A stretch of DNA of 64,000 nucleotides from an uncultured archaeon. GTDB taxonomy: Archaea; Nanobdellota; Nanobdellia; Pacearchaeales; GW2011-AR1. The notes below the pieces were generated by a model. It did not search any database, was not told where the DNA came from, and was given only the letters and a program-made list of their open reading frames with translations. Position numbers and translations under genes: made by a program. This document shows positions 1-64,000 of this stretch, one piece after another. The stretch spans positions 13,239-77,238 of the forward strand of contig CAIKWG010000042.1 in the NCBI GenBank assembly GCA_903831045.1. The letters run 5' to 3'. Positions within the stretch are counted from its first letter, which is position 1; every line of letters begins with the position of its first letter.

Positions 1-345
1 TGGGAAGATGGAGCCATTGACTTTGGTTTGGGCTTAATGCGAATTGCTTTTACGGCAGATGCCCAGGGAAATATGACTTTGGAGATAAAAGATTTAATGA
101 CCGGAGAAGTAAATGTAAATTCCATCAAAGGAACTTTTGATCCAAAGAGTAAACCAGGGTCAGATATTATGATTACTCAAACCCATCGCTGGGCCAATGA
201 GTGGATAGCTCTTACTCCGGGAGATCCAATTCCCGCTAGAAGTATGCGTTATGACATTCTTGCAGGTTCAGGTATGAAATTTTATTATGCTCAAACCAAT
301 CCTGTTTCAGAATGGTGGTTCCAGGTTAATTTGACAAAGCAGTAA
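1..345 (+). CDS. hypothetical protein, C-terminal fragment (frame open at window edge)
   Basis: Frame 1 has no stop from nt 1 to TAA at 343-345; no domain recognised. Confidence 0.55.
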   Translation, partial: WEDGAIDFGLGLMRIAFTADAQGNMTLEIKDLMTGEVNVNSIKGTFDPKSKPGSDIMITQTHRWANEWIALTPGDPIPARSMRYDILAGSGMKFYYAQTNPVSEWWFQVNLTKQ

Positions 346-349
346 GAAC

Positions 350-535
350 ATGTCAGAAACTAAAAAGATAGATGTGGAGAAAACAATTCAAAACATCTTG
401 GATAAAAGAAGTATTGGAATTTCAGTTGATGAAGCAAAATTAAGAGCTGAGATTCAAAATCTTAAGGATCCAACAGATTTTCTAACTCAGTGTGTGAAAC
501 TGGTGCGTACTGAGATTGCTTATGTCCAGAAGTAA
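350..535 (+). CDS. small hypothetical protein (61 aa)
   Basis: ATG 4 nt after previous stop; charged helical-looking; no homology recognised. Confidence 0.45.
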   Translation: MSETKKIDVEKTIQNILDKRSIGISVDEAKLRAEIQNLKDPTDFLTQCVKLVRTEIAYVQK

Positions 536-554
536 TCATTAATCTTTAACGGCA

Positions 555-625
555 GCTCTATTAGTTTAAGGATAAAACATCTGACTTCTTATCAGAAGAT
601 GCAAGTTCGAGTCTTGTACAGAGCA
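555..625 (+). tRNA. tRNA-Arg(UCU), AT-rich and atypical (U37, one A-C mismatch in acceptor stem)
   Basis: Manual cloverleaf: acceptor GCTCTAT/ACAGAGC, D stem GTTT/AAAC with GG loop, anticodon stem TCTGA/TCAGA with loop CTTCTTA, T arm GCAAG-TTCGAGT-CTTGT; no encoded CCA. Confidence 0.6.
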
Positions 626-671
626 CAAATTTTACAAAACCAATCTAATTAATAATTTCAATTTTATTATT

Positions 672-1235
672 ATGAACTCAACTTTTTGTATGTCTTTTGC
701 TTTCTATATGTGGGCAATTGGCAAAGCAATGGAAGAAGTTGCATTTAAGCAAGCTTTTTCTGAACCTGATGCTTATTTTGAACAGCATCATCCAATTATT
801 GACGAAGAAGAAAATGATTTGGAACAAAATCATTGGATTCAGGTAGCTCTCCTTGAGTCTTTTATGGAAGATGAACCTCTTGAAGAAGATTCCATCTCTG
901 TCGAAGAGATTGCACTAATTAAAAAATGGGACTGCAAACGTCCAGATAATACCAGCAGAAGATCAAGGTATAATCATTATGATAAATACCGCAGGCAAAA
1001 AGACTCTTGCAGTTATCTTTGTCAGGATGAACTTCGCTTCAAAAGAGCAAACAGACACAGAACTCCAATTAATGTTGACACCACCGATTTCTCTTATCGT
1101 GTTTATGCTTCCAATCCGAGAAGTTATTATAAAGAACAGCATGTGAAACTTTTTGTTAATCTTCAGGATAACAAAATAGAAGTAGCGAATATTCATGGCA
1201 CAAGCCATTATTTTCAGATGGAACTTGTTTTCTAG
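672..1235 (+). CDS. hypothetical acidic protein
   Basis: 187-aa ORF; Asp/Glu-rich middle, basic C-terminal half; no domain recognised. Confidence 0.55.
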   Translation: MNSTFCMSFAFYMWAIGKAMEEVAFKQAFSEPDAYFEQHHPIIDEEENDLEQNHWIQVALLESFMEDEPLEEDSISVEEIALIKKWDCKRPDNTSRRSRYNHYDKYRRQKDSCSYLCQDELRFKRANRHRTPINVDTTDFSYRVYASNPRSYYKEQHVKLFVNLQDNKIEVANIHGTSHYFQMELVF

Positions 1236-1264
1236 TCTCTCCTTTTTTACTTTCATATTTCTCT

Positions 1265-1310
1265 GCAGGTGCACTTTTCTCCCCGAAAGCATGTGCACCT
1301 GCTTTTTTCT
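1265..1310 (+). terminator. hairpin terminator, family A
   Basis: GCAGGTGCAC...GTGCACCTGC followed by TTTTTT; near-copy at 10132. Confidence 0.6.
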
Positions 1311-1343
1311 TTAATAAAATTTTCAAAAATAATTTAATAATCA

Positions 1344-1589
1344 ATGATTATGAATACAAAACAAATTAATTCAGCATTGCCAACCCTTGCTCTGCCCAGA
1401 GTTTTAGGTTGGGTTATACTTGGTCTTGTAATAATGGGATTATTGGCAATTATTTGTGGAATTAAAATTGCAACTGAAAAATCTATCTGGGGATTAGTTG
1501 CATTTGTTCCTGCATGTCTGTTCGTAAGCTCCATAGTTTATTGTACAATAAAAGATTATACTAAACAAAAATTTTCAAAAACAGCTTAA
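1344..1589 (+). CDS. small membrane protein (2 TM)
   Basis: 81-aa ORF with two hydrophobic helices. Confidence 0.55.
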   Translation: MIMNTKQINSALPTLALPRVLGWVILGLVIMGLLAIICGIKIATEKSIWGLVAFVPACLFVSSIVYCTIKDYTKQKFSKTA

Positions 1590-1601
1590 TAATTTTTAGT
1601 C

Positions 1602-2024
1602 ATGAAAACTTTTATTTCTAACCTTTACAAAAGAATAATTAATTCGATTGTAAGCATGTCAAATTTAGGAGTAATTGTTAGTGCATGGGCAATAGCAATT
1701 TTTCTCCTTTGGATTCCGCTTGAAGGAAAAGAAATGTTTCACAAACATCTTTTCTGGAATTTGTGGTTTGTAATTTATTTTGTGTTTACTTGCATTCGTC
1801 TGCATGTATCCATTAAACGTATAGACAGAATGAGTATGCGTGGATTTATCACAATTATGTATCTTCTCATCATTGTGTTTCTAACAATGCCTATATGGTT
1901 AGGTTCTTTGATGGAATTTTCTTTTGGAAAAATATTTTTCTTAATAGCTATTCCTTTTGATTTATTCGGAAGATTTATGCTGTACGAAATTTATACTAAG
2001 AGAGGCAAAGATTATCACTTTTAA
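1602..2024 (+). CDS. integral membrane protein
   Basis: 140 aa with about 4 hydrophobic segments; ATG in tttagtcATG context. Confidence 0.6.
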   Translation: MKTFISNLYKRIINSIVSMSNLGVIVSAWAIAIFLLWIPLEGKEMFHKHLFWNLWFVIYFVFTCIRLHVSIKRIDRMSMRGFITIMYLLIIVFLTMPIWLGSLMEFSFGKIFFLIAIPFDLFGRFMLYEIYTKRGKDYHF

Positions 2025-2061
2025 TGGATATTTTAAAAACAAATTTCTAATTTTCAAAATA

Positions 2062-2739
2062 ATGAAAACATCTATTTCTAATTCAGTTAACTCCTGGAAT
2101 GTAGACAGAGTTGTAAGAGTGTTTGCTAAATTTGGTGTTCTTTACTTCCTCGGATTAATAATTTTTTATCTTGTAAAGAATCCCACTGTTTTTCATTTCT
2201 ATCTTCCTAATGGATCTCTATCTCCTAACTACCATTGGATAGCCCAACTTGTGATAAATATGTTCGGCTATTTTTTCTTTGTAGCTTCTGTTGCGGTATT
2301 CCTTTGGAATATTGAGGATAATAAAAGATTAAATGCTGCGCAGAGAGAAGATTCAGGATTAAGAGCCCTCCTTGGATTCGTCTTTGGATTAATAATTACT
2401 GCTTTTATTTTCATTTTTTACCATAATCTGTTCATGCCCCCATCTTTCTCGATGTTGGTGTTGCCAGAGTTAATCACTTTTATTGTTATTGCATGCCTGG
2501 CAGATGCTATTCCAAATAGTCGTAGGACTTATTCTACTATGCTATATTCTTTGATTTTTGGTTATTGTTTCTTTATGGGTTTCTTTCTTGGGTTTCTTGA
2601 GGCAGTAGTTCTTTTAGTAACATTAATTTCCCTTGCATGGATTTTGGTCCTAATAATAAGAATTATCTTTTATTCCCCAACCATGTGGAAAAAAATCTGG
2701 AATAGAATAATAACTTTCTTTAAATGGTGGATTAAATAA
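2062..2739 (+). CDS. integral membrane protein
   Basis: Track ORF 1957-2739 trimmed to ATG at 2062 (MKTSISN) to avoid overlap; multiple TM segments. Confidence 0.6.
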   Translation: MKTSISNSVNSWNVDRVVRVFAKFGVLYFLGLIIFYLVKNPTVFHFYLPNGSLSPNYHWIAQLVINMFGYFFFVASVAVFLWNIEDNKRLNAAQREDSGLRALLGFVFGLIITAFIFIFYHNLFMPPSFSMLVLPELITFIVIACLADAIPNSRRTYSTMLYSLIFGYCFFMGFFLGFLEAVVLLVTLISLAWILVLIIRIIFYSPTMWKKIWNRIITFFKWWIK

Positions 2740-2757
2740 TAAATAAATTTAGTAGTC

Positions 2758-3222
2758 ATGAAAAATTTAGTTAATCAATTTGATGAACCCGAAGGAAAAG
2801 GTTCAATTCTGCATTTGAAAAATGGCAAAAAATTTCTTGCTTTCTATCTGACGGAATATCGTAGCTATCAAATTTTTAAGGATGTCGATAGCAATTACTG
2901 GGCCTATGATCCTACACCAGAAATAAAGAAAGTCTGCGAACCTTTATGCAAAACGTTTGAAGAAGTTCAGGAATTAATTAATGATGCGATTGTACTTGAA
3001 TTTGCAGGATCCTGCTTTGAATCGGAGTATGGTGATCCTGAAAAATATCGTGATGAAGATGAACAGCTCTTTAAAGATCAAGAAGAACAGGATCTTTTGA
3101 GAGATGAACATGAAGCTCTGAAGGATGAACTTGACCCGCGCTCTTACCAGAACATCTTTAACTTTGATGGTCTCGAGCCCTATGCAAATGAAGAAGAAGC
3201 TTATTGGGGCTCTAACTTGTAA
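2758..3222 (+). CDS. hypothetical acidic cytoplasmic protein
   Basis: 154 aa; very Asp/Glu-rich C-terminus; no TM. Confidence 0.6.
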   Translation: MKNLVNQFDEPEGKGSILHLKNGKKFLAFYLTEYRSYQIFKDVDSNYWAYDPTPEIKKVCEPLCKTFEEVQELINDAIVLEFAGSCFESEYGDPEKYRDEDEQLFKDQEEQDLLRDEHEALKDELDPRSYQNIFNFDGLEPYANEEEAYWGSNL

Positions 3223-3248
3223 AAAATAATTTAATAGATTTTAATCAA

Positions 3249-3797
3249 ATGAAAAAGTTTCTCAATTCTCATCTGCTCTGGCAGATTGTCTCAGGAATTA
3301 ATTTCCTTGGAAGTATCGCACTTCTGTTACCTTTTATGAGCTTGGCACTTACGCATCAAGACAACTGGTTTATTAGTTTCACAACGAATTCTGAACTTAC
3401 CTATCTTTACAATGGTCTCTTTGTAACGTATAATCCAGATACATTGTTTAAGTTTAGTGGAATCTGGTTTTCTCTTTCAACCATTGCTACAATTCTAATG
3501 CTTATCCTCCCTTCTTATTTATCTAAACCAAAATTTATAGAATTAACAAATGGTGCTGATAAAAAAGTTAAGGTAGACATATCAAGAAGGGCTTGTAAAA
3601 AATATGGTGCTTGCTATAATGAATATGTGCTCTTTCCAGATAGAAGCATGGCCGTGGTAATTGGAGTTGGTCCAGATATAAAAGGGCATAATCAACTTTG
3701 GTTAATCTTCTTGAATGATAGTGGCAAAGCTTCCTATTTACCTGATTGGAAAGATGTTAGCTTTATTACAGAGCAAGAAATAAAAATTTTAAGATAA
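3249..3797 (+). CDS. membrane-anchored hypothetical protein
   Basis: 182 aa; N-terminal TM segments then soluble C-terminal domain. Confidence 0.6.
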   Translation: MKKFLNSHLLWQIVSGINFLGSIALLLPFMSLALTHQDNWFISFTTNSELTYLYNGLFVTYNPDTLFKFSGIWFSLSTIATILMLILPSYLSKPKFIELTNGADKKVKVDISRRACKKYGACYNEYVLFPDRSMAVVIGVGPDIKGHNQLWLIFLNDSGKASYLPDWKDVSFITEQEIKILR

Positions 3798-3823
3798 CGG
3801 ATTAATTTCTGCTTGGCTCATTT

Positions 3824-3858
3824 TTCTGTTTGGAGTTTAACTAAACAGAATTTATTTT
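3824..3858 (+). terminator. hairpin terminator, family C
   Basis: TTCTGTTTGG-AGTTTAA-CTAAACAGAA then T-rich tract; near-identical copy at 30197. Confidence 0.55.
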
Positions 3859-3867
3859 CATTAATAA

Positions 3868-3903
3868 TTAATTAACAATTTTAATTTATAGGAGATTTAT
3901 ATT
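3868..3903 (+). promoter_or_regulatory. reiterated 5' cassette (ATTAACAAT...TTTATAGGAG...ATG)
   Basis: aattaacaattttaatttataggagatttatatt directly before ATG 3904. Confidence 0.5.
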
Positions 3904-5043
3904 ATGTCAATGGGTTATTCAAAATCAAAAGACCTTCAGGGTAAAATCCTCGAGGTTGGAGATAGAGTGCTTCTAGAAGAAATTATCTATGAAGCAAAAA
4001 CTATTCCAAGCACTTCTTTCTTTGAGCTTGCTCACGTTTTTGATGGAAGAAATTGTACTCTCACATCAAGAGAAACATTGGAACAATTAACTGAATATGC
4101 AATGGAAAAATTTCTGGCTAATGAAAAGAAGATTGCAGATTCATCTATCTCTGCTACGTCGGAAATTCCAGAATTTCCAAAGTTTGAAGTTCCAAAAACT
4201 TGGGCCACTTATACTCATTCTTCAGAGCTTAATGGTAAAATCCTTCAAATAGGAGATAGTGTTAAATTTCCAAAAAAGGATCTTTCCTATAGAGTAGTTG
4301 AAGATAAAAAGATGGGGCATGTGCTCTTGTACAAGGGTTCCATTCCAAAATTTTTCCTTGGGTCAAAAACCTTGGAAGAATTAACTTCAAGGGTGATTGA
4401 GAAATTTAAGGAAGAGGAACGACAGATTGCAGAAGAAGCCGAAGCAAAAAAAGAAGCCGAAGAAATTCTGCCTTTCTTTCCCGAGCCTGTAGAGAACTTT
4501 GTTTTCACCTCTTCAAATGAACTTAAAGGAAAAACTCTTGGTGTTAAGGATATTGTGTATTTTCCTACTAAAGAGACTTCCTATGAGGTTGCACTTAACA
4601 TCAATCCTAAGATTCCCTATGTTCTCAAATATCGGGACTCAGAATTTAAGATGGTTCTGCTGGGATATTCTCTTGAGGATTTAACTCAGAACACAATTCT
4701 TAAATTTGAGGAAGAGGAACATTTCATGGCAGAAAAAGCCGAAAAAGAGAAAGCAAAATCCGCCAAAGTTATTGTAGACTCTTCAGATTACTTTAAGTCC
4801 AAGATCTTACGGGTGGGGGATGTAATTAAATTTCCCGGAATTGCCCAGACTTTTGTTTTTCAGATAGATGCAGATTATAACTTCGTACTTCTGACAGAGC
4901 AAGGTTTGCCAACTAAACATTATTTTAATTCTTCCTATGCTGTGACTTCCGTTGTGGCAGAGGCATTCAAGGCTTTTGAAGAAGCCATAAAGATTGCTCA
5001 AGGGTTTAGTCTAAATTCTGCACCAACAATTAATCTTGGATAA
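3904..5043 (+). CDS. hypothetical protein with four ~97-aa internal repeats
   Basis: Repeats start SKDLQGKILEVGDRV / SSELNGKILQIGDSV / SSNELKGKTLGVKDIV / SSDYFKSKILRVGDVI; each is followed by a Glu/Lys-rich helix. Confidence 0.7.
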   Translation: MSMGYSKSKDLQGKILEVGDRVLLEEIIYEAKTIPSTSFFELAHVFDGRNCTLTSRETLEQLTEYAMEKFLANEKKIADSSISATSEIPEFPKFEVPKTWATYTHSSELNGKILQIGDSVKFPKKDLSYRVVEDKKMGHVLLYKGSIPKFFLGSKTLEELTSRVIEKFKEEERQIAEEAEAKKEAEEILPFFPEPVENFVFTSSNELKGKTLGVKDIVYFPTKETSYEVALNINPKIPYVLKYRDSEFKMVLLGYSLEDLTQNTILKFEEEEHFMAEKAEKEKAKSAKVIVDSSDYFKSKILRVGDVIKFPGIAQTFVFQIDADYNFVLLTEQGLPTKHYFNSSYAVTSVVAEAFKAFEEAIKIAQGFSLNSAPTINLG

Positions 5044-5112
5044 CCTTTTCATTTATCTTTCACATTAAGAGAGCAGAAAAAAGAAAGGAGGAAATCTTCT
5101 GCTCCTTAAATT

Positions 5113-5136
5113 AATTTACAAATTTACAAATTTACA
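5113..5136. repeat. tandem 8-mer (AATTTACA) x3
   Basis: Three exact adjacent copies in the intergenic region after a hairpin (5071-5104). Confidence 0.8.
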
Positions 5137-5140
5137 AATT

Positions 5141-5368
5141 TTGTTCAAAGTGAAAACGAAAAATATTTTGCTTTTATTGTTATGCTCTCTGCTTATGGCA
5201 AGTCTAGTTCTTGGAGTTAGTTTTCTAGTTACAAAAGAATCTTTCTCTATGCGTGCTCTTCTTGAGCTTTGGTCCTTGTGTTTTATATTCTTTATCTTTT
5301 TCAGATTTATCAAATTAACAATAATTAATAATTCCAAATTTTTATTTAATCATGAAAACTCTTATTAA
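5141..5368 (+). CDS. small membrane protein (non-ATG start, TTG 5141 or GTG 5150)
   Basis: Hydrophobic 70-75 aa ORF; overlaps next gene by 17 nt; start uncertain. Confidence 0.35.
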   Translation: MFKVKTKNILLLLLCSLLMASLVLGVSFLVTKESFSMRALLELWSLCFIFFIFFRFIKLTIINNSKFLFNHENSY

Positions 5369-5639
5369 GAAAATTATTCATTCAGGAGAAATCTATTCCT
5401 GGTTGCTTGCGGGTTTTACCTTTTCACTCATTGCCGTTATGTGGAAAGAAAATAAAATCCTGGTTTATGCTCTTCCTCAGGTTGCAGTAGTTATGGCTCA
5501 ACTTATTTATCTTCTTATTGAGAAACAGAAATTTTTCTCAATCAAACTTCTCTATTCGGAAATTGTCATTAATTTGGCTTACTTTAGTTCCTATGAATTC
5601 TTTCTTTTCTTTATGAAATCAGGTTTATCTAATAATTAA
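5352..5639 (+). CDS. small membrane protein
   Basis: 95 aa with about 3 TM segments. Confidence 0.55.
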   Translation: MKTLIKKIIHSGEIYSWLLAGFTFSLIAVMWKENKILVYALPQVAVVMAQLIYLLIEKQKFFSIKLLYSEIVINLAYFSSYEFFLFFMKSGLSNN

Positions 5640-5659
5640 TAATTTTAAATTTTATTATC

Positions 5660-6358
5660 ATGAAAAATTCCATTAACAAATCCATGCCAGCAATATTTTT
5701 AATATTACTTTTTGCTTCAGTATTGTGCTTTAATTTTGCTGACCTTTCTCTTAAAACATCTTTCTTTGGATTTCCTGGACTTCCAGAAATTATCCTGGTA
5801 ATCTTCTTTGCAATGTCCCCAACATTTTTGCTTCTCTGGGGAGCAAGCACAAATGGGTATAAAGAATATTCTCCTGGATTTTTATTTGCAATGGTTGTCT
5901 TCTTAGCTATTATTTTAGCAATAGTTGTTTTTGTAATGAGTATTCTTCCTCTTGGAATCTTATATGCGCTTTCGTGTGCTTTTTTCTTAATCCCAACTAT
6001 CCTCTATATTCTCAAGAGAAATAAAAGGTTGCTGGAGATAGAAACAGCAGAAAAAGCAATAGCAATAAGAAAAGCCAAGGCAAAAGTTGCAGAGCACAAA
6101 AGAGAACTTGAGAAAATCTTTCAGGAGTTCTTTGATAAGAATGCATTATACACAGAATCCCAAGAGGTTTACGAACTAACAGAATATGCAGATAAAATCA
6201 TGGATTTAACGGTTATAGAATTTCCAAAAAAAATCAAAGAAACTCTCAATGATTTTAATAAAATTCCTGTAACTCTAAGGCCCTGGTTGTTTGCAGTAGT
6301 TGCAAAACGTCTAACAGAATTAAAGAATTGTTCTGTTGAAGATTTATTTCAGGAATAA
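5660..6358 (+). CDS. membrane protein, paralog of 6851-7561
   Basis: N-terminal TM bundle, KRNKR + Lys/Glu helix, C-terminus LFAVVAKRLTELKNCSVEDL matches LFSIVAQKLADLRGCSLEEV. Confidence 0.65.
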   Translation: MKNSINKSMPAIFLILLFASVLCFNFADLSLKTSFFGFPGLPEIILVIFFAMSPTFLLLWGASTNGYKEYSPGFLFAMVVFLAIILAIVVFVMSILPLGILYALSCAFFLIPTILYILKRNKRLLEIETAEKAIAIRKAKAKVAEHKRELEKIFQEFFDKNALYTESQEVYELTEYADKIMDLTVIEFPKKIKETLNDFNKIPVTLRPWLFAVVAKRLTELKNCSVEDLFQE

Positions 6359-6401
6359 TTCTAAACTTCTCCTAAAAATTAATTAATAATTTTAAAACAA
6401 A

Positions 6402-6830
6402 ATGAATAAGCTTTTTGAAACCATCGAAGATTTTCTAAATCAATTAAAATTGGACTTTCTCCCAGATTCCCAGTTTCTAGGAGATTTAATTTCTGACTGC
6501 ATCGCATATATTGACTTCATTATTTCTTTAGAAGAAAGAAAATTGGAAATCTTGAATTTCAAAGAAGAAGATTTTACTGAAAAGAAGAAGCCAGTTTATC
6601 TCTTGAAGTACCCTGAAGCAGCAGTGATGTTGTCTGTAACTAAAAGAGAGAAATCTCTTTGCGAAAAGCATCTTGTAAGTCTAAGGACAACAAGAGATTC
6701 CTATAATCTTGTGTTAGCACAAGTTGGTTCCTATCCTTATCCTAACAGAAATATTGTTTTGGATTTTCAGGAAACAGCCAATCTCCTAAGAGAGGAAAAA
6801 ATTCAATTAGAAAAAGAACTCAATCAATAA
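6402..6830 (+). CDS. hypothetical cytoplasmic protein
   Basis: 142-aa ORF; no TM; no domain recognised. Confidence 0.55.
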   Translation: MNKLFETIEDFLNQLKLDFLPDSQFLGDLISDCIAYIDFIISLEERKLEILNFKEEDFTEKKKPVYLLKYPEAAVMLSVTKREKSLCEKHLVSLRTTRDSYNLVLAQVGSYPYPNRNIVLDFQETANLLREEKIQLEKELNQ

Positions 6831-6850
6831 TTCTAAATTTTTATTTCATC

Positions 6851-7561
6851 ATGAAAAACTTTCTTAAACATTTTATCAACAAAGGAGGGATATTCCTTTT
6901 TTGTGCAATTGTGTGCACTGTATTATTTGTACTTCTATGGTCTCATCATGCAACTTTAGCAGTTATTACTGTTGCATGTGTACTGCCTCTTTTATATCTC
7001 TGGTCCTGGTACGTAAGTTATACAATTGAGTCGATTAAACGTAATCCCTCTCTGCCAGATGCATTTTCAAATTCTGGTTTTGTGATGGTAGTTGCAGCAA
7101 TATTTGTTATGTGTGTGGGATTTTCTAACAATCATTTTTGGATAATTTACCTAACACTATCCGTTGTTCTTTTCTGTTTAGATCTTTTAATAATTTCCAA
7201 ACGAAACAAGAGAATGATCAGACTTTGGGAAGCCAAGAAAGCAGAAGAAGAAAAGCAGATAGCAATTGAACTGGAAAGCAAAAAGAAAATGCTTGATACG
7301 GTTTTGTTTATATTCTTGGATTCAGGAGCTCCCAATATGAATGCACTTCAAATAAGGGAGATTCTTCAATCAAAGGAGAACATTGATAAAATCGCTTCTG
7401 TAGATAATCCCGAAGAGCTTTCAGTTTTGCTTAATGAGACGTTTTCCACAATTCCTGTGTCAAACATTTATCTCTTATTTTCAATAGTAGCCCAAAAACT
7501 TGCAGACCTTCGTGGATGCTCACTGGAAGAGGTTTGTAAAAGTAGAACTCTTCATGTTTAA
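6851..7561 (+). CDS. membrane protein, paralog of 5660-6358
   Basis: Same architecture and C-terminal motif as 5660-6358. Confidence 0.65.
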   Translation: MKNFLKHFINKGGIFLFCAIVCTVLFVLLWSHHATLAVITVACVLPLLYLWSWYVSYTIESIKRNPSLPDAFSNSGFVMVVAAIFVMCVGFSNNHFWIIYLTLSVVLFCLDLLIISKRNKRMIRLWEAKKAEEEKQIAIELESKKKMLDTVLFIFLDSGAPNMNALQIREILQSKENIDKIASVDNPEELSVLLNETFSTIPVSNIYLLFSIVAQKLADLRGCSLEEVCKSRTLHV

Positions 7562-7601
7562 TCTTTAATCTAATTCTTTAATTAATAACTTCTATTCTGT
7601 C

Positions 7602-8138
7602 ATGATAACAAAAAATTATTATCGGAATGTTATGTATTTTTGGATGTTTCTGTTCCTGCTCCCAATGCTTGGCGCATTAATCTGTGCAATTTTAATGATA
7701 ATCGGAGGAGACAGTTCGCATCTTTATTTATACGAACAAGGATATGTCAACGGTAACGCCTCTAGTTCTCTAAAACTTGAAGACCTCCTAAGTATTATGT
7801 ATGCTCTGGGAGGTATGTCTCTAGCCTTTAATCTGCTGCTATTTGCGAAAGATCGCAGAACTCTTATTGATTATTCTCCTCTCCTTCAATTTGGATTATT
7901 TATTCTCTGCGCAGCTATAGGTTTCTGGTTGTATCATTATGACATTAATCATACTCCCTTGGAAATACAAGACGAGTTCTTTAATTACAAGGGTCTTATG
8001 AAGATAGGTTATGCATTGTCCGGCCTAATAACTTTCACAATTGCGAGTCTTGTTTATTGGGGGTTCTGGCTTCTTCCTGCTGCTAAAAAAGCAGATAATG
8101 TTAATTTTGAAAAATTGTTAAACGCTCAAAATTCTTAA
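7602..8138 (+). CDS. integral membrane protein
   Basis: 178 aa with about 5 TM segments. Confidence 0.6.
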   Translation: MITKNYYRNVMYFWMFLFLLPMLGALICAILMIIGGDSSHLYLYEQGYVNGNASSSLKLEDLLSIMYALGGMSLAFNLLLFAKDRRTLIDYSPLLQFGLFILCAAIGFWLYHYDINHTPLEIQDEFFNYKGLMKIGYALSGLITFTIASLVYWGFWLLPAAKKADNVNFEKLLNAQNS

Positions 8139-8142
8139 TTCA

Positions 8143-8565
8143 ATGAAAAATAGATTAAACTTCGTTCAGGCAATTGAAACTCTTTTGCCTCTTGCATTTG
8201 TTCTTTCTCGGAATTCCTACCGCTTTGATACGCTTCCAGTTCATCTCCAAGCAATTTTGAAATCCTGTTCGGACCTGAAAGAAAAAGATTCGGATTTGCA
8301 CTTTTTATCAAATGAGCTTGAACTTGAATTAGACTCATCAACAGGCTATCTTAGTCCTGAAGATTGGCAGAAAATTCTCTATCAGTTGAAGGATTATGTT
8401 AAATCAACCAGGGTTTTTTCTGCAGGTAAATTTTATCGCATGCAAATCTTCTCTTCTCTGGACAGAAGTATTATCTCCGTTTCTCCGCTCAAGCCTTTTC
8501 CAAGGGGGTGGCATAAACCAGAGAAGATTTCGACTCTTTCAGATTTATCAAAACTTAATAATTAA
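8143..8565 (+). CDS. hypothetical protein
   Basis: 140-aa ORF starting 5 nt after previous stop. Confidence 0.55.
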   Translation: MKNRLNFVQAIETLLPLAFVLSRNSYRFDTLPVHLQAILKSCSDLKEKDSDLHFLSNELELELDSSTGYLSPEDWQKILYQLKDYVKSTRVFSAGKFYRMQIFSSLDRSIISVSPLKPFPRGWHKPEKISTLSDLSKLNN

Positions 8566-8580
8566 TTGGGAGTTTTTAAA

Positions 8581-9021
8581 ATGAAAGCACAAAAAAAAGT
8601 TGTTCCAGAAAATGAGATAATGAAACTAGTCTTCATTGTCCTTGTTACTTTTTTCTGTTTTGTTGGAATATTTATAGATATTATTCCAAAATTTGAAGAG
8701 ATAGTGGCATCTTCTGACCCTCTGGCCTGGTCCAATTCCTGGATGTTAGACATAGTAGTGGAATTCATCGGGATTATTTTTGTAAGTTTGCTTCTCAATA
8801 GCTTTTTTATTAATACAAAGAAGACAAATAATCCGGTGCTTTTCCTTTCCTATATTGCTGGGGGGATATTATTTGGGTTTATTATATCGGTAATTGTTCT
8901 AGCAATTTTATCAACAAATTCATCTGGTTATTGGAATCTTTGGATAGTTGAACCAGTTTTTGGTTCATGGCTTGGCCTGCTTGCAGGATTTTTTCTAAAC
9001 ATTGGTAATAAACAAAGTTAA
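8581..9021 (+). CDS. integral membrane protein
   Basis: Track ORF 8566 (TTG) trimmed to ATG 8581 behind GGGAG; about 4 TM segments. Confidence 0.6.
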   Translation: MKAQKKVVPENEIMKLVFIVLVTFFCFVGIFIDIIPKFEEIVASSDPLAWSNSWMLDIVVEFIGIIFVSLLLNSFFINTKKTNNPVLFLSYIAGGILFGFIISVIVLAILSTNSSGYWNLWIVEPVFGSWLGLLAGFFLNIGNKQS

Positions 9022-9058
9022 TAATTTCTAAATTTAAAAATTTCTAAATGTTAAAAAA

Positions 9059-10114
9059 ATGAAAACAAGAATTTTCTTTATGATTGTGGGGCTCGTATTG
9101 TTTTCTTCAATAAAAGCCCAAAATGAGAATGCCTTAACCTTAAAGGATCTCAATCCAGCAACTTTTCGTATTCAACAGCTAAATGACTCAACCTGGGTGA
9201 GTTATGCTAACCTTAATGGAGCTGAACTGTGTGTAGATTCAATTCATTTGCGCGGAGATTCTTTACAACTGATGAATATGAATTTGGTTAAATCTGCTTA
9301 TACAGAAAAAGATTTAGTTCCGAAGTCTCTTTACAAGCAAACAGTTCAATCTCCCTGGAAAGGACATTGGCCAAAGTTGAAGATTGATGATGTCTCTTTG
9401 ACTTCAACAAAAATTTCTAATGAGGGGGCAGTAATAATTAATGTGAAATCTGAGATGACTGATGCAGGATCTGTTTTAAAAGATGGTCCCATACTCTTTA
9501 TTGCCCTTTTCCTATGTCTCTATCTTGGACTTTTTCCTGTCTGGTCATATTTTGATTTCAGGAAATGGTTTATCTTTATAGAGATTATTTCAGCACTTGC
9601 AATCATTGCTTTATCTGTTGCAGTTTTACATTTTTCTAAGGGAGACGTATTCTTTAAATGGATGTGGTTTCATGCAATGTTCATTCTCTGGGGATTGTTT
9701 ATTTCTGGCAATTTGTATATCCTATTCTATTCCCAACGTGAAAAGAGGTTTGCAAAAGAAGAAGCAGAAGAGGCAGCCCAGGAATCTAAAAAGTCTAGCC
9801 CGGGTGTAATGCCGATGATTCTTTTGTTTTTATTTCTTGGAGGATTAACTGCTGTTAATGCTCAGAATCTTCCTAAGAAAGAAAAAGAAAATGCAATTCC
9901 TCTCGAGTATGTTTTTCCAAAGAATAATCTTGATACCGCCTTCTGGCAAAATCAGATAATCAAACTGCACATTAAGGTTTACGACCTTGAAGATTTGAAT
10001 ACTCATTTGTATCAGAGGATTGTTTTGCAAGAACAAAAGTTGGATAAACTAACTGCAAGATTTGATTCCTTATCTGCAGTTGTGGAGCTTAAGGAAAATA
10101 AAAAGAAGAAATAA
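9059..10114 (+). CDS. secreted/membrane protein with a second internal signal-peptide-like segment
   Basis: N-terminal MKTRIFFMIVGLVLFSSIKAQ, central TM cluster, then in-frame MPMILLFLFLGGLTAVNAQ at 9809 plus coiled coil. Confidence 0.6.
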   Translation: MKTRIFFMIVGLVLFSSIKAQNENALTLKDLNPATFRIQQLNDSTWVSYANLNGAELCVDSIHLRGDSLQLMNMNLVKSAYTEKDLVPKSLYKQTVQSPWKGHWPKLKIDDVSLTSTKISNEGAVIINVKSEMTDAGSVLKDGPILFIALFLCLYLGLFPVWSYFDFRKWFIFIEIISALAIIALSVAVLHFSKGDVFFKWMWFHAMFILWGLFISGNLYILFYSQREKRFAKEEAEEAAQESKKSSPGVMPMILLFLFLGGLTAVNAQNLPKKEKENAIPLEYVFPKNNLDTAFWQNQIIKLHIKVYDLEDLNTHLYQRIVLQEQKLDKLTARFDSLSAVVELKENKKKK

Positions 10115-10131
10115 CTCTGTCCCTTGATTAT

Positions 10132-10177
10132 GCAGGCGTACTTGTTCTAGATAGTGCATTGTGCGCCTGCTTTTTTC
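10132..10177 (+). terminator. hairpin terminator, family A
   Basis: GCAGGCG...CGCCTGC followed by TTTTTT; resembles 1265-1310. Confidence 0.55.
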
Positions 10178-10213
10178 TAAACAAAATTAATAATATAAAT
10201 TCTTAAAACAAAA

Positions 10214-10621
10214 ATGAAAAAGTCTGATAATTTTTTCAGAGCAGTCATTTACACTGCCTTTTTTTGGGCAATGATCTTTGGTTCGTATCTAGGAGTTGAG
10301 AAAGATCGTAATGATTTAATTTCTCCATTTCTTTCTTCTCTTCTTGTGCTCACTTTCGCTTTATCCATCTATCTTTGGAAAAGTGTCATAAATTTTAACA
10401 GCTCACTTCTTTCTAAAGTTAAACTTCTGGGAAGGCCGATGTTTAATAAGATTAATCTAATATTTTTGGCCTTGGCCAATTCGATAATTGCTCTTGAGGG
10501 ATTATCGATACTTCTCCTGTTAAAGTTTACTTTCTTCCAAATCTTAATTGAGCTATTGTTTCTTGGAGTATGCTCTTTTGGTTTGTATTCAGTTCTTCCA
10601 AAGATTAAGGGTACTGATTAA
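10214..10621 (+). CDS. integral membrane protein
   Basis: 135 aa with 4 hydrophobic segments. Confidence 0.6.
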   Translation: MKKSDNFFRAVIYTAFFWAMIFGSYLGVEKDRNDLISPFLSSLLVLTFALSIYLWKSVINFNSSLLSKVKLLGRPMFNKINLIFLALANSIIALEGLSILLLLKFTFFQILIELLFLGVCSFGLYSVLPKIKGTD

Positions 10622-10641
10622 AGGCTTAATTATTAAAAACG

Positions 10642-11397
10642 ATGAAAAGAGTAATGTTTCTATTTGTTGTCATCCTAATGGTTGGCACAAATGTTGATGC
10701 ACAGATTGGATTTTCTGCTTCAGTTGCAGTACGAGATAGATATGTTTTTCCAATTGGATTACATGCCTATAAATCTTCAGTTATACAATCAGAACTGAGT
10801 GCTTTTTGGGAAAATCCTTCTGATAACCTAATTAGACTTCAATCAATTGGATATTCTGGCTGGGGCAGCTATGGAATTAAATCAAAAACCATTCACGAGT
10901 TTGATCATGTTTTATTTGCAAACTTTAATTTGCGATGGAAATTAAATCTCTCTCTACAACTAATGGCTTGGACTTATCCCGATGGAATTTTAGCTTTTGT
11001 GCCAGGTCAATATGATCGAGTGACTATTGTTGGATTGAACAGAGACTTTGAATTTGCAAAAAATCAAACAACAAATTTTAAGTTGAGTTGGTGGCAAATT
11101 TACAAAGTCGGAGATCTTAAATCTGGAACAGGATTCATGGGAGAAGTTAATCACACTCTTCCTTCTTTATTTAAAATTGTAAATCCTTCGCTTTCTGCAC
11201 AAACTTTTTACAGCCAAAACTTTTATATGTTTAAGCAAGGCTTTCTTGAAGTGCGTGGAGGAGTTGCATTTACCATTGACCTAAAATGTTGCACTGCAAC
11301 ATTGGACTTCAAATATCAAAAAAATTTGCAGAAAGAATATGAATCTTCTGGATTGTTTTATACTGGTTTCTTTTACGGATTAGCAATAAGTTTCTAA
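10642..11397 (+). CDS. secreted beta-barrel-like (outer-membrane-protein-like) protein
   Basis: Signal peptide ...GTNVDAQ; alternating hydrophobic beta-strand pattern; C-terminus FFYGLAISF ends in Phe. Confidence 0.6.
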   Translation: MKRVMFLFVVILMVGTNVDAQIGFSASVAVRDRYVFPIGLHAYKSSVIQSELSAFWENPSDNLIRLQSIGYSGWGSYGIKSKTIHEFDHVLFANFNLRWKLNLSLQLMAWTYPDGILAFVPGQYDRVTIVGLNRDFEFAKNQTTNFKLSWWQIYKVGDLKSGTGFMGEVNHTLPSLFKIVNPSLSAQTFYSQNFYMFKQGFLEVRGGVAFTIDLKCCTATLDFKYQKNLQKEYESSGLFYTGFFYGLAISF

Positions 11398-11408
11398 GAA
11401 GAAAAAAA

Positions 11409-11555
11409 ATGAAAAAGATAAAAAAAGTTGACTGGGTTATTTTAATTGGAACTTTCTTACTAATTCTCTTCTTATCTGTGCAAATTACTGTTAGTGCTTC
11501 ACATGCTAATAAAAGTAATAAGGCTTCGAGTCAAATTGAAGCTGTTCGTTCTTAA
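11409..11555 (+). CDS. small single-TM protein (48 aa, below ORF-track cutoff)
   Basis: Hand translation MKKIKKVDWVILIGTFLLILFLSVQITVSASHANK...; fills the gap. Confidence 0.4.
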   Translation: MKKIKKVDWVILIGTFLLILFLSVQITVSASHANKSNKASSQIEAVRS

Positions 11556-11585
11556 AAACAATTTAATGTATAGGAGAAAATAAAA

Positions 11586-11789
11586 ATGAAAAATTTTATT
11601 AAACTTATCTCGCATCCTCTTGTGGTTGCAGTTGTAACGCTTTTCATGATTGCTTTTGGAGCATTGGCAATTAACATGATTAATCCAGAGTATTTTAAAG
11701 ATGCAAAACACTTTAATGAACTTCTTGAGTGGTTAATTGGAGGCCCTGTTGCTGCCTGGTGTTTAACCTGGTTATTTAATAGAAATTAA
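11586..11789 (+). CDS. small membrane protein
   Basis: 67 aa, 2 TM; TAGGAG 8 nt upstream of ATG. Confidence 0.55.
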   Translation: MKNFIKLISHPLVVAVVTLFMIAFGALAINMINPEYFKDAKHFNELLEWLIGGPVAAWCLTWLFNRN

Positions 11790-11794
11790 TTACC

Positions 11795-12160
11795 ATGGCA
11801 ACACTAGGGGAATTTGCAAGAATCATGGTAACCCGCATTGAATTCAAGCAGGTTCCAGATTTGACCGATGCAGAAATTAACAAAATGATTATTGAGCTTC
11901 TTAAGGAGATTGAAAAAACTCTTCTTGATTGGAGAGGGTTAAATCAAAGTGGAGATGATTTTTTTAATATGGACATTGTGTATATGCGGCCAGTAAAAAT
12001 GTCTTCCATATCTACTTTTAGAGAGGATATCTTTGTGGTAAAAAGTGCTCTTGAAAATTATCCCCTCTTTGCAACCAAGGCTCAAGACAAAGTTCAATGC
12101 TTAGAGTATAGAGATGCGATCCTCCTCAATTTGCGATTGATTCTTCGTCTTCTCAGTTAG
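11795..12160 (+). CDS. hypothetical protein
   Basis: 121-aa ORF; no TM. Confidence 0.55.
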   Translation: MATLGEFARIMVTRIEFKQVPDLTDAEINKMIIELLKEIEKTLLDWRGLNQSGDDFFNMDIVYMRPVKMSSISTFREDIFVVKSALENYPLFATKAQDKVQCLEYRDAILLNLRLILRLLS

Positions 12161-12193
12161 AAAGTAGCAAAGAGTAAATCTGATGTCTCACCA

Positions 12194-12236
12194 GTGTGCA
12201 GGATAAATTGAAAGAAGAGTTCTGCACACTTTTTTC
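12194..12236 (+). terminator. hairpin terminator, family B
   Basis: GTGTGCAGGAT...TTCTGCACAC followed by TTTTTT. Confidence 0.65.
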
Positions 12237-12303
12237 TAATGTCTATAAAAACAATAAACAATTTTCAAATTTTATTAATAAATAATTTATAGGAGATTTT
12301 ATT

Positions 12304-12978
12304 ATGGAAAACGTTGTTAATTTTGATTCTTGGAATTTTAAACGTGTTTTAAGAATCAGTTTAAGAATTGCATTAATTTATTTATTTCTGGCAATGCTTT
12401 CACTTGCACTCTGGGGGACAAATGGAAAGATTATAGTCCCATCGAATCCAGGAACAATGGCATCATTTATTCACTTTGAAAGTTTAACTTTGCCTTGGGG
12501 TGAATGGACTCAGAATGTTATTGATTTCTTTATGATTATCTTATATGGAAGCATTATGGGTTTTATGGCATCTTTACTCAGAAAGGCAAATCAAAGCACG
12601 GACCTTTTCAATTTTAGCATGATCTTTGTTTTAATTGGATTAGTTCTTTTAATCTCTATACTACTGAATGCCCTGCAAGGTTTCTATTTTGGAATCACAG
12701 TTTCTTCTATGATTATAGTAGCCATGGGAATTTTATTCGGAATAAAAAATCTTTTTTCTAAATCAGAAATTCTCTTGGGAGGTATGTTTTTCCCTCTGAG
12801 CATTGCCCTAGGAGTTAGCATTTTTTCGGGAGTTCTTTTAGGATTGCTCACTGGAATATGCTGTCTGATTCTATTTTTCCTTTTTGTTCTTATTTTCAAG
12901 TTTTTCACTTCTGAAAAACCCTGGCTATTGATTTGGGATCATGGATTGAAACAAATTCTGCTTCCTATTTTAAAGTAA
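12304..12978 (+). CDS. integral membrane protein
   Basis: 224 aa with about 6 TM; TAGGAG cassette upstream. Confidence 0.65.
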   Translation: MENVVNFDSWNFKRVLRISLRIALIYLFLAMLSLALWGTNGKIIVPSNPGTMASFIHFESLTLPWGEWTQNVIDFFMIILYGSIMGFMASLLRKANQSTDLFNFSMIFVLIGLVLLISILLNALQGFYFGITVSSMIIVAMGILFGIKNLFSKSEILLGGMFFPLSIALGVSIFSGVLLGLLTGICCLILFFLFVLIFKFFTSEKPWLLIWDHGLKQILLPILK

Positions 12979-12994
12979 TCTAAATCTGCTGGAG

Positions 12995-13033
12995 GTGGCG
13001 AATTCTTGATGTCTTGATTCGCCACTTTCTTCT
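12995..13033 (+). terminator. hairpin terminator
   Basis: GTGGCGAAT...ATTCGCCAC then T-rich tract. Confidence 0.55.
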
Positions 13034-13066
13034 TATTAACAAATTAATTGTATAGGAGATTTTATT
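13033..13066 (+). promoter_or_regulatory. reiterated 5' cassette
   Basis: ttattaacaaattaattgtataggagattttatt before ATG 13067. Confidence 0.5.
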
Positions 13067-13378
13067 ATGAACAAAATCCAAAAGGTTTTGCTAGCGATTG
13101 CCCGAGCTTGTGGTAGTCCTGCTAAACCATCTGCCAAAGTGCGTATTCTTGAAACAGGTGAAAGTGTTGATGTCTATGGCAAACCTGCAAATGATTGGAG
13201 AGAAGGTTCTCAAGTTTTCATCTATTCTAGCTCTTCGCCAACTCGCTGGACAGCTAGAAATATTAAAATGAAAAAAGATGAAGACACCGAAATTCTTCTA
13301 GATACTCATAGATTCAATCACCCTAAACGGCTTCAAAGAGTTATCGCTAAAAAAGCAATTGTAATTCAAAAATTTTAA
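13067..13378 (+). CDS. small beta-rich protein (family with 13636/14087/14514)
   Basis: AKVRILETGESVDVYG...WREGSQVFIYSS motif shared with downstream paralogs; no signal peptide. Confidence 0.6.
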   Translation: MNKIQKVLLAIARACGSPAKPSAKVRILETGESVDVYGKPANDWREGSQVFIYSSSSPTRWTARNIKMKKDEDTEILLDTHRFNHPKRLQRVIAKKAIVIQKF

Positions 13379-13382
13379 TTCC

Positions 13383-13634
13383 ATGAAAAAAAAGTATTTC
13401 TACATTCTTACCTGCGAGTTTATAGAACCGAGATATGGAGAGTCCTGCAAAAGAACATCTACAGGGATTATTATTCCTAAAGATGAGAATCTAGCAGAAA
13501 ATGATCTTCCTGAAATTTATTCTCTTTGTTTAAAAAAGTTTAAGGAATTGCATCCTGTATGCAAACGGTTTGTAACTCTCTTTTATTCTCTTACTGAAAT
13601 TCCTGAAGAAGTTAAAAAAGAAGGAGATAATTAA
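13383..13634 (+). CDS. small hypothetical protein, paralog of 31130-31363
   Basis: MKKKYFYILTCEF...TLFYSLTEIPEE vs MRKKYFYILTCEV...TVFYRLTETT. Confidence 0.6.
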   Translation: MKKKYFYILTCEFIEPRYGESCKRTSTGIIIPKDENLAENDLPEIYSLCLKKFKELHPVCKRFVTLFYSLTEIPEEVKKEGDN

Positions 13635-13635
13635 A

Positions 13636-14052
13636 ATGAAAAAGTTCACCGCTCGAGACCAACTTGAGTTTGTAAAAACCAAGTCTCAGAAAAGAACAAA
13701 GAATTTAGGAATCATTATCCTAATTTTTCTTGTTATTATAATTGTTGTAAGTCTTATTTCTTGTGCATCCAATGAGACTAAGCCAGTGGCCAAAGTTTTC
13801 ATTCAGAAAGAGGAATGCACAATGATGATATACGGAGAGTTCCCCAAGGGATTAACAGTTGGAGAAAAGATAGTCATCTCTAAGGTCGCAGATGCAAGAT
13901 GGACCTACTGTGAGCCTTCAGTAGAATTTATGAGAGACACAGTCATTCCATCCAGCTTTAATACGAACTATCAATCCTATCGCTGGGCAACTATTCTTGA
14001 AATCTATTCCGCTTCAGAAACAAAAAATGAAGCTATTGATGTAGAGAAATAA
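13636..14052 (+). CDS. small lipoprotein-like protein (paralog array)
   Basis: TM/lipobox LISCAS; VAKVFIQKEE...GEKIVISK...YRWATILEIY. Confidence 0.6.
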   Translation: MKKFTARDQLEFVKTKSQKRTKNLGIIILIFLVIIIVVSLISCASNETKPVAKVFIQKEECTMMIYGEFPKGLTVGEKIVISKVADARWTYCEPSVEFMRDTVIPSSFNTNYQSYRWATILEIYSASETKNEAIDVEK

Positions 14053-14086
14053 TTAATTAACAATTAAATTTTAAGGAGAAATTAAA

Positions 14087-14470
14087 ATGAACTCAAAGAA
14101 AAAAATCTTGAAGTATGTTAATGGGTTGTTTACTGTTGGACTTATCCTGATTAGCCTGGTTTCATGTGCTAAAAAATATCCAACATCTGAGAAGGACTTT
14201 AAACCAGATGTCTATACTTCTGCAATTGTGCATCTCCTGAAAGAGAAAAAGGATGTTGAAGTAACAGGAGATTTTTCTTCAAAATGTAAGGAAGGAGATA
14301 CCGTGCTTGTTATGCAGAATATTTATTCTAGTGGTAGAAGAGTGTGCATTTATTCTTGGTGTTATTTGGATTCTCCGGTGTCAATACGAGATACTGTTTT
14401 TTCTAGTGCCGGGGATATTTATGTCTACAGAAATGCAGTTATTTATTTGCTCAGGCTTGATGAAGATTAA
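14087..14470 (+). CDS. small lipoprotein-like protein (paralog array)
   Basis: Lipobox LVSCAK; CKEGDTVLVMQN beta-motif; AAGGAG upstream. Confidence 0.6.
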   Translation: MNSKKKILKYVNGLFTVGLILISLVSCAKKYPTSEKDFKPDVYTSAIVHLLKEKKDVEVTGDFSSKCKEGDTVLVMQNIYSSGRRVCIYSWCYLDSPVSIRDTVFSSAGDIYVYRNAVIYLLRLDED

Positions 14471-14513
14471 TTAACATTTAACAAACAATTTAATCTATTG
14501 GAGGACATTTATC

Positions 14514-14978
14514 ATGAAACTTAAATTAATGGTTGCATGGATTATATTACTTGCAACAGTTAGTCTTGTTTCTTGTACTAGCCCAGTCGCCAAAGTTCTC
14601 ATTCAAAAGGAAAGCACTGAAGTTTTTATCTACGAAAGGTTTTCCCATGAATGGAAAGTAGGAGACAGAATTTTTATCTATCGCGATTTACGAGGTCAGT
14701 GGATTTATGACGAATATAATCTAAAATCTAAGGGCCTTGAAAACCGTAATTACAATGCAGTTTATGCTTGTAGATGGGCTACAATTCAAGAAATTTATCT
14801 TCTTAAGGAATCGCAATCAAATAATTCCCCTTCCACAGAAAAAGTTGAGAATGATAAATCAACAGATATTATTATTGTTTCAATTCTTTTGCTAATTGGA
14901 GTCGGCTTTATTTTGATTGTAATTTTAGCTCTTAATGATTTATTTAAAATCAAGAAAAAAACAATTTCTAAACATTGA
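14514..14978 (+). CDS. small lipoprotein-like protein with C-terminal TM (paralog array)
   Basis: Lipobox LVSCTS; VAKVLIQKES...WKVGDRIFIY...CRWATIQEIY. Confidence 0.6.
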   Translation: MKLKLMVAWIILLATVSLVSCTSPVAKVLIQKESTEVFIYERFSHEWKVGDRIFIYRDLRGQWIYDEYNLKSKGLENRNYNAVYACRWATIQEIYLLKESQSNNSPSTEKVENDKSTDIIIVSILLLIGVGFILIVILALNDLFKIKKKTISKH

Positions 14979-15001
14979 TTATCTATTAGAGGATTTTAAT
15001 T

Positions 15002-15430
15002 ATGAAAAAATTCACAATTGAAGAGTTCGATGAACTCACAACTGGCAAAAGTCAATGGTCTCTGAGCGCTCGAGGGAAAATTATTTCTCTTGTTGAGAGG
15101 GGCACATGTCTAAAATCAGAGATGGATAATTTTATTCTCTCAATTTGGGGGAAGAAAAGCATACTTAAAAATGAAGGAAAAAGTGTGGAAGGACTATGTG
15201 CAGTATCTTCGCCAGTTGAAGATTTTAAAGAAGGTAAAAAATATCTTCTGCATCTTGGTGACCCCTATGAATTGGAAGCTACTGTTATTGGAGAGATTGT
15301 TCTTTCTGATGCGGCGGGAAATAAAACTAACTTCCTCTTATTGCAAACAGACCAAGGTTCAATCTTGCAGTGTTATACAAATCCTAATGGGCGAATGCCT
15401 GCAGTTGAAATCTATAAGGAAATCAGTTAA
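15002..15430 (+). CDS. hypothetical protein
   Basis: 142 aa; N-terminus KKFTIEEFDELTTGKSQW resembles KKISLAEFLEMTKGMYVW of 33984-34436. Confidence 0.6.
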   Translation: MKKFTIEEFDELTTGKSQWSLSARGKIISLVERGTCLKSEMDNFILSIWGKKSILKNEGKSVEGLCAVSSPVEDFKEGKKYLLHLGDPYELEATVIGEIVLSDAAGNKTNFLLLQTDQGSILQCYTNPNGRMPAVEIYKEIS

Positions 15431-15489
15431 TCAACTTTCAATTTTTATTCGCAATTTTATTTATTCATTAATTTATAGGAGACATAAAA

Positions 15490-15681
15490 ATGATCTCAAG
15501 AAAAAAACAAGAGAATTATGCTTGGAAAATTTTTATAGGCTTAATTTGTATTTGGGCAATGATAATTGGTTTTCAGGTTATGCTCTGGATTTCTAAGTAC
15601 ATTTTGATTGGAGCTATTTTAGCAGCCATTTGTTTTTTGGTTATGAGGATTAATAATAAAAAACCAAAAGGTAATGCCTGA
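15490..15681 (+). CDS. small membrane protein (2 TM)
   Basis: 63 aa; TAGGAG upstream; stop overlaps AAA+ start by 8 nt. Confidence 0.55.
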   Translation: MISRKKQENYAWKIFIGLICIWAMIIGFQVMLWISKYILIGAILAAICFLVMRINNKKPKGNA

Positions 15682-17569
15682 TGAAATTGAACTCCCAGAC
15701 AATACCTTGTCTCCAGAAGAAAAAGACAAGCGTATAAAAGAGTTGGAGCAAATAGTTCAGAATCTGACCAGCAATATTAATCTTCTAAAATCTTCTAATA
15801 GTGGAAGTAATGCCTACATCCAAGAAGCAGAAAGTAGAATTCATCTTCTTGAGGAGATATTGAAGGGACGTATTGATGGTACAGAATCTGGAAAAGAACT
15901 TGTTTTACGTTTACATTCTGGGCTTCAAAAAGCTAAGGAAAAAATAACTGAGCAAAGGAAGCGCATTGAAGACCTGACTCAAGAACCTTTTATTATAGCA
16001 ACTATTCTTCGACTCTACAAGCAGGAAGGTAAGATAAATTACAGGAAGGCACATTATACCGAATTCAATGAAGGAAGTATTGTGCACATTAATCCTGAAG
16101 GTCCGTTTAGTCATCATACCTCTGCTAAAGGATTAATTCTTTCTATTGAGGGTTCAATCGCAAGTGTAAAATTTGAAGATGGATATGAAAATAATTATCC
16201 AGTTGGAGAGGGTAGTGATGCCTTACTTTTATTGGATGAGAAAACAACTGTCCTTCCAAAATTTTCTGCACTTGTTAACCTTGAAGGAAGAAAAATGGAG
16301 CTCACAGTTCCAGAAAAATTATTTCCCGTTCTTTCTCCAGGGGGAAGTGTCAAGCTCACGCAAAAAATGCAGATTGTTGATTATTATAATCCTCCTCAAA
16401 CAGGAGAGCTGGCAACTGTGCTTTCTGTTATTGATAGATCTTTTTGCAAAGTGGATTTTCAAGGAGCAAAGCTTAAGATTCTTCTTGGGAAAACTAATCC
16501 AGAACCAGGAGATACTGTTTTAATTGATTCTTCACGAACAATTATCCTAGCGAATCTTGGTAAAGATAATTCTAAGTTTTCTGTGGATAGTCTAACTCCT
16601 GTTTCTTGGGATGATATTGGTGGACTTAGAGAGGCAAAAGCTCAACTTCTTGAAGCTTTTATTACTCCCTCAAAGCAAACTAAAGAATATTCCTTTTATT
16701 CTAAAAAAATCTCAAAAGGAGCTTTGCTCCTCGGAGGTCCTGGTAGAGGAAAAACTCTTCTAGTGCGCGGACTAGTTAACAATCTTGTAGAAATTCACGG
16801 TCCAGATTTCTTGGAGGAAGGGTTTGCTGTGATAAAGGGGCCAGAAATTCTAACCAAGTATATTGGTGAACCCGAAGCATTCCTAAGAGAAGTATTTACT
16901 CGGCTCAAGAGTTATTCTAAACGAACAGGCAATCGCTCCTATCTTTTCATTGATGAAGCAGAAGCAATAGGCAGAAAACGCGGCACCGGAAAAAGTTCTG
17001 ATGTTGAAATGACCATTGTTCCAACTCTGCTTACGGAGATGGATGGACTTGAAAGTTCTTCGGTAACTGTTCTAATGGCAACAAACAGAGCAGACATTAT
17101 GGATCCCGCACTAACTAGGGACGGTAGAATTGACATGAAGATTCTTGTTCCAATGCCCCCCAAAGAAGATGCACTTGAAATTTTCAAGATTCATATGCGT
17201 AATTCTCCTTTAGGAGTGGGTTTGACCTTAGATGCACTCGCTAGTTTTGCCAATGAAGAATTATTTAGTGGAAAATATTCCTTCTATGAATTTTCAAAAG
17301 CAAAAGGCAAAAAAACAGAAATGTTTCTCTTTGGTCTTCCGAATATTCTTAATGGAGCTATGATTGCAAACATTATTGAAAATGCAAAAGCTTTTGCTCT
17401 TCGTAGGGATATTGAAAATAAAACTCTGACTGGTTTATCCGAGGGAGATATTCTTAAGGCACTCTCTTCAACATTTGAACAAAACAAACTTCTCAACTAT
17501 GAAGATGACCTGAAAGAATTTATCTCCTTGCATGAACTTGACATTTTCTCTGGTAAAAAATTCTATTAA
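15674..17569 (+). CDS. AAA+ unfoldase of the Mpa/ARC (bacterial proteasome ATPase) type
   Basis: Coiled coil, then two beta-barrel segments (GRKMELTVPEKLFPVLSPGGSVKL; PEPGDTVLIDSS). Walker A GGPGRGKT, Walker B LFIDEAEA, RKRGTGKSSDVEMTIVPTLLTEMDG, ATNRADIMDPALTRDGRID. Confidence 0.85.
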   Translation: MPDEIELPDNTLSPEEKDKRIKELEQIVQNLTSNINLLKSSNSGSNAYIQEAESRIHLLEEILKGRIDGTESGKELVLRLHSGLQKAKEKITEQRKRIEDLTQEPFIIATILRLYKQEGKINYRKAHYTEFNEGSIVHINPEGPFSHHTSAKGLILSIEGSIASVKFEDGYENNYPVGEGSDALLLLDEKTTVLPKFSALVNLEGRKMELTVPEKLFPVLSPGGSVKLTQKMQIVDYYNPPQTGELATVLSVIDRSFCKVDFQGAKLKILLGKTNPEPGDTVLIDSSRTIILANLGKDNSKFSVDSLTPVSWDDIGGLREAKAQLLEAFITPSKQTKEYSFYSKKISKGALLLGGPGRGKTLLVRGLVNNLVEIHGPDFLEEGFAVIKGPEILTKYIGEPEAFLREVFTRLKSYSKRTGNRSYLFIDEAEAIGRKRGTGKSSDVEMTIVPTLLTEMDGLESSSVTVLMATNRADIMDPALTRDGRIDMKILVPMPPKEDALEIFKIHMRNSPLGVGLTLDALASFANEELFSGKYSFYEFSKAKGKKTEMFLFGLPNILNGAMIANIIENAKAFALRRDIENKTLTGLSEGDILKALSSTFEQNKLLNYEDDLKEFISLHELDIFSGKKFY

Positions 17570-17579
17570 TCTTCTTGTT

Positions 17580-17762
17580 ATGGATCAAAAGCAAATCTTT
17601 GCAGATCCTGAAGAAAAAAAACTTCCTAAGGATTTGAATTTAGGTCCTCCTGAAGAAACTTCAGAAGAACAGGCAGAAGGAATAGGGAAATTTTTAGCAG
17701 ACCTGGCAGAGCTAATTGCAGACTCACAGAAGTTATTTGACAAGCTTTCGGCAAATCAATAA
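17580..17762 (+). CDS. acidic 60-aa peptide ending in Gln (Pup-like in position and composition only)
   Basis: Track ORF trimmed to ATG 17580; MDQKQIFADPEE...EGIGKFLADLAELIADSQKLFDKLSANQ. Confidence 0.5.
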   Translation: MDQKQIFADPEEKKLPKDLNLGPPEETSEEQAEGIGKFLADLAELIADSQKLFDKLSANQ

Positions 17763-17789
17763 TTTCTATTGTATTAACATTCTCATTTA

Positions 17790-17826
17790 TCTATTTGGAG
17801 AATAAATAAATAGAGTTCTTTTTTCA
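17790..17826 (+). terminator. weak AT-rich hairpin terminator
   Basis: TCTATTT...AAATAGA then GTTCTTTTTT. Confidence 0.35.
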
Positions 17827-17866
17827 AAAACAAAAAACAATTTTTTAATTAAATTTTTAGTTCATT

Positions 17867-19588
17867 ATGAAAAAACAAATTTCTTTTTTCGCAATCTTGA
17901 CGATGTGCTTAATGCTTTCCGTCAGTGTTTTTGGTCAGTCCTACAAAACAGCTGTTCCCATGAGTCAGCGTATTTCTGCATCGGCTTCTCTTCAACCCGT
18001 AAAATCTGGTAATCATTCGCTTCCGGTTATTGCCTGGGGGGGTGACATTGCAACAATCTATGGTGATATGTCTGGTATCTTCAAAAATGGAGGAGCAAAC
18101 ATTTCTACCCTCTTTCGTGAGGATGTGTTAACAAAACAAGTTGAAAAATGCTTGTCCGGAGAAACGCCCTATCTACGAGGAACAATGGGTATGATTAATG
18201 CTGCAGCAGATGCATTCCGAGCAAAAGGCATGGAGCTCGTTGTATTCTATGGTTTGACCTGGTCAACCGGAGGAGATGGAGCAGCTTTTCGTGCAGGAAA
18301 AAGTTTGAAGAATGCAAAAACAGTTATCGCTCAGCTCGACGGTCCGCATATGGACTACGCAGCAAACATGTTTGCAAATGCAGGCAGACTTGAGCAGATT
18401 CAATTCAAATTGGTTACTGACCTTTTGGCCGGTGTAGGTTTTAATGGTCCTGACCAATTTGTAAAAGATGTAACCATGGACGCTGTTTTTGCTATTACTC
18501 CTGATATTTTGACTCTGACAAGTAATGGTACGGTTGGAACAGGAAGTGAAGGTTCAGTTAAGGGAGCTACAATGGCTTTTACAACTAAAACCGCCAGCAG
18601 AATTATCTTTGATGTCTATGCAGTAAGAAAAGATTATTTTGATACACACAAAGAGGAAGTATTTGCCTTTGCAAGTGCATTAATGAAATCTCAGGAAGCT
18701 CTGCAGGATTTAATTAAAAATAAATCTTCTCGTCAGTCTGAATTTAAACAGTTGATGACCAAAGCTGCCGATTTGCTTTTGGCCGATCCAAATGCAACTC
18801 CCACTGCTGAAGCAATGCTTGGTGATTGTACTTTCATTGGTTTCGATGGTAACTATTCTTTCTTTACCGGTAAAGGCACAACCCGTAATTTTAAAACTCT
18901 GAACTCTGAAATTCAATCATCATTCTCAAAAATGAATCTGCTTGATGAACCAATTAATGTTCTACAAGCAAACTGGGATTATGCAGAATTGAAATCAGGT
19001 TTAAAGTATGCTACCATTGACGTTACTTCTGCTGCTCCTGCCGTTGTAACTACTGCTCCTAAATTTGATGCAAACAAAGTTGCTAAAGTAGTGGAATCAA
19101 AAATTGCAGCCGAGTCTGATACCTGGGATGAAGAAGGTACACTGTATACTTTTGAAATTTACTTTCAACCTAATCAGGATGTTTTTGATATTGCAAATTA
19201 TTCTGCTGACTTTAAAGAAATCCTGCGTCTTGCTCAGACTAACTCTGGTGCAATTGTTGTTCTCGAAGGATATTCTGATCCTGGAGCATATCTGAAAGCT
19301 CAGAAAGCCGGTTCAACTATTCAAGAATTAACTCAGATTAAACAGGCTGCTAAAAATCTTTCTGCTCAGAGATCTAATAATGCAAAAAAAGCATTCATGA
19401 CCTACTGCAAACAGAAAGGAATAGCCTTTGATGAGTCTCAGTTAACTCCTGTTGGTCGTGGAATAGATGCACCTAAATATGTTGCTCCTAAAACAAAAGA
19501 GCAGTGGTTGCAGAATTTCCGCGTTGCTTTCCGTCTGAAACAGGTGGAAGCCGAGAACTTGGATTTTGATCCTACAATTTACAAATAA
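17867..19588 (+). CDS. secreted periplasmic-binding-protein-like / OmpA-like C-terminal domain fusion
   Basis: Signal peptide MKKQISFFAILTMCLMLSVSVFGQ; NMT1/TauA-like body by eye; C-terminus VVLEGYSDPG...NLSAQRSNNAKKAF...GRGIDAP...NFRVAFR. Confidence 0.7.
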   Translation: MKKQISFFAILTMCLMLSVSVFGQSYKTAVPMSQRISASASLQPVKSGNHSLPVIAWGGDIATIYGDMSGIFKNGGANISTLFREDVLTKQVEKCLSGETPYLRGTMGMINAAADAFRAKGMELVVFYGLTWSTGGDGAAFRAGKSLKNAKTVIAQLDGPHMDYAANMFANAGRLEQIQFKLVTDLLAGVGFNGPDQFVKDVTMDAVFAITPDILTLTSNGTVGTGSEGSVKGATMAFTTKTASRIIFDVYAVRKDYFDTHKEEVFAFASALMKSQEALQDLIKNKSSRQSEFKQLMTKAADLLLADPNATPTAEAMLGDCTFIGFDGNYSFFTGKGTTRNFKTLNSEIQSSFSKMNLLDEPINVLQANWDYAELKSGLKYATIDVTSAAPAVVTTAPKFDANKVAKVVESKIAAESDTWDEEGTLYTFEIYFQPNQDVFDIANYSADFKEILRLAQTNSGAIVVLEGYSDPGAYLKAQKAGSTIQELTQIKQAAKNLSAQRSNNAKKAFMTYCKQKGIAFDESQLTPVGRGIDAPKYVAPKTKEQWLQNFRVAFRLKQVEAENLDFDPTIYK

Positions 19589-19618
19589 GAGTAAGAAAAC
19601 TTAATTGGAGATTTAATT

Positions 19619-20389
19619 ATGAAAAAGATAATTTTCTTATTTTTTCCACTGCTTATAATTTTTATGAGCAGTTGTGTGAATTCAGGGACAAATTCAAATT
19701 CATCTAATCCTGCGGCATCAACGGAGGTTTCAAAGCCAGTTTCAAAAGTGGATGTTGAACAAGCGATTGTTCCTTTTGATATTCCAGGAGAAGTAAGTTT
19801 GGCAAGAAACTTTTACTTTTTGTTTGATTGTTCTGGTTCAATGGGTGAAAAATGTAGCGGTAAGGAAAAAATAGTGGGAGCAAAAGAAGCTATGCTTCGT
19901 TTCCTAAAGAATATTCCTGCTGATGCAAACATTGGTTTGATTGCTTTTGGAGTTGACAGTGACCTTGGTTGCAAGGAAATTCTTATACTCGGAAAAAATG
20001 ATTATGCAACCATTGAGAAAGCAATTTCTACTCTTGAGCCAACGGGTCGAACACCTTTAGCTAAGGCAATATCCCTGGGAACAGACAGGTTAGTGAATCA
20101 GTACAAAAAACAATTGGGCTATGGAGAATATCGTCTGATTATAATCAGTGACGGGAATAATACTGATGGGGACATGGTGAAATCTTGTAAAAATCTTTCT
20201 CACTATGGATTTATCAGTTTGTATTCTATTGGCCTATGCATGGATACAGATAATGCTCTGAAATCCTTTGCATTGTCTTCTCGTGATGCTTCCAACTACG
20301 AAGAACTTGAAAAAGCTCTTGTTGAGACTGCTGCAGAGACAGATACTTTTGATTCATCTGTCTTTGATTCAACTCTGTTTAAAAAATAA
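19619..20389 (+). CDS. von Willebrand factor A (vWA) domain lipoprotein
   Basis: Lipobox FMSSC; MIDAS DCSGSMGEK, TGRTPLAKAI, IIISDGNNTDGD. Confidence 0.8.
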   Translation: MKKIIFLFFPLLIIFMSSCVNSGTNSNSSNPAASTEVSKPVSKVDVEQAIVPFDIPGEVSLARNFYFLFDCSGSMGEKCSGKEKIVGAKEAMLRFLKNIPADANIGLIAFGVDSDLGCKEILILGKNDYATIEKAISTLEPTGRTPLAKAISLGTDRLVNQYKKQLGYGEYRLIIISDGNNTDGDMVKSCKNLSHYGFISLYSIGLCMDTDNALKSFALSSRDASNYEELEKALVETAAETDTFDSSVFDSTLFKK

Positions 20390-20399
20390 TGTTTCACGG

Positions 20400-20433
20400 G
20401 GGCAGATAAACTCAAAATCTATCTGCCCTTTTT
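20400..20433 (+). terminator. hairpin terminator
   Basis: GGGCAGATA...TATCTGCCC followed by TTTTT. Confidence 0.6.
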
Positions 20434-20448
20434 AATTAAATTTTGAAA

Positions 20449-21999
20449 ATGAAAAAATTTATTGGTACAATTATTCTTATCCTCATTGGAGCAGGAATCT
20501 TTGCCTGGGTAAAATGGGGTTCTCCTTACTTTGCTGAAAAGAAGCAAATGAAAACTTCAGGAGTGAAGGTTGCCAACATGGAAACTTTGACTTGGGGGGG
20601 AGATGGCTATGCCGGTTACTTTGTCCTGAATTCTACTGAAATGAGAAGACGTCTTGCACTCAAAGGAATTATACTCAAATTTGTAGATGATGGAGGCGCC
20701 TATGCTTCTCGTCTTGAGAAATTCTCAAAAGGAGAATATGACTTTATTGCTCTTCCCGTAAGTTCATTTATTCAGCATGGAAAAAAATATTCCTATCGTC
20801 TTGGAACAATCCCTGCTGCAATATCAGAATCAATTGGAGCTGATGGGCTTTCTGTTTTTCCTGAGTTTAAATTTTCCAAGGTAAATGATTTTGATAATCC
20901 TAATCTCAAAATTGTTTACACGGGAGCTTCTCCTACTGAGGATATAATCAATTTGACTATCTCAAATTTTGATTTGTCTAATTTACAGGATTCTCCTTCT
21001 TGGAAAGTTGAGGTCAATAGTTCAGAAGAAGTTTTTAATCTTGCAAAAAAGGCTGCAAAAGAAAGTACCGTTGATAAAAGTACTACTGTTTACGGCATGT
21101 GGGAGCCAGAACTTTCAAAGGCTGAAGATCTCGGAATGAAAACAATTTGGGGATCAGAAAACTTTCGTAATTATATTGTGGATGTGTTTGTCTTTTCAAA
21201 TAAGGCAATGTCCGCTAAATTTGATAAAGTGACTGAAATTCTCAGAACCTATTTTGAAGTTGTTGATTATTACAACGCTCGCCAAGATGAACAGGTCAAG
21301 GAACTTAAAAAATTGACCAACCTCAAACAAGCAGCAGTTGAAAAGTTAATGTCTAAGATTCATTGGTACACACTTTATCAAAATGCCCATGATGAGTTCG
21401 GTATTTCTACGACCGCAGGAGATCAAGCAAATGAAGGATTGGTTAGAACCATCTATGCATGGAACGATATCAATCGTATCATGAATCTTGAAGGAGAGGT
21501 TGAGAATCCTTATACAATTTTGAATAAGAAAATTCTTGAAAATCTTCTTGCAAGTTCTCTGAAGCCAGTAGCTCCTTCAACGGTCTCAGCAGGTCCAGTA
21601 GATTTTAGTCCTCTGGATGCAAATGGCTGGGCAAGATTATCCGAAACGGGTATTATGAAAGTAGAGAACATTACTTTTCAGGCAAGTGCAAATAAAGTTG
21701 ATGATCTTGGAGAAGAGACGATTAGTAAAGTAGCTGAAAAACTTTTGCATAATTTTCCAAACAATCGTTTTCTAATTGCGGGCCATACTGCTCCCGGTGA
21801 CGAATCAGCAAACTTAAACCTTTCCCAGGAAAGAGCCAATGCTGTACGTCAAATTTTTATTGCAGTCTTTAACGTAGACCCGGACAGAATGTTAGCAAAA
21901 GGTTTTGGTTCCTCTCGTCCTCCTCAGAGAAAAGCAAATGAGTCTGAAAGAGCATTTCGTTCGCGCATGGCTCGTGTAGAATTTGTTCTAATGCAATAA
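20449..21999 (+). CDS. membrane-anchored binding-protein-like / OmpA-like C-terminal domain fusion
   Basis: Start moved to ATG 20449; N-terminal TM; SBP-like body; C-terminus FLIAGHTAPGDESANLNLSQERANAVRQ...ARVEFVL. Confidence 0.7.
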   Translation: MKKFIGTIILILIGAGIFAWVKWGSPYFAEKKQMKTSGVKVANMETLTWGGDGYAGYFVLNSTEMRRRLALKGIILKFVDDGGAYASRLEKFSKGEYDFIALPVSSFIQHGKKYSYRLGTIPAAISESIGADGLSVFPEFKFSKVNDFDNPNLKIVYTGASPTEDIINLTISNFDLSNLQDSPSWKVEVNSSEEVFNLAKKAAKESTVDKSTTVYGMWEPELSKAEDLGMKTIWGSENFRNYIVDVFVFSNKAMSAKFDKVTEILRTYFEVVDYYNARQDEQVKELKKLTNLKQAAVEKLMSKIHWYTLYQNAHDEFGISTTAGDQANEGLVRTIYAWNDINRIMNLEGEVENPYTILNKKILENLLASSLKPVAPSTVSAGPVDFSPLDANGWARLSETGIMKVENITFQASANKVDDLGEETISKVAEKLLHNFPNNRFLIAGHTAPGDESANLNLSQERANAVRQIFIAVFNVDPDRMLAKGFGSSRPPQRKANESERAFRSRMARVEFVLMQ

Positions 22000-22007
22000 T
22001 TAATTTC

Positions 22008-22934
22008 ATGGAGAAAAATAAATATCTTGAGGGAATTTTTGGGAATACAAAATATGCCCCTCCCTCTTCGAAATTTAAGGATCCTCTTCAGCAGGAAACC
22101 CAAATTCCTTCTTTAGAGGATCTAACTCCAAAAGCAATTCGAAAAGAATTAATGAAAAAGGTGAAAAAAAGTAGTATAACTAATACTGCCTATGCTTTGC
22201 CAATTTTAGCAATTTTTATCGCTCTTGCATTTGGAATTTCTCTGGGTTCATTGATTTCTTGGATACTAGCATCTTTTGGAGTAATAGCTCTAGTACGATG
22301 GGTAATTCCTAACTTCTTTCTCTTCGATGGTTTCGAAAAAAAGTATCGTAAAAATCTTCGGACTCTTATTGATCAGAGAGATGAAGAAAAGAGATTGCAA
22401 GTTAGAGAAAATCTTGAAAGACTGGGCATGCAGCAGGGTGCCGACCAATTCAATGAACTTCTGCAGACGTTTAATACTCTTGTTAGTGTTCTTGGAAAAA
22501 AGTTCAATGCAACTGAAATGACTTATATGAAATATTATGTAATAAGTCAGCAAGTTCTTGAAGCTGCTATGAACAATCTTCTGGAGATTACTCTTATTAA
22601 GACAAATCTAAGAAGCATAGATTCATCTGCACTACAAAAAAGGATTAAATATCTCAAGGCCTCCACTGACGAACTTGATAAGGAAGAAGTAAAAACTCTC
22701 AATGAAAGATTGGATTTATACAATTCTGAATCTACAAAAATAGAACGTCTTTTAGTTGAAAACGAGCAAGCCATAACCCAGATGGTTAAGACCACCAAAG
22801 CAATTTCTGAAGTTGACACCGTTGACCTTGAAGGAAAAGCGAAAATGGATGAAGCTATGCTTGAATTACGTGATGCTGTTCAGCGTCTTTCCTATTATCA
22901 TTTACACGAGTTAGATAAAAATGTTCCTCAATAA
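22008..22934 (+). CDS. 2-TM coiled-coil protein, XpaC-like by architecture
   Basis: Two adjacent TM helices after about 60 aa, then long helical region; sits directly upstream of the TelA-like gene, as xpaC-yaaN does in Bacillus. Confidence 0.45.
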   Translation: MEKNKYLEGIFGNTKYAPPSSKFKDPLQQETQIPSLEDLTPKAIRKELMKKVKKSSITNTAYALPILAIFIALAFGISLGSLISWILASFGVIALVRWVIPNFFLFDGFEKKYRKNLRTLIDQRDEEKRLQVRENLERLGMQQGADQFNELLQTFNTLVSVLGKKFNATEMTYMKYYVISQQVLEAAMNNLLEITLIKTNLRSIDSSALQKRIKYLKASTDELDKEEVKTLNERLDLYNSESTKIERLLVENEQAITQMVKTTKAISEVDTVDLEGKAKMDEAMLELRDAVQRLSYYHLHELDKNVPQ

Positions 22935-22962
22935 AAATTTAAAATTTAAGGAGTTAAAAATT

Positions 22963-24183
22963 ATGGAAACACAAGTAGTTGCAAAACCGCAAGTAGTAAC
23001 AAGAGAAGCTCTTGCATCAGAATTGAATCTTGGTAAGAATGATCTTTACAGCAATCCTGCAGATAACAAGGTCGTTGACATTGATCCTGAAATTGTTGCG
23101 TCCGTTCAACCCGAAGTGGATAAGTTCTTTCAAAATCTTATGGATAAGAATAAAGATGCCGCAGAAAAAACTGCAACAATCTATACTCTTGGGCGTAAGG
23201 CCGAAACCACTAAAAATGAGTTTCTTGATCGTCAGATGAAAGAGCTCATGACTGGAGAAGGAAATGGTCAGCTTGCTAATGGTCTGCTAAATCTTCGGGA
23301 TCAGATTGCAAAACTTGATCCTAATCTTTATTTTGGAGACAAATCCATTGGTGGATTCGGAAGCAGATTGGCCAGAAGATTGGCAGGAGATAACGAGTTT
23401 TTCAAAAAGCTCGTCCGCAAGTATCTGGATCAATACACTTCATCCGAAACTGTAATCCAAGAGATTGTTCTGGGATTGCAGGAAGGAGGTAAAAAGCTTC
23501 AGAGAAATAATATTACCCTCGGTGGAGAAAAAACGCAGATGCGGTCTGATGTCGAACAACTCAAAAAAGCAATTGCCTTTGGGCAGTTACTTGATGAGAA
23601 AATTGAAAAAGCAATTGCTGAAGCTACAGATGCCGAATGGAAACAGATTCTCTCTGAAGAAATTCTTTTCCCTTTGAGGCAGAGAATTAATTCCCTGAGG
23701 AAGACGCGGGTAGCTAAAGCTAACGGCATTTTAACTTATGAAATGATTGTACGTACGAACCAGCAGTTGATAAATGGTATCTTAAACGCAGACCAGGTCA
23801 TAGAAATATTAAAAATTGCTATCACCGAAAAACTTGCCATCCAGGATGCCAAAAAAGTGAATGAAGCAATTGCTGCTTTGGATAAACTCGCAGGTGATTT
23901 ACTTGTTGAGACTTCCGAAGATCTTCACAAAGTAGTTCTGGAAGTTTACAAAGTAGCTGCTCAGGCAGGGATTCCGATTCAGCAGTTGATCATTGCTCAT
24001 CAGAATGTTCTGGCTACAATCAAGGATTACTCTAAGTATATCCAGGATCAGCTTCCTATTATGAAAGAAGAAGCTACTCATGTTGAAGAATTGAACAAAG
24101 AGGTCGAAGAGGCCAATAAAAGAATGGAACGTGGTTCACGCATTGGCCTTCAGATTTCCGAAAGCATGAAAGACTTGTTTTAA
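22963..24183 (+). CDS. TelA-like (toxic anion resistance family) protein
   Basis: Start set to ATG 22963 behind AAGGAG; about 400 aa all-helical; by-eye similarity to TelA/YaaN layout. Confidence 0.55.
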   Translation: METQVVAKPQVVTREALASELNLGKNDLYSNPADNKVVDIDPEIVASVQPEVDKFFQNLMDKNKDAAEKTATIYTLGRKAETTKNEFLDRQMKELMTGEGNGQLANGLLNLRDQIAKLDPNLYFGDKSIGGFGSRLARRLAGDNEFFKKLVRKYLDQYTSSETVIQEIVLGLQEGGKKLQRNNITLGGEKTQMRSDVEQLKKAIAFGQLLDEKIEKAIAEATDAEWKQILSEEILFPLRQRINSLRKTRVAKANGILTYEMIVRTNQQLINGILNADQVIEILKIAITEKLAIQDAKKVNEAIAALDKLAGDLLVETSEDLHKVVLEVYKVAAQAGIPIQQLIIAHQNVLATIKDYSKYIQDQLPIMKEEATHVEELNKEVEEANKRMERGSRIGLQISESMKDLF

Positions 24184-24222
24184 TTCCCATCTTTCGATTC
24201 ATTTCGTGCTCAAATCATTTTC

Positions 24223-24250
24223 CTGTTTGGATTAAAAATAAACAGATTAA
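24223..24250 (+). terminator. degenerate family C hairpin
   Basis: CTGTTT...AAACAG with flanks resembling 3824 and 30197. Confidence 0.4.
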
Positions 24251-24297
24251 TCTTTCTTTTCACAAAAACAATTTTTTAATTAAATTTTTAGTTCATT

Positions 24298-25467
24298 ATG
24301 AAAAAACAAATTTTCTTTTTATTCGCAATTGTGATGTGCTTTATGCTTTCCACAAATATCAGTGTTAATGCTCAGTCTTCCAATAATTCTGCAGTCTATA
24401 CAGCTCCATGTGATGTTCCCATTATCACGCCGGTTATGAACGAGCCTCTGCCTTTTTTCTTTTCTCCGGATCAGGTAAAACCTAAAACCAAATTCAAAAT
24501 GGTTTGGTCAATCTATGCCGGTTGGAATCCCTGGGAATATGCCAGAGTTTCAGGTATCCTAGACAAATGGGCAAAGAAGTACGGAATCACCATTGAGTTG
24601 GAGCGATTGCAATATGGTCCTTCAATTGATGCATTTATGACTCCATCAGTAGATGCAATTGCAATTACAAATATGGATGTGCTCCTTGCACCAGTAACCG
24701 GGGGGATTGCTTGCACTGCTGCAATTATGGGGGACTTCAGTAACGGGAATGATGCTTACATTGTGAAAGGTAATCTTACAATTGCGGACATTCTAAATTA
24801 CGAAGTGATGCTTGTGGATAAAACGGTATCTGGTTATTTAGCTTTTAGAATGTGTGAGATGAATAGTCTTGACGCATCTAAGATTAAAATAAACAATACC
24901 AACGAAGACAAGATTACTTCAACTTTTCTTACCGATGCCAATAACAAAATGGTAATTACCTGGAATCCCTGGGTGATGCAGATTATGAAAAGTGACAATT
25001 CATTTCAAAATCTTTTCAACTCTTCAAAAATACCTGGTGAAATTCTTGATCTGACTGTTATCAAAACTTCTGTACTTGATAAAAATCCTAACTTTGGAAA
25101 AGCTCTGGCCGGTGCATGGTATGAAGTGATGGCCATAATGTCCTCAAGAACGGATAAAGGTAAAGCTGCTCTTAGTACTATGGCAGATATTGGAAGTTCA
25201 ACATTAATAGATTATACTGCTCAGCTGAAAACTACTGCAATGTTTTACACTCCTAAAGATGCAGCAGATTTTACTGAAAGCGAAGAAATGAAATCTAAAA
25301 TGTTGAAAGTCCGTAATTTCTGTTTTAAACAGGGCTGGCTGGGTGATTTGAAATCTCCAAATGATTTTGGAATTCAGTTTCCCAACGGCGTTGCTGGTTC
25401 TTCAGCGAATGTCCTCTTTAAATTTGATTCCAAGTTTATGAGGATGGCTGAACGTGGTGAATTGTAG
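24298..25467 (+). CDS. ABC transporter substrate-binding protein (NitT/TauT, NMT1-like)
   Basis: Signal peptide ...ISVNAQ; WSIYAGWNPWEYA..., WNPWVMQ motifs; next to cognate permease and ATPase. Confidence 0.7.
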   Translation: MKKQIFFLFAIVMCFMLSTNISVNAQSSNNSAVYTAPCDVPIITPVMNEPLPFFFSPDQVKPKTKFKMVWSIYAGWNPWEYARVSGILDKWAKKYGITIELERLQYGPSIDAFMTPSVDAIAITNMDVLLAPVTGGIACTAAIMGDFSNGNDAYIVKGNLTIADILNYEVMLVDKTVSGYLAFRMCEMNSLDASKIKINNTNEDKITSTFLTDANNKMVITWNPWVMQIMKSDNSFQNLFNSSKIPGEILDLTVIKTSVLDKNPNFGKALAGAWYEVMAIMSSRTDKGKAALSTMADIGSSTLIDYTAQLKTTAMFYTPKDAADFTESEEMKSKMLKVRNFCFKQGWLGDLKSPNDFGIQFPNGVAGSSANVLFKFDSKFMRMAERGEL

Positions 25468-25487
25468 TCTGTTTTTTATTAACCAAG

Positions 25488-25529
25488 AAAAGGTGCTGGA
25501 GTTTGAAATATTATCTTCAGCACCTTTTT
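25488..25529 (+). terminator. hairpin terminator
   Basis: AAAAGGTGCTG...CAGCACCTTTT. Confidence 0.6.
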
Positions 25530-25547
25530 AACAAATTAAATTTAGTC

Positions 25548-26642
25548 ATGATAAAACAAATTTTGAAAAAAGTAATCAAGTGGTTAGGAGAATTCTTTGT
25601 AGAAATTTTTAACATCTTCAGGAATTTTTTCAAACTGCGTACTACTCCTGGAAAAAAGGTTTCTCCGTTCCTAGTGAATCTAATCTTTGTATCAGCTATT
25701 TTATTCTATGGAATTGCTTCTTCCAAAAGGCATGAAGTTAACCCTAAAGATAAACTAGTTCCAACTTTTGGAATGATGTGGACTGCTGTTAAGAGCACAG
25801 TTTTTATTCCTAAGATAGAATATAAATTTAATGATTCAACCGGAGAGAGAATGTCTTACATAGGGCCCGAAACGTTACGCCAAGCTATCTCTCAGGATAT
25901 AAAAGATTACAAGGAAGGAAAATACCATTCCATTTTTCATCCTATTAATTCTGCTATGTTCTTTAAAGGAAGCACATTTTTCGAAGAGAAGAGATCAATC
26001 TTACTAAGAGATGGTGCAACTAGAAATATGCTTAATCATGGTGAGAGCAAGATTCTGAAAGATTCAATTGTAAGTGGAAGAATTGTTTTGAAAGCTATGG
26101 GATTAATTCTCATTGGAATATTCCTAGGGTTATATATGGGAATTTTTGCTTACATTGAAAAACTTCTCTACAGATTTGTTCTCTACTTTGATAAGATTCC
26201 TGCTCTTGCAATTTTGCCGATTCTATTTGTAATCCTCGGTACTGGAGAAATAACAAAAATAGCTTTGATTGTTATTGGAGTAGCTCCAACAATAATTCTT
26301 GATACATACCTGCGCGTAAAAACAGTTCATGATGAGCAGATTGTAACTGGATTAACTCTTGGTGCTTCTACTCCTGAGATTATCTACAAGATTGTTTTTC
26401 CTCAAATTTTTCCTGAAGTCTTGAATACAATCAGACTGAATTTTAAATCAGTCATTTTATTCTTACTTGCCGCAGAAGGAATTTGTGCAAATGCGGGAAT
26501 AGGTTATAGAATCTTTGTTGCTCAGCGTACAACTGACATGGCAACCATTATACCCTACGTGCTTCTAATTAGTCTGGCTGCATTTTTTGTAGACTGGGCA
26601 TTCAGATCTTGGATAAAATCATATAAATGGTTAAATAAATAA
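25548..26642 (+). CDS. ABC transporter permease (NitT/TauT family) with long N-terminal extension
   Basis: Start moved to ATG 25548; BPD-type core ...TGLTLGASTPEIIYKIVFPQIFPEVLN... with 6 TM. Confidence 0.75.
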   Translation: MIKQILKKVIKWLGEFFVEIFNIFRNFFKLRTTPGKKVSPFLVNLIFVSAILFYGIASSKRHEVNPKDKLVPTFGMMWTAVKSTVFIPKIEYKFNDSTGERMSYIGPETLRQAISQDIKDYKEGKYHSIFHPINSAMFFKGSTFFEEKRSILLRDGATRNMLNHGESKILKDSIVSGRIVLKAMGLILIGIFLGLYMGIFAYIEKLLYRFVLYFDKIPALAILPILFVILGTGEITKIALIVIGVAPTIILDTYLRVKTVHDEQIVTGLTLGASTPEIIYKIVFPQIFPEVLNTIRLNFKSVILFLLAAEGICANAGIGYRIFVAQRTTDMATIIPYVLLISLAAFFVDWAFRSWIKSYKWLNK

Positions 26643-26652
26643 TTCTAAAGTC

Positions 26653-27543
26653 ATGGAAAAGGAATATATTCTGACTGCAAAAGATTTAGTTCAATCCTAT
26701 GATGGAAGAACAATTCTTAATCATTTGAACTTTAAAATTAAAGAAGGAGAAATTGTTACGGTCGTTGGTCCAACTGGTTGTGGCAAATCTACTCTTCTGC
26801 GATTACTTCTTGGATCCGAACTGCCATTTAGTGGAGAGATTTTAATGTTTGGGGAAGAATTCAAATCTCCTGATAAAACTCGGGGAATTGTTTTTCAAAA
26901 ATATTCTCTCTACGAATTTCTTGACGTTAAGACAAATGTTATGTTTGGACTTGATCTGGGATACTTTAATCTATTTCAAAACATTCTTGTTTCTTTCGCA
27001 CCATTCTTGCTGAGGAAAAAGAATAGGTTGAAATTAAAAGAATTTCAAGAAGAGGCAAACCAGTATCTTGAAAAAGTGGGTTTAGCTGAGCACAAGGATA
27101 AATATCCTTTTCAACTTTCAGGAGGTCAGAGGCAGAGAGTTGCAATTGCACAATCTGCAATTCCAAATCCAAAAATTCTTTTGATGGATGAACCTCTGGG
27201 TGCACTGGATGTTAGCACTCGTGAAAGTTTGCAGTTGTTTATTAAAAATCTTTGGCAGGAAACAGGGCAAACAATTATCTTTGTAACCCATGACCTCGAA
27301 GAAGCCGTATTTCTTGGAACACGCCTTATCGTTCTTTCTCAATATTACAAGGATGGTAACGGGAACGGGGCAAAGATTGTCAAGGATATTGCTATTCCCT
27401 GGGCTGAGCCTCGTTCCGCTGAAATAAAATATTCCCCCGAGTTTAGTCAAATTATCAAAGAGATAAAACAAGAGGGATTAGATAAAAACTATCTTCAATC
27501 GGTTGAAGAATTTGATCTTAGTCATCCTGACTCAATTATTTAA
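26653..27543 (+). CDS. ABC transporter ATP-binding protein (NitT/TauT family)
   Basis: GPTGCGKST, LSGGQRQRVAIAQ, LLMDEPLGALD, VTHDLEEA. Confidence 0.9.
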   Translation: MEKEYILTAKDLVQSYDGRTILNHLNFKIKEGEIVTVVGPTGCGKSTLLRLLLGSELPFSGEILMFGEEFKSPDKTRGIVFQKYSLYEFLDVKTNVMFGLDLGYFNLFQNILVSFAPFLLRKKNRLKLKEFQEEANQYLEKVGLAEHKDKYPFQLSGGQRQRVAIAQSAIPNPKILLMDEPLGALDVSTRESLQLFIKNLWQETGQTIIFVTHDLEEAVFLGTRLIVLSQYYKDGNGNGAKIVKDIAIPWAEPRSAEIKYSPEFSQIIKEIKQEGLDKNYLQSVEEFDLSHPDSII

Positions 27544-27556
27544 AATTAACATTCCC

Positions 27557-27880
27557 ATGGAAATACTCCATTTACGATCGTTGCTCCAGTATTTTCCAAA
27601 AGATTTTGAATGCTCAGTTTCTTTTGGTAATAGTACTGGATCCGGAATTTCAATAAGAACAGGACCTTCAATTTATTTTGAGGTTGCTATTCTAAAATTT
27701 GTTCCAGAGCAAAATCATTTTACTTTCACCTACTGCTATCGGCTTGTCACAAATCCTGCTACAAATAATCAGGAGACATTTGATAAGCTAGAAGCATTAG
27801 CAAAAACTATTGAAGAGAAATCTTCTATGAAAGTAGTTTTGATTGAATCCTATAATCGACCCAAAGCTTATGCTGACTAA
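27557..27880 (+). CDS. hypothetical protein
   Basis: Track ORF trimmed to ATG 27557 (MEILHLRS). Confidence 0.5.
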   Translation: MEILHLRSLLQYFPKDFECSVSFGNSTGSGISIRTGPSIYFEVAILKFVPEQNHFTFTYCYRLVTNPATNNQETFDKLEALAKTIEEKSSMKVVLIESYNRPKAYAD

Positions 27881-27885
27881 AAGAA

Positions 27886-27926
27886 GTGTGCAGAATGATT
27901 CGAAAGAAACGTTCTGCACATTTTTT
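27886..27926 (+). terminator. hairpin terminator, family B
   Basis: GTGTGCAGAATGATTCGAAAGAAACGTTCTGCACA followed by TTTTTT. Confidence 0.65.
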
Positions 27927-27976
27927 ATTAACTCAAAAATAAAAAATAAAAATAAATTTTATTAGGAGGTTTAATT

Positions 27977-29128
27977 ATGAAAATTTGGTTAATTATGTTA
28001 GTGCCAGTAATCTTTGTGGCTATTCTCATTGTCTTTTTTAGAAGAAAGGTTGTTTGGTGGGAACTTGCAATTCCTCTCGGGGTATCCGCACTTCTCATAA
28101 CCATCTTTAAACTAACAAGTCAGAGCATTATTACAAATGATATTGAATACTGGGGCAATTATATCACTCGAGTTCAATATTATCAACCCTGGGATAAATG
28201 GGTAGATGAAATGTGTAGCTATGATGTTGCCAGCGGTACTGATTCAAATGGTAACACCACCTACACTACAATTTACTATGACTGCAGTCATTCCGTAAAC
28301 TATGGACCAGAGTTTTTTGGAATTCTAAACTCTGGCGATAATGTTCCAATTTCTGGGGGGGAATATCAAAGGATGAAATCTCTTTTCGGAAATAATCGTC
28401 TTATTGATTTGCATAGAGATTATTATCAAACAGATGGAGATCTTATGGAATCAGACTATGATGGAAGTTATGAAAAGTATGAGTTTGTTGCAACCAAGCA
28501 TCATTATAAAAATAAAGTACAGGCTTCAACTCAGCATTTTTTCCCTAAAATCACTCCTGAAGAAATAGCTCTCTACAATCTTTATGAATATCCTCCGATA
28601 AAAGATTATTCTCTTCCTGCAATTCTCGGCTATGAAGGATATATTCATGATCCAATCATTGATAAAAAATTCGATTGGCTAAATGGAAAACTTGGAATGT
28701 CCAAAGAATTGCGAGTGTGGATTCTTTTATACAAGAATAGCCTACCCGAAGCTGGTATCAGGCAGGAATCTCTATGGAAAGGGGGTAATCAAAATGAGTT
28801 GATTGTAACAATTGGTATTGACGAGAACTCAGATGTGCAATGGGCTCAGGTGATAACCTGGTCAGAAGTTGAAGGATTAAAACCCATCATTCAGAGACAT
28901 GTTGAAGAAATGGGGAAACTTGATCTTTCTGAATTAGCGGATTTTCTCTACAAAAAATTGGAAAGAGATTTTGTACGAAAAGATTTTGCTGAATTTAAAT
29001 ATCTTACAATAGAGCCTCCCGGTTGGGCAATGCTCGTTACTTTTTTAGTAACATTAATTACAAATATTCTTCTCTCCTTTTGGATTGTCAAAAATGAATA
29101 TGATGCAGACAATCCTTCTGGATGGTGA
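27977..29128 (+). CDS. membrane protein (2 N-terminal TM, large middle domain, C-terminal TM)
   Basis: 383 aa; TAGGAGG upstream; no domain recognised. Confidence 0.65.
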   Translation: MKIWLIMLVPVIFVAILIVFFRRKVVWWELAIPLGVSALLITIFKLTSQSIITNDIEYWGNYITRVQYYQPWDKWVDEMCSYDVASGTDSNGNTTYTTIYYDCSHSVNYGPEFFGILNSGDNVPISGGEYQRMKSLFGNNRLIDLHRDYYQTDGDLMESDYDGSYEKYEFVATKHHYKNKVQASTQHFFPKITPEEIALYNLYEYPPIKDYSLPAILGYEGYIHDPIIDKKFDWLNGKLGMSKELRVWILLYKNSLPEAGIRQESLWKGGNQNELIVTIGIDENSDVQWAQVITWSEVEGLKPIIQRHVEEMGKLDLSELADFLYKKLERDFVRKDFAEFKYLTIEPPGWAMLVTFLVTLITNILLSFWIVKNEYDADNPSGW

Positions 29129-29173
29129 TATTTATTAATCCTGTATAAACAAAAAGAAAACTAACTTTCAAAT

Positions 29174-29206
29174 TTTTATTAACAATTTAATCTAGGAGAT
29201 TGTAAA
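29174..29206 (+). promoter_or_regulatory. reiterated 5' cassette
   Basis: tttttattaacaatttaatctaggagattgtaaa before ATG 29207. Confidence 0.5.
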
Positions 29207-30172
29207 ATGGAAACAACAAAATCTATTCTTACACGTTCTGGTGACATGATCAGTGTTGATATCACCGATGAAAGCTGCATGAAATGGGGAGTTAAATCTG
29301 GAACAAGAATACTGACGCCAGATGGAAGAGCAACTGTTCAAGGAGTTGGTTTTCCCCCCAAACCAGAGATTCAAAGCATGCCTACTCCTTTTGGAATGGC
29401 TTTCATTCTGGGTTCTTTACTTGGAGGCAATACCAACTTGGGTTCTCAGATGTGGTTCATTGAGGATTCGGATAATGGAAGATCTGCTTTTAATAATAAA
29501 TGGATTGATGCAGAATCTTTTGTATCTGAAGGATTTGTAATCATTGGAACTCCTGAGGAAGAAGAAGCCTGGATAAAAAAACTTGAAGCTGAAGGTAAAA
29601 AAGAAATTAAGCTTTTATGCGGGCATTTTGCCATTGTTGATATCACCGATGAAAGCTGCATGAAATGGGGAGTGAAATCTGGAATGAGAATTTCTTCTCC
29701 TCAAGGGATTATTACCGTTCAGGGAGTCGGATGTCATCCGGGGAATACGGGCTCTGATATCTTTTGCTCTGTAGAAAATAAGGAGAACAAATGCGGAGTG
29801 TGGAATGAGGATTGGGTGAATGCCGAAACTTTTCCAATGAATCTGCGTATTTTAGGAACTCCTGAGGAAGAAGAAGCCTGGATAAAAAAACTTGAGGCCG
29901 AAGGGAAAAAAGAGATTCTTACTGCACTCGGTGGGAAAATAATTGTTGATATCACCGATGAAAGCTGTATGAAATGGGGAGTTAAATCTGGAACAAGAAT
30001 ATTAACTCCAGTGGGAGAAGCCACCGTGCAGGGAGTAGGATGTGTTCCGGACAGTCCTGAAGCAGGTATGCAGATGTGGTGTCTCTGGGACGATTATGAG
30101 GGGGCTGCAATTAATTCTGACTGGACTGATGTGGAATCTTTTGCATCAGAGGGATATTTGATTCTTAACTAA
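29207..30172 (+). CDS. three-repeat protein (DITDESCMKWGVKSG...ATVQGVG domain x3)
   Basis: Repeat cores start at 29255, 29636 and 29945 with near-identical DNA; linker GTPEEEEAWIKKLEAEGKKEI occurs twice. Confidence 0.75.
   Translation: METTKSILTRSGDMISVDITDESCMKWGVKSGTRILTPDGRATVQGVGFPPKPEIQSMPTPFGMAFILGSLLGGNTNLGSQMWFIEDSDNGRSAFNNKWIDAESFVSEGFVIIGTPEEEEAWIKKLEAEGKKEIKLLCGHFAIVDITDESCMKWGVKSGMRISSPQGIITVQGVGCHPGNTGSDIFCSVENKENKCGVWNEDWVNAETFPMNLRILGTPEEEEAWIKKLEAEGKKEILTALGGKIIVDITDESCMKWGVKSGTRILTPVGEATVQGVGCVPDSPEAGMQMWCLWDDYEGAAINSDWTDVESFASEGYLILN
29255..30001 (+). repeat. intragenic repeats (about 57-nt near-identical cores x3, about 63-nt linker x2)
   Basis: gttgatatcaccgatgaaagctgcatgaaatggggagttaaatctggaacaagaata recurs with 1 mismatch at 29945 and a few at 29636. 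Confidence 0.85.
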
Positions 30173-30196
30173 TCTTAATTGCGATTTAGCTCATTT

Positions 30197-30230
30197 TTCT
30201 GTTTGGAGTATAACTAAACAGAATTTTTTT
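30197..30230 (+). terminator. hairpin terminator, family C
   Basis: TTCTGTTTGG-AGTATAA-CTAAACAGAA followed by TTTTTTT. Confidence 0.65.
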
Positions 30231-30240
30231 CAAAACAAAA

Positions 30241-30278
30241 AACAATTTTATTAACAAATTTTATTGGAGGATTAAAAA
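30241..30278 (+). promoter_or_regulatory. reiterated 5' cassette
   Basis: aacaattttattaacaaattttattggaggattaaaaa before ATG 30279. Confidence 0.5.
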
Positions 30279-30728
30279 ATGAAAATTAATCTAAAATCCG
30301 TTATTGAAGATGCGGGTTTAAATGTAACGGCACTAAGAGAAGCAATCTTGCTTGTGCTTTTGACAGAAGCTAAAATTAAAAAAGTTGAACTTCTCAAACG
30401 CCTTTATGAAAAAAATGCTACCTGGACAAATCATCAAATTCTTTATGCTCTTGCAGAAATGCAGAACAAGGAAATTCTTATGAAATTGAGTCTTAATGAT
30501 GAGATTCTTTATTATCTCACTCCAAAATCTCTCGTGAAAATTTTTGCAAAAATGACCGAAAATTTTACCCAGGAAACTGGAGAAAAATTCGGAAATGCCG
30601 CAGAATTAACTGAAGAGCAATTTACACACATTCTTGATGCTGCTGGAGAAAGATGGGAAGAATTGCATACTCTTAGTACGCAAATAAGCAGACGTATTGG
30701 TGCTGCATTTAAAAAATACTTTGAATAA
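30279..30728 (+). CDS. possible winged-helix DNA-binding protein
   Basis: N-terminus GLNVTALREAILLVLLTE...ELLKRL...ILYALAEMQNKEIL resembles wHTH regulators; weak. Confidence 0.4.
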   Translation: MKINLKSVIEDAGLNVTALREAILLVLLTEAKIKKVELLKRLYEKNATWTNHQILYALAEMQNKEILMKLSLNDEILYYLTPKSLVKIFAKMTENFTQETGEKFGNAAELTEEQFTHILDAAGERWEELHTLSTQISRRIGAAFKKYFE

Positions 30729-30761
30729 TTATTTAATTCATTCATTTTTAAATTTAATATC

Positions 30762-31073
30762 ATGAAACGTACACTTATCAGATTAATATCTGTGGGCGAA
30801 GTTGGACAATTGGAAGTGGAAGGCATCGAAATGGAGATTCATCAATCTTCTATTTTCAGAACAGGAGTCAAAGTTTTCATTATTGGCAAGAGTAGAAATC
30901 CTGATGAAGAAATTGAAAAACTAAATCAGTCAGAAGATATACTCGTTCCAAAAGATTCAACTGCTTATGAAATTGCAAATAAAGTTGAATTGGATGGAGA
31001 TGCTATTTATGCTGTTATTTTTTATAAAGGGATAAAGTGGGAAATTAAACTTGATTCAACTTCCATGAGGTAA
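30762..31073 (+). CDS. small hypothetical protein
   Basis: 103-aa ORF; beta-rich. Confidence 0.55.
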   Translation: MKRTLIRLISVGEVGQLEVEGIEMEIHQSSIFRTGVKVFIIGKSRNPDEEIEKLNQSEDILVPKDSTAYEIANKVELDGDAIYAVIFYKGIKWEIKLDSTSMR

Positions 31074-31089
31074 TTATTCATTTTGTAAA

Positions 31090-31129
31090 AACAATTTTAT
31101 TAACAATTTAATTTAAGGAGGATTTTATT
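31090..31129 (+). promoter_or_regulatory. reiterated 5' cassette
   Basis: aacaattttattaacaatttaatttaaggaggattttatt before ATG 31130. Confidence 0.5.
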
Positions 31130-31363
31130 ATGAGAAAAAAGTATTTTTATATCCTTACCTGTGAAGTTAGACTTTTAGGTAGTTCGAAAAAATGGAAAAG
31201 AACAGAATCGGGAGAGTTCTTTCCTAGGGATTCTGAATTACCAGAAGATAATCAGTCTGCAATTTACGCCTTCCTGTTTAATCAGTTTAAGAAAAATGAA
31301 GAATGCTTGGGGAAAACCTTTAGTTTTGCAACTGTTTTTTATCGTCTTACTGAAACTACTTAA
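31130..31363 (+). CDS. small hypothetical protein, paralog of 13383-13634
   Basis: Shared MxKKYFYILTCE and FYxLTE motifs. Confidence 0.6.
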   Translation: MRKKYFYILTCEVRLLGSSKKWKRTESGEFFPRDSELPEDNQSAIYAFLFNQFKKNEECLGKTFSFATVFYRLTETT

Positions 31364-31436
31364 TAAAAAAGTTTAATCTTCTATTCATCATTTTCTAATT
31401 TCATTTATTTACAATTTAATTTAAGGAGATTTAATT

Positions 31437-31616
31437 ATGAAAAGATTATCGCGTTCATTTTCAGATGCTAAAATCGCCGGTGTCTGTGGAGGTTTAGGAG
31501 AATATTTTAACCTTGATCCGGCATGGTTTAGATTCGGTTTTCTCGTATCGCTTATCTGCTATGGTGTAGGATTAGTTCCTTACATCATTCTCTGGATTGT
31601 TTTACCTGAAAAATAA
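31437..31616 (+). CDS. PspC-domain small membrane protein (59 aa, absent from ORF track)
   Basis: Hand translation MKRLSRSFSDAKIAGVCGGLGEYFNLDPAWFRFGFLVSLICYGVGLVPYIILWIVLPEK; AAGGAG cassette upstream. Confidence 0.7.
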   Translation: MKRLSRSFSDAKIAGVCGGLGEYFNLDPAWFRFGFLVSLICYGVGLVPYIILWIVLPEK

Positions 31617-31639
31617 TTTTCTAAAGTTTAATCACTAAC

Positions 31640-31670
31640 TTTTATTAACAAATTTAATTGGAGGATTTAT
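31640..31670 (+). promoter_or_regulatory. reiterated 5' cassette
   Basis: ttttattaacaaatttaattggaggatttat before ATG 31671. Confidence 0.5.
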
Positions 31671-32225
31671 ATGATGTTACCAACTTTGCAAGAAGAAGAA
31701 ATTATACCCTTACTTAATTTCTGCCTAAAAAACGGATATTTTGCATTTAAAGATAAATTCTTAAATGCAGAAATTAAGTCCGTCCATATAAGAGGAGCAT
31801 ATCTAAGATTAGTTCTTTCTATTCCTTCAGAAAAAGAAGGTGAGCCAAATCAAGAAAAAATGATTTTACTTTTGCGTGATAGAAAAGGTTTTGAAAATAG
31901 AACTCTTCTTTTCGATTCCTATTCCTTCCCAGAGGATTTACCAAACTTTCTAATTACTGAAGATAAAGAATTGGGAACGATGATTTACTCTTTAGGTTTA
32001 AGCTGTGTTCTTTCTCTCAAGAATGAATTTAGTGTGGTCTCTTACAAGGAGGATAATGGATTTCTAGTTTTAACTCACAAATCCAAAAAGATGGAAGTTG
32101 TTCAACTTTCTCCCTATTGTTCAACAGGAAAATTTAGCGGAGGATATAATATTTCTTCTGATAGAAAAACCGTTGAATATTGGAATGCTCCAGAAACAAA
32201 AGTAATGAAGGTAAAAGAAGCTTAA
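31671..32225 (+). CDS. hypothetical protein
   Basis: 184-aa ORF; no TM. Confidence 0.6.
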   Translation: MMLPTLQEEEIIPLLNFCLKNGYFAFKDKFLNAEIKSVHIRGAYLRLVLSIPSEKEGEPNQEKMILLLRDRKGFENRTLLFDSYSFPEDLPNFLITEDKELGTMIYSLGLSCVLSLKNEFSVVSYKEDNGFLVLTHKSKKMEVVQLSPYCSTGKFSGGYNISSDRKTVEYWNAPETKVMKVKEA

Positions 32226-32308
32226 ATTTCACTAACTAAATTTTATTAACAATTTTTTTCATCATTTTTTAATTTTATTTATTCACTAATTTTTTAAGGA
32301 GTTTTATT

Positions 32309-32809
32309 ATGAAAAAGTTTATTGTTTTATTGCTAATTTCTTTCTTTGCAACTACAATGTTTGCTCAGGAAAGAAAAAATGAAGCCTCACAAAAGGCTCA
32401 GGTTTCACAAATGCAGCAAGCAGGAGTTCACCATCATGGTTTGCCCACCTTGCCAGTTATAGGTTCTAAGGATCCTAAATTCATGCCTCCGCGTCCGGGA
32501 AAAAGAATCTTTGATTTCCGTCCTTCAGCTGAGAGGAATATAGAACATTTCAGAAATTGGGTGCAGCTGAATCTGAGGTATCCTCCTCTTGCAGTTGAAG
32601 GAAATATTTCCGGCGTAATCTATGTTACTTTTGAAGTGAAAGATGGAAAGATAATTCCTCTTACATCAAAGAACATCCTCAAGGGAGTAAATCCATTGCT
32701 TGACAAAGAAGTTATCCGCGTCATTAATTCTGCTCCCGCATGGGCTCCTCCGCAGCGTATGCCTGGAATACAGACATTCTCTATGCCTGTTGAATTTATT
32801 CTTAAGTAA
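32309..32809 (+). CDS. secreted protein with TonB C-terminal-like domain
   Basis: Signal peptide ...TTMFAQ; LRYPPLAVEGNISGVIYVTFEVKDGKI...LDKEVIRVINSAPAW...PVEFILK. Confidence 0.6.
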   Translation: MKKFIVLLLISFFATTMFAQERKNEASQKAQVSQMQQAGVHHHGLPTLPVIGSKDPKFMPPRPGKRIFDFRPSAERNIEHFRNWVQLNLRYPPLAVEGNISGVIYVTFEVKDGKIIPLTSKNILKGVNPLLDKEVIRVINSAPAWAPPQRMPGIQTFSMPVEFILK

Positions 32810-32845
32810 GCTAAGAGGGTTTCATCCGACATTTGATTAAACGAA

Positions 32846-32887
32846 GTGTGCAGGATAATTTTAAAGAAAAGTTCTGCACACTTTTTT
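32846..32887 (+). terminator. hairpin terminator, family B
   Basis: GTGTGCAGGATAATTTTAAAGAAAAGTTCTGCACAC followed by TTTTTT. Confidence 0.65.
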
Positions 32888-32911
32888 ATTCATCTAAAAA
32901 TAAATTTCATT

Positions 32912-33265
32912 ATGGAAATTAACAGAAATTTTTTCTTAAACTTTGTTGCCGATTCTTTATTGAAGGACTTTCAAAATACGGATAAACCATTTTATGAGTT
33001 TCTTAATCTACTCAATCATGATGGAAAATCAGTAAGGGGTCTTTTTAGAAGGTTAAGCGGTCTCAAAATAAATTTGAAGCAATCAGAAAGCAAAAAGAGT
33101 TTTGAGATCCTTGAATCCTATGATGGAGTCTGGGGTCTTGTTCTCTATGAGCAACCAGGATTTAACCTTCCATTTGAAATAGGAATCTTAAATTTTCAGG
33201 AGAACCTTTTTTATAAATTAATTCTACCTGAAGATAAATGGATTGATCTCACTACGAAATCTTAA
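32912..33265 (+). CDS. hypothetical protein
   Basis: Track ORF 32846 starts inside the terminator; trimmed to ATG 32912 (MEINRNFF). Confidence 0.55.
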   Translation: MEINRNFFLNFVADSLLKDFQNTDKPFYEFLNLLNHDGKSVRGLFRRLSGLKINLKQSESKKSFEILESYDGVWGLVLYEQPGFNLPFEIGILNFQENLFYKLILPEDKWIDLTTKS

Positions 33266-33290
33266 TTCGTACTTTTATTAATTCTCTTCT

Positions 33291-33323
33291 TTTTATTCAC
33301 AAATTTAATTGGAGGTTTAAATT
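33291..33323 (+). promoter_or_regulatory. reiterated 5' cassette
   Basis: ttttattcacaaatttaattggaggtttaaatt before ATG 33324. Confidence 0.5.
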
Positions 33324-33557
33324 ATGAAAATTTCTCTTTCAACTGATGCCAAAATCATCTTAGCTCAATTGGGAAAAGTTCTTTCTGCAATAGTAAGTTT
33401 TTGTGCTTTTGTTTACGGCTGGTTTGCAGATTTAACATTCTCTCAGGATGCGCCAAAAATACTTCTTCTGATAGCCTTAATTTTTATTCCTATCTTTATT
33501 TATCTCAGATTGCAAAATCTGCGAGATAAACTTGAAGGAAAGCCCTGGGCAAGATAG
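33324..33557 (+). CDS. small membrane protein (2 TM)
   Basis: 77-aa ORF. Confidence 0.55.
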   Translation: MKISLSTDAKIILAQLGKVLSAIVSFCAFVYGWFADLTFSQDAPKILLLIALIFIPIFIYLRLQNLRDKLEGKPWAR

Positions 33558-33583
33558 AATATTCTTTTAAGAAGATTTCAACT

Positions 33584-33619
33584 TTTATTTTTATTAATTA
33601 TTTAATTGGAGGATTTATC
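33584..33619 (+). promoter_or_regulatory. reiterated 5' cassette
   Basis: ttttatttttattaattatttaattggaggatttatc before ATG 33620. Confidence 0.5.
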
Positions 33620-33871
33620 ATGTCAGCAGATGGTCATACGCCGTGGTTCACAGATGATTCTGAAGCATGTGAAGGCTTTGGAGTTTCTCCGGGAGAGGAT
33701 ATAATTCTTCCTAATGGAGAAAGAGCAACTGTTGTTGGAAAAGATTGGATTCAAGAAGCAGGTGCAAGTAACAGGATTCTTTTTCGAGATGAAGATGGTA
33801 ATGAGAAGTATTGGGGTTCCTGGGAAAGTGCAGAAGATTTTGAAAGACTTGGATTCAGAAAAGTTGATTAA
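33620..33871 (+). CDS. single-copy homolog of the 29207-30172 repeat domain
   Basis: TDDSEACEGFGVSPGEDIILPNGERATVVGKD...WESAEDFERLGF parallels DITDESCMKWGVKSGTRILTPDGRATVQGVG...ESFVSEGF. Confidence 0.6.
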   Translation: MSADGHTPWFTDDSEACEGFGVSPGEDIILPNGERATVVGKDWIQEAGASNRILFRDEDGNEKYWGSWESAEDFERLGFRKVD

Positions 33872-33906
33872 ATTATTTTAGATTTAGCTTAATTGCGAAC
33901 TCACAG

Positions 33907-33948
33907 GTGTGCAGGATGATTCGAAAGAAAAGTTCTGCACACTTTTTT
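33907..33948 (+). terminator. hairpin terminator, family B
   Basis: GTGTGCAGGATGATTCGAAAGAAAAGTTCTGCACAC followed by TTTTTT. Confidence 0.65.
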
Positions 33949-33983
33949 ACTCAACAATAAATTTTTTATTGGAGGATTTTATT

Positions 33984-34436
33984 ATGATTGATAAAAAAAT
34001 ATCCCTAGCAGAATTTCTTGAAATGACAAAAGGAATGTATGTTTGGGAACATCCAGATCCAGGCAGGAGAATGATTTCTAAAGAAAACCTGTCAGACGCT
34101 TTTACTTTAATAGGAGATGCTTCTGAATCTTCTTTTGATGATGCTGGAACAACTTGCATTCTTGCTCTTGTTGCTTTGGACAAAAAGGATTATCTCCAAG
34201 AGATAGAGAAATTTATCTTTAAGGAAGAGATGGATGCATCTCTATCTAGATTTTCTGAAGGAGAAACAATTCTCGGTTGCATTGCCGGCTATTATTGCCT
34301 CAGATTTTCCGTTGAAGGCATTGTTTCATTAGGGTCTGGAAGCAATAATTATCTTTGTATGAGAGTTGGAGAAAATTGTTTCCTTCTGGCTTGGATTACA
34401 GGGACAAGGGTTTCATGGATTGAAATTGCGGATTAA
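33984..34436 (+). CDS. hypothetical protein
   Basis: Track ORF 33909 starts inside the terminator; trimmed to ATG 33984 behind GGAGG. Confidence 0.6.
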   Translation: MIDKKISLAEFLEMTKGMYVWEHPDPGRRMISKENLSDAFTLIGDASESSFDDAGTTCILALVALDKKDYLQEIEKFIFKEEMDASLSRFSEGETILGCIAGYYCLRFSVEGIVSLGSGSNNYLCMRVGENCFLLAWITGTRVSWIEIAD

Positions 34437-34448
34437 TTTGTTTCTAAA

Positions 34449-34501
34449 CAATTTTTATTAACTAATTATTTTCTTTTAATCATTTAATTGGAGGATTTAT
34501 T
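34449..34501 (+). promoter_or_regulatory. reiterated 5' cassette
   Basis: caatttttattaac...catttaattggaggatttatt before ATG 34502. Confidence 0.45.
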
Positions 34502-35050
34502 ATGTTTTTTTTATGTCTTACATTATTATGCCTTGGTCTGGGATTCTTATTCTTTTTCTTATCTGACAAAAACAATAAAGAGTCCCTTGGAGGAACTGGA
34601 ATTGCTTTCATAGTTATTGGTTGTTTCATTTTTGTGATTGAAGTGATTTCGGAATTTTCTAATTATTCTGGTCAAATAAGAAGGTTCGAGAATCTCCGTG
34701 CCGAGAATAAGAAGATAGTGCTTCTTGAGGAGAAATGCACTTCCTTGACAAAATCATTTTCTTATTACCTTGGAGAAAAATATCCTGAATTTGAAAAGCA
34801 AATTTTTGAAAAAATTTCTCCTGCATCTGCTGAAGGCAATATTATTGCTTTACTCTCTCACTATCCTGAATTGCGTTCGTCTGAGTCTATTGGTAAATTG
34901 GTAGATCAGATAAACTCTCTAACCAGCGACCTTTATGCACGAAAGATTTCTCGCGAGGACATTTGTCAAAAAATTAGATTCAAGGAAAAATCTCCCTGGA
35001 TTTTATTTTTGCCAAAAGTTTCTGAAGACCTTAAGGCTATCATTTTCTAA
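34502..35050 (+). CDS. membrane-anchored coiled-coil protein
   Basis: 2 N-terminal TM then helical domain. Confidence 0.6.
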   Translation: MFFLCLTLLCLGLGFLFFFLSDKNNKESLGGTGIAFIVIGCFIFVIEVISEFSNYSGQIRRFENLRAENKKIVLLEEKCTSLTKSFSYYLGEKYPEFEKQIFEKISPASAEGNIIALLSHYPELRSSESIGKLVDQINSLTSDLYARKISREDICQKIRFKEKSPWILFLPKVSEDLKAIIF

Positions 35051-35069
35051 TTCTTAATTTTTATTTTTT

Positions 35070-35384
35070 ATGAAAGATTTAATGCCTGAAGCTATCAAAT
35101 TGGTAGACAAAAAATTTAATCAAAAAGTAAGGAGACTGATGGCAGCACAAACCGCAGTTCTTGTGCTTTTCCTATTACTCTTTTTCCAAAAGGTAATAAC
35201 TGTTGTTAGCTGTTCGATTGCTTTGGCAGTTCCAATTTTGGTTACATTACTTGTGTGGTTAATTTACAAGAGGGAGTATAAAGAGGAGATAAGAATTCTT
35301 ACCTTGAAATCTTTTCTTGCTAACCTTGTTGGTTATGGATTGGGAATTGCTTCTGGAGCAATTTTAGAAGCTATTGTTCATTAA
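35070..35384 (+). CDS. small membrane protein
   Basis: 104 aa with 3 TM. Confidence 0.55.
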   Translation: MKDLMPEAIKLVDKKFNQKVRRLMAAQTAVLVLFLLLFFQKVITVVSCSIALAVPILVTLLVWLIYKREYKEEIRILTLKSFLANLVGYGLGIASGAILEAIVH

Positions 35385-35427
35385 TTATTCTTAATTAATT
35401 TCTTTAACATTTAATTTTTAATTTATT

Positions 35428-35748
35428 ATGAAAAAAGCATATAAATTTACTTGGACGTGGAAACAGTTTTTGACTGTTTATTTTCTAATTGTTCTTATAG
35501 GAGTGCTGGCTGGTTGTGCTAATGTCACTCCTATTGAATCTGTTGGAGTAGTGCATCATTACGGTTTCTTTAGTGGAGTGTGGCACGGTATTGTTGCTCC
35601 ATTCAGCATTTGGGGTTCTCTCTTTTGGCCCAAATCAATTGCTTTCTATGGGTTGATCAATACTGGCTGGTGGTATAACTTCGGATTTCTTTTTGGCATG
35701 AGTGTAGTGTTGGGCGGGGGAGGACGTGCTACTTCTGGTAGTAAATAA
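35428..35748 (+). CDS. lipoprotein-like membrane protein
   Basis: Lipobox VLAGC; Gly/Trp-rich TM segments. Confidence 0.55.
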   Translation: MKKAYKFTWTWKQFLTVYFLIVLIGVLAGCANVTPIESVGVVHHYGFFSGVWHGIVAPFSIWGSLFWPKSIAFYGLINTGWWYNFGFLFGMSVVLGGGGRATSGSK

Positions 35749-35775
35749 TTCATTGACTGGTTAAGTAATAAAAAA

Positions 35776-35816
35776 ATATCTCCATCTTCGCAAGAAGCTC
35801 TGGAGATATTTTTTTT
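35776..35816. terminator. bidirectional hairpin terminator at the block/core junction
   Basis: A-run, ATATCTCCA...TGGAGATAT, then T-run between convergent 35428-35748 (+) and rpoD (-). Confidence 0.6.
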
Positions 35817-35941
35817 GTATTAATATATGAAAATATATTCATATGTAATTATAAAGAGAAATCTCAACTATATTTTTTTGCAAAATTTTCTTACCCGAAC
35901 AATAGCCGAAGGGCAAAATTAATCTGTTAGCCGATTAAGTC

Positions 35942-36658
35942 TTACTTTAAATGTTTTAAGAATTCTTTGAAATCTTTTTCCAGAGCATCAATTGCTTTTT
36001 CTAAAATTTCTCTAGCTTCTAACTGACCAAAAGATTCAACAACAAAAACAAGTTCCCCTGTTTCCTTTAGTTCAGCCTTTTCACCAGCTTTTTCGCATAT
36101 AGCTTCACAATAGTCTGCAAGTGAATTAATCTGATCATCTATAATAATTATTTTGTCACCTTTCTCTTTAATCTTATTATTTGGGAATGTTTTCTTTATT
36201 TGCTCAGCAAATTTCTTACTTAGAGTAATTTCATACATTTCTCTATAGAAAATAAGTCCAGGAGAGAATTTAGCATGTTCTTCACCAATACCTAATTTTG
36301 TAGTCATCTCAATATCAACTTCTTGACCATCATGAAGTAATAGGATTGGCATCTTGTCATAAACAACTTCAGCATCTCCCTTTATGTCTCCAGAATAAAC
36401 CATTCCAGCTTTCTTAACTTTTAACTTTAATTTATGACTATCTCCTTCTTTGTAGGATTTTTCCATCTTTAATGGAATTAAACCAATTCTATGAGCTACA
36501 GTTTCATCATATAAAGAAGAGTCATTCTTTGAAATCTTTAATTCATTGATTGTAATAACTGGAACTCTATTAACACTTCTTCTCAAAGCATTTGCTAAAG
36601 TCTCGTTAATTTTTGCACTAAAAGCGTATTTGTTTTTTGTTTTTCCTATTTGTTCCAT
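35942..36658 (-). CDS. rpoD: DNA-directed RNA polymerase subunit D (Rpo3)
   Basis: ANALRRSVNRVPV...HRIGLIPLKM motifs; follows uS13-uS4-uS11 as in the archaeal operon. Confidence 0.85.
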   Translation of the reverse strand: MEQIGKTKNKYAFSAKINETLANALRRSVNRVPVITINELKISKNDSSLYDETVAHRIGLIPLKMEKSYKEGDSHKLKLKVKKAGMVYSGDIKGDAEVVYDKMPILLLHDGQEVDIEMTTKLGIGEEHAKFSPGLIFYREMYEITLSKKFAEQIKKTFPNNKIKEKGDKIIIIDDQINSLADYCEAICEKAGEKAELKETGELVFVVESFGQLEAREILEKAIDALEKDFKEFLKHLK

Positions 36659-36688
36659 TTTTTTATCATCAAAAAAGTCTATTTAAAC

Positions 36689-37177
36689 TTATGGTCTTCT
36701 ACCTCTTCTTCCTCCCTTCTTTTTAGGTCCACCACGAGGTATTCTTGTTGAATCAAGGATATTCAATATCTTAAATCCTTCTCTTGAAAGACTTTTAACA
36801 ATTGAATGAGCTCCAGGACCAGGAGTATTATTTCCAGTCTTAGCTCTGATTCTAATATAAAATGATTTTATTCCAAGTTCTTTTGCTTCTTCTATAATTC
36901 TCTTTGCAATAAACATAGCAATTGTTGGATTTGCTTTCAAACGGTCATGTTTAGTTACCATTCCCCCAGTAACCTTTGAGATTGTCTTTCCAGACATATC
37001 TGTAACATGAACAATTGTGTTATTATAAGAAGTGTAAATATTCATAATTGCTTCGGCTTCTTTGCTAACAGTAATCTTATTTTCTTTTGAAATTGCTTCT
37101 TCTGGAAGTTCTTCTACTTCTTCAATTTGAATCTTTTCTTCATCGTTTTTTTCTACTTCTTCTTTTTTCTTTGCCAT
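36689..37177 (-). CDS. rps11: 30S ribosomal protein uS11 with acidic N-terminal extension
   Basis: NNTIVHVTD...GPGAHSIVKSL...RIPRGGPKKKGGRRGRR. Confidence 0.9.
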   Translation of the reverse strand: MAKKKEEVEKNDEEKIQIEEVEELPEEAISKENKITVSKEAEAIMNIYTSYNNTIVHVTDMSGKTISKVTGGMVTKHDRLKANPTIAMFIAKRIIEEAKELGIKSFYIRIRAKTGNNTPGPGAHSIVKSLSREGFKILNILDSTRIPRGGPKKKGGRRGRRP

Positions 37178-37178
37178 T

Positions 37179-37637
37179 TTATTTTGCTACCTTCTTTGAT
37201 TTAATTGTAATCTTATCTTCAAGTTCTAACGGAACAACATATGAAGGAATGTTTATAATCTTTCCATCAACCATAACCTTTTTATGAACAATCATTTGTC
37301 TTGCAGTCTTTACAGTTGAAGCAAGGCCTTTTTTATAGATAACTGTTTGTAGTCTTCTGTTCAAATAATCTTTTTTATCTAAGGATAAAACATCTGAGAT
37401 TGATTTAACATTAATACCAATTTTATTTAATCTTCCGAAAAATGCTTTTTGTTCGGCAGGTTCAGCTTTAATTAAATCCTTTGCCTTTCTTCTCATAACC
37501 TTAACTTTTGCATCTGCTCTCCAAATTTCTTTTTTATTCTTTAATCCAAATTCTGTTTTGATTTCTCCTTCTTCAACAATTCTTACTTTGTCAAAGGGTC
37601 TTTTTGGTCTTGAGTATAGTTTATGTTTTCTTTTCAT
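37179..37637 (-). CDS. rps4: 30S ribosomal protein uS4
   Basis: YSRPKRPFDK...FGLKNKKEIW...; S4 RNA-binding domain at the C-terminus. Confidence 0.9.
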   Translation of the reverse strand: MKRKHKLYSRPKRPFDKVRIVEEGEIKTEFGLKNKKEIWRADAKVKVMRRKAKDLIKAEPAEQKAFFGRLNKIGINVKSISDVLSLDKKDYLNRRLQTVIYKKGLASTVKTARQMIVHKKVMVDGKIINIPSYVVPLELEDKITIKSKKVAK

Positions 37638-37638
37638 T

Positions 37639-38127
37639 TTATCTTTCCGGTGCCTTAACCACTACTGCGGTTTTCTTTTTAATTCCTGATCCTTTTCTTC
37701 TATTCTTTCTGAAGTGACTCTTAGTTCTTTGTCCTCTTACTGGAAGTCCACTAGCATGTCTCAATCCTCTGTAACTCTTTATCTTCTTTAATCTCTTAAC
37801 ATCCATTTCGTTTTTTAATTCTAGGTCTGAACTTAATAGATGATTTGATTCTCCTGTCTCAAAATCATTTTGTCTGTTCATTAAATATGTCGGTAATGCT
37901 GGTTTTTTCATAAAATCTGTAATTTTTTGAATTTCAGCTTCGCTCAAAGAATCAATTGTTCTTTTTTTATCAATTTTTAATTTCTTACAAATTGCATTTG
38001 ACATTGCCCAGGAAATCCCTTTAATCTGAGTTAATCCAGCATAAACTGCTGTTTTCCCTTCTATGTCTTTCGCAATTATTCTTACAATTCTTCCTTCATG
38101 TTTGTGTTCTTCTATTTGTTTTCCCAT
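37639..38127 (-). CDS. rps13: 30S ribosomal protein uS13
   Basis: LTQIKGISWAMSNAICKK...YRGLRHASGLPVRGQRTKS. Confidence 0.9.
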   Translation of the reverse strand: MGKQIEEHKHEGRIVRIIAKDIEGKTAVYAGLTQIKGISWAMSNAICKKLKIDKKRTIDSLSEAEIQKITDFMKKPALPTYLMNRQNDFETGESNHLLSSDLELKNEMDVKRLKKIKSYRGLRHASGLPVRGQRTKSHFRKNRRKGSGIKKKTAVVVKAPER

Positions 38128-38129
38128 TT

Positions 38130-38663
38130 TTATGATATGAATAAATTATATCTCTCCATTTCAGTCAATTCTTCCAGGATTCTTTTTTCTACTGCTTTCA
38201 TTGGATCCGGAAGGTTTTGAACCCTCTTCTTCATTTCTTCAAATGATTCAAAAGGTTTTTCTTCTCTCTGCTTTAGAATCTCTTGCATGTGTTTCTTTCC
38301 TATTCCAGGCAAAAGTTCAATCTGATGTAATCTCTTATTTATTGCATCAGCCGTATTAAAAAAGTTTACGAATCTTGGTTCATTATCTTTTACGATTTTT
38401 GAAACAACTTCTTGAAGTTGAGATTTTGCAGACTCAGTTAATTTTTCTCTTTTCAACCGTCCGAGAATGTAATAAACTTCGTCTCTCTTCCCTTCTCCAA
38501 TATAAACTCTATCTCCTACTGTTAGTGTTACTCCTCTCCTAGGAACTAGCTCCAGAAGAGTTAAATTTTGTTCACCTACTGCTTGTGCTATAGGCATCAT
38601 TCGTTTTTCCAAAGGATAACCGTTTGGTAAATACTCTAGTATAATTGCATATTCTTCTTTCAT
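38130..38663 (-). CDS. DUF655-type OB-fold/HhH nucleic-acid-binding protein
   Basis: Conserved archaeal protein usually found next to rpoF/eL21; AAGGAGAG SD upstream. Confidence 0.7.
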   Translation of the reverse strand: MKEEYAIILEYLPNGYPLEKRMMPIAQAVGEQNLTLLELVPRRGVTLTVGDRVYIGEGKRDEVYYILGRLKREKLTESAKSQLQEVVSKIVKDNEPRFVNFFNTADAINKRLHQIELLPGIGKKHMQEILKQREEKPFESFEEMKKRVQNLPDPMKAVEKRILEELTEMERYNLFIS

Positions 38664-38725
38664 TTAAATTGCTCTCCTTAATTCCATTTGAATGCATGAA
38701 AAATTTATTTTTACTTTCATCTTCT

Positions 38726-39025
38726 TTATTTGTGTTCTTTAATTGTGTCCAAAATAATGGTTGTTTCATTTTCATCGATGTTTGATTCAGGTAAAACTTT
38801 TGTTAAACCGTCTTTGTCTTCGGGAAGTATTTCAATTAGCTTTGAAATATTACTCTTATTTAATTTAATTAGGTTCAAATCATTTAGTTTTTTTCTTAAT
38901 TCTTCTGCTTTCTCAGGAGATAATTTTGAAAATTGTTTTGCAAATGCAATAACTTCTGGTTGTTTTTCTTTATCAACGTATTTCATTGCTTCCTGCATGC
39001 TTAATGGTTCTCTATTTTTTATCAT
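38726..39025 (-). CDS. rpoF: RNA polymerase subunit F (Rpo4/Rpb4-like)
   Basis: 99 aa; helical HRDC-like; position between eL21 and DUF655. Confidence 0.65.
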   Translation of the reverse strand: MIKNREPLSMQEAMKYVDKEKQPEVIAFAKQFSKLSPEKAEELRKKLNDLNLIKLNKSNISKLIEILPEDKDGLTKVLPESNIDENETTIILDTIKEHK

Positions 39026-39029
39026 TTTT

Positions 39030-39287
39030 TTATTCCTGTTTTATTTTTTTTAAATGTATTGGTTCGATAATGAACTGTTTTTCTTTTCTCATAGTTTTAA
39101 TTCTTACAATATAAGATCTTCCTCTCTTTCCTTCAATAGTTCCAGTCATTCCTTGAAGTCTTTCTGGAAAACCAAAAGCTTTTGATTTTTCAATTATTAC
39201 TGCAACCTTATCTCCATCCTGAAACTTCTGGAAAAATTTACTCAACGAAAATTTTCCTCTGGTTCGAATTGATTTTTTTCCACTCAT
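39030..39287 (-). CDS. rpl21e: 50S ribosomal protein eL21
   Basis: RTRGKFS...FQDGDKVAVII...GMTGTIEGKRGRSYIVRI. Confidence 0.85.
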   Translation of the reverse strand: MSGKKSIRTRGKFSLSKFFQKFQDGDKVAVIIEKSKAFGFPERLQGMTGTIEGKRGRSYIVRIKTMRKEKQFIIEPIHLKKIKQE

Positions 39288-39308
39288 AAATTATTCAAAA
39301 TAAATCCC

Positions 39309-39316
39309 TTTAAAAA
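39309..39316 (-). promoter_or_regulatory. archaeal TATA box, leaderless spacing
   Basis: TTTTTAAA on the minus strand, 21 nt before the eL21 ATG. Confidence 0.5.
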
Positions 39317-39462
39317 CCTATCCCTTAGAACAATAAGAACTCTATTGTGGGGTGAACGAATTTGTATTTTTTTAACAGATGAGATTGTTCTACCGAGGAG
39401 TAATTGTTCTCAAAAGAATAGAATCAAATTTACCAATAGGAACAGGTTCAGAAGTCGTATTT

Positions 39463-39648
39463 TTAATAAATCTTCTTTGGATCTAGATTGGTGCTACAAA
39501 GGTCATCTCTGGCTTTTGCATCTCCCATGTTTTGGAGAATAGCTTTGAACATCTTCTCTCCCCAAACCATAACACCGCATCTATTACATACTTCTACTGC
39601 TCTGTCGTCAGAAATTTCAGCTTTGCAATAAACACATTTTCCTACCAT
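39463..39648 (-). CDS. small zinc-ribbon protein
   Basis: CVYC...CNRC motif; 61 aa. Confidence 0.55.
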   Translation of the reverse strand: MVGKCVYCKAEISDDRAVEVCNRCGVMVWGEKMFKAILQNMGDAKARDDLCSTNLDPKKIY

Positions 39649-39731
39649 CTTTTTTTTACCTTTTTTATTAAGATTAATCTTTTTATTATTTGGACTATTT
39701 AAAGATTTATATTTCCAATATCATAGTAACC

Positions 39732-39739
39732 TTTAAAAA
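39732..39739 (+). promoter_or_regulatory. archaeal TATA box, leaderless spacing
   Basis: TTTAAAAA, 21 nt before the rpoN ATG. Confidence 0.55.
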
Positions 39740-39760
39740 CTCATTTTATAACATAATATT

Positions 39761-39958
39761 ATGATAATTCCTATTAGATGTTTTTCCTGTGGAAAACCAA
39801 TTGCGCATTTGTGGGAAGACTACAAAAAGCGAGTAGAAGCAGGCGAAGCTCCTAAAAAAGTTCTTGATGAATTAGAATTAGAAAGATTCTGTTGCAGATC
39901 AATGTTTCTAGGTCAATCAGATTTAATTGAATTAACTTCTAGATTCAAAAAGTCCTAA
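39761..39958 (+). CDS. rpoN: RNA polymerase subunit N (Rpo10/Rpb10)
   Basis: MIIPIRCFSCGKPI...ERFCCRSMF. Confidence 0.9.
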   Translation: MIIPIRCFSCGKPIAHLWEDYKKRVEAGEAPKKVLDELELERFCCRSMFLGQSDLIELTSRFKKS

Positions 39959-39988
39959 ATTTCTACTTAATTTTTACTTCTTCTAGAA

Positions 39989-40153
39989 TTAAAAATTTAA
40001 TATAAAATAAGTTATAGCACATAATAGAGTAAGTGTTGCACATGTTAGATGATATTTGAAAACAGGCTTCCCGTGATGTACTAATATACCTAGACTAAAT
40101 GTGCAGATTAAAAATACTCCTGCTAGAATTCCAAAAATTGTTGTTATATCCAT
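39989..40153 (-). CDS. small 2-TM protein (54 aa, below ORF-track cutoff)
   Basis: Hand translation MDITTIFGILAGVFLICTFSLGILVHHGKPVFKYHLTCATLTLLCAITYFILNF; GGAGGAGG before ATG. Confidence 0.45.
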   Translation of the reverse strand: MDITTIFGILAGVFLICTFSLGILVHHGKPVFKYHLTCATLTLLCAITYFILNF

Positions 40154-40173
40154 TTGACCTCCTCCTTCCGTAA

Positions 40174-40266
40174 TGCGCCGACTGGGATTCGGACCCAGGT
40201 CTCCTGGTCGCTTCGTATGTTACCATACTTGGAAGCCAAGAATTCTAACCACTGAACTATCAGCGC
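40174..40266 (-). tRNA. tRNA-Gly(UCC) with about 21-nt intron at the canonical 37/38 site
   Basis: GCGCTGA...CTTGG-CTTCCA-[AGTATGGTAACATACGAAGCG]-A-CCAGG...CTGGG-TCCGAAT-CCCAG-TCGGCGC-A; T loop non-canonical (C55). Confidence 0.7.
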
Positions 40267-40344
40267 ATAAAAAAAGTAGACACCTATCATTTAAAAAATT
40301 ATCCATTACCAAATATTTATTAATTAAGAATGAATCTTTAATCC

Positions 40345-40818
40345 ATGGAAAATAAGAGAGTGTTTGTAGCAATTGAATTAATAATCTTGCTTGTTATGGG
40401 ATTAATCACATTTATAGAATTTTTTGATTTTAATTTTTTTGAGAGGGTTTTTAATCTTGTTCAAGACCCAGTTTCTTGGTTAATTGGTTTGAGTTTCGGT
40501 TTTGTGTTCTCAAATTTAATAAAAACAATAAAAACAAAAACAGAAAAGATTAAGTTAGTAAAAGAGAAAGGCCATTTTGCCATTTTCTTAGCAGATTTGA
40601 TTATAATTGCTTTAATCTCGACAGGTGTGAAAGCACTAGCACTTTCCTTCTTCAATAGTTTCTTTATCTATTTCCATGTTCTATTTTTACAATGGATGAT
40701 GTTCTTGTATTTATCTTTCAAAGTAAAGAATGATTATGAAATCTCAGGGAAATATCTTCTCACAACAGAATTAATTATTCTTTTCTATACTGCAATTGTT
40801 TTAGCATTTATTGCATAA
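40345..40818 (+). CDS. integral membrane protein
   Basis: 157 aa with about 5 TM. Confidence 0.55.
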   Translation: MENKRVFVAIELIILLVMGLITFIEFFDFNFFERVFNLVQDPVSWLIGLSFGFVFSNLIKTIKTKTEKIKLVKEKGHFAIFLADLIIIALISTGVKALALSFFNSFFIYFHVLFLQWMMFLYLSFKVKNDYEISGKYLLTTELIILFYTAIVLAFIA

Positions 40819-40840
40819 ACGCTCGAGGCAGGATTTGAAC
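40819..40840 (-). repeat. orphan copy of the tRNA-Arg(CCU) 3' end (T loop + acceptor 3' strand)
   Basis: acgctcgaggcaggatttgaac is identical to 40892-40913. Confidence 0.8.
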
Positions 40841-40892
40841 TACAACCACCTGCGGGTTCTAGGAGTCCTGCATCCCAAATCCTTCTTAATTA

Positions 40893-40967
40893 CGCTCGAG
40901 GCAGGATTTGAACCTGCGACCTCCGCATTAGGAGTGCGATGCTCTATCCAAGCTGAGCTACCCGAGC
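40893..40967 (-). tRNA. tRNA-Arg(CCU)
   Basis: GCTCGGG-TA-GCTC-AGCTTGGATA-GAGC-A-TCGCA-CTCCTAA-TGCGG-AGGTC-GCAGG-TTCAAAT-CCTGC-CTCGAGC-G. Confidence 0.85.
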
Positions 40968-41039
40968 AGTGTTTGTGTAGCTCAAATATCAACCGCGTCG
41001 AAAAGGAGGTTGAACGTCAAGGGACCTTGGTCTCTTCCG

Positions 41040-41053
41040 TGAGCTACCCGAGC
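41040..41053 (-). repeat. orphan copy of the tRNA-Arg(CCU) 5' end (acceptor + D-stem start)
   Basis: tgagctacccgagc is identical to 40954-40967. Confidence 0.7.
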
Positions 41054-41110
41054 TTGTTATTAATTGAGCCTAAGCTAATTAAGCACATTTTTTATAAGAA
41101 GGAGCTATTT

Positions 41111-41272
41111 TTAAATTTCTGTATCAATATTTCTCAAGATTGATCTTATCTCAGAATTCACGTGCCTTAATACTTCTGATTCATTTGCATTTGGATTTTG
41201 AGTTTTGTACTTCATTGCATGAGCTGCCCCAGCAATAATAGCCATCTTCAAAATACTCTCTTTTTCTGCCAT
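41111..41272 (-). CDS. small hypothetical protein (53 aa, below ORF-track cutoff)
   Basis: Hand translation MAEKESILKMAIIAGAAHAMKYKTQNPNANESEVLRHVNSEIRSILRNIDTEI. Confidence 0.4.
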   Translation of the reverse strand: MAEKESILKMAIIAGAAHAMKYKTQNPNANESEVLRHVNSEIRSILRNIDTEI

Positions 41273-41386
41273 GTTGAATTAAATACGTAATCCCTATAAA
41301 AGCTTATCTGTGATGTTTTATAATATTTCAAGAAATAACCTATGCGAAGCTCTCCTTAGGTCGGCATCGTATCTCACTTTGTCCGA

Positions 41387-41469
41387 TGCGAGGGACAGGG
41401 ATCGAACCTGCGCAAGTTTACACTACTGGAGCCTTAATCCAGCCCGTTTGACCACTCCGGCACCCCCGC
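41387..41469 (-). tRNA. class II tRNA-Leu (anticodon loop UUAAGGC; formally AAG, possibly read as UAA)
   Basis: GCGGGGG-TG-CCG...CGG-G-CTGGA-TTAAGGC-TCCAG-long variable arm-GCAGG-TTCGATC-CCTGT-CCCTCGC-A. Confidence 0.75.
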
Positions 41470-41531
41470 ATATTTTTAGCAGGATATTGTGACGGATGGA
41501 CTTTGCCAAAATCTACAAAAAGATTTTGAGC

Positions 41532-41556
41532 TTGACCACTCCGGCACCCCCGCATA
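41532..41556 (-). repeat. orphan copy of the tRNA-Leu 5' end
   Basis: ttgaccactccggcacccccgcata is identical to 41448-41472. Confidence 0.8.
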
Positions 41557-41616
41557 AATCATCAAGAAATTAGAGATATAAAAAGCTTTATAAACCAGAA
41601 AACTATCAAAATTTTG

Positions 41617-41728
41617 AAGACAGTCCTAATAAGGAGGAAACACCTGTTCCCTTTCCGAACACAGAAGTTAAGCCCCTTATGTTGTTGGTAGTAGTGTCCC
41701 AAAAGACGCAAATCCTTCAAACTGTCTT
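41617..41728 (+). rRNA. rrf: 5S rRNA (short, about 112 nt), not linked to 16S/23S
   Basis: Terminal helix AAGACAGT/ACTGTCTT; conserved CCGAACACAGAAGTTAAGCCCC. Confidence 0.75.
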
Positions 41729-41778
41729 TCTTTATTTTTTAATTCTAATTTAAACTTTATTTCTTCTCCTCAATAAAC

Positions 41779-41786
41779 TTTAAATA
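41779..41786 (+). promoter_or_regulatory. archaeal TATA box, leaderless spacing
   Basis: TTTAAATA, 21 nt before the secF ATG. Confidence 0.55.
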
Positions 41787-41807
41787 CCGAGTTATTTTCT
41801 TTCTAAA

Positions 41808-42695
41808 ATGAGCTTCAAATCAACAATTCAAAATTTTCATGATAAGCACTATAAGCTTTTGTTATTATTACCATTAATAATTCTACTTTTTTCTGGAATT
41901 TATCTAGCTTCTTTTTATAAAACTCACGGAGATATTTTCAAAAAAGATATTTCTCTAACTGGTGGGACCACAATAACTATTTATGACAATCTAGATTTAG
42001 CAAAATTAAATTTAGATTTGAGTTCTAAACTTACAGATTTGAATATTAGAGATATTTCAGATTTGTCTACAGGAGAACTAAAAGCGGTTATAATTGAAAC
42101 AACAACCGAGGGTCAAGAAGCGAAGAAAGTGGTAGAAGATTATCTTGGTTATTCTCTTATTGAAGGAGAAAATAGTAGTTTTGAATTTACTGGAGCAAGT
42201 CTTAGTCAAAGTTTCTACAAACAACTTTTACTTGCTATGGTAGTTGCTTTTGTTTTTATGGCAATTGTTATTTTTATTATGTTCAAAAACTTTGTTCCTT
42301 CAGCAGCAGTAGTTCTTTCTGCTTTTCTGGATATTCTTATGACCTTAATTGTAATTGATATTGCGGGAATTGAAATGTCAACAGCAGGGATAATCGCTCT
42401 CCTCATGTTAATTGGTTATTCCGTTGATACGGATATTCTATTGACAAACAGAGTTTTGAGAAGAACAGACCACTCTCTTAATCTTAGACTTTTTAATGCA
42501 TTCAAAACAGGATTAACAATGAGTTTAACTTCCTTCTTTGCAATCCTAGTTGCTCTGATTATTGTAGCACCATTCTCTTCAGTATTAACTCAAATTTTTA
42601 CAATTCTGGTTATAGGTCTTCTGTTTGATATTTTTAATACATGGGTAACTAATGTATCTTTACTTAAATGGTATGTTCTGAGGAAGAAAAAATGA
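41808..42695 (+). CDS. secF: protein-export membrane protein SecF
   Basis: 295 aa; N-terminal TM, periplasmic loop, 5 C-terminal TM; GYSVDTDILL motif. Confidence 0.85.
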   Translation: MSFKSTIQNFHDKHYKLLLLLPLIILLFSGIYLASFYKTHGDIFKKDISLTGGTTITIYDNLDLAKLNLDLSSKLTDLNIRDISDLSTGELKAVIIETTTEGQEAKKVVEDYLGYSLIEGENSSFEFTGASLSQSFYKQLLLAMVVAFVFMAIVIFIMFKNFVPSAAVVLSAFLDILMTLIVIDIAGIEMSTAGIIALLMLIGYSVDTDILLTNRVLRRTDHSLNLRLFNAFKTGLTMSLTSFFAILVALIIVAPFSSVLTQIFTILVIGLLFDIFNTWVTNVSLLKWYVLRKKK

Positions 42696-44254
42696 AATTC
42701 AAATTTACTTTTAAAATCTGGTTGTTAATGATATTCATAGCTTTGTCTCTATTGGCAATTTTTTCTCATTCCGGGTTTATTAAACACGGAGTTCTTGTTG
42801 CAAGCATAGATTCATCTTCGGATTTATTTAATCAAGGAATGCGTCAAGGAGATATAATAAAATCAATAGATAATCAACCAGTAACTTCTCTGGAAGATTA
42901 TTCAAAAATAGTTTTAGCAAAATTTGCTAACAACGAAACAGTTAAAACAATAATCATGACTGAAAAAGAGGAGTACATCATTCTAGCAAATAATTCTCTA
43001 GACATAACTGTAAAAGATATTCCTAAAACAAATATCCTTTTAGGATTGGACTTAGCAGGAGGATCAAGAGCGTTAGTAAAAGCTCAAAATCAATCTTTAA
43101 CTTCTGCTCAAATGTCAGACTTGGTAGATATCACTCGTAATAGATTAAACGCTTTTGGATTATCTGATCTGAAAGTTGCTCCTGTTTCTGATCTTTCAGG
43201 AGAAAGATTTATGTTAATTGAAATTGCTGGGGCAACTCCTAAGGATTTAAACAAATTACTTTCAGAACAAGGAAAATTCGAAGCTAAAATTGCTAATCAA
43301 ACTGTTTTTGTTGGAGGAGACAAGGACATTGCTTCTGTTGGAAGAGATGCACAAAATGCACGAATTGAAGGCTGTAATCCTACTTCTGATGGAACCTATG
43401 TTTGTACTTTCCAGTTTACAGTTACGCTAAGTCCAGAAGCAGCAAAGAAGCACGCAGATATTACTGCTAATATGTCAGTAAATTACACTGATCAAGGAAA
43501 TTATCTTTCTGATAGGTTAGATTTATACCTAGATGATAGACTAACAGATAGTCTTCTAATTAGTGAAGGATTGAAGGGCAGAGTAACAACTCAAATTGCC
43601 ATTTCAGGTTCGGGTTCAGGTGCCACTGAAGAAGCTGCCTACGCAGATGCAAAGGTGCAGATGAAACAACTGCAAACAATTCTAATGACAGGTAGTCTTC
43701 CCTACAAATTAGAAATAATAAAATTAGATTCAGTATCTCCAACACTAGGAGAATCTTTTACTAACACTATCATGATTGCAGGTATAGCAGCCATATTAGC
43801 AATATCTGTGATTATTCTTATTAGGTATAGAAATTTTAAAATTTCATTAGCTCTAATTCTATCTACAGTATCAGAAGTAATCATTCTTCTTGGAGCAGCA
43901 GCATTAATCAAATGGAATCTAGATCTTCCAGGAATTGCTGGTATTTTGGCCACAATTGGTACTGGAATCGATGATCTTGTGGTAATTGTAGATGAATCAA
44001 TACATGATACTTCAATTAACATTAAACAAAGAATTAAGAGAGCATTTGCAATTATTATGGGTGCTTACTTTACAGTTCTAGTTTCACTTCTTCCTCTTAT
44101 TTGGAATCCAATCACTGGAGGAGCTGCAGGAGCTGGTCTTCTACAAGGATTTGCAATTACAACAATCCTAGGAATTTCAATTGGAGTTTTCATAACAAGA
44201 CCTGCATTCTCAGATATAATAAAACAGTTCAAGCATAAGGAAGATGTTGCCTAA
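42692..44254 (+). CDS. secD: protein-export membrane protein SecD
   Basis: ATGA overlap with secF stop; large extracytoplasmic domain; TIGTGIDDLVVIVDE. Confidence 0.85.
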   Translation: MKFKFTFKIWLLMIFIALSLLAIFSHSGFIKHGVLVASIDSSSDLFNQGMRQGDIIKSIDNQPVTSLEDYSKIVLAKFANNETVKTIIMTEKEEYIILANNSLDITVKDIPKTNILLGLDLAGGSRALVKAQNQSLTSAQMSDLVDITRNRLNAFGLSDLKVAPVSDLSGERFMLIEIAGATPKDLNKLLSEQGKFEAKIANQTVFVGGDKDIASVGRDAQNARIEGCNPTSDGTYVCTFQFTVTLSPEAAKKHADITANMSVNYTDQGNYLSDRLDLYLDDRLTDSLLISEGLKGRVTTQIAISGSGSGATEEAAYADAKVQMKQLQTILMTGSLPYKLEIIKLDSVSPTLGESFTNTIMIAGIAAILAISVIILIRYRNFKISLALILSTVSEVIILLGAAALIKWNLDLPGIAGILATIGTGIDDLVVIVDESIHDTSINIKQRIKRAFAIIMGAYFTVLVSLLPLIWNPITGGAAGAGLLQGFAITTILGISIGVFITRPAFSDIIKQFKHKEDVA

Positions 44255-44702
44255 AATTCATTTTCTCTATGGTCTGATTGCAGCATTAATACTGTTCCTT
44301 CTTAATTTAGCACATGTCTGGCAAGCTTTGATATTTCTAGCTGCGACAGTTCTAATGGATTTTGATCACTATATCTATTATGTTCGTAGAAAGAACAAAT
44401 ATAGCCTTAGAGCAGCCTATCACTGGTTCAAGCTGAAAGAAAATTTCTGGAAAATGATTCCTCCCCATGATAGAAAGAAATATTATACTGGGTTTTATAT
44501 TTTTCATGGATTAGAATGGGTAGCTTTATTTTTCTTATTAGGATACCTATGGGCGAGTTTCTTCTACTTTATAGCTCTAGGAATGTTATTCCATTTATTC
44601 CTTGATTGGTTAACCCAAGAAATATCTCTCTATCCCTATCGATTTAAATTTTCAGTTATCTATGATTATTTAAAGTTCAAAAAATTGAGATTAATAGAAT
44701 GA
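44244..44702 (+). CDS. membrane protein (possibly DUF457/YdjM-like hydrolase)
   Basis: 4 TM; MDFDHYIYY and FHLFLDW His/Asp motifs; function tentative. Confidence 0.5.
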   Translation: MLPKIHFLYGLIAALILFLLNLAHVWQALIFLAATVLMDFDHYIYYVRRKNKYSLRAAYHWFKLKENFWKMIPPHDRKKYYTGFYIFHGLEWVALFFLLGYLWASFFYFIALGMLFHLFLDWLTQEISLYPYRFKFSVIYDYLKFKKLRLIE

Positions 44703-46078
44703 TTGATGAGCTTAGACAGGGTGAATCTGAATTAAGAGGAATTTTCTCTAGATTTAGAAGAAGAGATTTTTCTGGAAATGAAGGCCAAGCAATAAAAAAT
44801 TCTACATTTCAATTAGCTACTACAATTGTTGCAAAAATTGGTTCTTTAATTTTTACTATTCTAGTTGCAAGAATGCTAATGCCAGAATTGTTTGGGCTCT
44901 ATAGTCTAGCATTGGGAACTATCATCTTCTTTTCAACTTTTGCAGATTTAGGTGTTGGTTCTGCATTGATTACATTTGTATCCAGAAATATTTCCGAGAA
45001 AAAACTAGGTAAAGCAAAATATTATTTCAAGGTATTGCTCAAATACAAAGTAGTATTAATTTTTATTCCAGCAATAGTGCTTTTAGTTTTATCTCGTTTT
45101 ATTGCTAGTACATATTATAACAAACCAATCTTCTTTGCCCTAGTGGTTGGAGCAATTTATATTCCCCTAAATGGAATGATTAATTTTTTAAATTCAGCAT
45201 TAAACTCTTTAAACAATTTTAAGGCCCCTTTGATAAGAGAGATTATTTTCCAAATATTAAGAATATCTCTAATTCCTCTAATGATTTATTTATTTCTAAA
45301 AACAACTTCTCCATCGGTTTTAGTTGCAATTTTAATTTTAACGCTTTCCTTTTGTTATTGTATAGCCTTAATCTATTTGGCTTTTATCACAAGGAGAAAA
45401 TTTGCTTTTTTCAAAAAAGAAATGCCTGAAAAAATTTCTCCAGAAGAAAGAAAAAAATTAATTCAATTTTTAATTCCTCTATCAATAACTGCTCTATCTG
45501 GTATGTTCTTCGGATTTATTGATACTCTAATGTTGGGTCATTATGTTGACGCTACTAACATTGGATATTATAGTTCTGCCTTTGGTCTAATTGGTGCAGC
45601 AGGAGCATTGTTAACCTTTATGGGTTCTGCATTACTTCCAATTTTTTCTAGACTTAAATCTGCTTCTCTGGAAAAAGTTTTTAGAAAATCTGTAATTATC
45701 ACAACTCTTATCTGTATACCTGCGGCAATATTCACATTTTTTGCAGCAAAGTATATCCTCCTAATTTATGGAGCAGCTTATCTTCCTGCAGTTCCATTAT
45801 TAAAATTATTTTCGATATTTTTATTAGTTATTCCATTAATAGCTCTATATGAGGCATATTTTATCTCTACTGAAAATACAAAGAATATTGCAATTTTATT
45901 GGTTTGCAGTACTGTTCTAAATATTATTCTTAATTATTTTTTTATTAATTATGGTTTAAAGTTTGGAATGTTTGAAGCATTGATTGGAGCAGGAGTGGCT
46001 ACAATTCTAAGCCGTGCTATTTATCTTCTTAGCTTAACCATATCGAAAAAGATTCTTCTAAAGAACAATAATCTTTAA
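44699..46078 (+). CDS. polysaccharide biosynthesis protein / MOP-family flippase (Wzx-like)
   Basis: 459 aa with about 12-14 TM; typical N-terminus ...AIKNSTFQLATTIVAKIGSLIFTILVAR. Confidence 0.75.
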   Translation: MIDELRQGESELRGIFSRFRRRDFSGNEGQAIKNSTFQLATTIVAKIGSLIFTILVARMLMPELFGLYSLALGTIIFFSTFADLGVGSALITFVSRNISEKKLGKAKYYFKVLLKYKVVLIFIPAIVLLVLSRFIASTYYNKPIFFALVVGAIYIPLNGMINFLNSALNSLNNFKAPLIREIIFQILRISLIPLMIYLFLKTTSPSVLVAILILTLSFCYCIALIYLAFITRRKFAFFKKEMPEKISPEERKKLIQFLIPLSITALSGMFFGFIDTLMLGHYVDATNIGYYSSAFGLIGAAGALLTFMGSALLPIFSRLKSASLEKVFRKSVIITTLICIPAAIFTFFAAKYILLIYGAAYLPAVPLLKLFSIFLLVIPLIALYEAYFISTENTKNIAILLVCSTVLNIILNYFFINYGLKFGMFEALIGAGVATILSRAIYLLSLTISKKILLKNNNL

Positions 46079-46081
46079 AAA
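46074..46081 (+). promoter_or_regulatory. archaeal TATA box, leaderless spacing
   Basis: TTTAAAAA, 21 nt before ATG 46103. Confidence 0.5.
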
Positions 46082-46102
46082 CAACCCGCATGTTAGCAAA
46101 AC

Positions 46103-47086
46103 ATGGAAAAGAAAAATGCTCTAGTTTGTGGTGCTGGGGGTTTTATTGGAAGCCATCTTGTTAAGAGATTAAAAGACGAAGGATATTGGGTTAGAGGAGT
46201 TGATTTAAAATATCCAGAATTTTCTAAATCCGCTGCAGATGATTTTGTTCAAGGAGATTTAAGAGATTATTCAACATGTAGAACAGCTCTTGTTAAAAGT
46301 AATATAAATATTAAAGAATTTGATGAAGTGTACCAACTTGCTGCAGATATGGGTGGAGCTGGATACATTTTTACTGGAGTACATGATCTAGATGTTATGC
46401 ATAATTCTGCTCAAATAAACCTTAATTTTTCTAAATTGCATCCTCGTTTTAAGAAACTATTTTTCTCTTCTTCAGCTTGTGTCTATCCTCAGGATATCCA
46501 GAAAGACGTTAATAATCCTGGGTTAAGAGAAGAATATGCCTATCCTGCTAATCCAGATAGCGAATATGGATGGGAAAAATTATTCAGTGAGAGATTATAC
46601 TTAACAATGCAAAGAAACACAGGAGTGCCAGTTAGAATATCTAGATTTCACAATATTTTTGGTCCAGAAGGGACTTGGAACAATGGAAAAGAAAAAGCTC
46701 CAGCTGCAATGTCTAGAAAAGTTGCAGAAGCTTCTAATCCTGGAGAAATAGAAATTTGGGGAGATGGAGACCAGACACGTTCTTTTTTGTATATCGATGA
46801 ATGTTTGGAAGGAATTAGAAGATTAGTCAACTCAGATTATACAGGTCCATTAAACATTGGCTCTGAAGAAATGATTTCAATCAATAATCTTGCATTAATG
46901 GCTGCAGACATTGCAGGTAAATATATTTCTCTAAAGCATATTCCTGGTCCATTAGGGGTGAGAGGAAGAAATTCAGAAAATACCCTAATTAAAAAAGTTT
47001 TAGACTGGGCTCCAGATTATCCTCTTAGAAAAGGAATGGAAAAAACATATTCTTGGATTGCAGAGCAAGTTGAGAAGTCTAAATAG
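46103..47086 (+). CDS. GDP-mannose 3,5-epimerase-like NAD-dependent epimerase
   Basis: GAGGFIGSH; YGWEKLFSE...ISRFHNIFGPEGTWNNGKEKAPAAMSRK closely mirrors the GME signature. Confidence 0.7.
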   Translation: MEKKNALVCGAGGFIGSHLVKRLKDEGYWVRGVDLKYPEFSKSAADDFVQGDLRDYSTCRTALVKSNINIKEFDEVYQLAADMGGAGYIFTGVHDLDVMHNSAQINLNFSKLHPRFKKLFFSSSACVYPQDIQKDVNNPGLREEYAYPANPDSEYGWEKLFSERLYLTMQRNTGVPVRISRFHNIFGPEGTWNNGKEKAPAAMSRKVAEASNPGEIEIWGDGDQTRSFLYIDECLEGIRRLVNSDYTGPLNIGSEEMISINNLALMAADIAGKYISLKHIPGPLGVRGRNSENTLIKKVLDWAPDYPLRKGMEKTYSWIAEQVEKSK

Positions 47087-47095
47087 GTTTATTTT

Positions 47096-47986
47096 TTATC
47101 TTTGTTCTTTGCTTATTTCTTTTAACACTTCAATAATGCCCTTACCTAAATCCATATAAATATTGTCTGTTATTTTTCGTGGAATTTCTTCTTGGTAAGA
47201 ATAGGGAGTTATTCTATAATGAGAATTTTTCTTTCCTTTTGAAACTTTAACATTATAATTTATTTTAATTCCACCCAAAATATCATTTATCATGTAAAAT
47301 AAATCTTTGACTTTAATTGGATGATGTCCAGTGATAATTATTGTTTTATTCTTATGCTCTTTTTCTAAGGCTTTTAGGGTTAATTTTGCAGCATCAATGG
47401 CATGGATATATTCTCTTGTTTCGGAACCATCTCCTGGGTAATCTATTTTTCTATTTGTCAGTGCTTGTTGTAAATATCTATAAAGGCTATTCGTCCTTGG
47501 AGCTCCGTATCCATAGACTGTTCCATATTGCAAAATAGTATAATCCAATCCAAAGTATTTTTGATAATCTTTGATTAAGGATTCGCAAGACTTCTTTGTT
47601 GAAGCATAAATTCCCCCAGCATCTCCCTGAGCATACAGACTACTTGCAAAAACAAATCTTTTAACTTTGTTTTTTGTACAGGACTCCAAGATTATAGTAT
47701 TACCCAGAATATTTGTTTTTACTGCCTCGAGTGGTTTTTCAATGCATTCTTCTAAATCTGCAATTCCAGCAAAATTGAAGACAATTTTTGCACCCTTTAT
47801 AGTATTTTCTATTTTCTTTCTATCCAATATTTCTCCCTGAATGAAAGTTATATCTTTTTCAAATTTATCTTTTGGTGCAACAAGGTCATAAACCCATACT
47901 TCAAAATTATTCATTAACAATTGTGCAACAATATGCTTTCCTAAAAATCCCGATCCACCAAAAACAACAACTTTTTCATTTTTCAT
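47096..47986 (-). CDS. NAD-dependent epimerase/dehydratase (extended SDR)
   Basis: GGSGFLGKH Rossmann motif; YASTK catalytic motif. Confidence 0.75.
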   Translation of the reverse strand: MKNEKVVVFGGSGFLGKHIVAQLLMNNFEVWVYDLVAPKDKFEKDITFIQGEILDRKKIENTIKGAKIVFNFAGIADLEECIEKPLEAVKTNILGNTIILESCTKNKVKRFVFASSLYAQGDAGGIYASTKKSCESLIKDYQKYFGLDYTILQYGTVYGYGAPRTNSLYRYLQQALTNRKIDYPGDGSETREYIHAIDAAKLTLKALEKEHKNKTIIITGHHPIKVKDLFYMINDILGGIKINYNVKVSKGKKNSHYRITPYSYQEEIPRKITDNIYMDLGKGIIEVLKEISKEQR

Positions 47987-48920
47987 TTTTCATTTTTTCA
48001 ATAAATGCCGTAGCATTTAATACTGCTCCTAGCTCCATGTCTAATCTACTCTTTTCTGTACAACTTCCAGCATGAGGACTTAGATGGCAATTTTCAAGAT
48101 TGATTAATTTACCATGATAAGGTTCATCAAGAAAAGTGTCTACTGCTGCCGAAGCAAGAGGATTTGACATTAGCCAGTTAACCAAATCTTCTTCGTCGAT
48201 GATTCCTCCTCTAGAAGTATTAATTAAGGCAGCTTCATTCTTCATGTAATCAAATTCCCTTTTTGTAATAAGATTTTTACTTTTTTCATCAAGGGGAATA
48301 TGAATTGTTATAATGTCAGATTCTCTGAGAATTGTTTCTAGACTAGCAATTTGAGAATCATCTAATTCTTTTAATTGATTTTTATCAATATCGTTGACAT
48401 AAATAGCTTTCGGAGTGAAACCGGATAATTTTTTATAAACTAGCTTCCCTATTCTTCCATAGCCAATAATTCCAACTGTTGATTCAGACAAATCTTTTCC
48501 AATGTGTCTTTCCCAGATACCCTGCCTTATCTTTTGATCCATATAAGGAATCTTTCTTAGCATATTTAACATATGTCCCAGGGTTAATTCTGCAACTGCA
48601 TTTGAGGGGGCATCTGGAGTATTTAGAACAGTTATTCCCTTCCTTGCACATTCCTCAAAGTCTATTCCATCAACTCCTATTCCTACTCGAGAAATGCATT
48701 GTAAACTTGGGCAATAGCTCAATGTTTCAAGATCATATTTTTCCGTTCCTGCTAGAATTATCTCTGGGTTAAACTCTTTTAATTCTTTAATCAATTCATC
48801 TTTCTTGTATTTTCTTCCAATAGTATTATACCTTACTTCATATCCTTGATTTTGAAGAGTTTGCCTTGGGAGGTTTTCTTTTTCTCCAAAAGGATGGGTG
48901 GTAACTAATATTCTAGTCAT
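47976..48920 (-). CDS. D-isomer-specific 2-hydroxyacid dehydrogenase family protein
   Basis: GIIGYGRIGK, INTSRGGIIDEEDL, SPHAGS. Confidence 0.75.
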   Translation of the reverse strand: MTRILVTTHPFGEKENLPRQTLQNQGYEVRYNTIGRKYKKDELIKELKEFNPEIILAGTEKYDLETLSYCPSLQCISRVGIGVDGIDFEECARKGITVLNTPDAPSNAVAELTLGHMLNMLRKIPYMDQKIRQGIWERHIGKDLSESTVGIIGYGRIGKLVYKKLSGFTPKAIYVNDIDKNQLKELDDSQIASLETILRESDIITIHIPLDEKSKNLITKREFDYMKNEAALINTSRGGIIDEEDLVNWLMSNPLASAAVDTFLDEPYHGKLINLENCHLSPHAGSCTEKSRLDMELGAVLNATAFIEKMKNEK

Positions 48921-48987
48921 TAATTAGGGATTTATTCGTATTTTTTAAAGATTTGTATGCTCCAGAAATTGTTCCTAATCTAAGATT

Positions 48988-49692
48988 TTAGAGAGAGATT
49001 CCATAATTTTTTCCAGTTATGTCTTTCATTTTTTGGATGTTTTCCAAGAACAGTTCTGCCAAGGCAAAATCCAATGGTTCGTCAATATCCCATCCTTCAA
49101 CTTGATCCACTTCAAGCATATACGGATTATTTCCCACTCTTCTTCTATATTCTTTTAATGATTTATTTGTTATTGCGTAAAGGCCAGTTGTTTCAATCAT
49201 TAATGGAACAGCATCCTGAGATCTTGGAAGATTGCCGGGAAAATAGGTTATTGGTTTATTGTTAAACCAAGCCCAATCATGTTTCTTATTGACAGTAAAA
49301 ACGGAATCATGTTGAGTTTCTTCGAGAACAGTTATAGCTTTATTTATTGTCTCTGGGCTAAGAAAGGGAGCAGTTGCAAATAATTGAAAGTACATATCTG
49401 CATTCACTAAGTCTGCAGGGATGGTAATCATTCTATCCCCAGTAGTTGTTTTGTAAAAATATTCCTCAGGAACAGTTAATATTTCTGCTCCTAAATCTTG
49501 AACCTTTTTTTGTGCATCTAGACTGTTTGTTATTACATACACCTTATTTAGATTACTTTTGATGGCTTTTTCAATTATGTGCTGATAAAGGGGTTTATTT
49601 CCAAAGATTCTAAAATTCTTTCCAGGCACTCTTTCACTTATTTCTTTAAACGGAATAAATGCCACTGAATGCAATTTTTCTTCTATTGACAT
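48988..49692 (-). CDS. acylneuraminate (CMP-sugar) cytidylyltransferase family protein
   Basis: AFIPFKEISERVPGKNF..GNKPLYQHIIEKA; GT-A-like CTP-transferase layout. Confidence 0.65.
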   Translation of the reverse strand: MSIEEKLHSVAFIPFKEISERVPGKNFRIFGNKPLYQHIIEKAIKSNLNKVYVITNSLDAQKKVQDLGAEILTVPEEYFYKTTTGDRMITIPADLVNADMYFQLFATAPFLSPETINKAITVLEETQHDSVFTVNKKHDWAWFNNKPITYFPGNLPRSQDAVPLMIETTGLYAITNKSLKEYRRRVGNNPYMLEVDQVEGWDIDEPLDFALAELFLENIQKMKDITGKNYGISL

Positions 49693-49714
49693 AAAATAGT
49701 TTTATCTCTAAGGC

Positions 49715-49722
49715 TTTTAAAT
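49715..49722 (-). promoter_or_regulatory. archaeal TATA box, leaderless spacing
   Basis: ATTTAAAA on the minus strand, 22 nt before ATG 49692. Confidence 0.5.
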
Positions 49723-49737
49723 ATTACTATACTCCAG

Positions 49738-51078
49738 TTATTTTATCTTGCTCATTATTATCTCTTTGTAATACTGGGAGGTAGGTTTACCAGAAAGATA
49801 AAAATTGTTCTTGAATTCATTTTGATAAAACATTTTCCATTTTTGAAAAGTTTGTTGGTTTCGTAAATTAGTAAATGCTTCTTCAAGATTCTCTTCATTT
49901 TTGAACGTATCTTCATTATCCCATAAGCTTATGAGATTCTTATCTTCAAATCTAAGAATTGGATTGCCATATCTTAAGGCTTCCATTGCAATAGTTGTAT
50001 TGTGTAAAATTATAAAATCACTTTCTTCAATTCTTTTCTGAATTGGAATATCTGAACTTACAAAATGTATGTTTTTCGCATCCATTAATTTTTTATAATT
50101 TTCCAAATTATCAAACGGATGAACTGAAGGCTCGAAGATAATATCCAAATGTTTTTTTGCAAACTGATTAATTATTTTAGCCATATTCTCATTTGTAGAG
50201 GCATCATCAGTTGGAACTGGAAAGAATATCACGCATTTTTTTGGATTAAAACTGTCTTTTTTATTTTCAAATATCTCAGAATATTTAGGGTTACCAACTA
50301 TTATAAATTGAGATGAAGGAGCATATGTTTTCAATGTCTTGTAAGTTGTATTGCCCCATATAAGGTTATAATCTGAAATTAAGTTTTCTTTTAGCAATTC
50401 CATTGGTTGAAAATTGGGATAATCAACAATTAATCCGTGTTGAAGAGTAAATGAAGGGATGTTTCTTTTTTTAGCCAAAAGAGTTAAGATTGCATCTCCT
50501 TCAGAAGCTTGAGAGCAAAATGCAATATATGCTCTAGGATTAAATTTATTTAGAATATTCTCAAACTGGCGTATTTCTTGATGTCTCAAATAGGTTCTTG
50601 CAATAAAGAAGTGATAATTTTTATTCAAAATTTTTTTTAGTTTATTTTTTTTGAATAATCTCATTAGCTTAATAATCAAAAAAATATTTGGAAAGTTTAA
50701 AGAATATTTTAATATAGATTTTTTATTTTTGTATTCAAAACAATCGATTAATATTAATTCTTTTTTAGAAAATGCTTCTATAGATTTATTAAATAGTTCT
50801 AGATGATCCTTACGGTTCCAAAAGTATGAGGCCAAAATGCCTTTTTCTTTTCCTAAAATTGGAAAGTTATCTTTGATAAAAAAAGATTTTATAATAAAAC
50901 TAAATCTTTCTTTTTTTGTTCTATGCTCTTGATTTCTATAATAGGTGTAAACGTCATTTGCCATAATCGGCCATAGATTCAACCCATGATAATTCATATT
51001 TAGATAAAAATCTTTCATTGTTTTAATATAAGGGATTCTTTCATTCCAAAGTTTTTCCATCAATTTATCTAGTTTCAT
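49738..51078 (-). CDS. hypothetical glycan-biosynthesis protein (capsule-synthesis/KpsS-like, tentative)
   Basis: 446 aa; context next to the CMP-sugar synthetase; ...AILTLLAKKRNIPSFTLQHG... motif. Confidence 0.45.
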   Translation of the reverse strand: MKLDKLMEKLWNERIPYIKTMKDFYLNMNYHGLNLWPIMANDVYTYYRNQEHRTKKERFSFIIKSFFIKDNFPILGKEKGILASYFWNRKDHLELFNKSIEAFSKKELILIDCFEYKNKKSILKYSLNFPNIFLIIKLMRLFKKNKLKKILNKNYHFFIARTYLRHQEIRQFENILNKFNPRAYIAFCSQASEGDAILTLLAKKRNIPSFTLQHGLIVDYPNFQPMELLKENLISDYNLIWGNTTYKTLKTYAPSSQFIIVGNPKYSEIFENKKDSFNPKKCVIFFPVPTDDASTNENMAKIINQFAKKHLDIIFEPSVHPFDNLENYKKLMDAKNIHFVSSDIPIQKRIEESDFIILHNTTIAMEALRYGNPILRFEDKNLISLWDNEDTFKNEENLEEAFTNLRNQQTFQKWKMFYQNEFKNNFYLSGKPTSQYYKEIIMSKIK

Positions 51079-51132
51079 TGCTTTAAATTGTTTATTCCTG
51101 TGGAAAGAAAGTGTGATTTAAGAATAATAATC

Positions 51133-51140
51133 CTTAAAAG
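51133..51140 (+). promoter_or_regulatory. archaeal TATA-like box, leaderless spacing
   Basis: CTTAAAAG, 21 nt before ATG 51162. Confidence 0.4.
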
Positions 51141-51161
51141 CATTAAATTAATCCTATTTTC

Positions 51162-51659
51162 ATGAAATTAAACTTTGGTTGTGGTAGAGATGTTAAAAGT
51201 GGGTTTTATAATGTGGACATTCAAAAGGGTCCAGGCATTGACAAATCCTTTGACTTTGAAAAAACTCCCTATCCTCTAAAAGATAATCTTTTTGAGTATA
51301 TTCTGATAAATCAGGTTATAGAGCACATAGGCAATCTTCCTGCAGTTTTTGATGAATTGTATAGAATATCTAAGAATAAAGCAATAATAGATATTAGGAC
51401 TCCCTATGTTGGGAGTAAGTCTGCCTACTATGACCTAGGGCATAAATCTTTTTTTAATGATAGGTCTTTTACATCTATTTGTGGTACAGATTTCTATAAT
51501 ATAAAGAATAATAACAAGGAAAGATTTAGAATTAAAGAAATGGAGCTTGTTCCGCAAAGATATCTTAAATGGCTGGATAAAAGGATTTTGAAGCTTTTGG
51601 CAGTTTTTCTAAATAATATCAATGTTCAAATTAATGTTAAAATAGAAGTAGTCAAATAA
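51162..51659 (+). CDS. SAM-dependent methyltransferase (type 11-like)
   Basis: LNFGCG...; INQVIEHI... Confidence 0.6.
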   Translation: MKLNFGCGRDVKSGFYNVDIQKGPGIDKSFDFEKTPYPLKDNLFEYILINQVIEHIGNLPAVFDELYRISKNKAIIDIRTPYVGSKSAYYDLGHKSFFNDRSFTSICGTDFYNIKNNNKERFRIKEMELVPQRYLKWLDKRILKLLAVFLNNINVQINVKIEVVK

Positions 51660-51665
51660 ATACTT

Positions 51666-51673
51666 TTTAAAAT
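51666..51673 (+). promoter_or_regulatory. archaeal TATA box, leaderless spacing
   Basis: TTTAAAAT, 20 nt before ATG 51694. Confidence 0.5.
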
Positions 51674-51693
51674 AGAGTTTTCTTTTATTTATA

Positions 51694-52623
51694 ATGGTAG
51701 TGTCCAAACAGTTTCAAACACCAGTTTTGTTTATAGTCTTCAATAAGCCAGAATCAACTAAGCTAGTTTTTGAAGAAATAAAAAAAGCAAAGCCAAAACA
51801 TCTATATATTGCAGCAGATGCTCCGAGAAAAAATAATGAAAAAGACAAATTTGCTTGTACGGAAGTTCAAAAAATTATAAAAAATGTAGACTGGCCATGT
51901 AATGTCAAATATCTTCTTCGTAAAGAAAATTTAGGATGTAAAATAGCGGAAAGTTCTGCAATGGACTGGTTTTTTGAAAATGTTGAAGAAGGGATTATTC
52001 TAGAAGATGACTGTCTCCCAGATCAAAGCTTTTTTAAATTTTGTTCAGAATTATTAGAGAAGTATAGATATGATGAAAGAATAATGCATATTTCTGGGAA
52101 TAATTTTCAAAGGGGATTTAAGAGAGATAGCTATTCTTATTATTTTTCTAAATATTGCTACATCTGGGGGTGGGCAACTTGGAGGAGAGCTTGGGAGAAA
52201 TATGATGTGAATATAAAAATTTATCCAGAGCTAAAAAAATTGGGTTATTTAAAAAATCTATATCCAAATATAATCGAAAGATTAAATCACAAATCTTCTT
52301 TAGATTTGTGTTATTATAAAAATTTTAATACTTGGGATTTTCAATGGAATTTTTCTGTTTTAGCAAATAATGGTCTCTCTATAGTTCCAAATAAAAATCT
52401 TGTTCAGAATATAGGGATGATTTCTGGAGCAACTCATATGACCTCATTTGACAAAGAACGTTCGTTAAAGGCAGAAACAATGGGCTTTCCACTGGTTCAT
52501 CCAAACTTTATGGTTCAGAATGAAAAATTAGATAAAAGATATTTTAGATGGACTCTTTTTAAAAAAGTAAGAAATTTTTTATTAAGAAAAACTGGTTTAA
52601 TAAAAATCTTTAGGATTAAGTGA
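51694..52623 (+). CDS. GT-A fold nucleotide-sugar glycosyltransferase-like protein
   Basis: VLFIVFNKPE...; LEDDCLP acidic motif. Confidence 0.55.
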   Translation: MVVSKQFQTPVLFIVFNKPESTKLVFEEIKKAKPKHLYIAADAPRKNNEKDKFACTEVQKIIKNVDWPCNVKYLLRKENLGCKIAESSAMDWFFENVEEGIILEDDCLPDQSFFKFCSELLEKYRYDERIMHISGNNFQRGFKRDSYSYYFSKYCYIWGWATWRRAWEKYDVNIKIYPELKKLGYLKNLYPNIIERLNHKSSLDLCYYKNFNTWDFQWNFSVLANNGLSIVPNKNLVQNIGMISGATHMTSFDKERSLKAETMGFPLVHPNFMVQNEKLDKRYFRWTLFKKVRNFLLRKTGLIKIFRIK

Positions 52624-53529
52624 GATTATTTTTCCTTTTTTATTTGAAAGTTCTGCAAGTTCAATTAATTTAACTATTTGAAATCCGTTTAATGCATCTG
52701 CTACAGGTTTTTCATAGCCCGCAATACTTTTTACAAAGTTTGAGCATTCTTCTTCAAGTGGATTTTTTTGAACAAATGGGATAATCTCATCTTTTTTATC
52801 AAATCTTCGCATCATGAGCTTATTTCCTGTATCATCATTAAATATTAAATTTTTATCCCCCCAGATACTTAATATTCTTTCTCTTGCTTTTCCAAAATTA
52901 TCAACTTGTATTTCTGCGTTAAATTTAGGATACTGTAGGTGTATCCTCCATAAATCTTCATTTTTACTCTTTTCATTTATTGAATAGATTTCTTCAGGCA
53001 TTTTATCTGCAAGGTAATTCATCATAGAAATATCATGGGGAGCAAGATTCCATAAGGAATTAATTGGATTGCGCGTTGCCCCAGATTTAATTCTCCTAGA
53101 AAGAACATAATTAACTTTTCCTAGCTTTTCTTTTTCTAGAATATCCCTTAATTCTATTAGCGCAGGATTATAAAGAAAAACATGTCCCACCATTAAGGTT
53201 AAATTTTTTTTATCCGCCAAGTTTAGAAGTTCCAGTGCTTCTTGTGAATTTTGAGTAAATGGCTTTTCCACCAAAACATTTTTTTTATGTTCCAATGCTT
53301 CTCTAGTTAGTTGATAATGGGTTTCAGGAGGAGTCGCGATTATTATTCCATCTATGCTGGAATCTTTTAATATCTCTTTATAATCAGGGGTGAATTTTTT
53401 ATCTTCAAGATTTATATTCGGTCTTTTCAAATCGCAAATAGTTATCAGTTTACTATCTTTAACTTTTTCAAGTGTCTGGATATATTTAGAACCCCAATAT
53501 CCGCTACCAATTAAACCGAGATTTATCAT
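52597..53529 (-). CDS. Gfo/Idh/MocA family oxidoreductase
   Basis: LGLIGSGYWGSKY N-terminal Rossmann motif; EKP motif. Confidence 0.75.
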   Translation of the reverse strand: MINLGLIGSGYWGSKYIQTLEKVKDSKLITICDLKRPNINLEDKKFTPDYKEILKDSSIDGIIIATPPETHYQLTREALEHKKNVLVEKPFTQNSQEALELLNLADKKNLTLMVGHVFLYNPALIELRDILEKEKLGKVNYVLSRRIKSGATRNPINSLWNLAPHDISMMNYLADKMPEEIYSINEKSKNEDLWRIHLQYPKFNAEIQVDNFGKARERILSIWGDKNLIFNDDTGNKLMMRRFDKKDEIIPFVQKNPLEEECSNFVKSIAGYEKPVADALNGFQIVKLIELAELSNKKGKIISLNPKDFY

Positions 53530-54617
53530 CCTAAAATTCCATCTTGTTTTAATCTTGATGTAAATTCTTCAGCGATTAATGGAGCAGAGATGAATTTACC
53601 TTCCAGAATAGAATAAACTCCAGGAAGAGAATCATGTTTTTTTATTCTAGTTGTTCTAGAATCTCCTCTAGCTTCTAGAGGAATTGGTCTTGCTCCGTAA
53701 AGGGATTTAACATACTTCAAATTATCTACAAAAGGGAAATATTTTCTACAATGATCCAATATTGCTTCTTTATTAGATTTTATTAAAGAATTCTCTAACA
53801 GATATCCTTCTTTTTGCTCTATAACCGAGTTAATAACATCATAGATAAGATATGATTCTTTTTTTTCATCCGAAGCCAAAGGCATTAGAGAAACAAATTT
53901 TCCATCCATAATTGTAAGAGGAGGCAAAGGAGTTTTACTTTTAACTACCAAAACTTCTGTTTTTTGAAGTTTGTATTTAACAAAATCATTTTCTAAACCA
54001 AGTGCTTTCATAACATTATTTGCATACGCATAAGTTGAATTTAGAATAATGTCAGTTGGTTCTTCTTTTATGACATCTAAATTTCTTATTAATAATTTAT
54101 AATCTGTTGCATTTGAATTTAATCCGACTATCTCTGAATTAGTTTGTATCTTAATTCTCATCTCTTTTGTTTCATCTTCTAATTCTTTTCTTAATATAGT
54201 TAAATTAAAAATTGGCTCTGGAACATTGAATCCATTTATTACGCTCCCTTCTCTAATGAATTCATCCGAAGGAATTTCTGTTTTATATGGAAGGTTTAAT
54301 TTATCGCAGAAATCCCTGAACTCTTCAAATGAAAGCTTTGAACTGCCTTCATCAATTAAATAATAATTGTCTTTCGGATAAAATAATACTTTTGGATATT
54401 TAGTAATAAAGAAATCCAAGCCTCTACTACACTCTAATGCAGTTTCACATGATCTTGGATAATGATAACCCATGTGGGCTCGATTGTGCGTTGATCCTGA
54501 TGTTCCGAGTAAAATTTCCTTTTCTTTCTCAAAAATTGTTACTTCTAATCCCTCTTTCGCCAATGCAATTGCAGAAGTAAGTCCATGGATTCCCCCCCCA
54601 ATAACTGCTGCTTTCAT
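53526..54617 (-). CDS. FAD-dependent oxidoreductase
   Basis: MKAAVIGGGIHGLTSAIALAKEGLEVTIFEK dinucleotide-binding motif. Confidence 0.75.
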   Translation of the reverse strand: MKAAVIGGGIHGLTSAIALAKEGLEVTIFEKEKEILLGTSGSTHNRAHMGYHYPRSCETALECSRGLDFFITKYPKVLFYPKDNYYLIDEGSSKLSFEEFRDFCDKLNLPYKTEIPSDEFIREGSVINGFNVPEPIFNLTILRKELEDETKEMRIKIQTNSEIVGLNSNATDYKLLIRNLDVIKEEPTDIILNSTYAYANNVMKALGLENDFVKYKLQKTEVLVVKSKTPLPPLTIMDGKFVSLMPLASDEKKESYLIYDVINSVIEQKEGYLLENSLIKSNKEAILDHCRKYFPFVDNLKYVKSLYGARPIPLEARGDSRTTRIKKHDSLPGVYSILEGKFISAPLIAEEFTSRLKQDGILG

Positions 54618-54619
54618 TT

Positions 54620-55996
54620 TTATTTTGTTTTGAACCCTTCTCTCTTTTGTTTATCATAAATATCCCTCCAACATCTTTGAGAAAATTTATCATAGGTGTT
54701 ATCTAGTGGAAGATTTATTAAAAAAGGTACCAATGGCCTAATGATTGGGTAGGAGATAGTAGCCATAGCTAACTTTTGCATTCTCTGCATTTTTTTCCAA
54801 TCTTTATCATAAGGGTAGTTTACTCTAAATCTACTAAAATCTTCAGAGATAATTGCCTTTTCTACTTCATCTCCGCCTTCTTGAAAGAATTTCGTTCCAG
54901 GATAAGGATGGAATATCTGAGTAAATGCTACATTCGCTTTTATCTTTAAATTTATATCAAGACTTTTCCAGGAGTCTTCTAGTGTTTCTCCGGGCAAACC
55001 AAACATAATGTATGTATTGAACGGCATGTTCTCTTTTTTTAATACTTCAACCCCCTTGAAAATTTGTTCATCACTTAATTTCTTACCCAAGACTCTATTT
55101 CTTAATGCTTCATCTCCAGATTCTATTCCTACCGCAACTCCCAAACAGCCCATTTCTTTCAATTCACTTACCATAGAAGGATTCTTGGAGATATAATCTA
55201 ATCTTAGAAGAGCATAGAAGGGTAAATTAACTTCTTTCATGTATAATTCCTTGAAACTTTTTAGCCATTTCATATTTAATCCAAAAATATCATCCTCAAA
55301 GGATATACTCTTGAAGTCTTTAAACTTTTGAGCTTCTTTTATCTCTCTAATTACTTCTTCTGGGTCTCTAACTCTAACCTTTGGTCCAGGCATCTCTTCT
55401 TCTTTATATAATTCTTTTAATCCATAATTAAAACAGAAATGGCAATCGAAGGGGCATCCTCTAGAACACATGACTAATAAATCGCTACTCTCCATTACCC
55501 CCTCAACCCCTCTGTAAATATCTCTCTTTGGTAATGGAATTTCTTCTTTGGATAACGGTTGTGCAAGATGATTTTTATGAATTTTATCTCCCTCTTTTAC
55601 CCAAAGAGAGGGAATATCATAGATTCCTTCTTTGTTCTCTAATCTGTTAAGGAGTGTTTGTACAGACTTCTCTCCTTCCCCCCTGCACAACGCGTCAAGG
55701 CTGGCCTCTTCAATTATTTTGGTGTAGAAAGTTGGATGCGGCCCTCCAGTCAAAGTTAATAAATTTGAATCAATACTTTTTATCTTGTCAAATGTTTTAA
55801 CACCCCAAAAATGATCCTTAGTCATTAATGGAACTCCCACAACCTGAGGATTAAACTCTTTTATCTTTTTTTCTAAAGAATCTCCATCCTCATAGACTAT
55901 AACTTCTGATTCATGAGTCTTAGAGATATAGGAGGCTATTGCCATCACACCGTTCAATTCTCTTCCTTCCCTTTGAACAAATAGGATTTTGGCCAT
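54620..55996 (-). CDS. B12-binding-domain radical SAM protein
   Basis: N-terminal cobalamin-binding-like domain; CSRGCPFDCHFC cluster motif. Confidence 0.8.
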   Translation of the reverse strand: MAKILFVQREGRELNGVMAIASYISKTHESEVIVYEDGDSLEKKIKEFNPQVVGVPLMTKDHFWGVKTFDKIKSIDSNLLTLTGGPHPTFYTKIIEEASLDALCRGEGEKSVQTLLNRLENKEGIYDIPSLWVKEGDKIHKNHLAQPLSKEEIPLPKRDIYRGVEGVMESSDLLVMCSRGCPFDCHFCFNYGLKELYKEEEMPGPKVRVRDPEEVIREIKEAQKFKDFKSISFEDDIFGLNMKWLKSFKELYMKEVNLPFYALLRLDYISKNPSMVSELKEMGCLGVAVGIESGDEALRNRVLGKKLSDEQIFKGVEVLKKENMPFNTYIMFGLPGETLEDSWKSLDINLKIKANVAFTQIFHPYPGTKFFQEGGDEVEKAIISEDFSRFRVNYPYDKDWKKMQRMQKLAMATISYPIIRPLVPFLINLPLDNTYDKFSQRCWRDIYDKQKREGFKTK

Positions 55997-56093
55997 TTTT
56001 TACTCAAAAAATTTATCTTTCTTAGCAAAATTTGATTTAAAAGTATTTATATTCTTTAAATGAACTATCTCTTTTGAAGAGATTTGGGTCATC

Positions 56094-56101
56094 TTTAAAA
56101 A
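56094..56101 (+). promoter_or_regulatory. archaeal TATA box, leaderless spacing
   Basis: TTTAAAAA, 21 nt before ATG 56123. Confidence 0.5.
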
Positions 56102-56122
56102 TAATCCAATTGTTAAAAATAA

Positions 56123-57625
56123 ATGACAATGCCTGCAAATAAAGTATTAATTGTTGGAGGGCCATCTACGGATGGATTTCCCTTATCTTTCTGGGAAAAG
56201 CCAATTAAATCTAATTGTAATAATTTTCTTTATTTTCCCCTAGAGAAAATAAACCTAGAAAAAGGTGGACCGAAGACCCAAAAAATATTGTTAAACTTAA
56301 TAGAAAAAGAAAAACCAGAATACATGATGATGTTTCATAATATGTTTGCAGACTTAGATCTATTAAATTTTTTAAAAGATCTTAAAAATCATTCTCCAAA
56401 AACCAAAACTATCCTTTATGCGGGAGATGATGATACGGCTTTCAATTCTTCTAGATATTTAGCCTTATTTTTTGATTATACTTTTGTATTACAAAATGAT
56501 TATCTTAAAAAATATAAACAAGATGGATTAAAGAATATTCTTTTTGTTGTACAATTAGATAATGAAAGATTAATCCCTATGCATATTGAAAAAAAATATG
56601 ATGTTTCTTTTATGGGGGCTCCAAAAGCAGACAGGAAGGAGATGATTGAATTTTTGATTAAAAATAATATTCCAATTTCTATTTTTGGATCTCCAGCCTG
56701 GAAAAAATATCCTAAATTGCGTCCTTTTTATCGTGGGCTTGTTGATGCTGCAGATTATCCAAAAGTTATCAATCAAACAAAAATAAGTTTAGTCTTGTCT
56801 AAAAATGGTGCAGGAAAATTGCATTTAAAAACAAGATTCTTTGAGAATAGTGCTTGTGGTTCTTTTTCTTTGGTGGAGTATTCCCCCCATTTAAAAGAAA
56901 TTTTTTCCGAAGGGAAGGAGATTATCTTTTTTAAGAATAAAGAAGAACTTCTAAAAAAAATAAAATATTATCTTTTAAGAGAAAAAGAACGTGAGAAAAT
57001 AGCTAGAAATGTTCATCTAAAAATTGAGAGAAATTTTAATGTTACTACGTGCATGAGTAATTTTTTTGAAAGAAATAAAAATAATTTTTTTTCTTTTGGG
57101 CTCCCAAAAATTAAATTTTCTTTAATTAATATTAATCAAGGAATAATAAAAAAATCTAAAAGCGAGATTGTTAATTTAGTAAAAAGTTATGACTTCGTAT
57201 CTTTTTCTAAGGGAAGAGTTTCATCTTCTCTGTTTAAAAATTATTTGCAAATCTATTCTCTTATAAAAAATAAATTGCAGATAAGCTGTTGTGACTATTA
57301 TCTGAACTCACCTTTTTTAGGGGATTATGGTAATTTTCGATATGACTGGGGGAACAAATTTGAATTTAGAAAGTTTAAGGATTTATTAAATATAAATCAG
57401 ATAGTGGTATCTAAAGAATTTTTCATTAAAAATTTAGATTTAATAAAAGAGAATTATCAAATAGGTACCGCAAATTTTGTTAACGAAACCAATACAGCAT
57501 TTGTATCCATCCCGCTAGTTTCAGTAAGAGAATTCAAAAAGGATTTTTTTGAGAATAAGGAACTGTTAACAGAAGACTTTTTTCTTTTCATAGAAAATTG
57601 TATTCCAAAAGAAAAAATCCAATAA
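56123..57625 (+). CDS. CgeB-like glycosyltransferase-family protein
   Basis: FMGAPKADRKEMIEFL...FENSACGSF...KIARNVHLKI resembles the DUF3880/Glyco_trans_1_2 type. Confidence 0.55.
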   Translation: MTMPANKVLIVGGPSTDGFPLSFWEKPIKSNCNNFLYFPLEKINLEKGGPKTQKILLNLIEKEKPEYMMMFHNMFADLDLLNFLKDLKNHSPKTKTILYAGDDDTAFNSSRYLALFFDYTFVLQNDYLKKYKQDGLKNILFVVQLDNERLIPMHIEKKYDVSFMGAPKADRKEMIEFLIKNNIPISIFGSPAWKKYPKLRPFYRGLVDAADYPKVINQTKISLVLSKNGAGKLHLKTRFFENSACGSFSLVEYSPHLKEIFSEGKEIIFFKNKEELLKKIKYYLLREKEREKIARNVHLKIERNFNVTTCMSNFFERNKNNFFSFGLPKIKFSLININQGIIKKSKSEIVNLVKSYDFVSFSKGRVSSSLFKNYLQIYSLIKNKLQISCCDYYLNSPFLGDYGNFRYDWGNKFEFRKFKDLLNINQIVVSKEFFIKNLDLIKENYQIGTANFVNETNTAFVSIPLVSVREFKKDFFENKELLTEDFFLFIENCIPKEKIQ

Positions 57626-57706
57626 AATTGTTTCTTTATTTCTTGGCATTAATATTAGAAATAGTTCTAGGTAAAAAGTTTATTTTAAAATTACTAAGAG
57701 ATAAGA

Positions 57707-58495
57707 TTAATTCTTCTTTAAAACATAAAAAATAGATTGTGGTCTAACTTTTTCAAAAACATTCTTTGCATGATATTTATTATTCCAGAAAAATATTTTA
57801 CTAAACAGATAATCCATCCAGATTACAATCTTTGAATTACTTATTTCTCCTTTTCCAAAGTTTAGTCTTCTTGTTGTGGGAAAAAGAACTTTTTCTTCAG
57901 AAAGTATTATTAGATTGTTTTCTTTTATTATTCTCCTAAATATCTTTAGAGGAATTCCTCTTTCTCGTTTGGTAAGCCCTTTTCTTTGGGAGCTCCAATC
58001 TCCCATAGACACGATTGGTTCTCTTAGAAGTATAATGCCGTCTTTTTTTAGAACTCTAGTTAGTTCTTGCATGACAAAGCTGACATTGGGTATATGGTGA
58101 AGTACTCCCAAACATGTGACTAAATCAAAAGAGTTTGATTTAATTTTTAATTTTCCACTAATCGAGGGAGTTAGATATTTTACTGGTTTGCCTTTAATTT
58201 CTTTAACTCTTAATTTTTTTGAAGGTTCTACAATTGTAATATTTTTAACTTTATTTAGGATAGGAATAATTTCTTCTCCAGTAGCACTGCCAAAACTAAG
58301 AACATTTTCGAAGCTTCTAATTTTTTTTATCTTATTGTATCCATAAAATTTGTTTAATTCGTGATATGCATAAGAATAATTAGAGGAATCAACTAATCCC
58401 GAATATCCCTCTTTTTCATCTTCAAACCATTTTTCTATTTCCTCTTTAGAAAAATCATCTTCCCAAAGTTTTTCACCAGAAAAATATTCTCTCAT
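57707..58495 (-). CDS. class I SAM-dependent methyltransferase
   Basis: VLSFGSATGEE; LGVLHHIPN; LKKDGIILLREP. Confidence 0.7.
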   Translation of the reverse strand: MREYFSGEKLWEDDFSKEEIEKWFEDEKEGYSGLVDSSNYSYAYHELNKFYGYNKIKKIRSFENVLSFGSATGEEIIPILNKVKNITIVEPSKKLRVKEIKGKPVKYLTPSISGKLKIKSNSFDLVTCLGVLHHIPNVSFVMQELTRVLKKDGIILLREPIVSMGDWSSQRKGLTKRERGIPLKIFRRIIKENNLIILSEEKVLFPTTRRLNFGKGEISNSKIVIWMDYLFSKIFFWNNKYHAKNVFEKVRPQSIFYVLKKN

Positions 58496-59550
58496 ATTTC
58501 CTTCTCGATAATTTTTAATAATTTTTTAGAAACGGTATTAATGTTATACTTCAAATTAAACTCTGCTTTTATCTTTTTACTCTCGCTTTTTCTTTTACTA
58601 ATTTTGATAATACTGTCTGCAAACTTTTTTATTTCTCCTTTTTTGACAACTTCTCCAAGAACTTTATTTGAAATCATTTCTTTTATGGCTCCGTTATCAT
58701 ATGCCACAACAGGAATGCCTGCTCTAAATGCTTCTAATACCACTACCGGAAAGGATTCGTTCTTATAGCTAGTGGGAAATATTAATAAATCTGAATCCTC
58801 AAAAATTTTATTTTTCTCTTCACCATAGATTGATCCAGCATATTTGCAATATTCTTCCAATTTCCTCTCTTTGAGATAATTTTCCCATTCTTCCTTAAAT
58901 TTAGTGTCTGTCCATGGTCCAGCAAAAATCATTTCAAAATTAATCTTCTTTTTCAATTCATCGGCGATTTTAAGTGCATCCAATGCACCTTTTTCTTTTA
59001 TCATATTTGAGATAAAGAGTAATTTAATCGGCTTCTTATCGCTTTTTTTGTTTTCGCCGAATTTCTTATCCTCTATCCCATTTGGAAGAACAAAAACATC
59101 CTTCTTATCAAAGAAAGATTCAACTTCCGGATAAAGCAGGTTTGAGAGGATAATTATTTTAGTATCCTTAAAAATGAATTTAGAATAAGCATTGTTAGTT
59201 AAATTTCTTGCATGTAGGTGGAAGAGAATTTTTCTTCTAAAAACCTTACTTAGAAGCACAAGTAAGCTGTCTCGATAAAAAGCAATTCCATTAGGAGCAA
59301 TTTCAAAATAAACTAATTTTGGTCTAAAAAACAAAAGATTGGAGATTGTTTTAACCGGGAGGAATAGATTCCAAAATAGTTTTCTCAGATTAAGATTACC
59401 TATTTTTTCAGTATTCTCCGGATAATTAATTTTAATTCTTTTAATATTAAAGTTTTTGTCTTCTTTTATCTTATTAAAATATATTTCATTCATTACTGCT
59501 GCGCCATGAACAGGCGGAGGAAATCTCCCAATAAAAAGAATTTTGTTCAT
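58492..59550 (-). CDS. glycosyltransferase family 4 (GT-B)
   Basis: FPTSYKNESFPVVVLEAFRAGIPVVAYDNGAIKE. Confidence 0.8.
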   Translation of the reverse strand: MNKILFIGRFPPPVHGAAVMNEIYFNKIKEDKNFNIKRIKINYPENTEKIGNLNLRKLFWNLFLPVKTISNLLFFRPKLVYFEIAPNGIAFYRDSLLVLLSKVFRRKILFHLHARNLTNNAYSKFIFKDTKIIILSNLLYPEVESFFDKKDVFVLPNGIEDKKFGENKKSDKKPIKLLFISNMIKEKGALDALKIADELKKKINFEMIFAGPWTDTKFKEEWENYLKERKLEEYCKYAGSIYGEEKNKIFEDSDLLIFPTSYKNESFPVVVLEAFRAGIPVVAYDNGAIKEMISNKVLGEVVKKGEIKKFADSIIKISKRKSESKKIKAEFNLKYNINTVSKKLLKIIEKEI

Positions 59551-60254
59551 TGTAAGTCTACTTCTTTCAAATATTTAAATGCAACAAAGCTTCTCCAAGC
59601 CTTCTTTTTTGTATGATTAAAATCGGTTATCAGTCTGTAAAGCCATTCAATTCCAAGTTTTCTAAAAAATTTAGGAGCTCTTTTTTTCTTTCCGATTATA
59701 AAATCTAGGCCCGCCCCAATATTAATATAACTCTTTGCCTTTGACTCGCTAATTAATCTTGCAGTGAGAATATTCTGTTTTGGACATCCAAGACCAATCC
59801 AAACAAAATCAATTTTTTTACTGTTGATAAGGCTGTTCATTTTTTTTATTTCTTTTTCTGGAAATTCATTCCCTTTAACGTAGGGAGGGTTATAGCTAAA
59901 CAGATCTTTTCTTCTAAGGTAGCTGAAATTTTTTAAGAGAACTTCTAAATGTTCTTCTTCGCTCCCAATGAACAGATGTTTCTTATTCTTCATTAATTTA
60001 TTCTCAAAAAACATCTTGATAAAGTCTGGACCTGAGAGTCTCTGAATTATCCTTAATTTTTTTATAGATAAAAAGAAGGTTAAAATAAAACCATCTATAA
60101 AATTAAAATTATCTTCATTGAACGTATTATTAAATTCTTGATTGTTGTGGAATTGGTAAAGGTCATGAGAGTTTAAGAAATTAATAACCCGCGGATTGCG
60201 TTTCTTAAAAACCCCTGAAATATCCTGGAATTGATTCAAAATTAACTTTTTCAT
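59547..60254 (-). CDS. WecB/TagA/CpsF family glycosyltransferase (GT26)
   Basis: VWIGLGCPKQN...RAPKFFRKLGIEWLYRL; track ORF start 60344 trimmed to Met at 60254 to remove overlap. Confidence 0.75.
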   Translation of the reverse strand: MKKLILNQFQDISGVFKKRNPRVINFLNSHDLYQFHNNQEFNNTFNEDNFNFIDGFILTFFLSIKKLRIIQRLSGPDFIKMFFENKLMKNKKHLFIGSEEEHLEVLLKNFSYLRRKDLFSYNPPYVKGNEFPEKEIKKMNSLINSKKIDFVWIGLGCPKQNILTARLISESKAKSYINIGAGLDFIIGKKKRAPKFFRKLGIEWLYRLITDFNHTKKKAWRSFVAFKYLKEVDLQ

Positions 60255-60303
60255 TAAATAGAATTGCCTAGGATTCTTTATAAAATTTGTTGAATTTCTA
60301 GAA

Positions 60304-61179
60304 TTATATTGCAATCCAATCTTTTGGAAGAACGTTATCCTCAACTTTTACATCATTAAAATGTGTAAAATTTTTTGGAGCAATAACTATCTTTTTGGGA
60401 TTATCATTAAGATAACCTGCCCACCAACTAAGAGCGCTGTTTCCTAAAATGTTGTGTTTACAGTTTTTCATAAGTTCAAGCACTTCATATCCTCCCAGAG
60501 AGCCGTCTTCTATAAACGCTAAGTTTTCTCCAAAATTGAGATTTTTTTTACACCATTCTGGATCATCAGAAAAAAGATATATTCTGGGATTTTTTACTTT
60601 TTTCATTATGATCTCTACTGCTTGTCTATAATATTCTTCTCCTAGAATATAGGCATTTTTTAATTTTAATACATCTCCTCTTCTAACTTGTATGCTAACA
60701 GAATTTTCCTTTTTTATGCTATCTAATTCTTTTCTAATTTTGACTAAATTTTCTTCCTGCAGCGTAAACTCTTTTCTTATAATTGGAATAATCTTCTCAA
60801 AAAACTTTTCTCTTCCAAGATATCCTCTTAAATAGGAATTATCCGGAAGATTAAAAAAATCTTCCAGTGAGCCATGACTTGGAAAATAAATAACATTTCT
60901 ATCAAAAAGTTTGTATTTTCTTAACATCTTATCAATAGGTCTAAATCCAGTTTTTAAAACAAATTTTCTCACTTCTTTTTTTGTTGCTTCTTTCGCAGAA
61001 ATATTAAATCTTCCTAGCTCAAATTCCCACAAGCCTCCGTATTTTTCCCATCTTGGCCATCCTCTTAGATAAGAAGTATCCAATTTTAATTCTGTTTTTT
61101 TGTGCTTTGCCAATGCAAGTGCAGCAGCATAAACATACATAGAATTTCCTAAACCTCTTCCAATCTCAGCTATTATCAT
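60304..61179 (-). CDS. alpha-1,2-fucosyltransferase (GT11)
   Basis: GRGLGNSMYVYAAALALA...; HNILGNSALSWWAGYL. Confidence 0.8.
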   Translation of the reverse strand: MIIAEIGRGLGNSMYVYAAALALAKHKKTELKLDTSYLRGWPRWEKYGGLWEFELGRFNISAKEATKKEVRKFVLKTGFRPIDKMLRKYKLFDRNVIYFPSHGSLEDFFNLPDNSYLRGYLGREKFFEKIIPIIRKEFTLQEENLVKIRKELDSIKKENSVSIQVRRGDVLKLKNAYILGEEYYRQAVEIIMKKVKNPRIYLFSDDPEWCKKNLNFGENLAFIEDGSLGGYEVLELMKNCKHNILGNSALSWWAGYLNDNPKKIVIAPKNFTHFNDVKVEDNVLPKDWIAI

Positions 61180-61766
61180 TTTATTGCTTCTACATTTAGA
61201 CTCATTAAATATCCATTTTCTTTATCAAAAGGTTTTTCTTTTGTTGGGATAAAATCTTTGTTTGGTAGATATGATTGTGAATGGTCATCTATTGAGTTGT
61301 GGGGGGAAGTAGTTTTCCAGTCATATCTTTTGATCCCGTTAAAACCTACAGATTCTAGCATACTTTTCAAATCAGAGAAGTCATAGGTTGTCTTATGATA
61401 AATAATTTTTCCAGTTTCTCCACCTTTCATTCCCATTTCCATTCTTCCATAAAGTGGTCCCAAAAAATTTGTAAGGGGAAATTTATTTTCTAAATAATTT
61501 TTTGCCATAGCTTCAAAATCTGGAACCGCCATACGTAAAATTCCTTGAGGTTTCAGAACTCTATGCCATTCTTTTAGTACATTGAACCCTTCTTCTCTAT
61601 CAAAGTATTCAAAAACATGAGAATTGTATATCAAATCTACAGAATTTTCAGGATAATCTAATTTTGTTATGTTATGACCTATAACATGAGGATAATTTCC
61701 ACCATCTATATGAACCCAATCTTCTCCAAAATTTCTCCATCCGCATCCTAAGTTGAGTTTTATCAT
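61176..61766 (-). CDS. SAM-dependent methyltransferase (type 11)
   Basis: LNLGCG...NSHVFEYF...LKPQGILRMAVPD. Confidence 0.7.
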   Translation of the reverse strand: MIKLNLGCGWRNFGEDWVHIDGGNYPHVIGHNITKLDYPENSVDLIYNSHVFEYFDREEGFNVLKEWHRVLKPQGILRMAVPDFEAMAKNYLENKFPLTNFLGPLYGRMEMGMKGGETGKIIYHKTTYDFSDLKSMLESVGFNGIKRYDWKTTSPHNSIDDHSQSYLPNKDFIPTKEKPFDKENGYLMSLNVEAIK

Positions 61767-61788
61767 TTTCTTTTATCTTTTTAGGGGT

Positions 61789-62880
61789 TTATATTTTTAT
61801 TGCCTCTTCATAAATCCTTTTTAATTCTTTATTTCTTTTCTTTATAGAAAACTTTCCATTTTTTATTTCATTTAGACAATTTTTAGACATCTTTTTTCTT
61901 AGTGTAGTATTTTTAATTAATAGCTCTGTTTTTCTCTCTATTTCATCTATGCAAGGTAATTTTAATTCTTCTAAATCTTTAGTGCTCCAGTTTATTGGTT
62001 CTTCGATTACAAATCCTGTTTTTCCTTCTGTGATGATTTCTTTTCTAGAATGCCCGCCCACAGTTACAACTGGCAGTCCAAATGAAAGTGCTTCAGTTAG
62101 CTGAAATCCAAAAGTGTCCGTATAAGAAGGATAAACAAAAATATCTGCCTGAGGATAAACTTCCTCAAATAATTCCTTTTGTGGAACTAATCCCAAAAAC
62201 TTTATTTTTTTATTATCTGAGTATTTTTCTAAAACTTCAGCAGGCACATCAGAAACAATTAGGCCTTCAACATTTTCATATTTTCTAGTTAATCTATCAA
62301 TAACTTCCAATGCATGTAATCCTCCCTTAAAATAAAATCTCCTTGCAGAGAAGAGTAATCTTATTTTCTTAGATTTAACCTTGGTAAACTTGTGTTCCGG
62401 AATTCCAGGATATAGAATAATGGTTTTGTCTTTCGCCTCAGGTAATTCTTTAATAATAGAATCGTAGGACCATTTAGTCCAAGCTAAAATTTTTTTGCAA
62501 TATTTTGAATTAATTATATTCACAACCTTCGCTTTATTTTTTACTCTTCCTGCAGCCCAAAATTGATTAACATATTCTATGTCTGTAACCCAATTTTGCT
62601 TATTTAAGCTCATACAATGTGCGCAATGAATTAAATCATATTCTTTTGCATTTTTTGTTAAATGGGCATTAGCCAATCCTGGCATTAATGCTCGGATAGT
62701 TTTTTTAATCAAACTTTTTATTTTATTATTTATTTTTAATCTGGATTTTGTTTGTATAAGCTGAAACTCCTTTGCATTTGCATATTCAACATTTGCAGGA
62801 GGATTTTGTCTAAGGTAGAGATAATATGGAGAATCCGAATATTTCCAAGGTTTTTGTAAATAAATATTTATTTTTTTCAT
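61789..62880 (-). CDS. glycosyltransferase group 1 (GT-B)
   Basis: YPSYTDTFGFQLTEALSFGLPVVTVGG. Confidence 0.75.
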   Translation of the reverse strand: MKKINIYLQKPWKYSDSPYYLYLRQNPPANVEYANAKEFQLIQTKSRLKINNKIKSLIKKTIRALMPGLANAHLTKNAKEYDLIHCAHCMSLNKQNWVTDIEYVNQFWAAGRVKNKAKVVNIINSKYCKKILAWTKWSYDSIIKELPEAKDKTIILYPGIPEHKFTKVKSKKIRLLFSARRFYFKGGLHALEVIDRLTRKYENVEGLIVSDVPAEVLEKYSDNKKIKFLGLVPQKELFEEVYPQADIFVYPSYTDTFGFQLTEALSFGLPVVTVGGHSRKEIITEGKTGFVIEEPINWSTKDLEELKLPCIDEIERKTELLIKNTTLRKKMSKNCLNEIKNGKFSIKKRNKELKRIYEEAIKI

Positions 62881-63389
62881 TTTTTTAGTGCTATCTCTAA
62901 AAAGTCCTTAACATAGGGATGAATCTTTCTTTTTATTTTTTTATATTCTTCCCGATTGATGATAATAGGTTCTCTGTGAAGGTCATTTAATTTTAATTTT
63001 CCTCTTCCTACAGCACTAAACACTAGGGTAGGGGTATCTGTTCCTTTATTATGTGCAAAAGGTCCAGTTCCAAAAAAATGTCTGCCAATGCCGATAAATT
63101 TTATTCTTGATATTCTAAGTCCGCATTCCTCTTTTGCTTTTATCTTTAGGGAGTTTTCAATGGTCGTTCCTCTTTCAACTCTGCCTCCTATTGGCCATAA
63201 AAGGCCCTTTCCAGGAGCTTTTTCTCTAGTTACCAATAAAAACCCACCTTTGTATTTTATAAACACATCATGGCATATAATTGGTAATTTTTGATGCATA
63301 ATTACATATTCAGATTCTGGAATTCTCTCTGTCTTTAATTTTTTTATATTGACTCTGCCATTTTCATCAAAAGGATATTCTTTGTACAT
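62877..63389 (-). CDS. NUDIX hydrolase
   Basis: Nudix-box-like GGRVERGTTIENSLKIKAKEECGL. Confidence 0.6.
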   Translation of the reverse strand: MYKEYPFDENGRVNIKKLKTERIPESEYVIMHQKLPIICHDVFIKYKGGFLLVTREKAPGKGLLWPIGGRVERGTTIENSLKIKAKEECGLRISRIKFIGIGRHFFGTGPFAHNKGTDTPTLVFSAVGRGKLKLNDLHREPIIINREEYKKIKRKIHPYVKDFLEIALKK

Positions 63390-63424
63390 AGATTATATAA
63401 GAAAAATTAGTTTTTAAATTTAAA

Positions 63425-63802
63425 TTATTTCTTCTTATTCATAAATTCATTTAATGAATCAACCAGCCATCTTAATTTTGGATCCTTTTTATCCATTACT
63501 TTTTCCTCGCTAGTTATTCCCCATTCTGAAACAATAGAATCTTCCAGAGCAATAAAAGCATGAGCCTTATTTGCAGGAATTAATCCAGAATTTCCAGCAC
63601 TTAAAATATGTTCTTCTTCTCCACAAATGTATCTAACCTTTCCATTAATAACTACAAAATATTCATCGTTAGAATGTAAACATCCGCCTCTTGCATAGCC
63701 TTTATTTATTCCCATGAATGTATACTCTTTGTTTTCAGATAGTAAATCTTTTACCAAATAGATAGAACCCCTCGCATCTTCATGTATCTTTTCTAAATTC
63801 AT
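63425..63802 (-). CDS. cupin-fold sugar isomerase/epimerase-like (WxcM/FdtA-like, tentative)
   Basis: 125 aa; IHEDARGSI..., His-rich cupin core; AAGGAG SD; ATGA overlap with upstream aminotransferase. Confidence 0.5.
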   Translation of the reverse strand: MNLEKIHEDARGSIYLVKDLLSENKEYTFMGINKGYARGGCLHSNDEYFVVINGKVRYICGEEEHILSAGNSGLIPANKAHAFIALEDSIVSEWGITSEEKVMDKKDPKLRWLVDSLNEFMNKKK

Positions 63803-64000
63803 TTTCTGTAAAACTCCTTTACTTTATCAGCAACATATGAAATATCTTCTTTTGCCAATGCGGGTCCATTTGGTAACCAGAGAGCATTATTAGAAATATC
63901 TGAAGCTACCGGAAAAGTATGATCATTACCCTGATTTTTGTAAGGAGGATTCATATGCAATGCTGGCCAACATTCTCTTGCATAAATTTCATTCTTTTTG
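63799..64000 (-). CDS. DegT/DnrJ/EryC1-type sugar aminotransferase, C-terminal fragment
   Basis: Minus-strand translation ...HMNPPYKNQGNDHTFPVASDISNNALWLPNGPALAKEDISYVADKVKEFYRK; open to window end. Confidence 0.6.
   Translation of the reverse strand, partial: KKNEIYARECWPALHMNPPYKNQGNDHTFPVASDISNNALWLPNGPALAKEDISYVADKVKEFYRK

Follow-up and report, generated by a model that had tools for sequence, protein, structure and literature searches.

The window, as we call the whole 64,000-nt stretch of DNA analyzed here, opens with a block of small co-oriented genes that ends against archaeal core genes (Table 1). Counting non-nested ORFs of at least 60 aa between positions 28 and 35748, we found 55 that do not overlap, all on the plus strand; minus-strand ORFs within the block were at most 117 aa long and nested in plus-strand ORFs. 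The original prediction had accepted 57 ORFs, all on this strand; the orientation was borne out, the count was not. It had also described most of the ORFs as shorter than 200 aa, about half as carrying a signal peptide, lipobox or transmembrane segment, and none as a replication, translation, capsid, terminase or integrase gene. Each description held: 37 of the 55 are shorter than 200 aa (median 150 aa, versus 263 aa in the right part of the window), 32 have at least one hydrophobic segment, four or five show lipobox-like patterns, and Pfam and PHROGs searches of the block returned no gene of the listed classes. Because the block extends past the left edge of the window, 35.8 kb is its minimum size. 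Outside a ten-gene operon described below, the ORFs we searched were essentially without homologues, and any role of theirs at the surface or in host contact is therefore read solely from hydrophobic segments and signal-like N-termini.

Table 1. Features of the block and of its junction with the archaeal core genes (positions in the window).
Feature	Position	Strand	Basis or remark
Accessory block, co-oriented, 55 ORFs	1..35748	+	ORF listing; coding fraction 0.91
tRNA-Arg(TCT)	555..626	+	37.5% GC vs 52–59% in three host tRNAs
Hairpin family D3, reference copy, TTCTGTTTGG...AAACAGAA then T-run	3802..3857	+	Other copies at 17767, 24199, 30175
Gene with four internal repeats of ~98 aa	3904..5043	+	Repeat families D18, D19
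Tandem array of three paralogous small lipoprotein-like genes (13636/14087/14514)	13636..14978	+	Sequence comparison
Operon gene 1, AAA+ ATPase, Mpa/ARC-like N-terminal part	15674..17569	+	PF00004, 4.7e-28; weak proteasomal OB-domain match
Operon gene 2, small acidic protein, ~60 aa	17580..17762	+	Always directly after the AAA+ gene
Operon gene 3, 573-aa secreted protein, weak C-terminal OmpA-like region	17867..19588	+	Signature protein of the operon
Operon gene 4, vWA protein, lipobox-like signal	19619..20389	+	Pfam
Operon gene 5, 518-aa protein, C-terminal OmpA domain	20443..21999	+	PF00691, 5e-14
Operon gene 6, 308-aa protein, two membrane segments, predicted helical tail	22008..22934	+	Sequence
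Operon gene 7, TelA family	22921..24183	+	PF05816, 5.9e-35
Operon genes 8–10, NMT1-like binding protein, ABC permease, ABC ATPase	24298..27543	+	Pfam and comparison with bacterial operons
Hairpin family D2, reference copy, GTGTGCAG...CTGCACA then T-run	27874..27944	+	Other copies at 12182, 32834, 33895
Membrane protein, phage family phrog_2087	27977..29128	+	E = 4.8e-40
Gene with three internal repeats of ~103 aa	29207..30172	+	Repeat families D1, D15
Promoter/RBS cassette TTTTATTAACAAATTTAATTGGAGGATT, reference copy	31627..31670	+	Others upstream of at least 15 block genes, e.g. 30233, 33278, 34457
Secreted protein, TonB C-terminal-like domain	32309..32809	+	TonB_C 23.7 bits, just under cut-off
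Last block gene, lipobox protein, phage family phrog_30702	35428..35748	+	E = 9e-19
Bidirectional hairpin terminator between convergent block and rpoD	35771..35815	.	Folding
Host operon L21e-RpoF-DUF655-S13-S4-S11-RpoD	35942..39287	-	Convergent with the block

The genes of the block are arranged as small transcription units in which an A/T-rich motif and a strong Shine-Dalgarno site precede the ORF, often with a hairpin and T-run behind it. The motif and ribosome-binding site form an intergenic cassette repeated throughout the block, TTTTATTAACAA(A)TTTAATTGGAGGATTTATTATG (families D4, D5, D8, D9 and D13), in line with the reiterated promoter/RBS cassette originally described; of the three reiterated hairpin families it listed, two are present with four copies each (D2 and D3), and the third has only two, at 1295 and 10163. 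For genes preceded by a gap of 40 nt or more, a Shine-Dalgarno site was found in 16 of 27 cases in the block versus 1 of 11 in the host genes, and a TTTAAA box in 0 of 27 versus 6 of 11; the host genes beside the block are leaderless and have a TTTAAA box. Hairpin terminators with T-runs occur in intergenic regions of the block, and among the host intergenic regions folded, only the junction hairpin was of this kind. The AT-rich tRNA that had been assigned to the block is present (Table 1); 169 of 169 loci compared lack it.

Codon usage sets the block apart. Correlations of relative synonymous codon usage (RSCU) were 0.969 within the block and 0.962 within the host genes, versus 0.875–0.917 between them; leucine (p = 4e-26) and arginine (p = 2e-11) codons differed, and GC3 was 0.28–0.29 in the block versus 0.20–0.23 in the host. 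Tetranucleotide profiles of the non-operon parts of the block correlated with the host core at 0.967–0.98, equal to the host-host level, and this host-like composition suggests long residence.

Tandem paralogues and internally repeated genes, also expected from the original prediction, are present (Table 1), together with the paralogue pairs 5660/6851 and 13383/31130. Domains related to the repeats of 29207–30172 occur in 3249–3797 and, on a reading of the sequence only, possibly in 33620–33871. Most of the protein domains that had been named were recovered: an Mpa-like AAA+ ATPase, OmpA in two proteins, vWA, TelA and a TonB C-terminal domain just under the cut-off, whose homologues occupy the same locus in two related species (L006, 52% identical, TonB_C 54 bits; L174, 57%). 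PspC was the exception, with no Pfam match at E ≤ 0.01 in the block ORFs scanned. The supposed beta-barrel ending in Phe (10642–11397) gave three weak matches in 1.84 billion representative proteins and an AlphaFold pLDDT of 30.

The most coherent part of the block is an envelope operon of ten genes at 15674–27543 (~12 kb), encoding an AAA+ ATPase, OmpA-like, vWA and TelA proteins and an ABC transporter. A solved Mpa structure aligns with the AAA+ protein over residues 203–605, and the segment NLSQERANAV of gene 5 presumably fits the OmpA peptidoglycan-binding motif. All ten genes are also found in bacterial chromosomes (Bacteroidales, Acidobacteriota, Poribacteria, Melainabacteria and others), with the same internal order apart from one shift. 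The AAA+ gene stands with its small partner at the end of the bacterial operons; in the window and in the related locus L002 the two have moved from there to the start. Compared with the Bacteroidales copies, six proteins are 45–57% identical and four 25–40%; the AAA+ protein is 38–40% identical to those copies and 67% to that of L002. The signature protein has 165 relatives in GTDB genomes, the closest listed being mostly from Bacteroidales, and the operon is also carried by two DPANN MAGs and one labelled Euryarchaeota, two of these contigs being 232 and 253 kb long. In a neighbor-joining tree of the signature protein, built without support values, archaeal copies nest with Bacteroidota. By its sequence relationships, then, the operon is bacterial, with closest affinity to Bacteroidota. 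Its dN/dS values between the window and L002 (0.05–0.21, approximate because dS is near saturation) indicate purifying selection. The bacterial operon sits here in an archaeon, a host in which, to our knowledge, neither peptidoglycan nor an outer membrane is expected. We found no paper in the literature describing this operon.

Two genes belong to protein families of large phages that infect Bacteroidota. The membrane protein at 27977 is 30–35% identical to proteins of a 595-kb uncultured phage, Lak megaphages and Tenacibaculum jumbo phages, and its family is carried by two IMG/VR contigs; the last block gene is 50% identical to its Cellulophaga phage relatives. These are the only phage-family matches among the 45 non-operon ORFs, and IMG/VR held no relative of the AAA+ gene with the patterns scanned. 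With its low-GC tRNA, phage-family genes, own codon usage and own expression signals, the block has a foreign flavor that is real.

The host is a Pacearchaeon (DPANN), a tiny archaeon with a symbiotic way of life, and named carriers of RpoD homologues are Pacearchaeota or Nanoarchaeota. In at least 24 loci of relatives, S9-L13-L18e is followed by a 152-aa protein and a DUF87 (HerA-like) ATPase, and in seven loci, six of them among the 24, RpoD lies downstream of the array that these genes begin. The array sits between rpl18e and rpoD and is transcribed against both. A tRNA-Leu(CAA) forms its left edge, followed by the 152-aa protein, the ATPase and then co-oriented, mostly unique small membrane or secreted genes up to rpoD. 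Conservation across loci is limited to the 152-aa protein and the ATPase; the genes downstream are patchy or unique. The array measures 2.9–8.6 kb in six loci, more than 10–19 kb in L009, L002 and L132, and at least 35.8 kb here. The ATPase, of the FtsK/HerA superfamily with weak similarity to Zot and TrwB, is present in more than 180 contigs, and the locus and this leader gene keep their chromosomal position among relatives whose RpoD is only ~50% identical. A recombinase found near the locus in relatives lies outside the array, beyond S9, and from its size and domains looks like a XerA-type housekeeping enzyme.

On the right, the region from 35.9 to 44.7 kb encodes RpoD, S11, S4, S13, RpoF, L21e, RpoN, a 95-nt tRNA-Gly, 5S rRNA, SecF and SecD and is archaeal, as had been proposed. 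The junction at 35.75–35.94 kb is crossed by three independent contigs. A 605-bp contig from another sample (L001) covers 35419–36022 at 99.8% identity. In L174, whose RpoD is 85% identical, the stretch between 37572 and 35374, junction included, aligns at 83% nucleotide identity, and RpoD is adjoined by a counterpart of the last block gene (74% identical). L006 is likewise convergent here, its RpoD adjoining homologues of 33620, 32309 and 8566/9059; its similarity stops at ~35765, with the junction hairpin on the host side of this point. The block is therefore genuine Pacearchaeon chromosome and not an assembly error.

We consider it likely that the block is an exceptionally expanded copy of the hypervariable array within the conserved S13-S4-S11-RpoD-L18e-L13-S9 cluster of this lineage. 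The single-strand layout, codon usage, Shine-Dalgarno cassettes, hairpin terminators and low-GC tRNA are also expected of a virus or plasmid, and what is seen in the window could be the accessory part (“early” or moron-like) of an integrated provirus, or of a large viral or plasmid remnant in decay. That explanation would account for the small ORFs with their own cassettes and terminators, a tRNA of a composition typical of viral tRNAs, the two phage-family genes, codon usage unlike the flanking genes across the whole block, content varying between close relatives and a tRNA-Leu at the edge of the locus; moreover, the left end of the block lies outside the window, which covers only part of the island, and a larger integrated element, with an integrase or capsid gene farther upstream, is conceivable. 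We nevertheless judge it unlikely. The 35.8 kb contain neither capsid, portal or terminase genes nor a gene for an integrase or for replication, the 3' part of the tRNA-Arg is not repeated elsewhere within the window as an att site would be, and IMG/VR contigs are related through one gene only. The fixed position of the locus and its HerA-like leader is unlike provirus behavior, the relatives' recombinase is outside the locus and probably of XerA type, and the last block gene is kept in place in a sister species. The virus or integrated element of the original prediction is thus not supported as stated, and the co-oriented variable arrays flanked by ribosomal-protein and RNA-polymerase genes in many Pacearchaeota, an outcome it had named as refuting a mobile or viral origin, speak against one.

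The co-oriented small cassettes with 3' hairpins, and the ATPase with weak similarity to Zot and TrwB that heads the array in relatives, would fit a cassette array of integron type or a conjugative element, with the HerA/FtsK-type ATPase upstream as its driver. However, the five attC-like box pairs observed are no enrichment over shuffles (4.2 ± 2.0), hairpins follow only ~10 of 54 genes and are terminator-like, neither the window nor the relatives' loci show an integron integrase, a relaxase or any further gene for conjugation, and the ATPase is a fixed chromosomal gene; this origin is very improbable. A metagenomic chimera joining bacterial or phage DNA to the archaeal chromosome at ~35.8 kb, for which the bacterial-type domains, Shine-Dalgarno sites, intrinsic terminators, deviating codon usage and Bacteroidales as the operon's nearest named relatives might speak, is refuted: contigs from other samples or species span the junction, the tetranucleotide profile has no break there, and the same operon lies on the two long DPANN-labelled MAG contigs, its L132 copy adjoining the lineage-specific HerA-like gene.

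The block is thus best read as a hypervariable island of long standing in the chromosome, in which foreign genes for membrane and envelope proteins accumulate. Among the options originally raised, an inter-domain island is the best supported, given a Bacteroidota-like operon present in several DPANN genomes and under apparent purifying selection. On a comparison of a few contigs, the island would have grown by repeated acquisition rather than by one recent insertion, and the repeated cassettes probably also serve as recombination sites that shuffle genes. The products would be placed in, or displayed on, the archaeal envelope. Those of the operon may form a complex centered on the ABC transporter, with OmpA-type peptidoglycan-binding and vWA proteins outside and TelA, the unfoldase-type AAA+ ATPase and its small partner inside. 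Since peptidoglycan synthesis is not known from DPANN archaea, the retained OmpA-like domains would most economically serve for contact with a bacterial cell wall. A bacterial partner of this archaeon is plausible, and the operon may be used against the envelope of such a partner.

Several known systems resemble parts of this island. A vWA/OmpA/FtsZ-like system (Makarova and Koonin 2010, PMC2875224) has a similar theme with different genes. Jumbo phages and megaphages (Lak phages, LR756511, Tenacibaculum PTm1) have accessory or moron regions in which, as in the block, small ORFs with promoters and terminators of their own form long runs on one strand, accompanied by tRNA genes, and the families phrog_2087 and phrog_30702 are common to both; in contrast to these phages, the block has no structural, packaging or replication genes, no further genes in common, and a chromosomal position conserved in relatives. 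The flexible (hypervariable) genomic islands of prokaryotic chromosomes, and the “dark matter” islands of archaea, DPANN among them (Makarova et al. 2019, PMC6393860), share with the block a fixed position beside a tRNA, content varying among close relatives, short uncharacterized genes enriched in membrane and secreted products, atypical codon usage and outside cargo. Unlike those islands, the block lies inside the rpoD-rpl18e cluster and reads against it, a conserved HerA-like ATPase leads its array in relatives, its length of 36 kb or more is very great for so small a genome, and its Shine-Dalgarno and hairpin-terminator grammar differs from that of the leaderless host genes. Inter-domain transfer of bacterial genes into Pacearchaeota and Woesearchaeota, with phage genes near some of them, was described by Castelle et al. 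2021 (PMC8204110), who proposed that murein-binding or -degrading surface proteins point to bacterial hosts and made no mention of OmpA, TonB or an outer membrane. Here, in contrast, a whole ten-gene envelope operon is involved, with OmpA-type domains, TelA, vWA and AAA+ proteins; its affinity can be traced to Bacteroidota, and the locus of its insertion is defined.

Scanning metagenomes with the HerA-like (DUF87) ATPase of two archaeal relatives (contigs L002 and L006) retrieved no further window-like blocks, but it found more than 180 relatives, on contigs of up to 965 kb, and revealed a conserved locus. At 24 loci, a XerA-like recombinase gene is followed by S9, L13 and L18e on one strand and then, on the opposite strand, by the genes for a 152-aa protein and for the ATPase; at 7 loci, 6 of them within the 24, rpoD-S11-S4-S13 comes next, convergent with the ATPase gene. 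In relatives, tRNA-Leu(CAA) forms the left edge of the locus. The genes S13-S4-S11-RpoD-L18e-L13-S9 make up a conserved archaeal cluster, so in this clade an array of opposite orientation interrupts it between rpoD and rpl18e. The split cluster is seen in the relatives' loci L008, L012, L015, L016, L028 and L038 (e.g. L028:7590-19511), where both the rpl18e and the rpoD sides are kept and the array opens with tRNA-Leu(CAA), the 152-aa protein, often a ~95-aa protein, and a HerA-like ATPase of 660–690 aa whose C-terminus looks like a DNA-binding (winged-helix) region. The rpoD side alone is kept in the window, L006, L007 and L174. The HerA-like ATPase gene is a fixed part of Pacearchaeal chromosomes and not the marker of a mobile element, and that of the window's array would be expected to the left of the window.

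Conservation within the array is limited to the 152-aa protein and the ATPase; genes further downstream are patchy or unique, most of them to a single contig. Counted from where the ATPase gene ends up to rpoD, the array is 2.9–8.6 kb long in six loci and more than 10–19 kb in L009, L002 and L132, as against at least 35.8 kb in the window. Even the gene adjoining RpoD differs among relatives: it belongs to the family of the block ORF at 35428 in the window and L174, to that of the ORF at 33620 in L006, and is AhpC-like in L007. Often a Band_7/flotillin gene lies near rpoD in relatives' arrays (L006:11200-12789; L174:3926-5500, with an NfeD-like partner gene; L009). The window has TelA and no Band_7/flotillin gene; both are membrane-stress or membrane-organisation families. 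As in a genomic island, the block also differs from the host part in relative codon usage (RSCU), GC3 and expression signals, and carries a bacterial operon and phage-family genes, while its tetranucleotides differ only mildly.

Features of the window and their positions
Feature	Position	Description
Block ORFs	28-35748	every non-nested ORF on + strand; minus-strand ORFs <=117 aa, nested within + ORFs
GD-pattern sites	3904-5043, 13067-15430, 29207-30172, 33620-33871	examples GKILEVGDRVLL, GDRIFIY, GEKIVIS
Putative beta-barrel ORF, no Pfam match	10642-11397	AlphaFold model pLDDT 30; 3 weak homologues only among 1.84 billion representative proteins
Envelope operon	15674-27543	in order: AAA+ ATPase; ~60-aa protein; 573-aa OmpA-like protein; vWA protein; 518-aa OmpA protein; 308-aa membrane protein; TelA; binding protein; ABC permease; ABC ATPase
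Small protein 3' of AAA+ gene	17580-17762	counterparts L003:11881-12057 and L004:11881-12045
57-nt repeat	17833-17889, 24264-24320	96% identical; upstream region and first codons (MKKQI...)
518-aa OmpA protein	20443-21999	NLSQERANAV, which we take to fit the OmpA peptidoglycan-binding motif
First phage-family ORF	27977-29128	phrog_2087 over full length (E = 4.8e-40)
Longest intergenic gap of block	31364-31670	307 nt; full promoter/RBS cassette, then ATGAAAAGATTATCG...
Last block gene	35428-35748	phrog_30702 (E = 9e-19)
Bidirectional terminator-like hairpin	35771-35815	between convergent last block gene and rpoD; A-run, ATATCTCCA...TGGAGATAT, T-run; perfect
Host core	35.9-44.7 kb	RpoD, S11, S4, S13, RpoF, L21e, RpoN, SecF, SecD; lone 5S rRNA and 3 tRNAs, one of 95 nt
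5S rRNA	41616-41730	alone between tRNA genes and secF; no 16S/23S rRNA gene in window
Polysaccharide-synthesis and glycosyltransferase genes	44.7-64 kb	
Low-GC segment	56001-58000	GC 0.265 (0.283 across 56-60 kb), within the glycosyltransferase/polysaccharide cluster; strongest tetranucleotide outlier of window, in direction opposite to the bacterial operon

The original prediction had offered a virus or integrated element as one explanation, and two block genes do belong to phage families. The first is 30–35% identical to proteins of a 595-kb uncultured phage, Lak megaphages and Tenacibaculum jumbo phages; the second, the last gene of the block, is 50% identical to Cellulophaga phage proteins. 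The rest of the block gave no further phage match: concatenated small ORFs compared with Pfam, PHROGs and phage genomes returned only phrog_30702 and a marginal phrog_902 (E = 9e-4), and the nearest phage matches of the block's tRNA-Arg were at chance level, to other tRNAs. IMG/VR held no match to the AAA+ alignment, and the two viral contigs found there with the first phage-family ORF share that gene only. None of the 55 ORFs in the part of the island within the window matched a major capsid, terminase/packaging ATPase or portal in Pfam or PHROGs, and the window holds no integrase. We rejected tRNA-Arg as an att site within the window, where its 3' end has no repeat (the left boundary lies outside). 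A provirus is improbable: it would need hallmark genes beyond the window's left edge, and the conserved position of the locus across distant relatives argues against it. Nor did the block come and go as one unit between related genomes; the locus is kept, and scattered genes are shared with different neighbours. A conjugative or integrative element is not supported, as the window contains no relaxase, coupling protein or VirB4-type mating-pore genes, and in relatives the HerA-like ATPase gene has no partner conjugation genes. An integron array was rejected, with attC-like box pairs at chance level, hairpins behind only ~10 of 54 genes and no integrase in the window.

An assembly chimera, another option of the original prediction, was rejected because three independent contigs support the junction. 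A 605-bp contig from another lake sample (L001) is 99.8% identical to window positions 35419-36022; it thus covers the last block gene together with the end of rpoD. L174, from a different assembly, encodes an RpoD 85% identical to that of the window, and its alignment (83%) runs through the junction between window positions 37572 and 35374; next to its rpoD it has a homologue, 74% identical, of the final block gene, and Band_7, NfeD-like and TonB_C genes come after that homologue. The 99.8-kb contig L006 (RpoD 89% identical) has a core 81–84% identical to the window up to 35765, beyond which lie convergent, co-oriented genes with homologues of the block ORFs at 33620 (70%), 32309 (52%) and 8566/9059 (32–37%). 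The bidirectional hairpin lies on the host side of the point where this similarity stops. Tetranucleotide composition shows no break either: outside the operon, the block correlates with the host core at 0.967–0.98, as highly as two host parts do with each other. Named homologues of the window's RpoD come from Pacearchaeota or Nanoarchaeota, with unnamed metagenomic ones at up to 85–96% identity; the neighbour of the block is a Pacearchaeon.

The architecture described in the original prediction largely held, with corrections. Strand uniformity was confirmed, for 55 accepted ORFs rather than 57 (with a minimum length of 60 aa, 154 ORFs are counted in the whole window). Most are indeed under 200 aa (37/55); the median is 150 aa, compared with 263 aa right of the block, and the coding fraction is 0.91. 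About half had been credited with a signal peptide, lipobox or transmembrane segment; at least one hydrophobic segment occurs in 32 of the 55, and lipobox-like patterns number 4–5. Pfam recovered the expected AAA+ ATPase (its proteasomal OB-domain match weak), OmpA domains in two proteins, vWA and TelA, and added an ABC permease and ABC ATPase. The TonB_C match is present, just under the cut-off, and the proposed PspC domain was not found in the block. The remaining ORFs had no Pfam match, and among the 55 no replication, capsid, terminase or integrase gene was detected with Pfam or PHROGs, as foreseen. PADLOC detected no defence system, nothing beyond generic similarity to HerA and AAA+. By eye, a pattern G-x(2)-[ILV]-x(1-2)-GD-x-[IV] is common to many small block proteins and recurs in the repeat units of both internally repeated genes; it may point to a single family of small, beta-rich domains that has diversified. 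An ORF too short for the 60-aa listing threshold may exist in the longest intergenic gap, given the cassette and ATGAAAAGATTATCG there.

Block and host genes differ in their expression signals. Among genes with an upstream gap of at least 40 nt, a Shine-Dalgarno site precedes 16 of 27 in the block and 1 of 11 in the host part. With a TTTAAA box ~29 nt before the ATG (6/11, against 0/27 in the block) and no Shine-Dalgarno site, host genes that have a promoter of their own seem to be leaderless. The predicted reiterated promoter/RBS cassette, TTTTATTAACAA(A)TTTAATTGGAGG, does recur before block genes; a start 3' of TTTTATTAA would be leaderless, and one 5' of GGAGG leadered. A GC-rich hairpin followed by a T-run occurs in ~10 block intergenic regions, though as two four-copy families and some singles instead of the three families proposed; folding of the host intergenic regions gave no such hairpin except the bidirectional one at the junction. 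The same split between block and core in expression signals is seen in L006. GC3 is 0.28–0.29 in the block and 0.20–0.23 in the host part, and the GC content of the block tRNA-Arg is 37.5%, compared with 52–59% for host tRNAs. RSCU correlates at 0.969 between two non-operon parts of the block and at 0.962 between two host parts, but at only 0.875–0.917 between block and host and 0.75–0.79 between operon and host; the codons differing most are those for Leu (p = 4e-26) and Arg (p = 2e-11). Of the compositional contrast that was to be checked, codon usage bears out a difference, whereas tetranucleotides place the block outside the operon close to the host.

The operon is of bacterial type. Tblastn of every gene against L003-L005, L088 and L089 showed all ten genes in conserved order with similarity in each, the position of the AAA+ gene pair being the only difference; ordinary bacterial chromosomal contexts have the same ten genes with that pair last. 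The operon of L002, which also has a HerA-like gene, is 65–86% identical to the window's, and a second contig (AAA+ protein 59% identical) has the gene order unchanged. For seven genes tested between the window and L002, dN/dS was 0.05–0.21 (approximate, with dS near saturation), so the operon has been kept by selection. Scanning GTDB for the 573-aa protein gave 165 relatives; the closest matches listed are mostly Bacteroidales (50–54% identity), and other carriers include Acidobacteriota, Poribacteria, Melainabacteria, cyanobacteria and CPR bacteria. Three archaeal-labelled MAGs carry it: a Pacearchaeota (232-kb contig), a Nanoarchaeota (253-kb contig) and one Euryarchaeota. On the Nanoarchaeota contig, tRNA-Leu, a 154-aa gene and a HerA-like gene lie directly upstream of the operon. 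In a rough NJ tree every archaeal copy nested with Bacteroidota. The copy in a 'Flavobacterium psychrophilum' MAG is nearly identical in that tree to an Obscuribacterales MAG's (L155, L162), which suggests that one public MAG was misbinned, and the label 'Euryarchaeota archaeon SM23-78' (L158) may not be correct.

The AAA+ protein itself had no match in GTDB by alignment, and exact look-up found it on no other contig. Mpa/ARC proteins are defined by a coiled coil, OB domains, a single AAA+ ring and partnership with the proteasome and a Pup ligase. Here the AAA domain is strong and the OB match below cut-off (19.3 vs 23.4 bits); a solved Mpa structure aligns over residues 203–605, and the best-scoring match of the ATPase domain alone is the D2 domain of Cdc48/VAT. 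The operon has no proteasome, PafA or Dop gene. The small protein is always encoded directly after the AAA+ ATPase. In bacterial copies, it carries a motif, DIDEVIREID or DIDDVIQEID, which we take to resemble the Mpa-binding helix of Pup; archaeal copies have diverged (12–17% identity). It has no C-terminal GGQ/E, and the operon no Pup ligase. The 57-nt repeat precedes two different secreted-protein genes of the operon, which suggests that a promoter and signal-peptide unit was recently duplicated or gene-converted.

We propose that the block is a long-standing variable locus of the chromosome that grew by uptake of foreign cassettes and by local duplication, the latter indicated by paralogues, internal repeats and the 57-nt repeat. 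To our knowledge, the archaeon should have no peptidoglycan. Because the operon and the phage-family genes share a Bacteroidota affinity, and because peptidoglycan-binding domains have been retained by selection in an archaeon, a bacterial partner of the Pacearchaeon is a reasonable hypothesis. A bolder reading, which we think improbable, is that the HerA-led rpl18e-rpoD array is a dedicated Pacearchaeota symbiosis locus, with the ATPase at its head and a fast-turnover arsenal of surface or exported proteins. In this lineage the arsenal (OmpA peptidoglycan-binding domains, TonB-C, lipoproteins, phage membrane proteins) would be built from envelope genes of Bacteroidota and their phages because the archaeon would live attached to a Bacteroidota cell. 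If true, it would be genomic evidence for archaeon-on-bacterium episymbiosis with the host phylum named. In a more extreme version, the bacterial partner itself might express some of the cassettes once they had been transferred to it, the Shine-Dalgarno and terminator grammar being compatible.

We know of no cultivated Pacearchaeon. An island with fixed position and hypervariable content offers a specific place to look for partner-interaction genes, and here its largest operon and two phage-family genes, through their Bacteroidota affinity, point to a candidate partner phylum. On one small archaeal chromosome, a bacterial-style block (Shine-Dalgarno sites, hairpin terminators, Leu/Arg codons, its own tRNA-Arg) lies beside host genes that appear leaderless, and such coexistence bears on how transferred genes stay functional across domains. 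The split ribosomal protein and polymerase cluster is a useful synteny marker. The region also serves as a warning that filters for binning or chimeras might throw such sequence out.

DPANN archaea are already known to have bacterial genes and dark-matter islands (PMC8204110, PMC6393860). Our literature search found no account of an insertion site inside the rpoD-rpl18e cluster or of a HerA-led variable array, nor of the size of this copy, a 10-gene operon with Bacteroidota affinity or the contrast in expression signals. The FtsZ-like/vWA/OmpA system (PMC2875224) was rejected as the identity of the operon, since its gene set is unlike that of the window. Whether DPANN archaea live on bacteria is a question raised in PMC8204110, and the bacterial partner suggested there for Pacearchaeota agrees with the hypothesis drawn from the window.

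Follow-up and report, generated by a model that had tools for sequence, protein, structure and literature searches.

Five adjacent genes for envelope-type proteins, encoded within a window of 64,000 nucleotides (the whole stretch of DNA analysed) from an uncultured archaeon, raise the question of whether they form a system of their own, what such a system would do and how it came to lie in archaeal DNA. All five ORFs called in the initial annotation exist, and their domain content supports the envelope-associated character that it proposed. The view of these genes as a complete unit had to be abandoned, with an ABC importer encoded directly downstream and an AAA ATPase gene linked in 31 loci: the five genes form the central part of a conserved cluster of 10 to 12 genes, which in the window spans ~15490 to ~27880 and is thus wider than 17867-24183 (Table 1). 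Additional members are the importer (24298-27543) and, in the lineage of the window, the AAA ATPase and a 60-aa acidic protein (together 15674-17762). The usual order, found in most loci, is fusion 1, vWA lipoprotein, fusion 2, 2-TM protein, TelA, substrate-binding protein (SBP), permease, ATPase and AAA ATPase; in the clade of the window, the AAA gene and the small acidic protein gene are placed upstream and not at the downstream end. Contigs of this clade have ORFs of 63 to 67 aa in the equivalent place ahead of the AAA gene, a match of position that does not imply homology. The ~108-aa ORF at 27554-27880, for which a Pfam search gave no match, is 50% identical to a 103-aa ORF at the equivalent position in a related independent assembly (L059), and 104-aa ORFs occupy the position after the ABC ATPase in two further contigs of the clade.

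Table 1. Coordinates in the window of the features of the conserved cluster and of its putative control elements.
Feature	Coordinates	Strand	Basis
63-aa ORF with hydrophobic segment, overlapping the AAA gene start; possible part of the lineage-specific block	15490..15681	+	ORF call
AAA ATPase, 631 aa: N-terminal coiled coil, OB region, one classical AAA domain	15674..17569	+	PF00004, TIGR03689
60-aa acidic protein 3' of the AAA gene (ORF from 17532, likely start 17580)	17580..17762	+	position, relatives
57-nt direct repeat, copy 1: AT-rich palindromic TATA-like box (TTTTTAATTAAATTTT) and fusion 1 start	17833..17889	+	repeat comparison
Fusion 1, 573 aa: signal peptide, NitT/TauT-type SBP-like domain, OmpA-like peptidoglycan-binding domain	17867..19588	+	profiles, hhalign, motif
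vWA lipoprotein, 256 aa, complete MIDAS	19619..20389	+	VWA_2/VWA profiles, residue conservation
Hairpin and T-run (terminator-like), overlapping the TATA-like box 20429-20444	20398..20433	+	dG -15.6 kcal/mol, z -4.55
Fusion 2, 516 aa: N-terminal TM anchor, SBP-like domain, OmpA-like domain	20449..21999	+	OmpA profile, AlphaFold2, Foldseek, hhalign
2-TM hairpin and ~200-aa cytoplasmic helical/coiled-coil protein, 308 aa	22008..22934	+	TM prediction
TelA-family protein, 406 aa (ORF from 22921, likely start 22963)	22963..24183	+	PF05816
57-nt direct repeat, copy 2: TATA-like box and SBP gene start	24264..24320	+	repeat comparison
Free ABC substrate-binding protein with signal peptide, 389 aa	24298..25467	+	TIGR03427
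ABC permease with N-terminal extension	25503..26642	+	BPD_transp_1
ABC ATPase, 296 aa	26653..27543	+	ABC_tran
Small conserved ORF, ~108 aa (ORF from 27503), 3' of the ABC ATPase	27554..27880	+	window clade

The order of fusion 1, vWA protein, fusion 2, two genes, SBP, permease and ATPase was found in essentially all of 57 non-redundant loci, which represent ~ten bacterial phyla plus archaeal MAGs. An orthologue of fusion 1 was present in 52 of the 57 and always came first, and in 45 the gene of the free SBP came behind that of TelA or the coiled-coil protein. In the slot behind the 2-TM gene, 25 loci had TelA and 22 had a ~275-aa coiled-coil protein; these were mutually exclusive and shared no detectable homology (hhalign probability of 1%). 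The type of AAA ATPase co-varied strictly with the occupant of this slot: the 14 loci with an Mpa/ARC-like AAA next to the core were all of the TelA type, and the 17 loci with a ~575-aa type were all of the coiled-coil variant, with only ~24% identity between the two AAA types over the AAA core. Such co-variation suggests that the AAA acts on the helical protein. The AAA is not obligatory in cis, since no AAA gene was adjacent in seven loci of the TelA type that had 4 kb or more of downstream sequence. Cultured carriers were Sulfidibacter corallicola M133 and Acanthopleuribacter pedis KCTC 12899, both with the coiled-coil variant; no cultured carrier of the TelA type was found among the loci collected.

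On the outer face of the membrane, fusion 1 has a predicted Sec-type signal peptide, and fusion 2 (ORF 20443-21999, with a likely ATG start at 20449) has a single predicted N-terminal TM helix. The OmpA-like assignment held for both: fusion 2 matched the Pfam profile (E 5e-14), and the weak match of fusion 1 (PF00691, E = 3e-3, 18.2 bits versus a cut-off of 27.2) was backed by alignment of its C-terminal domain with that of fusion 2 (hhalign, 95.8%, E 7.5e-9) and by a G-[HY]-S-D ... L-S-x-x-R motif kept across 55 orthologues and in the protein of the window. As judged from profile comparison, the N-terminal domains of both fusions are paralogues of the binding protein of the cluster's own importer (hhalign, 96.8% for fusion 1 and 97.4% for fusion 2). 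The binding-protein fold that had been proposed for both was confirmed at the level of the model for fusion 2, which has 77 homologues: its AlphaFold2 prediction (pLDDT 89, pTM 0.84) returned TauA 6ssy (E 5e-13, TM 0.79), SsuA, ThiY/Thi5 and CmpA/NrtA as well as the OmpA-like domain 3td3 in Foldseek, in agreement with a TauA/SsuA-type fold plus an OmpA-like domain. For the N-terminal domain of fusion 1 we infer a TauA/SsuA-type fold from profiles. The vWA protein (VWA_2, E 1.9e-12; VWA, E 9e-11) is a lipoprotein with an intact MIDAS, as first described; residues D70-x-S72-x-S74, T145 and D178 were invariant in 55 of 55 orthologues, and the lipobox Cys19 was present in 49 of them.

The importer is, by its sequence matches, of the NitT/TauT type. 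Its free SBP scored 372.6 bits with TIGR03427 (ABC_peri_uca; cut-off, 333.9), a family whose name ("putative urea") is itself contextual. The permease (BPD_transp_1, E 1.8e-19), with an N-terminal extension of ~180-330 residues, gave matches of the TauC/SsuC/NtrB type, and the best matches of the ATPase (ABC_tran, E 1e-31) were of the taurine/sulfonate/nitrate type. The permease ORF starts at TTG 25503, and an ATG at 25548 has a repeat-like start context. The flanks of the loci showed no conserved genes for the catabolism of a candidate substrate.

On the cytoplasmic face, the TelA assignment was borne out (PF05816, E 5.9e-35, 121 bits versus a cut-off of 30), and the structure prediction for TelA was of low quality (pLDDT 55) and had no significant Foldseek match. 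The 308-aa protein encoded before it has a 2-TM hairpin at residues ~62-104 followed by ~200 helical residues. It is a universal core component of the gene cluster and belongs to a large family of its own (640 cluster representatives at E<=1e-3), present in both variants and in all 51 loci with sequence at that position, and Pfam searches gave no family match. The label of XpaC-like, given to it earlier, was not upheld: PF10112 was matched by none of 7 diverse members at E<=5 and by none of 149 members at E<=0.01. ESCRT-III/PspA-like character was looked for by Pfam and hhalign in the three helical proteins and was not demonstrated: the Pfam search of the 2-TM family gave no Snf7 or PspA match, hhalign with single Snf7 and PspA sequences reached a probability of 6% or less, and 2 of 18 coiled-coil proteins had weak PspA_IM30 matches. 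The AAA ATPase matched PF00004 (E 4.7e-28), Prot_ATP_ID_OB_N weakly, and TIGR03689 (pup_AAA) with 248 bits over residues 79-606, and Mpa 5kwa aligned with residues 203-605; its predicted architecture is Mpa/ARC-like. Acidic ORFs of 55-70 aa lie 3' of the AAA gene in Bacteroidales loci and in L059, where the counterpart is 54% identical to the 60-aa protein of the window, which had no Pfam or Pup match.

The initial annotation regarded the arrangement as unfamiliar, and it is indeed not a named system; it does recur in 57 loci, and a similar operon has been described. The cluster is not annotated as a system, and no member of it has ever been studied experimentally. Ravi et al. 2024 (mSystems 9:e00847-23, PMC11237479) described computationally an operon of PspA, TM-Snf7, AAA, an ABC ATPase and permease, and PBPB+OmpA, exemplified by OGG56892.1 of Candidatus Handelsmanbacteria, and proposed ATP-driven membrane remodelling coupled with solute transport. 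Compared by description, this operon is similar and may be a sister form of the module: both encode a helical protein anchored in the membrane, an AAA of the PF00004 type, an SBP-OmpA fusion, and the permease and ATPase of an ABC transporter, and the ~575-aa AAA of the coiled-coil variant, with no detectable family in its N-terminal half, fits the description "inactive AAA + AAA". The two differ in gene order and in that the window has TelA where the operon lists PspA, an Mpa/ARC-like AAA (coiled coil, OB and one AAA) unlike that of the operon, and, beyond what is mentioned for the operon, a second fusion, a free SBP and a vWA lipoprotein; the Snf7 homology of TM-Snf7 was not reproduced for the 2-TM protein. 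The term "TelA" occurs in neither the main text nor one supplementary file of that study, nor do "vWA" and "von Willebrand" in its main text (PMC11237479).

Other known systems resemble the module in part. Like actinobacterial Mpa/ARC, its AAA combines a coiled coil, OB and a single AAA domain, with TIGR03689 as the best-matching NCBIfam model and, as with Mpa and Pup, a small acidic protein encoded beside it. However, the score lies far under the family cut-off of 504, the acidic protein lacks the GGQ or GGE end of Pup, and the genes observed around the module included none for a proteasome, PafA or Dop. Ter/TelA systems reportedly include TerY-type vWA proteins, and the module likewise combines TelA with a MIDAS-bearing vWA protein. 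TerY is cytoplasmic; the suggested TerY-type reading is unlikely because the vWA protein of the window is an exported lipoprotein and Ter genes are absent, profile searches giving no TerB/C/D/Z, kinase or phosphatase genes in the module. From the TIGR03427 (urea-carboxylase-associated), TauABC and SsuABC importers, which its free SBP, permease, ATPase and fused-domain fold match, the module differs in having two extra SBP paralogues fused with peptidoglycan-binding domains, the permease extension, and flanks in which no catabolic genes recur.

The host is an archaeon: the window is part of an archaeal chromosome, probably of the DPANN type, with RpoD (168.8 versus a cut-off of 153) adjoined by DUF655-S13-S4-S11, SecF/SecD of the archaeal type and a 95-nt tRNA-Gly with ~20 extra nt (intron-bearing). 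The module, placed on an accessory block by the initial annotation, lies in a variable, ORFan-rich stretch, and it is kept in the 81%-identical relative L059 while its flanks are not. In a quick distance (NJ) tree with no support values, the window and L059 as well as a Pacearchaeota MAG (L017) fell inside the Bacteroidota TelA-type clade; the GC content of the module is 0.36-0.39 versus ~0.33 in the flanks, and a TATA-like 16-mer is found three times, each time at the start of a module gene. Acquisition from Bacteroidota is the most likely origin suggested by these comparisons. That an assembly or binning artefact joined a bacterial fragment to archaeal DNA is extremely improbable. The bacterial type of all module proteins (OmpA-like domain, lipobox, closest relatives, at ~52%, from Bacteroidales) and the slightly raised GC content would fit such an artefact, but low-GC ORFan genes of the same orientation flank the module on both sides, its contig carries archaeal core genes at a distance of 8 kb, and AT-rich TATA-like boxes are found near module start codons. 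Moreover, L059 carries the same block together with a homologue of the window gene that abuts RpoD (w35428-35748), further contigs of the clade have the same layout among ORFans, and a 232-kb contig of the Pacearchaeota MAG holds a copy with 46% identity.

The reading that we tentatively favour, with confidence a little short of even, is that of one conserved trans-envelope system that couples solute uptake to membrane maintenance, a TelA/vWA variant of the class of Ravi et al., derived from Bacteroidota and now in an archaeon. The composition, the domain identities, the synteny, the exchange of TelA for the coiled-coil protein with its matching exchange of AAA and the archaeal host are established by the analysis; for the interactions, the ligand and the physiological role, we infer the following working. 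Outside the membrane, the vWA lipoprotein with its MIDAS and the two SBP paralogues tethered to the wall would form a ligand-capturing or sensing layer, which would feed or gate the dedicated NitT/TauT-type importer; at the cytoplasmic face the 2-TM protein would recruit TelA to the membrane, and the classical AAA ATPase would assemble, remodel or extract TelA. Solute uptake would thus be coupled with ATP-dependent membrane maintenance or remodelling under envelope stress. TelA is tied to such stress by xpaC-telA, a pair linked with it, which was upregulated in daptomycin-resistant E. faecium (PMC6811118). The archaeal host, which the initial annotation had not recognised, calls for another view of the lipoprotein and the peptidoglycan-binding domains: archaea are not known to have peptidoglycan or an outer membrane, which we count against the favoured reading.

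An unlikely alternative is a NitT/TauT uptake system with three binding proteins, two of them wall-immobilised for better capture of a urea-like, sulfonate, nitrate/bicarbonate or pyrimidine-type ligand, to which TelA, the 2-TM protein, the vWA protein and the AAA would be accessory or regulatory add-ons with no remodelling role. Several SBPs per importer are common, and the paralogy of the three SBP-type domains, the TIGR03427 score of the free SBP, the typical TauC/SsuC- and TauB-like permease and ATPase, and the ligand-bound TauA and SsuA among the top Foldseek matches all suit this alternative. Simple uptake would not be expected to show strict co-variation of the AAA with TelA or the coiled-coil protein, nor does it fit with the five or six non-transport genes conserved as strictly as the transporter across ~ten phyla or with the lack of conserved catabolic genes in the flanks. 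The exclusion role suggested in the initial annotation, as a Ter/TelA-type system against phages or for exclusion, is improbable; in it, proteins at the cell surface would detect or block infection, and a membrane response would be carried out by TelA with the AAA. Ter/TelA loci are said to have been linked historically with phage and colicin resistance, the region is variable and ORFan-rich, and the AAA has weak IetA and TRIP13 matches in PADLOC; against this, PADLOC matched only generic AAA, ABC and MotB and none of TelA, vWA, 2-TM protein and fusions, the module contains no nuclease, toxin or other effector domain, its genes keep a rigid order from phylum to phylum, whereas defence islands are typically shuffled as modules, and the system was absent from IMG/VR viral contigs. 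We consider it very improbable that the 2-TM protein and TelA are a Firmicute-type XpaC-YaaN stress pair beside unrelated envelope and transport genes. In both cases the gene immediately before that of TelA (PF05816) encodes a 2-TM protein whose helical tail is cytoplasmic, and the pair is known from Firmicutes, where to our knowledge it stands alone, with no fusions, vWA, ABC importer or AAA. In the module, however, every locus has the pair at one fixed position, flanked by fusion 2 and the SBP, TelA is swappable while its 2-TM partner and all neighbours stay orthologous, and the 2-TM protein has no PF10112 similarity; the pair known as xpaC-telA (yaaN) is therefore an analogy and not a case of membership.

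At the level of sequence, the terminator noted at ~20400 is genuine: its 11-bp stem (20398-20430) is followed by a T-run, the predicted stability is as given in Table 1, and the hairpin is kept in L059. The 57-nt repeat copies are 96% identical, and L059 has its own duplicated block preceding the fusion 1 and SBP genes. The TATA-like 16-mer has three exact copies in the window, all directly upstream of module genes, and a fourth site with one mismatch (0.35 sites expected). These AT-rich boxes may drive the module in the window as three or four units. A copy of the repeat family D1 lies at 25533-25564.

The five open reading frames (ORFs) grouped into an envelope module by the initial annotation were present as described. 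The grouping was largely correct but truncated, since the unit also has three transporter genes downstream and genes for an AAA ATPase and an acidic protein upstream. Its composition and synteny were directly observed, and the features are listed in the table. The TelA label was upheld by a match to PF05816 over model positions 11 to 328 of 332 (E = 5.9e-35; 121.4 bits against a gathering score of 30), and close relatives of the protein likewise matched PF05816. The vWA protein matched VWA_2 (48.2 bits; E = 1.9e-12) and VWA (42.7 bits) and contained the intact MIDAS motif claimed for it (D-x-S-x-S, T, and D all present), with D70, S72, S74, T145, and D178 invariant in 55 of 55 vWA orthologues. 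The proposed TerY type did not hold; the protein carries a signal peptide and a lipobox, and no Ter, kinase, or PP2C match was found among its neighbors. Exact-sequence look-ups with the TelA of the window (two start choices) and with fusion 2 returned no identical record.

Features of the module and of the archaeal core region in the window
Feature	Position	Strand	Remarks
AAA ATPase, 631 aa	15674-17569		Mpa/ARC-like architecture; directly upstream of the five genes
Acidic protein, 60 aa	17580-17762		After the AAA gene
57-nt direct repeat, 96% identical	17833-17889 and 24264-24320		Upstream region and first codons (MKKQI...) of fusion 1 and free SBP
Fusion 1 (SBP-like and OmpA-like)	17867-19588		Signal peptide
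vWA protein, 256 aa	19619-20389		Signal peptide ending in lipobox Cys
16-mer copy before fusion 2	20429-20444		Just upstream of the gene
Fusion 2 (SBP-like and OmpA-like)	Likely start 20449, stop 21999		One N-terminal TM helix
2-TM protein, 308 aa	22008-22934		TM hairpin at about residues 62-104
TelA	Likely start 22963, stop 24183		No hydrophobic segment
Free ABC binding protein (SBP)	24298-25467		TIGR03427, 372.6 bits against cutoff of 333.9
ABC permease	25503-26642		Directly downstream transporter gene
Weaker copy of start context	25533-25564		Before internal ATG of permease ORF
ABC ATPase	26653-27543		Directly downstream transporter gene
DUF655-S13-S4-S11-RpoD	35942-38663	-	Archaeal core genes, 8 kb downstream of the module
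tRNA-Gly, 95 nt	40173-40267	-	About 20 extra nt (likely intron)
Lone 5S rRNA gene	41616-41730	+	
secF-secD	41808-44254	+	Archaeal type

Both fusions had been assigned OmpA-like domains. The assignment stood above the Pfam cutoff for fusion 2 (PF00691, 52.9 bits against 27.2; E = 5e-14), with PDB profile matches from E = 1e-19, and the peptidoglycan-binding motif (GHT, D453, and LSxxRA) was kept in 54 to 56 of 57 sequences. In fusion 1 the match fell below that cutoff (18.2 bits), but the C-terminal domain aligned with the OmpA-like domain of fusion 2 (hhalign, 95.8%; E = 7.5e-9) and conserves motif residues D471 and R502, with an insertion of about 25 residues. These domains are putative peptidoglycan binders, a role that is doubly uncertain in a murein-free archaeal host. 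The N-terminal domains of both fusions aligned with the operon's own SBP (hhalign, 96.8% and 97.4%; E = 3e-10 and 1e-11), and a weak SsuA_fam match (2.3e-5) was found for the fused SBP-like domain. Pfam gave no match to an SBP domain in the fusions, and the PDB sequence-profile search returned the OmpA part alone. The AlphaFold2 model of fusion 2 (pLDDT 89; pTM 0.84) matched TauA best in Foldseek (6ssy; E = 5e-13; TM 0.79), followed by SsuA, ThiY/Thi5, and CmpA/NrtA, and separately matched the Acinetobacter baumannii OmpA-like domain 3td3. The solute-binding fold claimed for the fused domains was thus confirmed as a predicted two-lobed (class II) fold of the NitT/TauT family, by modeled structure for fusion 2 and by hhalign profile for fusion 1.

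The 2-TM protein had been labeled XpaC. Its gene is XpaC-like in architecture alone, encoding an N-terminal 2-TM hairpin and a cytoplasmic helical tail and ending shortly before the TelA start. At the HMMER level, no match to PF10112 was found in 7 diverse members (E ≤ 5) or in 149 members (E ≤ 0.01), and the 149 members gave neither Snf7 nor any other consistent Pfam family. An exhaustive profile search recovered 640 cluster representatives of the family at E ≤ 1e-3. By these profile comparisons, the 2-TM protein belongs to an unnamed family that resembles XpaC in architecture and position, and the label is wrong at the sequence level. A plasmid search for TelA gave 12 records, and the two regions inspected contained no XpaC neighbor. 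No support for a Snf7 or PspA identity of the 2-TM family or TelA was obtained, with hhalign probabilities of ≤3% (0.1% for the 2-TM family against yeast Snf7) in a weak test with single-sequence templates. Nor can a PspA identity be claimed for a coiled-coil protein of about 275 aa that takes the place of TelA in other loci: 2 of 18 sequences gave weak PspA_IM30 matches in Pfam, PspA and Vipp1 were not matched in the PDB, and hhalign against a single Escherichia coli PspA sequence gave 6%. For Snf7 and PspA, the PDB profile search with the 2-TM family and TelA returned coiled-coil noise alone. The TelA structure model was unusable (pLDDT 55; shallow alignment of 9 sequences) and matched nothing in Foldseek at E ≤ 0.001, with insignificant matches to ClyA/BAR-like long helices.

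The distribution of the module was assessed by a locus scan of one genome per species with two peptide patterns, which returned 56 loci; variant counts are based on 57 nonredundant loci. Carriers in the scan were Bacteroidota; Acidobacteriota, including the cultured Sulfidibacter corallicola and Acanthopleuribacter pedis; Cyanobacteria; Melainabacteria; Clostridia-labeled metagenome-assembled genomes (MAGs); Aminicenantes; Poribacteria; Zixibacteria; KSB1; Victivallales; Fibrobacteraceae; one gammaproteobacterial MAG; and two archaeal MAGs. A protein search added Nealsonbacteria and Alteromonadaceae, and two metagenome scans, with the permease and with an alignment of close relatives of fusion 2, gave no match. 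One gene order held throughout: fusion 1, vWA, fusion 2, two genes, SBP, permease, and ATPase. A Bacteroidales MAG with about 52% identity had fusion 1, vWA, fusion 2, a 283-aa protein, TelA, SBP, permease, ATPase, AAA, and a 58-aa protein. This otherwise rigid order is broken in Planktothrix (L054, 13445-16400) and one Obscuribacter MAG (L051, 13526-14800), where genes for additional proteins (598 aa and 381 aa; 424 aa) lie between the coiled-coil and SBP genes.

The 2-TM family was found in 51 of 51 loci with sequence at that position. The slot after it was occupied by TelA in 25 loci and by the coiled-coil protein in 22, never by both, and no homology between the two proteins was detectable (hhalign probability, 1%). 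An AAA gene was present in 31 loci, 3' of the ABC ATPase gene or, in the window clade, 5' of fusion 1. The Mpa-like AAA occurred in 14 loci, all of the TelA type, and an AAA of about 575 aa (PF00004 at about residues 330 to 455; N-terminal half without a family) occurred in 17, all of the coiled-coil type; the two are about 24% identical over the AAA core. This strict co-variation of AAA type with slot protein is the strongest functional clue and suggests that the AAA ATPase works on the helical protein. Both cultured carriers (Sulfidibacter and Acanthopleuribacter) had the coiled-coil variant, and no cultured carrier of the TelA type was found. In a contig labeled Euryarchaeota SM23-78 (L018, 11591-13495), a 2-TM family member was accompanied in the TelA slot by a 387-aa protein that matched neither the TelA nor the coiled-coil profile at E ≤ 1e-5 and that may be a third slot occupant.

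The AAA ATPase of the window is similar to Mpa/ARC in architecture, scored well below the TIGR03689 equivalog cutoff (248.3 against 504.75 bits), and aligned with Mpa (5kwa) over residues 203 to 605. An Mpa/ARC-like AAA (coiled coil, OB, and AAA) followed by an acidic protein of 55 to 70 aa was seen both in the window (15674-17762) and in another locus (L001, 17551-19574), and the Bacteroidales acidic protein contains a stretch, D-I-D-D-V-I-x-E-I-D, that resembles the helix by which Pup binds Mpa. A Pup/UBact-type tag was considered and rejected: four small proteins had no Pfam match at E ≤ 1, and the C termini (...SANQ, ...EEE, and ...EINS) showed no GGQ or GGE. No PafA, Dop, or proteasome genes were seen near the AAA/acidic pair.

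The terminator placed at about 20400 was recovered as a hairpin with an 11-bp stem and a T-run after it (ΔG = -15.6 kcal/mol; z = -4.55). The palindromic AT-rich 16-mer at the core of the 57-nt repeat, TTTTTAATTAAATTTT, occurred in exactly three copies in the window, with a fourth site at one mismatch (0.35 sites expected), and all three exact copies lie about 10 to 25 nt 5' of an ATG, that of fusion 1, fusion 2, or the SBP. An independent relative with 81% identity (L059) had a different block, also duplicated before the same two genes (fusion 1 and SBP), and the same hairpin. The duplicated start blocks in both contigs suggest that these blocks either evolve in concert or serve as a common operator or promoter. 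The arrangement resembles archaeal transcription that is near-leaderless and driven by putative TATA boxes, with three or four coregulated units, and the two transcription units first proposed are therefore an undercount.

The host is an archaeon, since archaeal core genes lie on the same contig, including rpoD (168.8 bits against a cutoff of 153). Low-GC ORFan flanks without Pfam matches and a Pacearchaeota MAG as the closest archaeal relative suggest, as a presumptive placement, a DPANN-type genome. In a neighbor-joining tree of four concatenated proteins (no support values), the window and L059 and the Pacearchaeota copy grouped with one Bacteroidales clade among the TelA-type Bacteroidota. 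The module is slightly richer in GC (0.36 to 0.39) than its flanks (about 0.33). The simplest reading is a transfer of the module from Bacteroidota to archaea.

A computational study by Ravi et al. (2024; PMC11237479) proposed ATP-dependent membrane remodeling tied to solute transport, with OGG56892.1 of Handelsmanbacteria as an example, and took OmpA as a peptidoglycan binder and the PBP domain as a binder of the transported solute. The operon class set out there combines a PBP-OmpA fusion, an ABC permease and ATPase, and a classical AAA in one operon, all of which the window has. The coiled-coil variant fits the published description. In the window, TelA takes the place of PspA, and the operon additionally encodes a vWA lipoprotein, a free SBP, and a second fusion. 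[quoted passage not shown] The main text of that paper contains no occurrence of "TelA," "vWA," or "von Willebrand," and one of its supplementary files contains none of "TelA." The literature search found no paper joining TelA, OmpA, vWA, and ABC; a 2026 preprint on TelA and vWA concerns the unrelated LXG toxin TelA. The arrangement, introduced as unfamiliar, is recurrent across many lineages, and a similar operon, possibly a sister form, has been noticed computationally.

The envelope reading of the initial annotation was right in spirit. Our favored interpretation, held tentatively and at slightly under an even chance, is one trans-envelope system coupling uptake with membrane maintenance, in which we infer every interaction, ligand, and physiological role. 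The dedicated importer would be served, on the outer side of the membrane, by two SBP paralogues tethered to the wall and by the MIDAS lipoprotein, which would capture or sense a small ligand of the NitT/TauT class. On the inner side, TelA would be docked at the membrane by the 2-TM protein and assembled or disassembled by its cognate AAA ATPase, and uptake would thereby be tied to membrane maintenance under envelope stress. The main rival, a simple uptake system that has several SBPs and some accessory proteins, would account for the importer genes and the three SBP-type domains and leaves the pairing of AAA type with slot protein to be explained; we regard it as doubtful.

An anti-phage function appears improbable; PADLOC returned generic matches alone on the module, and IMG/VR contained no relative of it on viral contigs. 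That the XpaC-TelA pair is merely adjacent to the other genes, as its separate existence in Firmicutes might allow, is very improbable, given the constancy of the 2-TM gene across loci. Least probable is an assembly artefact, in which the module would have been joined to archaeal DNA in error. It is unlikely because L059, an independent contig, has the same 12-gene block and, downstream, a homologue of the gene abutting rpoD in the window, and because two more window-clade contigs share the layout of the window. A broader proposal drawn by analogy with ESCRT-III/PspA and Vps4 is that TelA and the coiled-coil protein are interchangeable membrane-recruited scaffolds, each with a coevolved AAA, wired to a wall-tethered receptor-importer complex, and that the archaeon uses the OmpA-like and vWA proteins at contact with a bacterial partner; we consider this joint proposal unlikely. 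The partner-contact role is speculative and is kept in view because the peptidoglycan-binding motif is intact in a murein-free archaeon.

To our knowledge, how TelA works has gone unexplained for about three decades. In this module it holds a defined position within a rigid 9- to 10-gene operon, beside an invariant membrane partner and with an AAA type that switches when TelA is replaced, which yields testable predictions of interaction between the 2-TM protein and TelA and between TelA and the AAA. If true, the scaffold/AAA reading would be the first mechanistic context for TelA, and a DPANN-type archaeon without murein of its own would hold, sense, or draw solutes from the wall of a bacterial partner. 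The module is of interest because of this TelA context with its covarying AAA, because a multiphylum envelope machine that joins an ABC importer to wall-tethered SBPs and a MIDAS lipoprotein has been without experimental work to date, and because at least two archaeal lineages carry it under putative archaeal-type promoters, which would represent interdomain transfer of a whole envelope module to recipients without the wall it binds.

Two small ORFs without a family match bracket the block, one of about 108 aa after the ABC ATPase (27554-27880) and one of 63 aa before the AAA (15490-15681); ORFs of like size occupy these positions in window-clade contigs, with homology for the 108-aa ORF alone (50% to L059). 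Upstream, about 15 kb of same-strand ORFs (672-15430) start right after a tRNA-Arg gene (555-626); 13 tested ORFs had no Pfam match, and none of the ORFs is conserved in L059. Among them are two or three small paralogues that resemble lipoproteins (13636-14052, 14087-14470, and 14514-14978), two of which share the pattern ...PVAKV(F/L)IQKE...RWATI(L/Q)EIY. Downstream of the module, a 321-aa ORF (29207-30172) had weak phage receptor-binding-protein-like matches, and a 166-aa ORF (32309-32809) had a weak match to the TonB C-terminal domain just under the cutoff (E = 6.6e-5), which would add a further domain of bacterial-envelope type to the variable region of this archaeon. In the Pacearchaeota locus (L061, 19438-21499), Peptidase_S74 (tail-spike chaperone) and PspA_IM30 proteins follow the module and AAA, and a 701-aa Band_7 protein lies downstream in another window-clade contig, so that genes for membrane maintenance are found repeatedly near the module in archaeal settings. 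Farther downstream, a large polysaccharide/glycan biosynthesis cluster (44699-63802) encodes a flippase-like Polysacc_synt protein, epimerases/dehydratases, GT4 glycosyltransferases, a B12-binding radical SAM enzyme, a cytidylyltransferase, and an archaeal-type UDP-GlcNAc 3-dehydrogenase.
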